Numbered from the stretch's first letter, positions 1 to 38,419 are shown. The stretch is 38,419 nt of DNA from Gemmatimonadota bacterium (GCA_031372565.1 JANMLN010000026.1:1-38419), one strand, 5' to 3'. The notes: generated by a model from the letters alone, not told the origin. Numbers and translations: made by a program.

Positions 1-90
1 GGGGGGGGGGCGCCCGCCCGGCCCCCCCCGGGCGTGTGCGGGGCCCTGGGGGGGGGGCGGCGGCCCCCCGGGGGGCGCGCCCCCCCCCAC
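1..90. other. Near-pure G/C homopolymer-rich low-complexity tract, probably low-quality contig-end sequence
   Basis: First ~90 nt are almost all G/C runs (e.g. G10) with very few A/T, unlike the rest of the window; it lies at the window edge. Confidence 0.6.
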
Positions 91-136
91 CGCTCCCCGC
101 TGTCCCAGCCGCGTCATCACGAGTGCTCGACTCTCC

Positions 137-517
137 ATGCCGATCCGCTACCACCTCGACAACGAATTGAACATCCGCGTCGCCACGTATTCGGGCGTCG
201 TCACCGACGACGTGCTGGTCGATGCGTGCCGCTCGCTGCTGAGCGACCCGTCGTATCGGCCCGAGGTGTACGGTCTGGCTGACCTCTCGTCCGTCGAACG
301 GCTCGACGTCTCGCAGCAGGCGCTCCTCCGGTGCATCGACATGTACGGCCCGATCGACGCGATGGGGGTCCACTCGCGCCTCGCGATCGTGGCACCGAGC
401 GACGTCACCTACGGCCTGTCGCGCATGTACGAGTTGCTGCGCGGCGATAACAGCCCGGAAGAGGTGCGCGTCTTCCGCGACGCCGACACCGCGCGTCACT
501 GGTTGCGGTCGGCCTAG
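137..517 (+). CDS. Small hypothetical protein, SpoIIAA-like / STAS-SEC14-like
   Basis: 126 aa of normal composition. The pattern 'LAIVAPSDVTYGLSRMYE...VRVFRDADTARHWL' resembles SpoIIAA-like small proteins. Confidence 0.6.
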   Translation: MPIRYHLDNELNIRVATYSGVVTDDVLVDACRSLLSDPSYRPEVYGLADLSSVERLDVSQQALLRCIDMYGPIDAMGVHSRLAIVAPSDVTYGLSRMYELLRGDNSPEEVRVFRDADTARHWLRSA

Positions 518-561
518 TCGACCCCTCGCGCGGCACGGGTCCGGTGCCGCAGCTTTCCCGC

Positions 562-1884
562 ATGACCGCGCCCACAGCCGCGGACCGCGTGCTCGGCCGC
601 GGTTCGCTGACCGCTCTCGTGCTGAATTCCATCGTCGGCTCGGGCGTGTTCGTGCTCCCCGGCACGATCGCCGGCATCCTTGGCTGGCAGGCACTCGGGG
701 CCTGGGGCACCGCGGCGATCATGATCGGGATCATGATCGCGTGCTTCGCCGAGGTAGCGTCGCGCTTCACCGGCGCGGGCGGGGCCTACCTGTACACGCA
801 GGCCGCCTTCGGCCCGTTTGTCGGCATCCAGATGGCCTGGCTCACCTACTTCGCGCGGTGCCTGAGTGCCGCGGCGCAGGCCAACCTGTTCTGCACCGCC
901 CTCGCAGAGTTCTTTCCGTGGGCAGCCACGCGCGGCGGACAGGTGACGCTCACCACGTTGTTCATCGGCACGCTCGCGGCGATCAACGTGCGCGGCACCG
1001 GCGCTGGCGCGCGCACGAGCAACGCCTTTGCCGTGATCAAGATTGCGGCGCTCGCGACGTTCGCATCCGCCGGGCTCGGCTTTCTGGTGTCGGGATACAG
1101 CACCATGCACACCAACCCGACCGACCCCACGGTGCACGGCTGGCTCTCGACCTTCCTGCTGCTGGTATTCGCCTACGGCGGCTTCGAGGGTGCGCTCATC
1201 CCGCTGGCCGAGGCCAAGGATCCGCGTCGAGATGCACCGGTTGCGCTGCTGACGGGGTTCGCGCTCGTGATCGTGCTGTACCTGGGGGTGCAGCTTGCGG
1301 TCCTCGTGATGGTGCAGGATCCGGCACACGCGCCGCGCCCGGTTGCGTTGGCGGCGCGGCACATGGCGGGCGCGCCCGGTGCGGTGGCCATCACGCTGCT
1401 CGTGGTGGCGTCGGTCTACGGTTGGATGGCGAGCAACATGCTCAACATGCCGCGCCTCACCGCCGCCATGGCCAACAATGGCGTCCTTCCGGCGTCGCTG
1501 GGCCGGTTGCATCCACGCTACCTGACGCCGTGGATCTCGATCATCCTGTTCGCGATCGTGTCATGGGCACTCGCGCTCACGGCGGGCCTGCTGCAGAACG
1601 TGAGTCTGGCAGCCGTGGCGCGACTCTTCCCGTATGCCGGGGTGTGCCTCACGCTGGTCGTCATGCGACGACGCGAAGCGCGCGGTGAGTCGCTGGGCGG
1701 CGCGGAGGCGGCGCGCTTCCAGTTGCCGGGTGGCTCGATCATCGGTGTACTGGGCGTGGTCGTGGCGCTCGGTATCGCCGCGCAGATGAACGGCCGCGAA
1801 CTGATCTCCATGCTGGCGGTCGTCTCCGCTGCGGGGGTGCACTGGGCGCTGTCGCGTCGCACGGCCGCAGTCACGGCGGCGTAG
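562..1884 (+). CDS. APC-family amino acid permease
   Basis: About 12 hydrophobic segments, with 'NSIVGSGVFVLP', 'GGAYLY' and 'FAYGGFE' motifs. ATG 562 is preferred over GTG 544. Confidence 0.9.
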   Translation: MTAPTAADRVLGRGSLTALVLNSIVGSGVFVLPGTIAGILGWQALGAWGTAAIMIGIMIACFAEVASRFTGAGGAYLYTQAAFGPFVGIQMAWLTYFARCLSAAAQANLFCTALAEFFPWAATRGGQVTLTTLFIGTLAAINVRGTGAGARTSNAFAVIKIAALATFASAGLGFLVSGYSTMHTNPTDPTVHGWLSTFLLLVFAYGGFEGALIPLAEAKDPRRDAPVALLTGFALVIVLYLGVQLAVLVMVQDPAHAPRPVALAARHMAGAPGAVAITLLVVASVYGWMASNMLNMPRLTAAMANNGVLPASLGRLHPRYLTPWISIILFAIVSWALALTAGLLQNVSLAAVARLFPYAGVCLTLVVMRRREARGESLGGAEAARFQLPGGSIIGVLGVVVALGIAAQMNGRELISMLAVVSAAGVHWALSRRTAAVTAA

Positions 1885-1918
1885 ATTCTGCGCTCGACCC
1901 ACTCCCGCTCGGAGCCCG

Positions 1919-2689
1919 ATGCATTTCGCTCACGCGATCGTTCGCCCGCCCGCCACAAATTTCGCCGACGGCATCACCATGGCCGACCTGGGCGCACCCA
2001 ACGTGGAGCGCGCTTTGGCCGAGCATGCGGCCTACTGCCGCGCACTCGAGGCGTGTGGCCTGACGCTCATGCGGTTGCCCGAAGATCCTGCGTACCCGGA
2101 TTCGACCTTTGTCGAAGACACGGCGGTGATCACGCCGAAGGTGGCCGTGCTCACGCGTCCGGGCCATCCGAGCCGACTCGGCGAAGCGGCGGCCATCGAA
2201 CCCGCGCTCGCAGCTCAGTTCACGTTGCACCGTATCGTCGAGCCGGGCACGGTGGATGGCGGCGACATCTGCGAAGCGGGGTCGCACGTGTTCATCGGGC
2301 TCTCCGAGCGCACCAACGAAGCGGGCGGACGGCAGTTGGCAGCCTACCTCGAAGCGGTGGGATACACGACGACGCTGGTGTCGTTCACGGCCGGCCCTGG
2401 GCTGTTGCACCTCAAGAGCGGTGTGAGCTGGGTCGGTGGGCGCGACCTGGTCATCGTCGACGCGCTCGCGCAGCACCCGGCCTTTGTCGGGTGGAACCTG
2501 TTGCGCGTGAGTGCCGGCGAGGAGTATGCCGCCAACTGCGTGCGCGTGAACGACCGCGTGCTGATCCCGACGGGGTTTCCGCACACCGACACGATGCTCA
2601 CCGCGCAGGGCTACCACACCTTGCCGCTCGACATGACCGAGTTCCGGAAGATGGACGGCGGCTTGAGCTGCCTGTCGCTCCGGTTCTGA
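1919..2689 (+). CDS. N(G),N(G)-dimethylarginine dimethylaminohydrolase (amidinotransferase superfamily)
   Basis: Motifs 'PDSTFVEDTAV', 'DGGD', 'LHLKSG' and C-terminal 'EFRKMDGGLSCLSLRF' carrying the catalytic Cys. Confidence 0.9.
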   Translation: MHFAHAIVRPPATNFADGITMADLGAPNVERALAEHAAYCRALEACGLTLMRLPEDPAYPDSTFVEDTAVITPKVAVLTRPGHPSRLGEAAAIEPALAAQFTLHRIVEPGTVDGGDICEAGSHVFIGLSERTNEAGGRQLAAYLEAVGYTTTLVSFTAGPGLLHLKSGVSWVGGRDLVIVDALAQHPAFVGWNLLRVSAGEEYAANCVRVNDRVLIPTGFPHTDTMLTAQGYHTLPLDMTEFRKMDGGLSCLSLRF

Positions 2690-2762
2690 GGCGGAGCACC
2701 GCATCTCGGTAGACGCCACCGTGCAGCTGCAACGTTGTCCTTCGCCTCATCTCGGAGTCGCC

Positions 2763-4100
2763 ATGTCACGGATCACGCTCGTTCGACTGCTCACCCGCTT
2801 CGTACCCGGGCTGATCGTCTGGCTCGCACCCACACTCGCCGAGGCGCAGCCCAAGCGCGCCGCTCCCGAGGTGACGGTGATCAAGGTGGCACGCCTGCTG
2901 GACGGCAACGGTGGTGCCGCGCTGAGTCCCGCCATGGTGCGCATCGAGGGGGACAAGATCGTGGCGGTGGGCGCACGGGTGGACATCCCCGCCGGTGCCC
3001 GCGTGATCGATCTCGGCAACGCCACCCTGACACCGGGGTGGATCGATCTGCACACGCACCTCACCACGCGCGGCGATGTGCACTGGGAGGATGGTCTCAT
3101 CAAGACGACGCCGCCAGACGACGCGCTGTGGGGGGCCAAGCACGCGCGCATGACACTGATGGCCGGCTTCACGTCGGTCCGCGACATGGGACCCACCTGG
3201 CCGCATGTGGATGTCGCGCTGCGCAATGCGATCAACGAAGGGGTCGTGCCCGGGCCGCGCATGCTGGTCGCGGGCGCATACGTGTCGTCCACCGGTGGCG
3301 CGGGCGATGCCTTGCAGTTCTCGCCGTATGTGCAGGTCCCGTCGGTCCACAACCTGGCCGACGGTCCCGTGGAAATCACCAAGCAGGTGCGCACGAACTT
3401 CAAGAATGGCGCCGACTTCATCAAGATCCTCGCGACGGGCGCCATCCTGTCCAAGGGGATTTCGCCCGGCGCGCAGCAGTACTCCGACGAAGAGCTTCGC
3501 GCGGCCGTCGTCGAGGCCACGCGCTGGGGCCGGCAGGTGGCCGCGCACGCGCACGGCGCCGAGGGCATCAAGGCGGCCATTCGCGCCGGCGTGCGCACGA
3601 TCGACCACGGATCGGCGTTGGACGACGAAGCGATCGCGCTCCTCAAGGCGGGCAACAACCGCACGTACTACGTCCCGACCATCGGTGTCGCCTTCGCGAT
3701 GCTCGACCAGGGCGACTCGGCGGTCATCCCCGCGAGCGAACTGGAGCGCGCGCGACAGATCCGCAGCGTGATGGACGCGGGGTTCAAGCGCGCGCTCGCG
3801 GCCGGTATTCCGATCGGGTGGGCGACGGACACGCCGGTCGTGCCGCATGGCCAGAACGCGCGCGAGTTCCGCTGGCGCGTGTCGCTCGGCGCCTCGCCCA
3901 TGAGCGTGCTGGTCTCGGCCACGCGCACGAACGCGGAGATACTCGGGCTGCAGGACAAGCTCGGCACGATCGCGGTCGGCAAGCTGGCCGACCTGGTCGC
4001 CGTGCCGGGCGACGTGTTGGCCGACATCAGCGCCACCGAGCGACCCGGCTTCGTGATGAAGGGCGGCGTGGTCGTCCGCGACGAGCTGGCGAAGCGGTAG
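2763..4100 (+). CDS. Secreted metal-dependent amidohydrolase (Xaa-Pro dipeptidase-like)
   Basis: Signal peptide; 'PGWIDLHTH', 'GADFIK', 'AAHAHG', 'DHG' and 'GKLADLVAV' motifs; GGAG upstream of ATG 2763. Confidence 0.88.
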   Translation: MSRITLVRLLTRFVPGLIVWLAPTLAEAQPKRAAPEVTVIKVARLLDGNGGAALSPAMVRIEGDKIVAVGARVDIPAGARVIDLGNATLTPGWIDLHTHLTTRGDVHWEDGLIKTTPPDDALWGAKHARMTLMAGFTSVRDMGPTWPHVDVALRNAINEGVVPGPRMLVAGAYVSSTGGAGDALQFSPYVQVPSVHNLADGPVEITKQVRTNFKNGADFIKILATGAILSKGISPGAQQYSDEELRAAVVEATRWGRQVAAHAHGAEGIKAAIRAGVRTIDHGSALDDEAIALLKAGNNRTYYVPTIGVAFAMLDQGDSAVIPASELERARQIRSVMDAGFKRALAAGIPIGWATDTPVVPHGQNAREFRWRVSLGASPMSVLVSATRTNAEILGLQDKLGTIAVGKLADLVAVPGDVLADISATERPGFVMKGGVVVRDELAKR

Positions 4101-4158
4101 TCGCCACGCACGCGCGGCTGGTGAACTGTGGTGCGGTTGCTGGTGTAGAGTTCACGCC

Positions 4159-5004
4159 ATGAAGCGTCCCACACGCCGTCAGTTCCTCAAGGGCACCGCC
4201 GCGGTGCTCGGCCCGCTCGCGGCCACCGGCCTGTATGCGTGGCAGATCGAGCCGCGCTGGGTGGCGCTGACGCGTCGTGTGCTGCCCATTGCCGGGTTGC
4301 CGCGTGCGCTCGAGGGCAAGACACTCGTGCAGATCACCGATGTGCATGTGGGAAGGTTGGTGAGCGACGCGTACGTGATGGGCGTTTTCCGCGACATTGC
4401 CCGTCTCGCCCCCGATATCGTGGTGCACACGGGCGACTGGACCTCGTTTCACGCCGGGATCGTGCCGCAGGCGGAGCGTGTGTACGCGGAGCTGCCGCGC
4501 GGGCGTCTCGCCACGATTGGTGTGCTGGGCAATCACGACTACGGGCACCTCTGGATCGACGCGCGTAATGCCGAGGCGATCACCGCCATGGCGACGCAGG
4601 CGGGGTGCACGCTGCTTCGGAACGCGGTGACCGAGGTCGAGGGGTTGCAGGTGGTGGGGCTCGATGACCTCTGGGCGGGAGCGTTCAACCCGCGCGCGGC
4701 CATGCGGCAGCTCGACCCGGCGCGGCCGATGCTGGCGCTCTCGCACAACCCCGACACGGTGGACCTGCCCGATTGGGGGCCGTTCCGCGGTTGGGTGTTG
4801 TCGGGCCACACGCACGGCGGGCAGGTGCGTGTACCGTTCCGCGGGCCTCCGGTGATCCCGGTGCGGAACAAGCGCTACACCGAAGGAGCGTTCGATTTGG
4901 CGGGTGAGCGACACATGCACATCTGTCGCGGCGTCGGGTTCACCATGCAGGTGCGGTTCAACGCGCGGCCCGAGGTGACGTTGTTCACGCTGGCGCGCGC
5001 GTGA
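4159..5004 (+). CDS. Calcineurin-like metallophosphoesterase with Tat-like N-terminus
   Basis: 'TRRQFLK' leader; DVH, TGD, GNHD, SHNPD and SGHTHGGQ motifs. Confidence 0.9.
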   Translation: MKRPTRRQFLKGTAAVLGPLAATGLYAWQIEPRWVALTRRVLPIAGLPRALEGKTLVQITDVHVGRLVSDAYVMGVFRDIARLAPDIVVHTGDWTSFHAGIVPQAERVYAELPRGRLATIGVLGNHDYGHLWIDARNAEAITAMATQAGCTLLRNAVTEVEGLQVVGLDDLWAGAFNPRAAMRQLDPARPMLALSHNPDTVDLPDWGPFRGWVLSGHTHGGQVRVPFRGPPVIPVRNKRYTEGAFDLAGERHMHICRGVGFTMQVRFNARPEVTLFTLARA

Positions 5005-5170
5005 CAGCTGCCGAGCGATCCAGCGCCCTTCGAGCCGAGTGACGAATGGTTGCTCTACCAGACCGTGTTGGCTGCGTTGCGCGCGGCCTCGCACAAAGAT
5101 GGCCTCGGCGAGGGCGATCTCGCACGTTTGGGCGCTGGACAGCCAACGGGTGCGGCAGTAGCTACCACGG

Positions 5171-5830
5171 ATGACATATCGCATCCGCTTCTGTGCCATC
5201 GCGCTCGCGTTCATCGTGCCCGGTTCGCTCGCCGCGCAGGGCGGCGGTCGCGTGCCCGGCTGGAAGGTCGCGTTCGACCATTCCGGGATCCCCGACACGG
5301 CCGCGAGCATGGGGGCGATGGCCCCCGGCTGGCACGTGAACGCGCTGAGTGGCGCACCGGGCGCGATCGCGTTTGATGCGAGCCTCGTGGCGCAGAAGAC
5401 GTTCACGCTCCAGAGTGAGATCTTCTACTTTGCCGATGGCGCGGCCGCAGGCGCTGGACTCATGATTGCGGGACGCGCGCTCGAGACGCAGGCGCCGCGC
5501 TTCGTGGCCTTCACCGTGTTTCCCAACGGACGGTTCACGATCGTGCGCATGGCTGGCGCTCGGCGCGAGGTGTTGGTGCAGCCGACCAAGGAAGCCGCGA
5601 TCAACACGCATCCGGGGGGCAAGGTGAACGTGAAGAACGTCCTGTCCATCGATGGCGACGAGAAGTGGGTCACCTTCAAGGTGAATGGCGTACAGGCCGC
5701 GCAGCTGCCGCGCGCGGTGGTGGATGCCGGCGGCGGCGTGGTCGGGCTGCGCCTCGAGCCGGGGGTCAACGCGCACATCGCCACCTTCCAGCTCGACGGC
5801 CGCAACGTGGCCCCGGTCACGGCACGCTGA
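5171..5830 (+). CDS. Secreted hypothetical protein, probably a beta-sandwich fold
   Basis: Signal peptide ending 'SLAAQ'; beta-strand-rich sequence; co-oriented with its neighbours. Confidence 0.65.
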   Translation: MTYRIRFCAIALAFIVPGSLAAQGGGRVPGWKVAFDHSGIPDTAASMGAMAPGWHVNALSGAPGAIAFDASLVAQKTFTLQSEIFYFADGAAAGAGLMIAGRALETQAPRFVAFTVFPNGRFTIVRMAGARREVLVQPTKEAAINTHPGGKVNVKNVLSIDGDEKWVTFKVNGVQAAQLPRAVVDAGGGVVGLRLEPGVNAHIATFQLDGRNVAPVTAR

Positions 5831-5849
5831 GCTGAATCGCAGGTCGCAC

Positions 5850-7475
5850 ATGCTGGTCCCCAAGCTCGTCACGACCCTCAAGGACTACGACCGAGCGCAG
5901 TTCATCGCCGATCTTGGCGCGGGGCTGATCGTGGGCGTGGTGGCGCTGCCGCTCGCGATCGCCTTCGGCATCGCGAGCGGGGTGACGCCGTCGGCTGGCC
6001 TCTGGACCGCGATCGTCGCCGGCTTCCTCATCTCCGCGCTCGGGGGTTCGCGCGTGCAGATCGGCGGCCCCACGGGCGCCTTCGTGGTGATCGTGGCCGG
6101 CATCGTCGAGAAGTACGGCATGGGCGGCTTGGCCACCGCCACGCTCATGGCCGGCGTGATGCTCGTGGCGTTCGGACTGCTGCGCTTCGGCAAGGTCATC
6201 CAGTTCTTCCCGCGCCCCGTGATCACCGGGTTCACGAGCGGCATCGCGGTGCTGATCGCGAGCGGACAAGTGAAGGACGCGCTCGGGCTGCGCATGGGGA
6301 CGCCGCCCGTGGCGTTCATCGAGAAGTGGCAGTCGTACGCGGCGCACCTGGGTGATGCGACGCCTGCGGCGATGCTGGTCTGTGCTGGCACCCTGCTCGT
6401 GCTCATCGTCTGGCCCAGGCTTTCGACCAAGGTGCCGGGGCCGTTCGTGGCGCTCGTGGCTGCCACGGTTGCCGTGAAGCTCATGGAGCTGCCCGTGGAC
6501 ACGATCGGCAGCCGCTTTGGTGCGCTGCCCACGGGATGGCCGAGCGCGCACGTGCCAGACCTGTCGATTGCCACGATGCGGGCGATGGTCGCACCGGCCT
6601 TCACCATCGCGCTGCTCGGCGGCATCGAGTCGCTGCTCTCGGCCGTCGTGGCCGATGGCATGATCGGAGGGCGGCATCGGCCGAACATCGAGCTCGTGGC
6701 ACAGGGAGTCGCGAACATCGTATCGCCATTGGTCGGTGGCATTCCGGCGACGGGTGCCATCGCGCGCACGGCCACCAACGCGCGGAACGGCGGCCGCACG
6801 CCGGTGGCGGGGCTTGTGCACGCACTCACGCTGCTACTCATCACCCTCTTTGCCGGGCAGTGGGCCGCGCTGGTGCCGATGAGCGCGCTCGCGGCCATTC
6901 TGCTCATCGTGGCGTATCACATGAGCGAATGGCGCACGGTGCGCGCCGAGATGAAGGCGCCGAAGAGCGATGCGGCCGTGCTGCTGATCACGATGGGGCT
7001 GACCGTGATCGTTGATCTGACGGTCGCGATCCAGGTTGGCCTCGTGCTCGCGTCGCTGCTGTTTGTGCGACGCATGGCGGGTGCCTCGAGCATCACGCCG
7101 CTGGTGGACGATGACGAGGGTGGCGATGCACCTCTGCGCGCGCCTCTCCCGGACGGCGTACAAGTCTTCGCGATGTCAGGCCCGTTCTTCTTCGGTGCCG
7201 TCGAGCAGTTCAAGGAGACGATGCGGCAGGTGGCGCGCAGGCCGCGCGTGCTGATCCTGCAGATGCGTGACGTACCGGTGATCGATGCGACGGCGATGCA
7301 CGCGCTGCGCGAGGTGATCCGTCAGAGCACGAAGGACGGGACGCGCGTGATGCTCGCGGAGGTCGGCGGCCAGCCGATGGAGGCGATGCAGCGCTCGGGG
7401 TTGGTGGAGGCGCTGGGGGCGGAGGCGTTCGCGCCGAGTCTGGAGTTCGCGATCGCGGCCGCGTCGTCGTCCTGA
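5850..7475 (+). CDS. SulP-family inorganic anion transporter with C-terminal STAS domain
   Basis: 'ADLGAGLIVGVVALPLAIAFGIASG', 'QIGGPTGAF', 'ESLLSAVVAD' and STAS 'GPFFFG...VPVIDATA'. Start is ATG 5850. Confidence 0.92.
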   Translation: MLVPKLVTTLKDYDRAQFIADLGAGLIVGVVALPLAIAFGIASGVTPSAGLWTAIVAGFLISALGGSRVQIGGPTGAFVVIVAGIVEKYGMGGLATATLMAGVMLVAFGLLRFGKVIQFFPRPVITGFTSGIAVLIASGQVKDALGLRMGTPPVAFIEKWQSYAAHLGDATPAAMLVCAGTLLVLIVWPRLSTKVPGPFVALVAATVAVKLMELPVDTIGSRFGALPTGWPSAHVPDLSIATMRAMVAPAFTIALLGGIESLLSAVVADGMIGGRHRPNIELVAQGVANIVSPLVGGIPATGAIARTATNARNGGRTPVAGLVHALTLLLITLFAGQWAALVPMSALAAILLIVAYHMSEWRTVRAEMKAPKSDAAVLLITMGLTVIVDLTVAIQVGLVLASLLFVRRMAGASSITPLVDDDEGGDAPLRAPLPDGVQVFAMSGPFFFGAVEQFKETMRQVARRPRVLILQMRDVPVIDATAMHALREVIRQSTKDGTRVMLAEVGGQPMEAMQRSGLVEALGAEAFAPSLEFAIAAASSS

Positions 7476-7556
7476 GCGGCGCTGTCGTCCTGAGCGAAGC
7501 GAAGGACCTGCTGTTCGCGCAACCGCACAAGCAGGTCCTTCGCTTCGCTCAGGACG
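7466..7556. repeat. REP-like locus A: partial copy plus inverted doublet
   Basis: GTCGTCCTGAGCG at 7466-7478 contains the SulP stop. Forward copy 7484-7512 and reverse copy 7530-7556 form a perfect 27-bp inverted repeat, and the reverse copy contains the solA stop. Confidence 0.95.
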
Positions 7557-8685
7557 TCAGGCGCGACAGCCCGAACGGCTCGATGTCGAACGCCGTCCCT
7601 CCATCGAGCAGCAGCTCCGCGCTCACCTCGCCGATCGCGCTCGCGAACTTGTAGCCGTGCCCCGAACACGGACTCGACACGAGCACCTGCGGATACTCCG
7701 GGTGATGGTCCAGCACGAAGTCGAGGTCCGGCGTGTTGGTGAAGCGGCACACCGCCATCTCGCGCATGGTGGCGGTGCGAATGGCCGGCAGCAGTTCACC
7801 GCACCGCTCGCGAATGAGCGCCAGGTCGGCGTCATCGGGCGTCTCGCGCACCGCGTTGCCGTCGATCGTGCGCTCCCCCTCGTGCATGACCGCCATCTTC
7901 ACGCCGCGCGCCAGCCGCGGAAAGCCGTATGTCATCTGCCCGGCCGCGTTGTCATAGGCCCAGATCGGACAGGACGGTGCGTCCCACTTCGCGTTGCCGA
8001 CATCGGGATCGAACCAGGCCAGCACCTGCCGCTCGACGGTGAGCGGGATGCGGAGTGACGCGACCAGCGGCGCGAGGTACGCGCCCACGCTCAGGCAGAG
8101 TTGGTCGGCGACGTAGGTGCCCTTCGCCGTCGTGACTCTCACGCCGTCGCCGTCGGGCGCCCAACGCAGGACCCCCTCGTCGAAGCGCAGGTCTGCTCCG
8201 TGCTGCCGCGCGAGCGCGTGATGCGCGGCGTTGCCCGCGTCCGGGTCAAGGTGGCCAGCGCGCGGATCGACGACACCGACGATCTGGTCGAGCGGCTTGA
8301 ACGCGGGGAACCGTGCGTGCATGTCGCGGGCATCGAGCACCTCGTACGGCAGGTTGTGCTCGCGCGCGCTGCGCAGCGTGCCCGTCACGATCTCGCTGTC
8401 CTTCGGTCCTGCCATCAGGCCGCCGGTAATCGTGAGGAGCGATGTGCCGGTCTGCTCCTCGAGTGACTCCCACAGCGCGTACGCACGCTGCACCAGCGGC
8501 ACGTACATCGGGTGCTCGAAGTACATCTCGCGGATGATGCGGCTGTCGCCGTGCGAGGAGCCGTGCGTGTGCCCCGGATGCCACCGTTCGAGCCCCAGCA
8601 CCTGCGCGCCGCGCAGTGCGCAGTGTGCGGCAGTCGCGCTCCCCATCGCGCCGAGTCCGGCGACGATCACATCGTAGCGTTCCAT
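7549..8685 (-). CDS. solA: N-methyl-L-tryptophan oxidase / monomeric sarcosine oxidase family flavoprotein
   Basis: 'GLGAMGSA' FAD motif, 'GSSHGDSRIIR', 'CRFTNTPD' (flavinylation Cys position) and 'CSGHGYKFAS'. The ORF-track N-terminal extension is repeat-derived. Confidence 0.88.
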   Translation of the reverse strand: MERYDVIVAGLGAMGSATAAHCALRGAQVLGLERWHPGHTHGSSHGDSRIIREMYFEHPMYVPLVQRAYALWESLEEQTGTSLLTITGGLMAGPKDSEIVTGTLRSAREHNLPYEVLDARDMHARFPAFKPLDQIVGVVDPRAGHLDPDAGNAAHHALARQHGADLRFDEGVLRWAPDGDGVRVTTAKGTYVADQLCLSVGAYLAPLVASLRIPLTVERQVLAWFDPDVGNAKWDAPSCPIWAYDNAAGQMTYGFPRLARGVKMAVMHEGERTIDGNAVRETPDDADLALIRERCGELLPAIRTATMREMAVCRFTNTPDLDFVLDHHPEYPQVLVSSPCSGHGYKFASAIGEVSAELLLDGGTAFDIEPFGLSRLTS

Positions 8686-8700
8686 CTTCGTTCTCCCGTT

Positions 8701-8770
8701 GTCGTCCTGAGCGCAGCGAAGGACCTGCTTGCGCAGTTCCACGGAGAAGCAGGTCCTTCGCTGCGCTCAG
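8701..8770. repeat. REP-like locus B: inverted doublet
   Basis: Forward copy 8701-8730. Reverse copy 8747-8770 is truncated at CTCAG, whose TCA is the stop of the 8767-9429 gene. Confidence 0.95.
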
Positions 8771-9429
8771 CGTGCCGTGCCGATACCCAACCGCCGCAGC
8801 GCATCCTCGAACCGCTGCAGCATCTTTCTCGACGGACCCTTCACCTGCACGTCCACGCCACCAAGGACCGCGAGCCCGGTCACGCGAATGAGCGGCGCGG
8901 TGGGATCATGCGTGCTCCGGTCGCGTCCACCCACGTCGAAGCCGCCGACGACACCGGCCCCCGTCACCTCGACCCGCACCCCCGGCGGAACGATCACCTC
9001 GACGCCTCCAAACGCGCACGTCACGTCGATCTCGCTCACACCGGCGCCAAAGCGCGCTTCGCGCAAGTCGATCGAGGCACCGCCGAGCATCGCGATGACC
9101 TTGAACCGGCGCGGCAACACCCAGCCGCCCTTCACCTCGAACCCGCCAAGCGCGGCGAGCATCGCGCTTCGCGGCGGCACCAGCTCGTCCGCGACGATGA
9201 GCGATGCCGTCGAATACCCGCTGCTCGGCGACAGCCCGGGCTCGAGGCCGGCGAGCGCACGCTCGAGCTCGGCCTGCGACGTCGCCTGATGCACCATCGC
9301 CATGCGGGCGTCGAGCGACTCGACCGTCAGCCGGTCGGCGACGAACATCGCCGAGAGCACCTCCGCGACCGCGCTGCGGTGGTCGTCGGAGATGGGAGTG
9401 CGCGGCAGAGAGTCCGGAGGAGACTTCAA
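8767..9429 (-). CDS. DUF1707 (SHOCT-like) + LiaF-like C-terminal domain protein, paralog A
   Basis: N-terminal 'SDDHRSAVAEVLSAMFVADRLTVESLDARM..AT..EL' matches the DUF1707 pattern; C-terminal 'GGASIDLREA..FGGVEVIVPPGVRV'. TTG start is uncertain. Confidence 0.8.
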   Translation of the reverse strand: MKSPPDSLPRTPISDDHRSAVAEVLSAMFVADRLTVESLDARMAMVHQATSQAELERALAGLEPGLSPSSGYSTASLIVADELVPPRSAMLAALGGFEVKGGWVLPRRFKVIAMLGGASIDLREARFGAGVSEIDVTCAFGGVEVIVPPGVRVEVTGAGVVGGFDVGGRDRSTHDPTAPLIRVTGLAVLGGVDVQVKGPSRKMLQRFEDALRRLGIGTAR

Positions 9430-9450
9430 CGGCGGGGGAGGAGGGGCGAG

Positions 9451-9560
9451 AAGCAGGTCCTTCGCTTTGCTCAGGACGACGGGGGGGGCGAGGGGCGAGA
9501 AGCAGGTCCTTCGCTTTGCTCAGGACGACGGGGGTGCAGTCCTTCGCTCTGCTCAGGATG
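9451..9560 (-). repeat. REP-like locus C: three direct copies in reverse orientation
   Basis: AAGCAGGTCCTTCGCTTTGCTCAGGACGAC at 9451-9480 and 9500-9529; a degenerate third copy at ~9536-9560. Confidence 0.93.
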
Positions 9561-9581
9561 GCTGGAGCGCGAAAAATGACG

Positions 9582-10253
9582 TCAAGGCGTGGGCGTCTTG
9601 CCGCGTTCGATTGCCGCCCGCTGCATGGCTTCGTCGAACCGCTTGAGCATCTTCTTGGTCGGGCCGCGCATCTTGACCTCCACCCCGCCCATGATCGCGA
9701 TACCACGCACCCGGAGCACCGGTGCCGCGGGATCGAAGGCACTGGCGTCGACTCCCGACATGCCGAAGCCGCCCATCATGGCGGTGCCGAGCAGCTCGAC
9801 ACGAACGCCGGGCGGCACGGTGATCTCGACACCGCCCCACATGGCGAAGATGTGGATCTCGCTCACACCGGCGCCGAAGCGCGCCTCTCGCAGGTCGAGC
9901 TCGCCGCCGCCCATGAACGCGTTGACTTGCATCTCGCGCGGCAAGACCCAGCTCCCCTTGTTCTGGAAGCCCCCCATGAACGCCATCGCCACGCTGCGGC
10001 GCGGCACCATCTGGTCGGGCACGATGATGGCCGGCTGCCCCGGGTCCGTCTCGAGGCGCGGTGCTGCGTCGAGTCCCACCAGCGCTCCCTCGAGCTCCGC
10101 GAGCGTCGTGGCTTCGTACACCAGCGCCATGCGCACATCCAGCGTGTCGACCGTAAGCCGGTCGTTGGCGAAGTGTGCCGAGAGCGCCTGCGCGACGGCG
10201 TCGCGTTTGGCGTCGGTGACGAGCGAGGGGAGCGGGCGGTCGGGAGGAGTCAT
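9582..10253 (-). CDS. DUF1707 + LiaF-like domain protein, paralog B
   Basis: Collinear with 8767-9429, sharing DRLTV, DLREARFGAGVSEI and VPPGVRVE blocks. Confidence 0.85.
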   Translation of the reverse strand: MTPPDRPLPSLVTDAKRDAVAQALSAHFANDRLTVDTLDVRMALVYEATTLAELEGALVGLDAAPRLETDPGQPAIIVPDQMVPRRSVAMAFMGGFQNKGSWVLPREMQVNAFMGGGELDLREARFGAGVSEIHIFAMWGGVEITVPPGVRVELLGTAMMGGFGMSGVDASAFDPAAPVLRVRGIAIMGGVEVKMRGPTKKMLKRFDEAMQRAAIERGKTPTP

Positions 10254-10293
10254 GGGTGGGCGGGGTGCAGCGGGCTTGCAACTGCAAAAGAAG

Positions 10294-10323
10294 AAGCAGG
10301 TCCTTCGCTTCGCTCAGGACGAC
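10294..10323 (-). repeat. REP-like locus D: single copy
   Basis: AAGCAGGTCCTTCGCTTCGCTCAGGACGAC, 7 nt past the glutathione peroxidase stop. Confidence 0.95.
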
Positions 10324-10330
10324 ATGGCGC

Positions 10331-10813
10331 TCACGCCGACAGCGCACTCACCACATCAGCTGTCATCGACTCCGGGGTGTCGCCGGAACCGTACCGCTTG
10401 AGGACAGCGCCATCTCGCCCAACGAGAAACTTGGTGAAATTCCACTTGATCGCTTCCGTACCGAGGATCCCTGGGCGCGCGGCCTTGAGGAGCGCGAACA
10501 GCGGATGCGTCCCCGGACCGTTGACTTCGATCTTGGCGAACATCGGGAACGTCACGTCGTACGTGGCCGAACAGAACGTCACGATCTCGGCTTCCGTCCC
10601 AGGCTCCTGATGGCCGAACTGGTCACAGGGAAAGCCGAGCACGGCCAAGCCGGCGTCCTTGTGCGCACGGTAGAGCGCCTCGAGCCCGCGATACTGCGGG
10701 GTGTAGCCACACTTGCTGGCCACATTCACGATCAGCATCACCTTGCCTTGGTACGGTGCCAGTGTCGAGGCCGTGCCGCCGATCGTCGTGACGGGAAGTG
10801 TGTACAGGCTCAT
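10331..10813 (-). CDS. Glutathione peroxidase family protein (Cys-type, BtuE-like)
   Basis: 'NVASKCGYTPQY', 'LGFPCDQFGHQEPG' and 'IKWNFTKFLV' motifs. An alternative start at 10846 is possible. Confidence 0.93.
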   Translation of the reverse strand: MSLYTLPVTTIGGTASTLAPYQGKVMLIVNVASKCGYTPQYRGLEALYRAHKDAGLAVLGFPCDQFGHQEPGTEAEIVTFCSATYDVTFPMFAKIEVNGPGTHPLFALLKAARPGILGTEAIKWNFTKFLVGRDGAVLKRYGSGDTPESMTADVVSALSA

Positions 10814-10921
10814 CGGATCCGGTAGGGTGAGTGGCGCAGACAGCATCGTGCCGGTGATGTTACTACCCGTGCCTGCGCCGCGCGCCCCCGGTGCGACCCC
10901 CGCCCCACTCTCTCGTTTCGC

Positions 10922-11464
10922 ATGCGCCTCCACTGCTCCGTCTTCATCGCGACCAGCCTGGACGGTTACATCGCCCGCCCTGACGGCAGTATCGATTGGC
11001 TGCCCGCTCCGGATCCTGCCATTGGCGACTACGGCTACGAGGCCTTCATGACGACCATCGATGCCGTCGTGCTTGGACGCCATACGTACGATACCGTGCG
11101 AGGTTTCGGCGCGTGGCCGTATGGTGAGCGGCGGGTTGTCGTGCTCTCGCGCGGCGCGCCCGAGATCCCGCCCGAACTCGCACGGCGCGTATCAACAGCA
11201 TCATCGCCGCAGGCGGCCCTCGACGCACTTCGCGCCGCTGACTGTCACCATGCGTACGTGGACGGCGGTCTCGCCGTGCAGGCGTTCCTCCGCGATGGCC
11301 TGCTCGACGACATCACCCTCTCGACCGTACCGGTGCTGCTTGGCGCGGGCCGGCCCCTCTTCGGCGTGCTGAGCGCGGACGTACGCCTCGTGCATCAGTC
11401 GACACAGGCGTTCGCGACGGGACTGGTCCAGTCCACGTATCGCGTCGCGCATGTCGCGGCGTAG
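10922..11464 (+). CDS. Dihydrofolate reductase-like / RibD C-terminal domain protein
   Basis: 'FIATSLDGYIA', 'GRHTY', 'YVDGG' and 'VPVLLGAGRPLF' motifs. Confidence 0.9.
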   Translation: MRLHCSVFIATSLDGYIARPDGSIDWLPAPDPAIGDYGYEAFMTTIDAVVLGRHTYDTVRGFGAWPYGERRVVVLSRGAPEIPPELARRVSTASSPQAALDALRAADCHHAYVDGGLAVQAFLRDGLLDDITLSTVPVLLGAGRPLFGVLSADVRLVHQSTQAFATGLVQSTYRVAHVAA

Positions 11465-11554
11465 CGCCCGATTCGCCGCAGCAGCCCGCCCGCAGTATCA
11501 TCCACCGGCACCGATCAGCGCCCGCATTCTCAACCGGAGTTCCCCGTGTCATCC

Positions 11555-12124
11555 ATGCGTTTCGCCGCCGTCCTGCTCGCCCTTGTTCCCGCAGCGCTCG
11601 CGGCGCAGTCGGGTCCCGTCCCCTTTCCCGAGAAGCTGCCCAACATCGGGTATCAGGACGCCTTCGCCCGGGTCGGCCCGAACCTGTACATCGGCGGACA
11701 ACCCACCGATTCCGCCCTGCGAGCGCTCAAGGCCGAAGGGATCACCACGGTCATCACGCTCCGGACACCACCCGAGCTCGCCAATCGCCAAGCCGTTCCC
11801 TTCGACGAAGAGAAGCTGGTCAAGGAACTCGGCATGACGTGGATTCATATCCCGGTGCGCGGCGACTCTACCTGGCCCTATACCCCCGAGGCGGTCGACA
11901 AGCTCGCGGCCGCGCTCAAGGGCGCCAAGGGGCGCGTGCTGCTCCACTGCACGATCGCATACCGCGCGAGCCACCTGTATACGGCCTATCTGGTGAAGTA
12001 CCGCGGCCTTCCGCTCGATTCAGCGCTCAAGCACGGCCGCGCCATCAACTGGGGCACCCTGCCGTTCGAGGGGTTCATGGGGGAACCGATGCAGCCGCAG
12101 CCGATCGCCAAGAAGAAGGGGTGA
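11555..12124 (+). CDS. Secreted DUF442/Blh-like (tyrosine-phosphatase-fold) protein
   Basis: Signal peptide; 'YIGGQP', 'GITTVITLR' and 'VLLHCTIAYRA' (C-x4-R) motifs. Confidence 0.75.
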   Translation: MRFAAVLLALVPAALAAQSGPVPFPEKLPNIGYQDAFARVGPNLYIGGQPTDSALRALKAEGITTVITLRTPPELANRQAVPFDEEKLVKELGMTWIHIPVRGDSTWPYTPEAVDKLAAALKGAKGRVLLHCTIAYRASHLYTAYLVKYRGLPLDSALKHGRAINWGTLPFEGFMGEPMQPQPIAKKKG

Positions 12125-12274
12125 CCCCGGCTGAGGGGCAACAGTCGCGTCTGACCCCGCACAGAAGCTCGTTCCTAACATCTCGCCGGTCCGTCCGTCT
12201 ACGAAGCAGACGGTGCAGTGCACCAGGGTGCTGCGAACCCCCCGTCGACGTACACTGTGCTCGGAGTCTCCCCG

Positions 12275-13168
12275 ATGAACCGCCCCTCCGCCCGTAGTCT
12301 GGTCGCTCTCGCGACCCTCCTCGGCAGCTCGGCCTGCCTCGACCTGAACGGGCCGCAACAGCAGGCCTCGGCGACCAGCGATCTGGTGCTCGCCGTCACT
12401 GCCGCCGGCACTGTCGGCCAGCTCGATGCCGTGCGCGGCGCCGGTTTCCCCGGCCTCGGTCGCCGCGGCATGTTCCCGCAGATCGGCGGCGCGCCCAACT
12501 GCGAAGCGTCAATGGGGGGCCGACCCTGCCCTCCGCGCGGCGATACCACGGGCGTCACGCGGTCGGTCGCGTACACCGACGCGGCAGGCGCCAACCAGAC
12601 CGCGTACGACTCCCTCCTCACCGCATCCGCCGCGTTCTCGCTCAGTGTGAACCGCAGCGACTCGCTGGGAAGCCTGGTTGAGCAGCGCACCATGACCGCC
12701 ACCGGACTGCAGGGCAGCGAGACGGAGCGCACATGGAACGGCACGGCGACGGTCGCCCACGCAGGCGCAGGTCGCTTCCGCCCGCTCGGACCGGGCATGG
12801 GCCCCGGCGGGATGGGGGGCGGGCGTGGGCCCGGCGGCGCAGGCGCTGGCCCGGGCGGCGGCTCGTTCGGCGGCACCCCGCCAGCGTACCTCGCCATGGC
12901 CGAGACAACCACGGTCACGAATGTCGTGATGCCGCAACCCGCCGCGCAGGGCAGCTACCCCAAGAGCGGCACGATCAACACGCGCTCGAACATCCTCGTG
13001 GTCTCGGCTGCGGGTGACACGACGCGGAGCGCACGGGTCGTCACCGTCGTGTTCGATGGCACGTCGACCGCGCAGATCACCGTGAACGGCGAAACCCGTG
13101 CCGTGGATCTCTCGCGGCGTCCCTTCCGTGGTGGCCGGCCGCGCGGGGGCCAGAGCAGCAACCCGTAG
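12275..13168 (+). CDS. Hypothetical lipoprotein with Gly/Pro/Arg-rich inserts
   Basis: GGAG upstream of ATG 12275; lipobox-like 'LLGSSAC'; Thr-rich beta segments interrupted by Gly-rich tracts. Confidence 0.7.
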   Translation: MNRPSARSLVALATLLGSSACLDLNGPQQQASATSDLVLAVTAAGTVGQLDAVRGAGFPGLGRRGMFPQIGGAPNCEASMGGRPCPPRGDTTGVTRSVAYTDAAGANQTAYDSLLTASAAFSLSVNRSDSLGSLVEQRTMTATGLQGSETERTWNGTATVAHAGAGRFRPLGPGMGPGGMGGGRGPGGAGAGPGGGSFGGTPPAYLAMAETTTVTNVVMPQPAAQGSYPKSGTINTRSNILVVSAAGDTTRSARVVTVVFDGTSTAQITVNGETRAVDLSRRPFRGGRPRGGQSSNP

Positions 13169-13243
13169 GCGCAGTCGCGGCGCCCTGACGCCGCACTCGC
13201 TACCGCCCGCGTTGCCCCGTGAGGGTGGCGCGGGCGGTTTGCA

Positions 13244-16200
13244 TCAGCGGAAGCGGAACTCGCGCAGGATGTCGAGACCGAACTGCCGGATCGCGGCCAG
13301 ATCAGCACCACCCGAGCACGAGGTGCTGCCGGGGTCCATCGAGGCCTGCAACCAGGATGACGGCCCGAGGCGATACTCGATCGACAAGCCGAACCAGGGG
13401 GACGTATCGCTCGCGTCGCTGCACGCGGACCGCTTGCCGAGCCCGGTATTGAGCGAGATGAAGACGCGATCACCCAGCTGCTGACCGGCCGTGATGCTCG
13501 CGCCCGAGAGGAGTCCGTTGTTCTGGTCGCCCCCGGTGACATCCGACTGGCTCGCCATCGTGACGCGCACCATGTCCACGCCAGGGAGCACGCTCGAGAG
13601 GGCCTGTTCGGCAACGCCGCCGAGCGTCGGTGCGATTGCGTTGCGCACCGACTGGAGCGCACTCGCGTTCTGCCCCGACAGGGCGAAGCTTGGCGCGCCG
13701 AAGATCAGGTACGAGAGGAGTTCGGTGTCCGAGGATCCGGCCGCCACCTGATCGTCGCTGGAGAGCACGATGCGCGGCACGGCTGCCGTTCCGAGGATGT
13801 CGGCGTGGATGCGAACCTGATCCCGGTTCTCGAGGCGCACCAGGTACGTCGTGCTGATGTCGAGCGCGGGCGAGTTGGCGAGCGGACCGAAGAAGGTCAC
13901 GCGCCCCGAGTCGACCTGGAAGGTGCGACTCACGAGCCCGAGGTTGAGCCGGTAGATGCCACGCCTGGCGAGCAGCTCGCCCGAGAGGTTGACGTTGTCG
14001 AGGTACCCACTGGCGCGAATCTCCCCGCCGAGCGTCACGTTGGCGTCGGCGGACCGGAGTCGCACGTTGTCGCCCAGCCGGAGTGACAGGTTGTTGACGG
14101 CCACGCGCTCACGCACCCGTTGCGCGAAGCTGGGCTGCTTGGGGGCGCGCGCCGACGCGGCGGCGGCTGAATCGGCTTCATCCGCCGTCTCCAGCGAGAG
14201 GCGCGAGGGTTCGACCTCCTTCACGAACTTCGCGCCGATATATCCGATCGCGTCATAGATCTCGACGTCACCGTCGATCGTGGCCGCCTCGCGCGTGCCG
14301 CCAAGATGCACCTCGCCGTTCAGGTCGAACGAGCCGAGGCTCCTGGACCGGAAGGCGGCAAACTGATTCGCGCGCAGCCGCAGGTCGATCGCGCCGTTCC
14401 CCGTGTCGGGCAGGAATGCAAAGCCGCGCAGCGTGAGCGAATCTCCGCCGCGACGTTCTCCGCGCGCCGAGAAGCGTTCGACGATGATGCTGTCGTTGCG
14501 TAGGGCCACGTTGGCGAAGGCATCGCGCAGCTGGGCGCCTGCGGTGCGCGATACCAGCGAGCCACTGTCGAGCGAGACGCGCCCGTCGAGGAGGGGTCGT
14601 TCGAGATGGCCGGCGACATTCACATCCGCGCGCAGGACACCACCCGCCTCGCTCAGTGCCGGCAGCAGTCGCTTGAGGAAGCCGAGCCGCAGCGAATCCG
14701 AGCGGAGCGTACCGACGATGGGCTCGTCGCGGAGCCGGCGCGCGACCGTGACGAGCGACAGATCCACCGGCAGGTCGCCGGCAAAGATGAGCGATCCGTC
14801 GACCCCTTCGTCGAGCGTGACCGTGGTTGAGAGTCGTTGCTTCACGTACTCGCCCGTGAGACGCAGCGCGCCGGCCTCGGTCCCGGCGAGCTTCACGTCG
14901 ACCGCATCGAGGAGCGCCTCGATCCGCGGATCGCGTCGCGTGCCGCCTACTTCGACGTTGGCGTTGAGTAGCGCCGTTGCGCGCGGTGGCACCTGTTGCA
15001 GCGAGTCCTGGACGATGAGCGGGAAGTCCTCGATCCGGAGAACTCCGCTGATGGCGAGACTGTCGGCGAAGCGCCCCGTCGCGAACAGGCGCCCTCCCTT
15101 GCCGAGCTCCATGCTGGTGGAGTCGAGCACCGTCAGCCCCGGCGCGCGCGTCACGCGGGTCGGGGAGGACAGGCGCACCGTATCGACGCCGAAGTGCGCC
15201 CACACCGAGTCGATGTCGACGATCGTCGTGTCGGCACGGACGCCAATGCGTACGCTGCCGCTCGTCTCGTCGAAGTTGCGCGACGCGTCGGCGCTCCACC
15301 GCATGAGGTACCGTCCGGGACCGAGCGCCTCGGCGTCCACGCGCGCGTGGTCAATCGTCTGGCCACCCGCCTGCGCACGCCCGAGCACGACGGCCGCCGT
15401 ACCGGTGATCGTGTCGCGACGGACGAGCGCACTCGAGACGAGCGTGAGCGAGTCGGCGCGGGTGGTGCCCGCGCGAACTCCGCGGAGCGCGGCCGATCCT
15501 CTGGCGCGCAGCGAATCGAGGCGCCCGGCGAGCACCGCCTCGAGCCCGAACGATCCGCGCACCGTGTCATCCCACACGAGCCGCGTCATCGCGGTCGAGT
15601 CCGCCGGGCGACGGCGCGACATGAGGGGCCGAACCGCCATGCGCAGCGCGTCCAGCTTATCGACCGCAAGCGATAGACGCAGGGAATCGCTCACGCCGCG
15701 CCGCAATCCGATCCCCCCGGTCGCCGAGAATCGCAGGACGCCGGCATCGAACTGCAACGTGTCGATGAGCGCATCGCCGTCTGCCAACCGCACGCGAAGC
15801 GAACCCGCGCGCAATCGCGCCGCGCCGATCAACGTCGAATCGAGATCGACGGCGACCCGTCCGCTCATGACCGGCAGCGAGTCGCCCGACAGGTCGATGC
15901 GGGCGTGGGCATCGGCCGTGATCGACGCAGCGTCCTCGGCCAGCTGCAGCGCGACATCGTGCAGCGAGACCGTGCCAGCAATCGTCTGTCCGGGGGCAAA
16001 GCGTACGGCAAGGTCGCTGGTGACAGCGCCGGCGGGACCCGCCAGCTCCGTCGTGAGTTTGACCTGCTCCAAGTCGCCTCGCGCCGTGATGCCGCCGCCA
16101 AGGGCTCCGATGAGTGCCACACCGGAGTCGGCAAACAGCGTGGTGAGCCGGAGCGAGTCGGCGGTGAGGCGCGCATCATAGCCGTCGACTCCCTTGGCGC

Positions 16201-17731
16201 CACGATGCAACGCGACACGGCCACCAACCCGCGTGACGCCAGCCCCTCGACGCGCATAGGTGCCGCGCAGCTCGCGAACCCAGAGCGAATCACCGCGCGC
16301 CTCGAGCGTCGCATGCATGGTCGCCACCCCTTTCGGAAGCCCGGCTTTCGGGAAGAGCGCGGCGATGAAGGGCGCCTCCATGCGCGGAGCGTCGACGATC
16401 AGTCCGGTGAAAGCCGTCTTTCCGGGCACCGTCAAGTCGAAGGTGCCGTGCGCCCTGAGCGGTACGCCGGTGCGAGGTGCGCGGGCATCCGTGAACGTGG
16501 CGACCGCCTCCTCGAGCACGAACCGATCAAACGGACCACCGCTCGCGCGCACCGTGCCCTTGAACGCGCCGGCGAGCCCGAGCGGCAGCGGAAAGCCGAG
16601 GAAATCCTCGACCTCCTTGGTGCCCAGCGGGTCAAGCGTTAGCGCGACATCGCTGATGCGGAGCAAGGGTTGTCCGACGCCAAACGTGACCGCGCCCAGC
16701 AGCCGCGTCGCGCCGGTGCGGACGTCAACCTCGCTCATGGCGTAATGGATGAGGCGTGCGTCGGCCGCATCGGTGCGAATGCGCAGGGTCACGCGACCGC
16801 CACCCTCGGCGGGCACGACGCTCGAGATCCACGTGAGGTCGGCGAAGTTGACCGGGTCCGCACGAGCGATGAAGTCGAGCCTCGGCGGTCCACCCTTCAT
16901 GTCGAAGCGCGTGACCCCCGATGCCGTCCCGCGCGACTTGCCGAGTCGCACGCCACCAACGGCGATCGCGACCGAGTCGCGGAACCAGCGCACGGTGCCG
17001 CGCAGATCGCGAATCGGAAACGGCGGGTACTGCTCGTCCGCGTCGACGCCGGTCACGTTGACGCTGCCGCCATCGCGACCCGGTGCGCTTGCGTCGAGGG
17101 CCCGGGCATCGCCGGAGAGCGCGCTCCAGCGGTACACGGCCACCATCCCCTCACGCGTATTCGCGACCGTTCCCGCCTTGAGGCGCGCGGCGACGACCGA
17201 GTCGCGCACCTTCGGGGTGTACCACGGTTCGGGGGTCCACGGCAACGCGATGCGCGCCGAGCCGCTGCGCACCTTGAGCACCGTGGCGCGGATCAGCGAT
17301 GCCGCGTCGGGCGGCCCGGGCGTGCGCACGAAGATTCGATCGTAATTCCACTCCCGGTTCGCGTGCTGGCGCAGCACGAGCACCGGGCGGTCGATCTGCA
17401 ACTCGTCGAAGACCCACCGCCCCGCCACGAGGTCGCGGGCACTGTACTTCGCCTCGATCGGCCCTGAGCGGAACACGAGCGAGTCTTCATCATCACGAAT
17501 CTCGATCGAGTCCATGGTGATGGCCGACAGGAAGTTGCCGGTGATGCGGCCGAGCTGCACCCTGGCGCCCCGGCGCACCTTGCCCTCCACCAGCTTCTGG
17601 ATCCGGTTGCGGATGAAGCGCTCGATGAGCGACGGGTCATCCTGCGGCGCCCGCCCGCTCGGTGGCACGAGCGCGGCCGTCGCCGCCGAGCCCGCCAGCG
17701 CAAGCGTGAGGATGGTCGCGAGGGCACGCAT
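13244..17731 (-). CDS. tamB: Translocation/assembly module TamB-like protein
   Basis: 1495 aa beta-rich protein with a hydrophobic N-terminus and a DUF490-like C-terminus ('ILGTAAVPRIVLSS..ELLSYLIFG'). Its start overlaps the upstream stop (TGATG). Confidence 0.8.
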   Translation of the reverse strand: MRALATILTLALAGSAATAALVPPSGRAPQDDPSLIERFIRNRIQKLVEGKVRRGARVQLGRITGNFLSAITMDSIEIRDDEDSLVFRSGPIEAKYSARDLVAGRWVFDELQIDRPVLVLRQHANREWNYDRIFVRTPGPPDAASLIRATVLKVRSGSARIALPWTPEPWYTPKVRDSVVAARLKAGTVANTREGMVAVYRWSALSGDARALDASAPGRDGGSVNVTGVDADEQYPPFPIRDLRGTVRWFRDSVAIAVGGVRLGKSRGTASGVTRFDMKGGPPRLDFIARADPVNFADLTWISSVVPAEGGGRVTLRIRTDAADARLIHYAMSEVDVRTGATRLLGAVTFGVGQPLLRISDVALTLDPLGTKEVEDFLGFPLPLGLAGAFKGTVRASGGPFDRFVLEEAVATFTDARAPRTGVPLRAHGTFDLTVPGKTAFTGLIVDAPRMEAPFIAALFPKAGLPKGVATMHATLEARGDSLWVRELRGTYARRGAGVTRVGGRVALHRGAKGVDGYDARLTADSLRLTTLFADSGVALIGALGGGITARGDLEQVKLTTELAGPAGAVTSDLAVRFAPGQTIAGTVSLHDVALQLAEDAASITADAHARIDLSGDSLPVMSGRVAVDLDSTLIGAARLRAGSLRVRLADGDALIDTLQFDAGVLRFSATGGIGLRRGVSDSLRLSLAVDKLDALRMAVRPLMSRRRPADSTAMTRLVWDDTVRGSFGLEAVLAGRLDSLRARGSAALRGVRAGTTRADSLTLVSSALVRRDTITGTAAVVLGRAQAGGQTIDHARVDAEALGPGRYLMRWSADASRNFDETSGSVRIGVRADTTIVDIDSVWAHFGVDTVRLSSPTRVTRAPGLTVLDSTSMELGKGGRLFATGRFADSLAISGVLRIEDFPLIVQDSLQQVPPRATALLNANVEVGGTRRDPRIEALLDAVDVKLAGTEAGALRLTGEYVKQRLSTTVTLDEGVDGSLIFAGDLPVDLSLVTVARRLRDEPIVGTLRSDSLRLGFLKRLLPALSEAGGVLRADVNVAGHLERPLLDGRVSLDSGSLVSRTAGAQLRDAFANVALRNDSIIVERFSARGERRGGDSLTLRGFAFLPDTGNGAIDLRLRANQFAAFRSRSLGSFDLNGEVHLGGTREAATIDGDVEIYDAIGYIGAKFVKEVEPSRLSLETADEADSAAAASARAPKQPSFAQRVRERVAVNNLSLRLGDNVRLRSADANVTLGGEIRASGYLDNVNLSGELLARRGIYRLNLGLVSRTFQVDSGRVTFFGPLANSPALDISTTYLVRLENRDQVRIHADILGTAAVPRIVLSSDDQVAAGSSDTELLSYLIFGAPSFALSGQNASALQSVRNAIAPTLGGVAEQALSSVLPGVDMVRVTMASQSDVTGGDQNNGLLSGASITAGQQLGDRVFISLNTGLGKRSACSDASDTSPWFGLSIEYRLGPSSWLQASMDPGSTSCSGGADLAAIRQFGLDILREFRFR

Positions 17732-20013
17732 CAGAAGGCCTGTCCGAGGCCGAAGTGGAACACGAGGCGCGAGGCGAGGTTCACATCGGTACGTGGCACG
17801 AAGGTGGCGGGGCACTCCCCGCTGCCCTTCGTCACCGCGCCGGTCACGAGGCTGATGCGGTCTGAGGTGCCAGGACTCACGCACAGCAGCTTGCCGCTGC
17901 CCACCGTACTGCTCGTGATCGGAAAGAACGCGGGGGCCACGGCCTTGCCGTACGGGTTGTAGCCGACGTCGACCCGGAAGAGACCGAAGGCGGTGGCGAG
18001 CCGAAGGCCAAGACCGGGGGTGATGCGCACGTCATCGAAGCGGAAGAGGTCACGCGCCGAGCGCTGCACCTGTCCCGCATCGACGAACGCCGCCATCGAG
18101 ATCGGCCCCAGTATGCGCGGGGCGCGCACACGCAGCTCGAGATTGGCCACGAACGAGGCGTTGCCGCCCAGCGGCGAGACACGTCGCACGCTCATGCTGT
18201 CGCGCGCCACGAGCGCTGCCGTCCGCGCAACGGGATCCACGTTGACCGTATCGAAGCGGGTGGGCGTCCCCATCACGTAGAGCACATCACCCAGCTGGTT
18301 CTGCCCGTAGCCGCGCACCGAGTTCTGCCCGCCCACGAAGAAGCGCTCCTGCAACGGCACCGTACCCGCATCCGACGCGATGCGCGTCACCGCGCCGAGC
18401 TGCATGTGCAACGCGAGCGTGACACTCGGACTGAGCGGGCGGAAGAGGGTGATGTCGGCCAGCGCCCGATCAAAGGTCCCCGCGGCGCCTGCCAGACTCG
18501 CGGCACCGATCCGGTTCTCGAGGCGCACGCGCGCACCGATCCGCGGGTCGAGCAGGCCGCCGGTCAGGTCATACACACCGCCCAACGACAACACGCCGAT
18601 CGAGCCACCGGTTTGCCGCTGGATCACCTCGCTCGACGTGCACGCCCCGAAGACCAGGCACGACACGGCCTCGTCGGCATCGGTGCGGCCGTACTCGTAG
18701 CTGAGCGCGGCGTTGCCCGTGATCCATGGCGGAAATGGCGCGTTGAGCTGCAGCCGCAACCCGATCGGCGTATCGCGCCGGTACGCGAATGCTTCCGAGC
18801 GGCTTTCGGAGTAGAGCGTGGCCAGCGGTGAGATCTTCTTGCCGAACAAGTCAGTGAGCCTGGTCGTGGCACCCACGAAGTAGTTGAGCCGATCGCTGAA
18901 CGGGTCGTTGCGCACCACGCCGGCGCACAGTCCCGGCGCAAACGCGAGCGGCGCCCCCACGCCGAGCTTCGACAGCCGCGTCTCCAGTTCCAGACGCCGG
19001 GCCCGACCGAACGGCGACCGATCCACGTAGCGGACCTGTGCGCGGAAGCAGTCGAGCGTCGCCCAGCCGACGCCGGTGCGCAGCGAGCGCGTCGACGTCT
19101 CGACCAGATTCACCGTCAGCCGCAGGGAGTCCGCGTCCGGGCCAGGCGGCATCGCGCTCGTGTCGATGCGCACGAGCGCGTAGCTGTCGAGTTCGAACAG
19201 GTCGCGCTGGCTGCGCAGGAGGAGCGACGGACTCGGGACCGTGCCCACCGCGAGCGCGAGGCGACGCCGGACCGACTCCTCGCTCACGCGCGGTGCCACG
19301 GAGCCGGCGTTCGCACGGACCACGATGTTCACGGCGCCGATGACCACGGGGCGCCCCGGCCGGTAGCCGACATCAAGCCACGCCCGGTTGCGCAACGAAT
19401 CGCGGACCAGGCGGAGCGACGGCGGTCGCGCCCGTACATGGCCGCGCTCCTTCAGCAGCGCCTGCACCGAGTCCACGGCTGACAGCAGCTCGGGCTCGTT
19501 GAACGGGATCCCACGGAACTCGCGGAGCAGCGCGCTCGCCGTCTCGCGCACGGACGCGAGCGAGTCGAGCCCGCGAATGCGCACACTGTCCAGCACCGTG
19601 CGCGGCCCTTCCACGATCGTGAACACGACGTCGACCACCTGCGGGCCTGCCGTCTTCACCGCGAACGAGGTGTGGGCCCTGAAGAGACCGTGCTGCAGGT
19701 GGAGCGCGCGCAGCCGCTCCGTGTCGCGCGCCAACTCGAGCGAATCGAGGCAGTGCCGAGCACCAAAGGGTAACCGCGTGGTTCGCCGCCACCAGGAGGT
19801 CGCCTCGGTCGCCATCGCCTGCCGTACCTCGGCCTCCGATGGCTCGACGGCACCTTGCACGATGATCCGCCGCACTTCGAGCGCACCGCGGTCGCACGCG
19901 AGGTCCTCCTGCGCGCGAACAAGCTGCGGACGCACGAGCGCCGCCAGCCCCGCGACGACGGACGTCAGGCCAAGATACGTCGCACGGTTCCAACCCAGCT
20001 GGCGCAGCGGCAT
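17731..20013 (-). CDS. Omp85-family outer membrane protein (TamA/BamA-like, POTRA + barrel)
   Basis: POTRA-like repeats, 'ERFFVGGQNSVRGY' loop motif, 'GLGLRLATAFGLFRVDVG' and C-terminal 'GLGQAF'; translationally coupled to tamB. The exact start is uncertain. Confidence 0.88.
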   Translation of the reverse strand: MPLRQLGWNRATYLGLTSVVAGLAALVRPQLVRAQEDLACDRGALEVRRIIVQGAVEPSEAEVRQAMATEATSWWRRTTRLPFGARHCLDSLELARDTERLRALHLQHGLFRAHTSFAVKTAGPQVVDVVFTIVEGPRTVLDSVRIRGLDSLASVRETASALLREFRGIPFNEPELLSAVDSVQALLKERGHVRARPPSLRLVRDSLRNRAWLDVGYRPGRPVVIGAVNIVVRANAGSVAPRVSEESVRRRLALAVGTVPSPSLLLRSQRDLFELDSYALVRIDTSAMPPGPDADSLRLTVNLVETSTRSLRTGVGWATLDCFRAQVRYVDRSPFGRARRLELETRLSKLGVGAPLAFAPGLCAGVVRNDPFSDRLNYFVGATTRLTDLFGKKISPLATLYSESRSEAFAYRRDTPIGLRLQLNAPFPPWITGNAALSYEYGRTDADEAVSCLVFGACTSSEVIQRQTGGSIGVLSLGGVYDLTGGLLDPRIGARVRLENRIGAASLAGAAGTFDRALADITLFRPLSPSVTLALHMQLGAVTRIASDAGTVPLQERFFVGGQNSVRGYGQNQLGDVLYVMGTPTRFDTVNVDPVARTAALVARDSMSVRRVSPLGGNASFVANLELRVRAPRILGPISMAAFVDAGQVQRSARDLFRFDDVRITPGLGLRLATAFGLFRVDVGYNPYGKAVAPAFFPITSSTVGSGKLLCVSPGTSDRISLVTGAVTKGSGECPATFVPRTDVNLASRLVFHFGLGQAF

Positions 20014-20207
20014 CCTCCCGTACGGTTCAGTGTAATTGCTGAAGTTATGCTCGGGTATCCCTCACTCGTGCTGGTGTGTCGTCACGAGAGACCGTACCTG
20101 TCGGCGCTCGGTCGCCGTCCGGCCCGTCTCGGCCGCCTCGGTCATCCGCACCGCGCACCGCACGCAACGTGACCGCACCGACCGGCAACGAGCGGACCGC
20201 GCGCCGA

Positions 20208-22736
20208 CTACGTACGCCGCTTGGCGCGCGTCGTCGGCTCCGCACGCAGCGGATCGTCCGGCCACGGATGCCTGGGATAGCGACCACGCAGTTCCTTCCG
20301 CACCTCGGCGTACGACGACTGCCAGAATGCACCGAGATCGCGGGTGACCTGCACAGGCCGATGCGCCGGCGACAGCAACGTGATGACCACGCGCACCCGG
20401 CCTTCGGCCACCGTCGGTGTCGTGGCGAGCCCGAACAGTTCCTGCACGCGCACGGCCATGCCCGGCGCGGCTGGATCGGCATAGTCCACCCGCACGCGAC
20501 TCCCGGTGGGCACGGTCAGATGGCTCGGCGCGAGTTGGTCGACGCGTGCGCGCCCCTGCCAGCCGAGGCGCGTGACGATCGCCGCGCTCATGTCGAACGT
20601 GACGAGCGCGTCGGGGCGCGCCCGCTCCCCGAGCGCGGGGAGGAGCCACTCCTCGAGCGCCGACAGCAGTGCGGCATCGCTCACGTCCGGAATGGACGGA
20701 TCGAGCGTGCGCGCGAAGGCAGCGCGCTGCTGCCAATCGCGCGCTCCCTCGCGCCACGACAGGGCGTCGAGTCCGTGCTCGGACACGTAGGTGGTGAGCG
20801 CGCGCGCCACGAGCGCGGGGTCATCCGCCTCGCGCGGATGCGAGCCGAGGACGATCGCGCCCAACCGCTCGATACGGCGCGCTCGCACGCGACCCGCGCC
20901 GGCGTCCCACCGCACGTCGTCTTCGGTCGTGATGGCACTCCCCGCGATGCTGCGCACGTCGGCGAGAGAGAGCGGAGCTGCCAGGAAGATGCGCGCGTCC
21001 TGCGCCGCGCCGTCGACCTCGGCGATGGCGAGCCACTCACTCATGGCGAGCCCCTGCGGGCCCGCGAGCACGGCACCGGTGCCGCCGCGCATCACGTAGC
21101 GAGGCGCTTCGCCATCGCGCCGCTTGGCCACGCGCTCCGGGTAGGCAAGCGCGACGAGCAGCCCGGCCTCGTGCGTGTCGGCGCTCGCACGGCCCACGCC
21201 GAGCGCACGACGCAGCTGATCCGCTTCGTCGCGCACACGCCGGAGGGCGCCGTGATCGGCATCCAATCCGTGTGCGGCGAGTCCGGCCGCCCCAGCACCG
21301 TGCGCGAGGGCTTCGAGCCGCAGGCGCAGATCGACCTCGGCCGGCCCAGCCGCGGTTGAGCGTGCGCGCAGGATGTCGCGGTCGGCAAGCAACGCGGCGA
21401 TGTCACACGCGAGCGATCCCAACCCGCGATCCCGGGCGATGAGCAGCAGGTGCGCGAGCCGCGGATGCAGCGGGAGCGCCGACATCGCCCGGCCGTGCGC
21501 GGTCAGACGACCGGCGTCATCGAGCGCGCCCAGCTGCACGAGCAGGGTACGGGCGAGGGAAAAGCGTGCGGGATTCGGCGGATCGAGCCAGCGCAGGACG
21601 AGGGGATCGTGCACCCCCGCGGCCGCGAGATCGAGGGCGAATGGCGCAAGGTCGGCGTCGGCAATCTCCGGCGGCAGTCGCTCGAGTAGCCCCGCCTGTT
21701 CGTGCTCGGCCCACAGCCGCCAGCATTGACCGGGCGCCACGCGCCCCGCGCGACCGCGCCGCTGCTCGGCACTCGCCTTCGAGACGCGCACCGTCTCGAG
21801 GCGCGTCATCCCGGAACGTGGCGAGAAGCGCGGCACGCGCACCAGTCCGGCGTCGATGACCACGCGCACTCCTTCGATCGTGAGGCTGGTCTCCGCGATC
21901 GTCGTCGCCAACACGACCTTGCGCACCCCCGGCAGCGACGGCGCGATTGCCGCATCCTGATCAGCAGGACTCATCGTGCCGTGCAGCGGAAGCACGCGCA
22001 CGCCCGGCGGAAGCGCCGCGTCCGAGAGATTCGCCTCCACCCGGCGGATCTCCCCGGCGCCCGGCAGGAAGACCAGCAGGTCGCCGTCGGATTCGGCGAG
22101 CGCCGCGCGCACGGCCCGACTCGCCTGCGCCTCCACGCGCTCCTGCGCCCGAGGCTCCAGGTATCGAACCGCCACCGGGAAGATGCGCCCTCGGCTCTCG
22201 ATCACCGGCGCGGCTCCGAGGAGCGACGCGACGGCGGCGCCGTCGAGCGTCGCGGACATGACCACGAGTCGCAGTTCCTCCCGTACCGCCGCCTGCGTTT
22301 CGAGCGCCAGCGCGAGCCCCGTATCCGCCACCAGCGAGCGTTCGTGGTATTCGTCGAACAGCACCACCCCGATCCCGTCGAGCGTCGGGTCGTCGAGCAG
22401 CAGGCGCGTGAGAATCCCCTCGGTCACCACCTCGATGCGCGTGTCGCGTCCCACCTTCGTGTCGCCCCGTACGCGATAGCCGACGGTCTGGCCGACGCGT
22501 TCGCCGAGCGAGTGCGCCATGCGCGCGGCGGCGGCACGCGCCGCCAGGCGACGCGGCTCGAGCATCACGATACGCTGCGCGCCAAGCCACGATGCGTCGA
22601 GCAGCGCGAGCGGCACGCGCGTGGTCTTTCCGGCGCCCGGCGAGGCGACGACGACCGCGGCGCGACCCGTGGTGAGCGCGTCCAGCAACGCGGGCAGCGC
22701 GTCGTCGATCGGAAGGGGAGCGGCGAACGGTGGCAT
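20208..22736 (-). CDS. hrpB: ATP-dependent helicase HrpB
   Basis: 'PGAGKTT', 'EPRRLAAR', 'DEYHER', 'MSAT', 'ATTIAETSLTIEG', 'QRRGRAGR' and the HrpB C-terminus 'ELRGRYPRHPWPDDP'. Confidence 0.95.
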   Translation of the reverse strand: MPPFAAPLPIDDALPALLDALTTGRAAVVVASPGAGKTTRVPLALLDASWLGAQRIVMLEPRRLAARAAAARMAHSLGERVGQTVGYRVRGDTKVGRDTRIEVVTEGILTRLLLDDPTLDGIGVVLFDEYHERSLVADTGLALALETQAAVREELRLVVMSATLDGAAVASLLGAAPVIESRGRIFPVAVRYLEPRAQERVEAQASRAVRAALAESDGDLLVFLPGAGEIRRVEANLSDAALPPGVRVLPLHGTMSPADQDAAIAPSLPGVRKVVLATTIAETSLTIEGVRVVIDAGLVRVPRFSPRSGMTRLETVRVSKASAEQRRGRAGRVAPGQCWRLWAEHEQAGLLERLPPEIADADLAPFALDLAAAGVHDPLVLRWLDPPNPARFSLARTLLVQLGALDDAGRLTAHGRAMSALPLHPRLAHLLLIARDRGLGSLACDIAALLADRDILRARSTAAGPAEVDLRLRLEALAHGAGAAGLAAHGLDADHGALRRVRDEADQLRRALGVGRASADTHEAGLLVALAYPERVAKRRDGEAPRYVMRGGTGAVLAGPQGLAMSEWLAIAEVDGAAQDARIFLAAPLSLADVRSIAGSAITTEDDVRWDAGAGRVRARRIERLGAIVLGSHPREADDPALVARALTTYVSEHGLDALSWREGARDWQQRAAFARTLDPSIPDVSDAALLSALEEWLLPALGERARPDALVTFDMSAAIVTRLGWQGRARVDQLAPSHLTVPTGSRVRVDYADPAAPGMAVRVQELFGLATTPTVAEGRVRVVITLLSPAHRPVQVTRDLGAFWQSSYAEVRKELRGRYPRHPWPDDPLRAEPTTRAKRRT

Positions 22737-22814
22737 GTGGAGGGAAAGATGGCTGCGAGCGCACGGTCCGCGCGCTATCGTGTCCATGCTCGCCCACCCT
22801 CAGCCTCACGCGCC

Positions 22815-24122
22815 ATGCTGCCACGTCTCGCCCGATTGCTCGCTGCGTTCGGTCTGCTCTTGTCGGTTGTCCCGGTCCTGGCAGCGCAGGAGAAGTCGCC
22901 CCGGCGAATCGCCGTGAAGGCGGCGCGCCTGATCGACGGAACCGGAGCCGCCCCGATCGCGAACGTGGTCGTGTTGATCGAAGGGGACCGGATCACGGCG
23001 GTCGGGTCCGGCATGACCATCCCGAAGGGGACGGAAGTCGTGGACCTCGGCAGTGCGACCCTCATGCCGGGCTTCATCGACTGCCACACGCACGTGACGG
23101 GGCAGCCCGGCGACTTCTACGACGATCTCTTCCGCAAGAGCCCGATCGATTTCGCGGTCACGTCGCACCTGTACGCACGCCGCACCCTTGACGCCGGCTT
23201 CACGACGATCCGGAATGCCGGTGCCTCCGAGTACGTGGATGTCGCGTTGCGCAACGCGATCACGCGGGGCGACATCGCGGGCCCGCGCATCATCGCGGCG
23301 GCGCACGCCATCGGTGCCACTGGCGGACACGGCGACCTGAACGGCATGAGCCCCTACCTGCGTTTCGAGGGAACCTCGGGCATCGCCGACGGGCCGGATG
23401 CGATTCGCAAGCAGGTACGCACGCAGATCAAGTACGGCGCCGACGTGATCAAGATGATCGCGACCGCCGGGGTGCTGTCGGAGGAGGAATCGGTCGGCGC
23501 ACCCCAGTTCTCGCTCGACGAGATGAAGACCATGGTGGACGAAGCCGCCATGTGGGGCCGCAAGGTGATGGCGCATGCGCACGGCACCGAAGGGATCAAG
23601 CGCGCCATCCGTGCGGGCGTCGCCTCGATCGAGCATGGCTCGCTCATCGACGACGAGGGGATCGAGATGGCGAAGGCGAAGGGCACCTTCCTCGTGATGG
23701 ATGTCTACAACGACGACTACATCCTGGCCGAGTACGGACGGCTGGGGTACCCGGAGAAGATCCTCGCCAAGGAGCGCATGATCGGCCGCCTCCAGCGCGA
23801 GAACTTCCGCAAGGCGGTCAAGGCTGGGGTGAAGATGGCGTTCGGCACCGACGCCGGCGTGTACCCGCACGGCTGGAACGCGAAGCAGTTCGCGACGCAG
23901 GTCGAGTGGGGGATGACGCCGATGCAGGCGATCGTGTCGGCCACGTCGAGCGCGGCCGAACTGCTCGGGCAGAGCGACCAGTTGGGGACGGTGGCCGCCG
24001 GCCGATGGGCGGACCTGGTGGCCGTAAGCGGCGATCCGCTGGCGAACATCAAGGAGCTGGAGAAGGTGCAGTTCGTGATGAAGGGCGGCGTGGTGTACAA
24101 GCAGGGCGGCGTGCCCAAGTAG
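22815..24122 (+). CDS. Secreted metal-dependent amidohydrolase (Xaa-Pro dipeptidase-like), paralog of 2763-4100
   Basis: Signal peptide; 'PGFIDCHTH', 'GADVIK', 'AHAHG', 'SIEHG' and 'FGTDAG' motifs. The real start is 22815, inside the long ORF call. Confidence 0.9.
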   Translation: MLPRLARLLAAFGLLLSVVPVLAAQEKSPRRIAVKAARLIDGTGAAPIANVVVLIEGDRITAVGSGMTIPKGTEVVDLGSATLMPGFIDCHTHVTGQPGDFYDDLFRKSPIDFAVTSHLYARRTLDAGFTTIRNAGASEYVDVALRNAITRGDIAGPRIIAAAHAIGATGGHGDLNGMSPYLRFEGTSGIADGPDAIRKQVRTQIKYGADVIKMIATAGVLSEEESVGAPQFSLDEMKTMVDEAAMWGRKVMAHAHGTEGIKRAIRAGVASIEHGSLIDDEGIEMAKAKGTFLVMDVYNDDYILAEYGRLGYPEKILAKERMIGRLQRENFRKAVKAGVKMAFGTDAGVYPHGWNAKQFATQVEWGMTPMQAIVSATSSAAELLGQSDQLGTVAAGRWADLVAVSGDPLANIKELEKVQFVMKGGVVYKQGGVPK

Positions 24123-24148
24123 TCGTCCTGAGCGCAGCGAAGGACCTG
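24122..24148 (+). repeat. REP-like locus E: single, 3'-truncated copy
   Basis: GTCGTCCTGAGCGCAGCGAAGGACCTG; its first G is the last base of the upstream TAG stop. Confidence 0.93.
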
Positions 24149-24295
24149 TTTGTTGCCGTCTATGCCGCGTCGGTGCTCGCCGGCTTTCACGCATTCGTGA
24201 CGCTCTACGAGGAACCGGCACTCGAGGCGCGCTTTGGCGACGGCTACCGCGCCTATCGGTCGCGCGTACCGCGCTGGCTTCTGCCCCGTCGCTGA
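24149..24295 (+). pseudogene. 3' remnant of an isoprenylcysteine carboxylmethyltransferase/PEMT-family gene
   Basis: Translates to 'FVAVYAASVLAGFHAFVTLYEEPALEARFGDGYRAYRSRVPRWLLPRR*', the characteristic EE-x2-L-x3-FG-x2-Y-x2-Y-x3-VPRW C-terminus. There is no 5' portion, and it begins at the end of repeat E. Confidence 0.78.
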
Positions 24296-24339
24296 CGCCG
24301 GCGGCCGCGGGCTCGCGCGCCGTTCGGCACGCCTTGCGT

Positions 24340-24369
24340 TATTTCGATATTTCGTTAAATATTGAAATA
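24340..24369 (+). promoter_or_regulatory. Putative ArsR operator overlapping the ars promoter
   Basis: AT-rich inverted repeat TATTTCGATATTT-CGTT-AAATATTGAAATA (12/13 match) ending at the arsR ATG; a -35-like TTGCGT lies at 24334-24339. Confidence 0.75.
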
Positions 24370-24728
24370 TGCAGATCGCCGACGCCCTGATCGCCTTGGC
24401 TGCCCTCTCTCAGGAGACGCGCCTGAGCGCCTTTCGGTTGTTGGTCGCCGAGGGCCGGCAGGGGCTCGCCGCGGGCGTCATCGCCGACCGCCTCCGCGTT
24501 GCCCCGGCAACGCTCAGCTTCCACCTCAAGGAACTGACACGTGCGGGCTTGGTCGTGCCGCGGCAGGAGGGGCGATTCGTGTACTACGCGGCGGCATTCG
24601 ACCAGATGCACGACCTGCTCGCCTTTCTCACCGACAACTGCTGCGTCGGAGACGGGGGCGACTGCGCACCTGCCGCGCTCGTGCGCCGCCGCGCGGCGCG
24701 CCCACCACGCCCCCGGACCACCGCATGA
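24369..24728 (+). CDS. arsR: ArsR/SmtB-family As(III)-responsive repressor
   Basis: 'LAALSQETRL', HTH 'PATLSFHLKEL..AGLV' and C-terminal 'NCCVGDGGDC' metalloid site. Confidence 0.93.
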   Translation: MQIADALIALAALSQETRLSAFRLLVAEGRQGLAAGVIADRLRVAPATLSFHLKELTRAGLVVPRQEGRFVYYAAAFDQMHDLLAFLTDNCCVGDGGDCAPAALVRRRAARPPRPRTTA

Positions 24729-25210
24729 GCACCTCGGTCCTCTTCCTCTGCACCGGCAACTCCTGTCGTTCCATTCTCGCCGAGGGCACGTTCAACCACG
24801 TCGCGCCGGACGGCTGGAGCGCCATGAGCGCCGGCAGTCATCCCACCGGGACCGTGCACCCGCGCTCGCTCGCCTTGCTCGCGCGTGAAGGGATCCGCAC
24901 GGACGGGTACCACAGCAAGTCGTGGGACAACCTCCCGGCCACCCCCGATATCGTGATCACCGTGTGCGCGAGCGCTGCCGGTGAGACGTGCCCTGCCTAC
25001 CTCGGCCCGGCCATTCGCGCACACTGGGGCGTGGACGATCCCGCGCACGCCACGGGAACGGACGAGGAGATCGACGCGGCGTTCATGCGCGCGTACCGCA
25101 CCCTCCGCTCGCGCATCGAGGCAATGCTCGCGCTCCCCCTCGACGAACTGCGTCACGACCGCGGGGCGTGTCAGCGCGCCCTGCAGCAGATCGGCGACAC
25201 CATCACCTGA
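24725..25210 (+). CDS. arsC: Arsenate reductase, LMW-PTP/thioredoxin-type
   Basis: 'LFLCTGNSCRS' P-loop, 'ITVCASAAGETCP' and 'HWGVDDP'; ATGA overlap with arsR. Confidence 0.93.
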   Translation: MSTSVLFLCTGNSCRSILAEGTFNHVAPDGWSAMSAGSHPTGTVHPRSLALLAREGIRTDGYHSKSWDNLPATPDIVITVCASAAGETCPAYLGPAIRAHWGVDDPAHATGTDEEIDAAFMRAYRTLRSRIEAMLALPLDELRHDRGACQRALQQIGDTIT

Positions 25211-25237
25211 GTCACCCGCCTTGACGGAGTGAGTTCC

Positions 25238-25609
25238 ATGCCCACGCTTCGCGTGTTCGACCCGGCCCTCTGTTGCAGTTCGGGCGTGTGCGGCTCGGAG
25301 GTGGATCAAGCGCTCGTCACTTTTGCCGCGGACGTGGCGTGGCTCACGGCGCATGGTCAGGTCGTGGAACGGCTCAACCTCGCGCAGGAACCGCTCGCGT
25401 TCGCGAACGAACCGCTGGTGCGCGAGCGGCTCGAACGGGACGGCGACGCAGCGCTCCCGGTCCTGCTCATGGACGGCGCCGTGCGGCTCGTCGGTCGCTA
25501 TCCCTCGCGCCGCGAACTCGCCGAGTGGAGCGGCCTCGCGTACGTGGCGCCCGAGCCGAAGCCCTCGTCGCGCAGACTCGTGATCGTCAGTGCGGAGTCG
25601 TCACCGTGA
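25238..25609 (+). CDS. arsD: Arsenite metallochaperone ArsD
   Basis: 'VFDPALCCSSGVCG', 'RLNLAQEPLAF' and 'GRYPSR' motifs; GGAG 8 nt before ATG 25238. Confidence 0.93.
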   Translation: MPTLRVFDPALCCSSGVCGSEVDQALVTFAADVAWLTAHGQVVERLNLAQEPLAFANEPLVRERLERDGDAALPVLLMDGAVRLVGRYPSRRELAEWSGLAYVAPEPKPSSRRLVIVSAESSP

Positions 25610-27375
25610 GCTTCCTCGACAGGCCGCCGCGCTTCCTGTTCTTCACGGGCAAGGGCGGCGTCGGCAAGACATCGCTCGCCTGCGCGTCCGCTGTGCAGCT
25701 GGCCGACGCGGGCCGTCGTGTCCTGCTCGTCAGTACCGATCCCGCGTCCAATGTCGGCCAGGTCTTTGGCGTCACCATCGGCAACCAGGTCACCGCAGTG
25801 CCGGGGGTCGCCAACCTGTCGGCACTCGAGATTGACCCGCCTGCGGCAGCGCAGGCCTACCGCGACCGCATCGTTGGCCCGGTGCGTGGCGTTCTGCCGG
25901 ACGACGTCATCCGCGGCATGGAGGAACAGCTCTCGGGCGCCTGCACCACCGAGATCGCGGCGTTCGATGAGTTCACGGCGCTGCTGACGGACGGGCCCCT
26001 CACCACGGGATTCGATCACGTCATCTTCGATACCGCACCAACGGGGCACACGATTCGCATGCTGCAGCTGCCGGGCGCGTGGACCGACTTCCTCGAGCAC
26101 GGAAAGGGCGACGCGTCCTGCCTGGGGCCGCTGGCTGGCCTCGAGAAGCAACGCGCGCAGTACCACGATGCCGTGGATGCGCTCGCGGACCCCGCGCGCA
26201 CGCGCCTCGTGTTGGTCGCGCGCGCCCAGCGGTCGAGCCTCCAGGAAGTCACGCGCACACAGCATGAACTCGATGCCATCGGCATCGCAAACCAGTACCT
26301 CGTGGTGAACGGCGTCCTGTCGGCGAAGGACGCGCAGGGTGACCCGCTCGCCACCGCCATCCGTGCGCGTGAAGATGCGGCCCTGCGCGACCTCCCCGAC
26401 GCACTCCGCGCGCTGCCGCACGACACCATCTCGCTCAAGCCGGTGAACCTCATCGGGCTCGCCGCCCTGCGCTCCCTGCTGGGGCCAGAGGTGCCGTCAG
26501 CGCGACAGGAGGTCGCGCACCTTCCGATGATCGATGTCGATCCTCTGGCCACGCTCATCGATGCCATCGAGGCCGATGGCAAGGGTCTCGTGATGCTCAT
26601 GGGCAAGGGCGGCGTGGGCAAGACGACGCTCGCTGCGGCGATCGCCGTCGAACTCGCCCATCGCGGACACGACGTGCATTTGACGACGTCGGATCCGGCC
26701 GCGCACCTCGCCGAAACGCTGCACGGCGCTGTCGCCCGCCTCACGGTGAGCCGCATCGACCCGGTGGCCGAAACCGAGCGGTATCGCGCCAGCATCATGG
26801 CCAGCAAGGGAGCAAAGCTGGACGACGCCGGCCGCGCGATGCTCGCGGAAGACCTGCGTTCGCCGTGCACGGAGGAGATTGCCGTCTTCCGCGCCTTCGC
26901 GGGCGCCATCCACGAGGCGGCGCGACAGTTCGTCGTGATGGACACCGCCCCCACGGGCCACACACTGCTCTTGCTCGACGCGACGGGGGCATACCACCGC
27001 GAGATGGTGCGTCAGGTGGGTGATCGCGCGGTGCGGTTCAAGACGCCGATGATGCAGTTGCAGGACCCCGTGCTGACCAAGGTCATCATCGTCACCCTGG
27101 CCGAGACGACGCCGGTGCTCGAGGCCGCCGCGCTGCAAGGCGACTTGCGCCGGGCCGGTATCGAACCGTGGGCGTGGGTGATCAACAACAGCCTCGCCCT
27201 CGCGGCACCGGTCGCGTCACTGCTGCGGCGGCGTGCGCAGGCAGAAGTTGCTCAGTTCGCGCGCGTTCGAACGCTGTGCGCCGCACGCATCGCGGCGATC
27301 CCGTTGCTCGCCGACGAACCGGTGGGAGAAGAGCGGCTGCTGCAGCTCGTGCACCCGGCAACCCTGTCGTCCTGA
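25606..27375 (+). CDS. arsA: Arsenical pump-driving ATPase ArsA
   Basis: Two 'GKGGVGKT' and two 'DTAPTGH' motifs; metalloid Cys in 'SGACTTE', 'ASCLGP' and 'SPCTEE'; GTGA overlap with arsD. Confidence 0.95.
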   Translation: MSFLDRPPRFLFFTGKGGVGKTSLACASAVQLADAGRRVLLVSTDPASNVGQVFGVTIGNQVTAVPGVANLSALEIDPPAAAQAYRDRIVGPVRGVLPDDVIRGMEEQLSGACTTEIAAFDEFTALLTDGPLTTGFDHVIFDTAPTGHTIRMLQLPGAWTDFLEHGKGDASCLGPLAGLEKQRAQYHDAVDALADPARTRLVLVARAQRSSLQEVTRTQHELDAIGIANQYLVVNGVLSAKDAQGDPLATAIRAREDAALRDLPDALRALPHDTISLKPVNLIGLAALRSLLGPEVPSARQEVAHLPMIDVDPLATLIDAIEADGKGLVMLMGKGGVGKTTLAAAIAVELAHRGHDVHLTTSDPAAHLAETLHGAVARLTVSRIDPVAETERYRASIMASKGAKLDDAGRAMLAEDLRSPCTEEIAVFRAFAGAIHEAARQFVVMDTAPTGHTLLLLDATGAYHREMVRQVGDRAVRFKTPMMQLQDPVLTKVIIVTLAETTPVLEAAALQGDLRRAGIEPWAWVINNSLALAAPVASLLRRRAQAEVAQFARVRTLCAARIAAIPLLADEPVGEERLLQLVHPATLSS

Positions 27376-27492
27376 GCAGCCCTGTCGTCCTGAGCAACGC
27401 TGTCGTCCTGAGCAGCGCGAAGGACCTGCTTTTCGCGAACGACACAAGCAGGTCCTTCGCTGCGCTCAGGACGACAACAGGCTCAGGACGAC
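27364..27492. repeat. REP-like locus F: 18-bp tandem partial copies, inverted doublet and a further partial copy
   Basis: CTGTCGTCCTGAGCA occurs three times at an 18-bp period, and the third extends to a full copy (27402-27431). Reverse copy at 27446-27475; partial GCTCAGGACGAC at 27481-27492. Contains both the arsA and MIP-gene stops. Confidence 0.95.
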
Positions 27493-28211
27493 AGACGAGC
27501 CAGCAGCACCGCCGCGAGCGCGCCCCCGATCATCGGCCCCACCACGGGGATCCAGCTGTACCCCCAGTCGCTGCCACCCTTCCCCGCAATCGGCAGTATC
27601 GCGTGCGCGATGCGCGGCCCGAGATCACGCGCAGGATTGATCGCGTACCCCGTCGGCCCGCCCAGCGACATGCCGACCCCCCACACCACCGCGCCGACGA
27701 ACACCGGCCCGAGGTTGCTCGCAGCGCTCGTACCTTGCGCGGGCGCCGAGAACGCGAGACCGAGCACGAAGATGAGCACGAAGGTGGCAATGATCTCCGC
27801 GATCAGGTTGGGCACGGTGCTGCGGATCGCCGGCGCGTTACAGAAGCACGCGAGCTTTGACGCCTGATCCTTGGTCTCCGCCCAGTGCGGCAGGTAGTGC
27901 AGCCAGACGAGCGTCGCGCCCGCAATCGCGCCACCCATCTGCGCCGCCATGTGCGCGAGGCCGTCGCCCGTGGTGCGCGAGCCACGCATCATGTTCGCGA
28001 GCGTCGCCGCCGGATTGAGTTCGCCCGGCGCGCCCAGTGCGCTCGCCACGAACACGCCGCAGAGCACCGCGATGGCCCAGCCAGCCGTGATCACGATCCA
28101 GCCGCTGTTGTTCGCCTTGGACTTGTCGAGCACCACCCCCGCCACGACGCCATCGCCGAGGAGGATGAGGATCATCGTGCCGAGGAATTCACCGAGTGCG
28201 GAGTGGGGCAT
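27483..28211 (-). CDS. MIP-family aquaglyceroporin (GlpF-like)
   Basis: 'GEFLGTMILILLGDGVVA', two NPA motifs ('GELNPAA' and 'GGPTGYAINPARDLGPR', with the glyceroporin Asp after NPAR) and 'WGYSWIPVVGP'. Confidence 0.92.
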   Translation of the reverse strand: MPHSALGEFLGTMILILLGDGVVAGVVLDKSKANNSGWIVITAGWAIAVLCGVFVASALGAPGELNPAATLANMMRGSRTTGDGLAHMAAQMGGAIAGATLVWLHYLPHWAETKDQASKLACFCNAPAIRSTVPNLIAEIIATFVLIFVLGLAFSAPAQGTSAASNLGPVFVGAVVWGVGMSLGGPTGYAINPARDLGPRIAHAILPIAGKGGSDWGYSWIPVVGPMIGGALAAVLLARLSS

Positions 28212-28221
28212 GCCGTCTCCC

Positions 28222-28299
28222 GTCGTCCTGAGCGAAGCGAAGGACCTGCTTCTGCATGTCCTGCGAGACAAGCAGTTCCTTCGCTTCGCTCAGGATGAC
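28222..28299. repeat. REP-like locus G: inverted doublet
   Basis: Forward copy 28222-28251; reverse copy 28270-28299 with two substitutions. Confidence 0.95.
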
Positions 28300-28309
28300 G
28301 CATGAAGGG

Positions 28310-29950
28310 TTATCGCGCCGAGTCGAATGTCTTGCGCACCGCCTTCGTGCACGCGGGCCACTGCTGCGGCTGCCCGGTGCGCTGATCGTTCGGCAGCGGA
28401 TCCAGCCGATCGCGCGGCATCGGGTTCGGATCGTTGGCCGCCTGCGCTGCCAGCATGGCCACCAGCGTGGCGTTGTTCACCAGATCCTCCGCCACCAGCT
28501 TGTCGAACGTGTCGCGATTGGTGTGCCACGTCGTCCAGCTGTAATCCCAACCCAGCGCACCCAGACCGAACGCCGGTGCACCGTAGCACGCAAAGCTCGC
28601 GTTGTCACTGCCGCCATTCGCCGGCGCACTCGGTGGCGACAGCCGGATCCACTTCGTGAGGTCGCTCGGCATCTCGCGCAGCCACGCGTCCAACCGCGCC
28701 GCCGTGCCCGGCAGCGCGCCCGGCCCCATGACGACCACGCGTCCCGTGCCGTTGTCCTGGTTGAAGAGGGCATAGAGCCCTTGGACCACTTCCGGGTGAT
28801 CCTCGCTGTACGCGCGGGAGCCATTCAGCCCCTGCTCCTCCCCCTGCCAGTGCCCGACACGAATCGTCCGCTTGGGCTGGAACCCGATCGCCTTGAGGAT
28901 GCGCAGCGCCTCCATCATCACCGTGGTGCCCGTGCCGTTGTCCGTCGCACCACTCGACCCGTCCCACGAGTCGAAGTGCGCCGACAGCACGATGAACTCG
29001 TCCGGCTTCTCCGATCCCTTGATCTCGGCGATCGTGTTGAACACCGGCTTGTCGCCCAGAAACTCGCTCTCGGCCGTGATGCGCACGCGCGGCTTCTGCC
29101 CCTTCTCCGCCAGTCGCGCCAACAACCCGTAGTCCTCGCAGCTCACGTCGTAGGTGGGCAGCTGCTGGCGCCACGAGCCGAAGATCTTGTCGATCCCCGG
29201 ATAGCGCGACCAGTTGTGCGCGAGCACGGCCACCGCGCCAGCATCCTTGAGCTTGACCTGGATGGCGGCGGGCGCCGTTCCGAACGCCGCGAGCCGCGTG
29301 CGCCAGCTGGCCGTGAGGGCGTCCTGCTCCTTCGCGTTGCGCGCCTGTGATTCCGGCGTACCGAACTCGGTCCACTGCGCCGCGCTGCGACACGAGAGCG
29401 TCGGCGCGGTCGTGAGGACCGCCTTGCCCTTCACCGACTTGAGCCACTCGGCGGCCGCCGTCGAGTCGGCGAGCTCCGGCACCATGATCACGTCGGCATC
29501 GACCGGCTTGCCCTTGGTCCCGGGGCTCCACGCCAGCATCATCCCCTCAAGCGAGCGGATGCGAGGCGCAATCAGGTCGATGTGCGAGACGCCACGGCGC
29601 CAGCCATTCCACGTGCCGTACTCCTCGCGCTTGGCGGCAATCCCCCATCCCTTGTACTTGGCGATCGCCCAGTCGCTCGCGAGCGTTGCGGCTGGCGAGC
29701 CTGTCAGGCGCGGCCCGACGACGTCGACCAGCTCCTGCGCCAGTGACATGGCCTGCGACCGCTGCATCCCCTCGGCCCACACCTGCTGCAGCGTCGGGTC
29801 CGAGGGCGGGGTCGTGCGGACGTACGCGGGCGCGGGGCTTACCGGCAGGGACTGCGTGGCGGGCGGACCACCGGCCGCGGCGCCCTGTGGACGCTGCGCC
29901 GCTGCGGGCGCGGCAAGAAGGGCGACAAGAGCCAAGGGCGACACACGCAT
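28310..29950 (-). CDS. Secreted M28-family metallopeptidase (carboxypeptidase Q-like)
   Basis: Signal peptide; 'GPRLTGSP', 'SAHFDSWD', 'GATDNGTG', 'GEEQGLNGS', 'GSDNASF' and 'WHTNRDT' motifs. Confidence 0.9.
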   Translation of the reverse strand: MRVSPLALVALLAAPAAAQRPQGAAAGGPPATQSLPVSPAPAYVRTTPPSDPTLQQVWAEGMQRSQAMSLAQELVDVVGPRLTGSPAATLASDWAIAKYKGWGIAAKREEYGTWNGWRRGVSHIDLIAPRIRSLEGMMLAWSPGTKGKPVDADVIMVPELADSTAAAEWLKSVKGKAVLTTAPTLSCRSAAQWTEFGTPESQARNAKEQDALTASWRTRLAAFGTAPAAIQVKLKDAGAVAVLAHNWSRYPGIDKIFGSWRQQLPTYDVSCEDYGLLARLAEKGQKPRVRITAESEFLGDKPVFNTIAEIKGSEKPDEFIVLSAHFDSWDGSSGATDNGTGTTVMMEALRILKAIGFQPKRTIRVGHWQGEEQGLNGSRAYSEDHPEVVQGLYALFNQDNGTGRVVVMGPGALPGTAARLDAWLREMPSDLTKWIRLSPPSAPANGGSDNASFACYGAPAFGLGALGWDYSWTTWHTNRDTFDKLVAEDLVNNATLVAMLAAQAANDPNPMPRDRLDPLPNDQRTGQPQQWPACTKAVRKTFDSAR

Positions 29951-30051
29951 GCGCAGAACCTCCGACAGGGATGGCCGCCCGAGACTGACGCTCGTTGGCA
30001 GCGCGGCAAAGGTACGCGCTAGCTTACAGGGTTGTCACCCCAACCCCCGTT

Positions 30052-30226
30052 GTCGTCCTGAGCGCAGCGAAGGACCTGCTTCCCCCCGTCGTCCTGAGCG
30101 CAGCGAAGGACCTGCTTCTCCCCGTCGTCCTGAGCGCAGCGAAGGACCTGCTTCTCCCCGTCGTCCTGAGAACCGCGAAGGACCTGCTTCTCCCCCGTCG
30201 TCCTGAGCGCAGCGAAGGACCTGCTT
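30052..30226 (+). repeat. REP-like locus H: five-copy direct tandem array
   Basis: Copies start at 30052, 30088, 30124, 30160 and 30197 (period 36,36,36,37) with C-rich 6-7 nt linkers; copy 4 has a variant core (GAGAACCGC). Confidence 0.97.
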
Positions 30227-30286
30227 CTCCCGGATGTCACAAGCACATCCTCACCGTTCGCTGCAGACGTCCACCGCCGAGCCCCC

Positions 30287-31516
30287 ATGCGCCGCTTCTC
30301 CGCCCTGCTCGCCCTCGCGCTTCCCGCTACCATGCCCGCCCAGCGCCCCGCCACCGCCGCCGACTCCCTCGTCGCGCGTGCTCGCGAAATCCACAAGCAC
30401 GTGGTCACCATCGACACGCACGTGGACATTCCGTACCAGTACGGCACCGAGTTCGCCGATCCGGGCCGTCGCGACACCTTCCGCGTCGACTACCCGAAGA
30501 TGAAAGAGGGCGGTCTCGACGCCGTCTTCTTCATCGTGTACGTCGCGCAGGGGGCACGCGCGGGCGAGCAGGCGGAAACGGCACGGGAACTCGCGCTCAC
30601 GAAGTTCGCGGCCATTCGCCGCGCCGTGGCCACCTACAAGGACCGGGTCGCGCTGGCGGAAAAGGCCGACGACGTCGCGAAGATCGCGCGCACGGGCAAG
30701 CTCGTGGCCATGATCGGGATCGAGAATGGCTACGTGATCGGCAAGGATCTGGGGCTGCTCGCGAAGTATCACAAGCTGGGCGCGCGCTACATGACGCTCA
30801 CGCACAACGGCACCAACGAGATCGGCGACCCCGCGATCCATCTGAGCGGTGACACCAAGAACGAATGGGGTGGTCTCTCCCCCTTCGGGCGGCAGGTGGT
30901 GGCCGAGATGAACCGAGTCGGCATCATGGTCGACATCTCGCACAACGGCAAGGCGACCATGATGCAGGCGACCGCGTTGTCGAAGGCGCCGGTCATCGCG
31001 TCGCACTCGGGGATCAAGGCGCTCAACGACCATCCGCGCAACGTCGACGACGAGCAGCTCGACGCGATCAAGCAGTCCGGTGGTGTGGTGCAGGTCGTCG
31101 CACTCGGCGGCTTTCTCAAGCGCACGCCCCCCGAGCGTGAACCGGCGATCCTCGCGCTGGCCACGAAGGTGGGCCTCACGACCGCGCGCGACTCGGCCAA
31201 GCTGACCGTCGCACAGCGGGCGGCTTGGCGCGCCGGCATGACCGAGATCGACGCCAAGTACGGACCCGCGTCGGTCAAGGACCTGGTCGATCACATCGAC
31301 TATGCCGTCAAGCGCATCGGTATCGACCATGTCGGGATCAGCTCCGACTTCGACGGCGGCGGCGGCATCGTCGGCTGGCAGGACGCGAGCGAGACGTTCA
31401 ACGTGACGCTCGAGCTGGTGAAGCGCGGCTACTCGGCCAGCGACATCGAGAAGATCTGGGGCGGCAACCTGATTCGCGTGTGGAAGCGGGTGGAGGCGGT
31501 GGCCAAGTCGTCCTGA
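30287..31516 (+). CDS. Secreted membrane-dipeptidase family (M19) peptidase
   Basis: Signal peptide; 'IDTHVD', 'GIENG', 'RYMTLTH', 'MVDISH', 'IASHS', 'HPRNVDD', 'GISSDFDGG' and 'IWGGN' motifs. Confidence 0.93.
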   Translation: MRRFSALLALALPATMPAQRPATAADSLVARAREIHKHVVTIDTHVDIPYQYGTEFADPGRRDTFRVDYPKMKEGGLDAVFFIVYVAQGARAGEQAETARELALTKFAAIRRAVATYKDRVALAEKADDVAKIARTGKLVAMIGIENGYVIGKDLGLLAKYHKLGARYMTLTHNGTNEIGDPAIHLSGDTKNEWGGLSPFGRQVVAEMNRVGIMVDISHNGKATMMQATALSKAPVIASHSGIKALNDHPRNVDDEQLDAIKQSGGVVQVVALGGFLKRTPPEREPAILALATKVGLTTARDSAKLTVAQRAAWRAGMTEIDAKYGPASVKDLVDHIDYAVKRIGIDHVGISSDFDGGGGIVGWQDASETFNVTLELVKRGYSASDIEKIWGGNLIRVWKRVEAVAKSS

Positions 31517-31646
31517 GCGAAGCGAAGGACCTGCTTCTGTTGTTGGTGAAGAGCACAAGCAGGTCCTTCGCTGTGCGCAGGACGACAACACAAGCAGGTC
31601 CTTCGCTTCGCTCAGGACGACGCAGTCAGTCGCTCGGCTCAGGATG
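31507..31646. repeat. REP-like locus I: one forward, two reverse and one partial copy
   Basis: Forward copy 31507-31536 contains the dipeptidase stop. Reverse copies at 31557-31586 and 31592-31621. Partial GCTCAGGATG at 31637-31646 contains the next gene's stop. Confidence 0.95.
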
Positions 31647-32094
31647 CCTTGACCCTGAGCCCACGCACCATCCCACGCATCGAGTGCGGCGTCTTCGCCG
31701 AGTCCGGCAGCGTGCAGATCAGCGCATAGTCGCGTCCCGGCAGCAGATCGACGGCCAGCGCCGCTTCCACGACCTCACCGGCATCGGCATAGAGCAACCC
31801 GTCGCCGGGGTCGTAGAGTTTCTCGACGTCATCACCGCGCAGCTCCATGCGAAGCACGCTGTCGAGCGGAACGCCCAGCTTCACGCGCGCGATCGCCACC
31901 TCGTGCGCCACACGGCCCGTGTTCCGGAAGTGGAAGCGTGCCGGCCCGGCCGGCAGCGAGTCGGGCGAGACCAAGGCGTACTCGGTACCAGTCACCTCGA
32001 CGTCGCGCGAAGCGGGTGCGCCAGCGCACGCAGCGAGCGCAGAGGACGCGATCGCGCCGCTGAGGATACGGACTCGATGCGCTCGTCGCATCAT
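31639..32094 (-). CDS. Cupredoxin-like lipoprotein 2 (putative type-1 copper site)
   Basis: Lipobox 'ALAAC'; 'FRNTGRVAHE' and 'LICTLPDSAKTPHSMRGM' give H...C-x9-H-x4-M. Confidence 0.72.
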   Translation of the reverse strand: MMRRAHRVRILSGAIASSALAACAGAPASRDVEVTGTEYALVSPDSLPAGPARFHFRNTGRVAHEVAIARVKLGVPLDSVLRMELRGDDVEKLYDPGDGLLYADAGEVVEAALAVDLLPGRDYALICTLPDSAKTPHSMRGMVRGLRVKAS

Positions 32095-32546
32095 CGCACC
32101 GTCAGGATCTTGAACATCCCCAACACCTGGTGCTTGGGGGCACTCGACGAGTCACGGAACTGGCACCAGAGGGCGTAACGCTTGCCGCGTTCGAAGGTGA
32201 CGCTCAAGCGCACCGGGTTGTCGGTCTGCCCTGGCGCCGCGAACAAGACTGCGCTGCCCGTGGCGCGCAGATTGCGCATCGAGCGGCCATGCATGAGCGA
32301 GTCGGCCGCCTCGGCGCTGGACACTCCATCGCGCAGCCGCGCGAGCGCGAGCTCGTGGCGCACGAGGCCGCGCGAGGAGAAGCTCACGAGCGATGCGCCC
32401 GCGTCCACGGTATCGCGCACCGTGAAGGCATAGTCGGTGCCGATGACGTCGAGCGTGCGGAGGGTGCTTGGCGTCGCGCAGGAACCGAGCGCGAGCGCGC
32501 TCAGGATCAAGGGGTGACGGAGCCGATCGGTGAGCTGGGAAGGCAT
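32091..32546 (-). CDS. Cupredoxin-like lipoprotein 1 (putative type-1 copper site)
   Basis: Lipobox 'ALGSC'; 'GLVRHE' and 'LWCQFRDSSSAPKHQVLGM' give H...C-x10-H-x4-M; ATGA overlap with its paralog. Confidence 0.72.
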   Translation of the reverse strand: MPSQLTDRLRHPLILSALALGSCATPSTLRTLDVIGTDYAFTVRDTVDAGASLVSFSSRGLVRHELALARLRDGVSSAEAADSLMHGRSMRNLRATGSAVLFAAPGQTDNPVRLSVTFERGKRYALWCQFRDSSSAPKHQVLGMFKILTVR

Positions 32547-32589
32547 GTCGTACGATGGGGTGAGTCGTGGCGTGGCGGTAGGGGGAGAA

Positions 32590-32630
32590 AAGCAGGTCCT
32601 TCGCTTCGCTCAGGACGACAACTCGCTCAG
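32590..32630 (-). repeat. REP-like locus J: single copy plus a short partial
   Basis: AAGCAGGTCCTTCGCTTCGCTCAGGACGAC at 32590-32619, then CGCTCAG at 32624-32630 containing the dehydrogenase stop. Confidence 0.93.
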
Positions 32631-33784
32631 CCTGACGACGCCACGCGCACCAACATCCCGCCGTCCACGCCGAACCAGAGCGCGCCATCGGGCGCCTGCG
32701 CCACCGCGCGCACGCGCCACCGATGCCCCAGAAACAGCTTCTCCTCGAGGACCACGCGTCCATCGCGGACCTCGAGTCGCGCCAGATGCTGCTTCGCGAG
32801 CGCACTCACGAACAGGCTCCCGCGCCACCCGCCCAGCACCGGCGACGCATAGAACGCCGCTCCACCGGGCGCGATGCTCGGCACCCAGTAGTGCAGCGGC
32901 TGCTCCATCCCGTCCTTGCTCTCAAGCCCATCGTTGATCAGCGGCCCCTTGTACTCGCGCCCGTACGTGATGACGGGCCAGCCATAGTTGCCGCCGCGCG
33001 TGAGGACGTTCACTTCGTCGCCCCCTTTCGGGCCATGCTCGATCTCCCACAGCGCCCCTGTCACCGGATGCTTCACCAGGCCGTGCGGGTTGCGATGGCC
33101 CAGCGACCAGATCTCGGCGAGTGCCCCCGACGTTCCGACAAACGGATTGTCGCTCGGCGCAACGCCGTCGCGCGTCAGGCGCAGCACCTTGCCCCACGGG
33201 CTGCCGAGTGATTGCGCGTGTTCACGCGGGCCATGATCGCCGAGCGCGACAAAGAGGAAGTCGCCGTCGAGCACGATCCGCCCGCCATGCTGCGTACCAC
33301 GCACGATCGCGGGCTTCGCGGTGTACAGCCGCGTGCGCTCGACCAGTGAATCACCCACGAGTCGCGCGCGCTCGACCGCCACCCACGATGCCCCGGCGCT
33401 GTCCTCCGAGAAGGTGTAGTAGAGCCGCCTCGTGGTGCGAAAGGCAGGGTCCACCGCGACGTCGAGCAGCCCGCCGTCTTCGACACTGTTGACCGCAGGC
33501 ACGCCACGCACCTCGCGCACCGTCCCGTTGGCCGACACGATCAGCAGCCGCCCCTTGGTGCGATCGGTCGCGAGCGCGCGACCATCCGGCAGGAAGGCGA
33601 TGGCGAACGGGAGCGCGACATCGCGAGTGACTACGCGCGCCACGAGCGACATCCCCGCGCTCGTGAATCGCCACGTCGTCCCGTTCGGTGCGAGCCCCGT
33701 GTCAGGTGCTGCCTGCGCGACCAACACCGACGGACGCGTGCAGATCACGAACAGCGCGCTCAGGAGCAGCATGCAACGTCGCAT
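32627..33784 (-). CDS. PQQ-dependent soluble sugar dehydrogenase (YliI/Asd-like beta-propeller)
   Basis: Signal peptide; 'GGLLDVAVDP', 'HGGRI', 'GKVLRL', 'EIWSLGHRNPHG', 'EHGPKGGDEVN', 'GGNYGWP' and 'PSIAPGG' motifs. Confidence 0.9.
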   Translation of the reverse strand: MRRCMLLLSALFVICTRPSVLVAQAAPDTGLAPNGTTWRFTSAGMSLVARVVTRDVALPFAIAFLPDGRALATDRTKGRLLIVSANGTVREVRGVPAVNSVEDGGLLDVAVDPAFRTTRRLYYTFSEDSAGASWVAVERARLVGDSLVERTRLYTAKPAIVRGTQHGGRIVLDGDFLFVALGDHGPREHAQSLGSPWGKVLRLTRDGVAPSDNPFVGTSGALAEIWSLGHRNPHGLVKHPVTGALWEIEHGPKGGDEVNVLTRGGNYGWPVITYGREYKGPLINDGLESKDGMEQPLHYWVPSIAPGGAAFYASPVLGGWRGSLFVSALAKQHLARLEVRDGRVVLEEKLFLGHRWRVRAVAQAPDGALWFGVDGGMLVRVASSG

Positions 33785-33990
33785 CAGGTCATCACGGGAC
33801 TGGAGAAGGCGACATCAAGCCTGAACGCAGACGGCGCCGCTCGTGCAACCTACCTCGCGCGTACGCGATGCAACGAACGGACCCACCCCGCGTGATTCTG
33901 GTGACGCTCCCGTCCGCAGTCCGCGATACCGTGTGTCGTCACTCCAACCACGCGGACCCCATGGAACTCATCACTGCATCGCCGCCGGTC

Positions 33991-34284
33991 ATGCGCTTCA
34001 GCTGGGAGCCACGCAACAGCGTGCGCACCCTCCTCGCGCGCGGCTTCGACTTCGAGTTCGCCACCGGCATTTTCACCACGAGCACGCTCGAGCGCATCGA
34101 TCCACGCGCCGACAGCTCGGCGCCCCGCCGCCTCGCAGTCGGCATCGCCGAGGGCATTCCCCTCACGCTGTTGTACGTACAGCGCATGGCCCCCGACGGC
34201 CACCCGGTGCGCCACCTCCTCGCCGCTCGCCAAGCCCTCACCCACGAACACGATGCGTATCTCCACGCCCGCCCATCTGCCTGA
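33991..34284 (+). CDS. BrnT-like toxin, degenerate
   Basis: 'MRFSWE...GFDFEFATGIF...LERIDPR...LAVG...AARQA' follows the BrnT layout, and the gene precedes a BrnA-like ORF. The start may be 33961. Confidence 0.65.
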   Translation: MRFSWEPRNSVRTLLARGFDFEFATGIFTTSTLERIDPRADSSAPRRLAVGIAEGIPLTLLYVQRMAPDGHPVRHLLAARQALTHEHDAYLHARPSA

Positions 34285-34555
34285 GCGTCCCGTACGCGGT
34301 CGGGCCAACCTCCCGCGCCTGCGCCGACTCGCGAACGATGCCATCGCGGCCTCGTCGCCACCCGAACTGGCCGATCTCCCCGCCGACACGTGGCAGGCGG
34401 CCGAACTCGTGCCGCCGGTGCTCAAGTCGCCGCGCGCGCTGCGGCTCGACGCGCACGTGCTCGCCTGGTTTCGCGCGCACGGGCCGCGCACCGAGTCGCG
34501 CATGCGGGCCACCATGCGCGCCTTCATGAAGCGCAACTGGCGACGCGAGAGCTGA
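34253..34555 (+). CDS. BrnA-like antitoxin (ribbon-helix-helix C-terminus), divergent
   Basis: 'LRLDAHVLAWFRAHGP..SRMRATMRAFM' resembles the BrnA C-terminal consensus; overlaps the toxin ORF by 32 nt. Confidence 0.72.
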   Translation: MRISTPAHLPERPVRGRANLPRLRRLANDAIAASSPPELADLPADTWQAAELVPPVLKSPRALRLDAHVLAWFRAHGPRTESRMRATMRAFMKRNWRRES

Positions 34556-34603
34556 CGCGTCGCTCGGCGTCTCACCATGCCAGGCAGCGCAACGCGCGCG
34601 ATG

Positions 34604-36931
34604 CTACGGCGCCGGCACCGCCACGCGTCGCACGACCAACGTCTGGTCGCCTCTGTTCGCGGGCACGACAAACGGCGGCCGCGGTGGCAAGCCGAGCGCC
34701 GCCATCGGCACGCCGTAGCGCACGGCCATGACATCGAGCATGGGCGCGGGCGTCGGCGCCGTGGGCCGCGCAACGTCGAGTTCGAACCGCACCCCAGTGC
34801 TGGCTGGCGCGAAGTACGTGATGGCGAACTGCGCCGACGCGTCCGACGGCCGGATCGGGATCGACCGACCCTCCACGCGTGCCACGCGCACGGTCGCACC
34901 AATCAGGCGGATCGCCACTGCGGGAACATCGGCCGGCGCCATCACGCGGAAGGTCAGCCTCAGTGTGTCGCCCGCCGCAGTCCAGCGCATGCTGTCCACG
35001 GTCGCGCCGGTGAGCGGCAGTCGCGGCATCGCGCGCGCGGCACCGCTCCACGCTTCGCCTCGAGCCAGCGCGGCCAACGTCGCGCCGCGTACCCGCGCGG
35101 CGGAGTCGCTCATGCGTTCCGCAGCCGCTCCCATGAGCGCGGCTCCCCAGCTGCCACTCGGCGCGTCGGCGCCCGCAGAACTCGCCAGCCATGCGCCACC
35201 GCTATCGGCATCGACCGCGTACGCGATGTTCGCGTGCGTGGGCGAGGCGTCGCTTCTGCGCACCGATGCCATGCCGTACGCCCCCGCGGCGAGCGTGGCG
35301 CCGCCGAGCAGCGCCACACCACGCGCGCGTTTCGCCGACAGCAGCGTGTCCAGCACGGGTGCCAACAGCCAGGCCGAGAGCGTCACCAGCACGGCCCCTG
35401 CTTGCGCGCCGAGCCAATCAAGCGGCAGCGCATAGCCGCTCGCCAACGCGGTGATCGGGACCAGCACCGCGAGCGCGAGCAATGCGCCCCCCCACCCGTT
35501 GATCTCGCTCACGCGCGTGTCGTAGGTGAGACTCCACGCCAGCACGGCGGCCCCCGCGAGCGGCCACGCGAGCAGGTAGCTCACCCCAGGCTGCGTGGCG
35601 GCACTCACGGCCGCGAGCGTCGACCAGAGCACCAGCGAGCCGAACCACAGGCTGCGCTCGCCGTACCAGCGCCGCAGCACCGTCCACACAGCGGCGGTGA
35701 TCGTCAGGCTGAGCAGCGCCAGCGCCGCCGCATAGATGCCGGACGTTCCGGGGCTGCCGTCCCATTGCTGCACCACATGCAGTCGACTGATCGCACCTGC
35801 CATCCACCCGGCGAGCGGCACCGCCAACACCAGCGATACGAGCACGCCGAGCGCCCCGACTGCACCAGCACGCCAGCGCGTGGCCTCGCCGCGCGATGCG
35901 TTGACGCCGCCAGCGAGCGTAATGGCGGCCACCAACAGCGCGAGCGGCAAGGCGAGCACCACGGGATACATCACGATCCCGACCGCCGGCAGGCTGAAGA
36001 ACACCGCGTCGCCGGTCTTCGGGCGCGGCAGCGGCTCTCGGCCGAACCGCTGCACCAGCGCGAGCAGCTGCTGGCCGTGGTGCTGCAGGCTGCGCGGGTC
36101 CAGATGCGCGACGTCGTCGTACGGCGTGTGGTAGCGCTCCACGCCGCCGATGAAGGCGAAGTTGAGCGCCGGCAGTCCGAGTGGGGCGAAGACACTGAGA
36201 TCGGTGTCGTTCGGCAGGTTGCGATACACGGTGACCATCGCCGAACTCGCGCTGACATCGGGCACGCTCCGCAGCGCGCGCACGACATCCAGGTTGCTGC
36301 GTCCCGTCTCGAACATCATCGAGCGTCCCGTGGTGCCGCGGGCCTCGACGTTGAGAATCATCCTGACGTCCTTCACCCACGGATGGGTGGCCACGAACGC
36401 TTCGGCGCCCAGCAGCCCCATTTCTTCACCGTCGGAAAGCAGGACGATGACGTCATTGCGAAGCGGCGGCGACGTCCGCAAGGCGCGCAGCAGCTCGAGC
36501 ACCGCCGCGACCCCTGCCGCGTCATCGCCGGCCGCAGGCCCCGTGGGCACGCCGTCGTAGTGCGCCATCACGAGCACGGCGTGCCCGGTGCGCGATGTCC
36601 CTGGCACGCGCGCGATCACGTTCTGCACGCGCGCGGCGCTGCGCCACCGTACCCCCGTCGCCTCATGAATTTCCGGCAGGAGGCCGAGCGTGCGGAGTTC
36701 GGTCATCACGTAGTCGCGCGTGGAATCGTGCGCCGCGGTGCCGATCGGATGCGGCCGAGCGGCGATCGCCTGCACATGTCGCCAGGCGCGGGCGGCGGAA
36801 AAGAGGCGCGGCGAGGCGGTGGCGGGGAGCGGCGCGGGTGGCGTACGGCTCTCGAGCACGAGGCCGCCAATAGCAGCCGAGAGCACGAGGAGTGCGGCCA
36901 AGGCGGAGCGTGGGGCCGACGATGCGGACAT
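34604..36931 (-). CDS. Membrane-bound M28 metallopeptidase (ERMP1-like architecture)
   Basis: 'FSAARAW', 'AHYDGV', 'AGDDAAG', 'DGEEMGLLGA', 'NVEARG', 'PNDTD' and 'YHTPYDD' motifs, followed by multiple TM helices. Confidence 0.9.
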   Translation of the reverse strand: MSASSAPRSALAALLVLSAAIGGLVLESRTPPAPLPATASPRLFSAARAWRHVQAIAARPHPIGTAAHDSTRDYVMTELRTLGLLPEIHEATGVRWRSAARVQNVIARVPGTSRTGHAVLVMAHYDGVPTGPAAGDDAAGVAAVLELLRALRTSPPLRNDVIVLLSDGEEMGLLGAEAFVATHPWVKDVRMILNVEARGTTGRSMMFETGRSNLDVVRALRSVPDVSASSAMVTVYRNLPNDTDLSVFAPLGLPALNFAFIGGVERYHTPYDDVAHLDPRSLQHHGQQLLALVQRFGREPLPRPKTGDAVFFSLPAVGIVMYPVVLALPLALLVAAITLAGGVNASRGEATRWRAGAVGALGVLVSLVLAVPLAGWMAGAISRLHVVQQWDGSPGTSGIYAAALALLSLTITAAVWTVLRRWYGERSLWFGSLVLWSTLAAVSAATQPGVSYLLAWPLAGAAVLAWSLTYDTRVSEINGWGGALLALAVLVPITALASGYALPLDWLGAQAGAVLVTLSAWLLAPVLDTLLSAKRARGVALLGGATLAAGAYGMASVRRSDASPTHANIAYAVDADSGGAWLASSAGADAPSGSWGAALMGAAAERMSDSAARVRGATLAALARGEAWSGAARAMPRLPLTGATVDSMRWTAAGDTLRLTFRVMAPADVPAVAIRLIGATVRVARVEGRSIPIRPSDASAQFAITYFAPASTGVRFELDVARPTAPTPAPMLDVMAVRYGVPMAALGLPPRPPFVVPANRGDQTLVVRRVAVPAP

Positions 36932-37132
36932 CGTGCTCGGGTGATCGGGGTTGCGGACGAGAGAGACGTCCGAGGGAGGCGAACACCGAACCCCACCCGT
37001 CCGGGCGGTTCACCCATCCATCAGTCGCCAAATAACTTATGTTCCGTGAACACGCGCAAGCGCCCGCCCCCCGACGCCCGGGGACGGGCGTTTCGGTTCA
37101 AGCACTCGCCGTCCCCGCCCCGAGGCCCACGC

Positions 37133-38359
37133 ATGTCGTCTGCCACCCCCGCGAGCCCCGATCGTCACCATCCTCCCGAGCTCCCGCTCGCCGGTCTGCG
37201 CGTCCTCGACCTGTCGCGCCTGGTCGCTGGCAACATGCTCACCCTCTCGCTTGCCGACTTCGGCGCCGACGTCATCAAGGTCGAGGAGCCGGGCACGGGC
37301 GACGCACTGCGCGAATGGACCGCCGGCGGGCAGCCGCTCTTCTGGAAGGTCTACGCCCGCAACAAGCGCTCGATCACGCTCAACCTGCGCTCGGCGCACG
37401 CGCGCGACCTGCTGCTGCAGCTCGTGCCCACGGCCGACGTGTTCGTCGAGAGCTTCAAGTTCGGGACGCTCGAGAAGCTGGGCCTGGGGCCCGACGTGCT
37501 GCTCAAGGCGAATCCCAGGCTCGTGATCGTGCGCATTTCGGGCTTCGGACAGACCGGCCCCTACGCGGCACGACCCGGTTTCGGCACGCTCATCGAGGCG
37601 ATGTCGGGACTCGCGGCCAAGACCGGCTTCCCGCATCATCCGCCGGTGCTGCCGAACGTCGCACTGGCCGACATGGTGGCGGGACTCTCGGGCGCCTTCT
37701 CGGTGATGGCCGCGCTCCGCGCGCGCGACGCGCACGGACAGGGTGGCCAGGTCATCGACCTCTCGCTGCTCGAGCCGCTGCTTTCGATCGTCGGCCCCGA
37801 TGCCGCCATCTACCAGCATACGGGCGAGATTCCGCTCCGCATCGGCAACCGGCTGTCGGTGAGTGCGCCGCGCAACGTGTATCACACGCGCGACGGTCAC
37901 TACCTCGCCATTTCGGCGTCCATGCAGCCGATGTGCGAGAAGCTGTTCCGCGTCATGGGGCGCGCGGACATGATCACCGATCCGCGCTTCGTGAACAACG
38001 CCGCGCGCATCGCCAACATCGACGAACTCGACCACGTCATCCAGGAGTTCGTCGGCGAGCGTACCCTCGACGAGAACACCGCGCTCTTTCAGGGAGCCGG
38101 CATCACCGCCGGCCCGGTCTACGATACCGCGCAGCTCATCGACGATCCGCACGTGCAGGCGCGTGACGTGATCGTGGAGTTCCCCGACGCCGACATCGGC
38201 TCGGTCAAGATGCACAATGTCACGCCACGCCTGTCGGGCACGCCCGGCGAGATCCGCAAGAGCGCTCCCGCGCTCGGCGCGGACAACGTGTCGGTGTACG
38301 GCGAACTGGGTGTGGACGCGGATCGATTGGCCGCGCTGGCCGCCGAGGGCGCGATCTGA
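37133..38359 (+). CDS. CaiB/BaiF family (class III) CoA-transferase
   Basis: 'PLAGLRVLDLSR', 'DFGADVIKVE', 'ARNKRSITLNL', 'ISGFGQTGPY' and 'ALADMVAG' motifs; start ATG 37133. Confidence 0.93.
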   Translation: MSSATPASPDRHHPPELPLAGLRVLDLSRLVAGNMLTLSLADFGADVIKVEEPGTGDALREWTAGGQPLFWKVYARNKRSITLNLRSAHARDLLLQLVPTADVFVESFKFGTLEKLGLGPDVLLKANPRLVIVRISGFGQTGPYAARPGFGTLIEAMSGLAAKTGFPHHPPVLPNVALADMVAGLSGAFSVMAALRARDAHGQGGQVIDLSLLEPLLSIVGPDAAIYQHTGEIPLRIGNRLSVSAPRNVYHTRDGHYLAISASMQPMCEKLFRVMGRADMITDPRFVNNAARIANIDELDHVIQEFVGERTLDENTALFQGAGITAGPVYDTAQLIDDPHVQARDVIVEFPDADIGSVKMHNVTPRLSGTPGEIRKSAPALGADNVSVYGELGVDADRLAALAAEGAI

Positions 38360-38384
38360 CCCGGGCGGCCGGCGCGCGCGCCGG

Positions 38385-38419
38385 CTACTTCTTCGCGCGC
38401 GCGTCCTTCATCAGCACGC
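38385..38419 (-). CDS. Probable 3' end of a convergent gene running off the window
   Basis: The minus strand reads '...VLMKDARAKK*' ending in TAG at 38387-38385; too short to identify. Confidence 0.45.
   Translation of the reverse strand, partial: VLMKDARAKK

What the first reader, a model, noticed from the sequence alone, without database searches (positions are those of the whole stretch)
7466..32629. The repeat supplies the stop codon of up to eight genes and imprints a shared Ser-Ser-stop C-terminus
Seen: the TGA within (GTCGTC)CTGAGC terminates SulP (7473-7475), SolA (7551-7549), DUF1707-A (8769-8767), ArsA (27373-27375), the MIP channel (27485-27483) and the M19 dipeptidase (31514-31516). 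Weaker partial copies terminate cupredoxin 2 (31641-31639) and the PQQ dehydrogenase (32629-32627). Four unrelated proteins therefore end in SS* (AASSS, ATLSS, ARLSS, AKSS). A ninth gene's TAG shares its last base with copy E. At loci A, F and I both convergent genes end in repeat sequence. Inference: either the element targets or overwrites stop-codon regions, which gives harmless insertion sites, or deletions ending at repeats trim gene tails and are rescued by the built-in TGA.
Basis: partly seen in the sequence, partly recalled or inferred. Interest (0 to 1): 0.78.

Follow-up and report, generated by a model that had tools for sequence, protein, structure and literature searches.

The report
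Hairpin repeat that ends genes
A small hairpin-forming DNA repeat that has multiplied in this sediment bacterium sits on the ends of genes, and its built-in TGA has become the stop codon of about fifty of them, which is a well-supported new example of something already known from other bacterial repeats.

Summary
All eight claimed stops lie where stated, and a ninth (glutathione peroxidase, 10333-10331) was missed. The repeat is a REP-type unit of 30-36 nt: a YGTC tag, then a hairpin GTCCT-GA-GC-GNA-GC-GA-AGGAC, then a CTGCTT tail. The genome holds 477 units, as singles, heads-out inverted pairs (48, against 1 heads-in), tandem arrays and head-only stubs.

Genome-wide, 50 of 3664 predicted genes end on the repeat's TGA, and 35 of them end in SS*. 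Only about 6 genes read into a unit in the two other sense frames (29 of 35 full-unit cases, p = 2e-9).

In 12 of 12 repeat-ended genes compared, orthologs without the repeat at that site have different tails, so native ends were overwritten. Protein length changed by -12 to +2 residues.

Another 34 genes keep their own stop, with the unit starting exactly 1 nt after it. Ordinary gene-end hairpins in this genome are not placed like that, and this is unexplained.

I found no RAYT transposase and no target-site duplication. GTAG REPs are already reported to supply TAG stops (Di Nocera 2013), so this is a new member of a known kind. The hairpin core also occurs in many other phyla.

The parts
7466..7477 (+). 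Head-only stub. Its TGA (7473-7475) is the stop of the SulP/STAS transporter (tail AAASSS*).
7484..7558 (.). Heads-out inverted pair: + unit 7484-7513, - unit 7529-7558. The TGA of the - unit (7551-7549) is the stop of the DAO/SolA-like oxidase (tail RLTS*).
   Evidence: (folds at -77.6 kcal/mol, z = -10.9)
8701..8776 (.). Inverted pair inserted between DUF1707A and DAO: + unit 8701-8730, - unit 8747-8776 with a degenerate head. Its TGA (8769-8767) ends DUF1707A (tail GTAR*). Congeners have a stop-start overlap at this site.
9451..9562 (-). Three tandem units (9451-9480, 9500-9529, degenerate 9533-9562), about 20 nt downstream of the DUF1707B stop. They do not supply a stop here. In congener G001 a unit does end the DUF1707B ortholog (PPLSS*).
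10294..10340 (-). Unit 10294-10323 plus head stub 10329-10340. The stub's TGA (10333-10331) ends the glutathione peroxidase gene (tail ALSA*).
24122..24151 (+). Single unit whose first G is the last base of the amidohydrolase TAG (24120-24122). That TAG is in frame with the unit's TGA (TAG TCG TCC TGA).
27366..27492 (.). Nested palindrome: stubs 27366-27377 and 27384-27395, + unit 27402-27431, - unit 27446-27475, stub 27481-27492. It supplies the ArsA stop (27373-27375, tail ATLSS*) and the MIP stop (27485-27483, tail ARLSS*).
   Evidence: (-91.2 kcal/mol, z = -9.6)
28222..28299 (.). Inverted pair between the M28 peptidase stop (TAA 28312-28310, 10-nt gap) and the MIP start. It supplies no stop. 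In G001 the site is empty and in G003 it is filled.
30052..30232 (+). Five tandem units with a period of 36-37 nt, in the divergent spacer upstream of the M19 gene.
31507..31648 (.). + unit 31507-31536, whose TGA (31514-31516) ends M19 (tail VAKSS*); - units 31557-31586 and 31592-31621; degenerate - stub 31637-31648, whose TGA (31641-31639) ends the small ORF 31639-32094 (tail VKAS*).
   Evidence: -89.1 kcal/mol, z = -11.7
32590..32639 (-). Unit 32590-32619 plus a degenerate head stub with a 3-nt insertion (about 32625-32639). The stub's TGA (32629-32627) ends the GSDH/PQQ dehydrogenase (tail VASSG*).

Best explanation
The repeat is a REP-type, selfish or semi-domesticated hairpin element. It has an unpaired YGTC tag, a 9-position stem with two tandem G.A mismatches, a GNA triloop and a CTGCTT(CTCCCC) tail.

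It has multiplied in part of one genus, most of all in this genome. It lives at gene 3' ends, head towards the gene, often as heads-out inverted pairs.

New copies, or later small deletions, often reach into the last codons of a gene. Only one of the six reading frames through the unit holds a stop (TCG TCC TGA). Genes hit in that frame get a clean [L/P/V]-S-S-stop end close to their native length and survive. Hits in other frames would add long junk tails and are mostly purged. The stop supply is therefore a by-product of the hairpin's structural TGA, which is later kept by selection on the gene.

Shown here:
- the anatomy of the unit
- copy numbers across relatives
- the frame bias
- replacement of native tails
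- independent events in congeners
- retention of a stop after the unit decays

Inferred:
- that the elements are mobile (the enzyme is unknown)
- that selection, not targeting, causes the frame bias
- that the transcribed hairpin acts as an mRNA 3'-end structure
For: Anatomy.
- The 5' edge is sharp at G0, and position -1 is a pyrimidine in 89% of units (T 267, C 152 of 470 units tabulated).
- Stem positions 3 and 23 covary: G-C 396, A-T 40.
- Loop base N is free: A 221, C 209.
- ViennaRNA predicts the unit hairpin as (((((..((...))..))))), and the inverted pairs fold at -78 to -91 kcal/mol, z about -10 to -12.

Distribution.
- There are 477 units in 275 clusters; 48 are '><' pairs against 1 '<>'.
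- Units occupy 64 of 433 convergent spacers, 115 of 2680 tandem spacers and 26 of 449 divergent spacers.
- Exact-core counts are 330 in G000, 52, 70 and 53 in three congeners, 1 and 0 in two congeners, and 0 in 18 of 19 other genera of the family.

Stops.
- 50 of 3664 genes end at unit positions 7-9: 29 on full units and 21 on head stubs. 48 of the 50 are at least 100 aa with a good coding score, and 35 end in SS*. Only 56 genes in the whole genome end in SS*.
- About 6 genes read into a unit in the other sense frames. Binomial test, 29 of 35: p = 2.3e-9.

Orthologs.
- 12 of 12 repeat-ended genes have different tails where the ortholog lacks the repeat. For M19: VAKSS* here, VAKQMQTMK* in two congeners, VAKEMQ.../VAREIQ... 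in more distant relatives.
- Length change is -12 to +2 aa.
- Events also occur at other genes in congeners: DUF1707B in G001 (PPLSS* against PPPR*), and a C182 ortholog in G001 (MSS*).
- In relatives' loci, 10 of 43 gene-adjacent units supply the stop.
- The cup2 stop in G001 is TAA inside a decayed unit, and one G000 unit has TAA at positions 7-9 that serves as a stop.

The TGA is structural. It is as conserved (437 of 477 units) in units that stop nothing as in those that do.

Precedent. [quoted passage not shown]
Against: - No mobilising enzyme was found. PF01797 is absent from G000 (95.9% complete) and from all 5 congeners.
- No direct insertion event or empty-site polymorphism was seen in the three sediment runs that hold the window.
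- Selection alone does not explain why 34 genes have the unit exactly 1 nt after their own stop, when gaps of 0 and 2 nt have 6 and 12.
- The far side of those clusters usually has room: 26-168 nt in 10 of 15 convergent cases.
- Native gene-end hairpins in unit-free spacers peak 13-30 nt after the stop and are not flush.
- Stop-supplying units are no older than the rest (15 of 29 perfect against 199 of 390). A slow process of deletion followed by rescue is therefore not obviously favoured.
- Gene calls come from my own simple codon-score caller. It over-extends some starts and mis-called at least one window gene.
Confidence: 0.65

Rival explanations
1. Active docking. The insertion machinery, or a process linked to translation or termination, places the head of the element on or directly behind real stop codons. 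Flush placement and TGA supply would then be outcomes of targeting, not of selection after random insertion.
For: - There is a spike at exactly one position: 34 genes have stop, 1 nt, then head, against 6 at 0 nt and 12 at 2 nt.
- 34 of the 39 stop triplets found at that offset are real gene stops, so a bare T-R-R DNA target is unlikely.
- All three stop codons are used, roughly as in the genome: TGA 24, TAG 6, TAA 4.
- The same gene ends are occupied in several congeners but with different junctions, TAG overlapping the head G in one genome and TGA-Y-head in another.
- The far side of the cluster usually has room.
- Native hairpins are not flush.
- Earlier notes of this scan describe hairpin repeats flush on stop codons in giant viruses (not tested here).
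Against: - No known mechanism reads stop codons in DNA.
- Copies of the same core in other phyla show no stops at -4 to -2 (at most 1 at each of these offsets, among 145 instances).
- Many units lie 5-60 nt from the stop or face gene starts.
- No enzyme was found.
Confidence: 0.25
2. Deletion and compaction. Elements first land downstream of the native stop. Later small deletions pull them flush, or fuse the reading frame to the head. Only fusions in frame with the TGA survive.
For: - M19: two congeners have ...AAG TAG followed by a degenerate head in frame, and G000 lacks exactly those 21 nt, giving AAG TCG TCC TGA.
- One C149 gene has the unit 21 nt after TAG in G003, but flush in G000 and G001, with the same right-hand boundary.
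- The TAG-overlap class (6 genes) is in frame with the internal TGA, so one mutation or an in-frame deletion gives xSS*.
Against: - Native, presumably old, gene-end hairpins are not compacted onto stops.
- Stop-supplying and flush units are as consensus-like as the others.
- The DUF1707A-DAO and DUF1707B(G001) cases are insertions into a former stop-start overlap, with no spacer to delete.
Confidence: 0.2
3. Adaptive stop-in-hairpin. The TGA inside the stem, or the SS tail, is selected because it tunes termination, read-through, tmRNA tagging or mRNA decay of the host gene.
For: - In E. coli, REPs within 15 nt of a stop codon stall ribosomes and lower translation. I saw this only as cited in PMC12306157 (passages read); I did not read the original paper.
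- In the inverted pairs, both stops sit in the base of a duplex of -78 to -91 kcal/mol.
Against: - The genes concerned are functionally unrelated.
- The TGA is equally conserved in units that end no gene.
- The ends differ between close relatives.
- No expression data exist for this organism (see Tried and rejected).
Confidence: 0.08
4. Chance or annotation artefact. TGA is the commonest stop in a 68% G+C genome, and long open frames simply happen to end in the repeat.
For: TGA is 58% of predicted stops. Spurious long ORFs are common at this G+C content.
Against: - The genes have Pfam domains that reach to their ends and orthologs with different tails.
- The frame bias has p = 2e-9.
- The motif count exceeds all 100 shuffles.
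Confidence: 0.01

Closest known systems
CGTC-tagged REP superfamily (Di Nocera, De Gregorio and Rocco 2013, PMC3733652; abstract, sections 6 and 17 and passages read)
   Same: - An unpaired CGTC/TGTC tag at one end. Here position -1 is T (57%) or C (32%), followed by GTC. In other phyla the base before GTC is T in 110 and C in 21 of 147 instances.
- A stem of 9 positions that starts with A-T in the widespread form.
- Inverted dimers predominate.
- Location near the 3' ends of convergent and unidirectional genes.
- No associated transposase.
- Occasional intragenic copies.
   Different: - The loop is a 3-nt GNA triloop, not 4-5 nt.
- The stem carries two tandem G.A mismatches.
- The tail is CT(G)..., not CCA.
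- In G000 the first stem pair is G-C.
- The phyla seen here (Acidobacteriota, Gemmatimonadota, Chloroflexota, Bacillota and others) go beyond the five that the paper lists.
- I could not see the paper's Figure 2 consensus sequences.
GTAG REPs and REPIN doublets with RAYT transposases (Pseudomonas, enterobacteria)
   Same: - A short, high-copy hairpin.
- Inverted doublets that fold into long hairpins.
- Placement within 20 bp of gene 3' ends.
- Termini reported to supply the stop codon (TAG) of flanking ORFs.
   Different: - There is no GTAG tag.
- No RAYT/Y1 transposase was found in this genome or in five congeners.
- The stop comes from inside the stem (TGA), not from the tag.
MIRUs of mycobacteria
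   Same: Small mobile repeats whose insertion is made harmless by meshing with the start and stop codons of neighbouring genes (passage in PMC12548453).
   Different: MIRUs carry a short ORF and couple to start codons within operons. They are 40-100-bp tandem units, not hairpins with a tag.
Stop-codon-docking hairpin repeats of giant viruses
   Same: GC-rich hairpin plus tail, head flush on stop codons, fast turnover, and outer bases sometimes serving as the stop.
   Different: The host is viral, where a 'hairpin rule' for mRNA 3' ends gives a functional reason. The sequences are unrelated. These are AI notes that I did not test.

Membership tests
REP (repetitive extragenic palindromes), general | Short (20-40 bp) imperfect palindrome in high copy number | tested here: met
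   The unit is 30-36 nt, with 477 copies in 4.44 Mb. The hairpin is predicted and positions 3/23 covary.
REP (repetitive extragenic palindromes), general | Mostly extragenic, near 3' ends, between convergent or unidirectional genes; inverted dimers common | tested here: met
   389 of 477 units are intergenic by my gene calls, and most 'inside' cases are over-extended starts. Units occupy 15% of convergent, 4% of tandem and 6% of divergent spacers. There are 48 '><' pairs.
CGTC-tagged REP superfamily (Di Nocera 2013) | Unpaired CGTC (or TGTC/CCTC) tag at one end | tested here: met
   In G000, position -1 is T (267) or C (152) of 470, followed by an invariant GTC. Elsewhere, 136 of 147 instances have GTC, preceded by T (110) or C (21).
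CGTC-tagged REP superfamily (Di Nocera 2013) | Stem of 8-9 bp whose first two positions are complementary A and T | tested here: inconclusive
   The stem has 9 positions, but 2 are G.A mismatches. The first pair is A-T in 101 of 147 instances from other genomes, but G-C in 396 of 477 units in G000.
CGTC-tagged REP superfamily (Di Nocera 2013) | Loop of 4-5 nt and a 3-nt CCA tail | tested here: not met
   The loop is G-N-A (3 nt). The tail is CTG/CTC in G000 and TCT/CCT in other genomes.
CGTC-tagged REP superfamily (Di Nocera 2013) | No dedicated transposase gene flanked by the repeats | tested here: met
   No PF01797 hit in G000 or in 5 congeners. None of 10 ORFs flanked by heads-out units is a transposase. 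6 Y1_Tnp loci of order-level relatives have no motif within about 1.5 kb.
REPIN/RAYT system | RAYT (Y1 HUH transposase, PF01797) present in the genome and flanked by REPs; GTAG tag | tested here: not met
   0 hits in 6 of 6 genomes of the genus, while the control genomes give hits. The tag is YGTC, not GTAG. G000 is 95.9% complete, so absence is not proven.
MITE (terminal inverted repeats plus target-site duplication) | Direct duplication of the target at both ends | tested here: not met
   Among 48 heads-out pairs, 46 have 0-2 nt of matching flank. The two others (3 nt and 5 nt) lie in repeat-rich flanks.
Canonical intrinsic terminator | GC-rich hairpin followed at once by a T-run | tested here: not met
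   The scan finds 1 site in 7000-11000 and 1 in 24000-33000, no more than in shuffles, and both use an alternative weak stem.
Rfam RNA families | Match at the gathering score | tested here: not met
   0 matches at the gathering score over the window. Below threshold there are only generic long-hairpin (miRNA precursor) hits.

The most novel reading that the evidence does not exclude
The element does not merely survive at gene ends. It is placed there, head first and to the nucleotide, by a process that recognises real stop codons and is linked to translation or termination. Its invariant GAGCG-N-AGCGA centre, identical in at least a dozen phyla while the outer stem covaries, would be the binding site of a still unidentified conserved protein that moves or uses it.
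Probability: 0.18. Interest if true: 0.8.

Novelty: new member of a known kind. Interest (0 to 1): 0.45.

Why it matters
About 1.4% of this organism's proteins carry a C-terminus and a stop codon written by a repeat, and these differ between species of one genus. Annotation pipelines and ortholog alignments should therefore expect repeat-made [L/P/V]-S-S ends.

The result also gives a clean, quantified case of the idea that a selfish hairpin is tolerated where its own sequence repairs the damage it does.

Two features are not covered by the REP literature I could read and would be worth a specialist's time:
- the exact 1-nt docking behind native stops
- the occurrence of the same 19-27-nt core, with its tag, in many phyla without a known transposase

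Tried and rejected
- **Rfam.** Nothing at the gathering score. Only generic miRNA-like long-hairpin hits below threshold.
- **RAYT/Y1 transposase.** None in G000 or in the five congeners. It is present in 10 of the 35 relatives outside the genus, but 6 fetched loci have no motif nearby.
- **Genes flanked by heads-out units.** 10 ORFs: PIN, RHH, DinB, PALP, MscL, subtilase, YceI, a weak carboxypeptidase-regulatory-like domain hit, and two without a family. None is a transposase.
- **Target-site duplication.** None.
- **Flanks that extend the palindrome.** The single strong case (C151) is a contig that folds back on itself at its end, an assembly artefact. All other pairs look random.
- **'No room' model for flush docking.** Unit-free spacers are short: median 37 nt for convergent and 23 nt for tandem pairs. 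But the far side of flush clusters usually has room.
- **General placement rule for gene-end hairpins.** Native hairpins peak 13-30 nt after the stop.
- **Age difference between stop-supplying units and the rest.** None.
- **Frame use and flush stops in other phyla, from 60-nt flanks.** No signal. The flanks are too short for gene calling.
- **TGA enrichment among flush stops.** 24 of 34 against 58% genome-wide, not significant by my estimate.
- **Sequencing runs.** No RNA holder is listed. Contigs of 4 DNA runs break at the repeats. The joints seen link different repeat copies, and no empty-site variant was seen.
- **Literature by sequence string.** Three strings gave 0 or unrelated papers.
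- **The search of earlier findings by sequence.** One unrelated hit.
- **Not done.** Taxon of the genome. It is probably Gemmatimonadaceae, because the identical repeat variant occurs in a MAG with that label (L002). This is an inference only.

Full report
**Setting.** The window is contig C143 of a 4.44-Mb assembly with 201 contigs, 68.4% G+C and 95.9% completeness. Three DNA runs labelled freshwater sediment metagenome hold it. The identical repeat variant occurs in a MAG labelled Gemmatimonadaceae (L002). The genome probably belongs there, but I did not test this.

**The observation.** GTCGTCCTGAGC with up to 2 mismatches occurs 31 times in the window. The mean of 100 shuffles is 8.3 and the largest is 18.

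The ORF table and the sequence show that the TGA inside this word is the first in-frame stop of these genes:
- SulP (7473-7475)
- a DAO/SolA-like oxidase (7551-7549)
- DUF1707/LiaF-like A (8769-8767)
- ArsA (27373-27375)
- MIP (27485-27483)
- M19 dipeptidase (31514-31516)
- a small ORF (31641-31639, degenerate head)
- GSDH/PQQ dehydrogenase (32629-32627, in a head stub with a 3-nt insertion)

Pfam confirms the families, except for 'cupredoxin', which gave no hit. The amidohydrolase TAG shares its G with the unit at 24122.

The glutathione peroxidase gene ends at 10333-10331, in the stub GTCGGCGTGAGC.

**Anatomy.** Aligning all 477 genomic units (up to 6 substitutions against the 30-mer) gives these features:
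- The 5' edge is sharp at G0, preceded by a pyrimidine (T 57%, C 32%).
- Positions 0-29 are 86-100% conserved, except loop base 13 (A 221, C 209).
- A weaker C/T-rich tail runs to about position +36.
- The unit reads Y GTC | GTCCT GA GC GNA GC GA AGGAC | CTGCTT.
- ViennaRNA predicts this hairpin.
- Positions 3 and 23 covary: G-C 396, A-T 40.

That GCGNAGC mini-hairpins and tandem sheared G.A pairs are unusually stable is recalled knowledge, not a tool result. The nearest-neighbour energy of a single unit is not exceptional (z = -0.1 to -1.1).

The T of the TGA closes the outer stem, and its G and A form the two G.A mismatches. The stop is therefore a structural part of the hairpin. It is present in 437 of 477 units, whether or not they end a gene.

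Read directly from the sequence, the six frames through the unit give VVLSEAKDLL, SS*, RPERSEGPA, KQVLRFAQDD, SRSFASLRTT and AGPSLRSGR. Only one frame has a stop.

**Arrangement.** The 477 units form 275 clusters:
- 143 singles
- 48 heads-out inverted pairs, against 1 heads-in pair
- tandem arrays
- 59 clusters at contig edges (the repeats break the assembly)

In addition, 75 head-only stubs lie mostly 17-18 nt upstream of a full unit. The pairs fold at -78 to -91 kcal/mol and have no target-site duplication. Units occupy 15% of convergent spacers, 4% of tandem spacers and 6% of divergent spacers.

**Genome-wide test.** I built a simple gene caller from codon log-odds trained on long high-GC3 ORFs, with greedy selection. 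It gives 3763 genes and 90% coding density. It over-extends some starts through the open VVLS and KQVLRF frames, and it mis-called the amidohydrolase region. Gene 3' ends are simply first in-frame stops, so they are robust.

Main results:
- 50 of 3664 genes with a stop end at unit positions 7-9: 29 in full units and 21 in head stubs. 48 of the 50 are at least 100 aa with a score of at least 40.
- 35 of them end in SS*, out of only 56 SS* genes in the whole genome. The third-last residue is mostly L, P, V or S, as the Y at -1 and C/T at -2 dictate.
- Eight of the 50 lie in this window, or nine with the indel-bearing GSDH stub. The window is a hot spot.
- About six genes read into a unit in the two other sense frames: C102, C11, C48, and the ambiguous C201, C40 and C95.
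- 29 of 35 in one frame gives p = 2.3e-9.

Random insertion into a 90%-coding genome would create many lethal in-frame stops. The frame comparison is the fair control.

**Orthologs.** Five congeners were searched with window or contig DNA, or with protein. Exact-core counts are as follows:

| Genomes | Exact-core count |
|---|---|
| G000 | 330 |
| G001, G003, G005 | 52, 70, 53 |
| G002, G004 | 1, 0 |
| 19 other genera of the family | 0 in 18, 1 in one |
| Three order-level relatives | 3, 4, 15 |

For all 12 repeat-ended genes I could compare, orthologs lacking the repeat at that site end differently. The 12 genes are SulP, DAO, DUF1707A, GSHPx, ArsA, MIP, M19, the small ORF, GSDH, and three on C85 and C48. 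Examples:
- M19: VAKSS* here, VAKQMQTMK* in G001 and G003, and VAKEMQRNASE*, VAREIQAGR* and others further away.
- MIP: ARLSS* here, against KMVLAA*, SVLGG* and AVLG*.
- GSDH: VASSG* here, against VTRAR* and VARAR*.

Protein length changes by -12 to +2 residues, often by 0 or 1. The last two to six codons are replaced rather than merely extended.

- **Insertion.** G001 and G003 have DUF1707A and DAO joined by an ATGA/GTGA stop-start overlap. G000 has a 76-nt inverted pair there. The pair's TGA ends the upstream gene, and the ribosome-binding site of the downstream gene lies beyond the far arm. In G001, not in G000, the same has happened to DUF1707B (PPLSS* against PPPR*).
- **Deletion.** G001 and G003 have M19 ...AAG TAG followed in frame by a degenerate head. 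G000 lacks exactly those 21 nt.

Old shared cases decay but keep a stop. GSHPx ends in LSA*, LST* and LSS* in three genomes. The small ORF's stop in G001 is TAA inside a decayed unit.

In the relatives' loci I hold, 10 of 43 gene-adjacent units supply the stop and 7 overlap a TAG. These genomes are kin and the loci were fetched by similarity, so this is replication, not independent statistics.

**Flush docking, unexplained.** Among the 211 genes with a same-sense unit within 300 nt downstream of the stop (or overlapping it), stop positions relative to the head are as follows:

| Position of the stop | Genes |
|---|---|
| On the unit's own TGA | 28-29 |
| Stop, then 1 nt, then head | 34 |
| 2 nt before the head | 12 |
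| 0 nt before the head | 6 |
| TAG sharing the head's G | 6 |
| 17-18 nt class (mostly stub TGAs) | 26 |

Further points on the flush genes:
- 34 of the 39 stop triplets at the 1-nt offset are real gene stops.
- These genes mostly keep their native end (5-6 of the 7 compared).
- All three stop codons are used: TGA 24, TAG 6, TAA 4.
- Heads face gene ends 209 times and tails 74 times. Tail ends are rarely flush.

Three controls argue that this is not trivial:
- The far side of flush clusters usually has room.
- Strong native hairpins at 2906 unit-free gene ends start mostly 13-30 nt after the stop (852 found, against 545 in a within-gene control).
- Stop-supplying and flush units are as consensus-like as the rest.

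Against a family-wide docking mechanism, 145 instances of the core in other genomes have at most 1 stop at each of the offsets -4 to -2.

I therefore keep selection after insertion or deletion as the main explanation of TGA use. The nucleotide-exact docking is open.

**Mobility.** The following point to a mobile or at least spreading element:
- The distribution within the genus is patchy.
- Sites differ between empty and filled. The M28-MIP spacer is empty in G001 and filled in G000 and G003. Several C149, C182 and C85 sites also differ.
- Half of all units are perfect copies.

The engine is unknown:
- No Y1/RAYT transposase was found in any of the six genomes of the genus.
- None of 10 ORFs flanked by heads-out units is a transposase.
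- There is no target-site duplication.
- Contigs of the sediment runs break at the repeats and show no empty-site variant.

**Comparison with what is known.** Di Nocera et al. 2013 (PMC3733652; abstract, sections 6 and 17 and passages read) sort REPs into GTAG- and CGTC-tagged superfamilies. They state the following:
- Most REPs lie within 20 bp of 3' ends.
- CGTC REPs (tag CGTC or TGTC, 8-9-bp stems starting with A-T, 4-5-nt loops, CCA tails, mostly head-to-head dimers) lack a dedicated transposase.

The present unit fits in its tag, stem length, dimer habit and lack of a transposase. It does not fit in its loop (3 nt) or its tail. I file it as a REP of CGTC-like architecture, not as one of their four families. 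I could not see their figure.

Two further comparisons:
- MIRUs mesh with start codons in a comparable harm-avoiding way (PMC12548453, one passage).
- The E. coli work on REPs within 15 nt of stops stalling ribosomes I know only as cited in PMC12306157 (passages).

Searches for three strings of the repeat in the paper library found nothing relevant. Papers outside that library may describe it.

**The core elsewhere.** A rough chance expectation for 18 fixed bases in about 1.2e12 positions is under 20 (my arithmetic). Other features are also non-random:
- 136 of 147 instances carry GTC just upstream, preceded by T (110) or C (21).
- The first stem pair is A-T in 101 instances.
- Two-hit loci are '+-' in 17 cases and '++' in 3.

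The record titles name Acidobacteriota, Gemmatimonadota, Chloroflexota, Verrucomicrobiota, Bacteroidota (Hymenobacter isolates), Omnitrophota, Planctomycetota, Bacillota, Patescibacteria, Nitrospirales, Bdellovibrionales, and Alpha- and Gammaproteobacteria. An invariant centre with a covarying outer stem suggests recognition by a protein. That is an inference.

**Verdict.** The phenomenon of a REP supplying stop codons is in print for another REP class, so this is a new member of a known kind. It carries two open points: the exact docking behind stops, and the pan-phylum core without a known enzyme.

One unpublished genome (G012) contributed only a distant M19 tail and zero counts.

Noticed in passing
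loci L001-L127 (public genome records): The 19-nt core TCCTGAGCGNAGCGAAGGA, with a T/C-GTC tag just upstream, occurs in genomes labelled with at least a dozen phyla. It is mostly found as singles or heads-out pairs (17 '+-' against 3 '++'). The centre is invariant while the first stem pair varies (A-T 101, A.C 34, G-C 5).
   Followed up: partly
window 27366-27492; genome-wide: Head-only stubs (12 nt) repeat with a 17-18-nt period in front of full units, sometimes symmetrically on both sides of an inverted pair, which gives nested palindromes. There are 75 such stubs genome-wide. Their origin is unknown: it could be an excision footprint, an internal 18-nt deletion or slippage.
   Followed up: partly
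window 30052-30232: Five tandem units with a 36-37-nt period lie in the divergent spacer between the M28 peptidase and M19 dipeptidase genes, that is, in a promoter region rather than at a gene end.
   Followed up: no
G000 contig C151:4940-5169: The contig folds back on itself across an inverted pair (68 of 70 flank bases are palindromic, up to the contig end). This is an assembly artefact. It would mimic two convergent genes with identical tails.
   Followed up: yes
G000 contig C101:67878-68739: A PIN-domain and ribbon-helix-helix gene pair, which looks like a toxin-antitoxin module, is bracketed by heads-out units.
   Followed up: no
locus L256 (G001), ortholog of the G000 C85 gene that ends KSS*: In G001 the same gene reads through a decayed unit in the RPERS frame for about 11 codons and stops at the next head-like TGA. 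This is an example of the rarer other-frame outcome.
   Followed up: partly
G000 contigs C40:3560-3630, C35, C95 and C201: Units or pairs lie deep inside long open frames, with coding signal on both sides. These are either true in-frame intragenic insertions or two genes fused by the stop-free frames of the repeat.
   Followed up: no
window 20208-24122: Two long overlapping ORFs lie on opposite strands (20208-22787 on - and 21702-24122 on +). Pfam supports the + frame only for its C-terminal amidohydrolase half, and my caller chose the - ORF. The true gene structure here is unclear.
   Followed up: no
window 9025-9200 and 9852-10027: The two neighbouring DUF1707/LiaF-like genes are paralogs (72% over 176 nt). 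Each has been hit at its 3' end by the repeat in a different species: A in G000, B in G001.
   Followed up: partly
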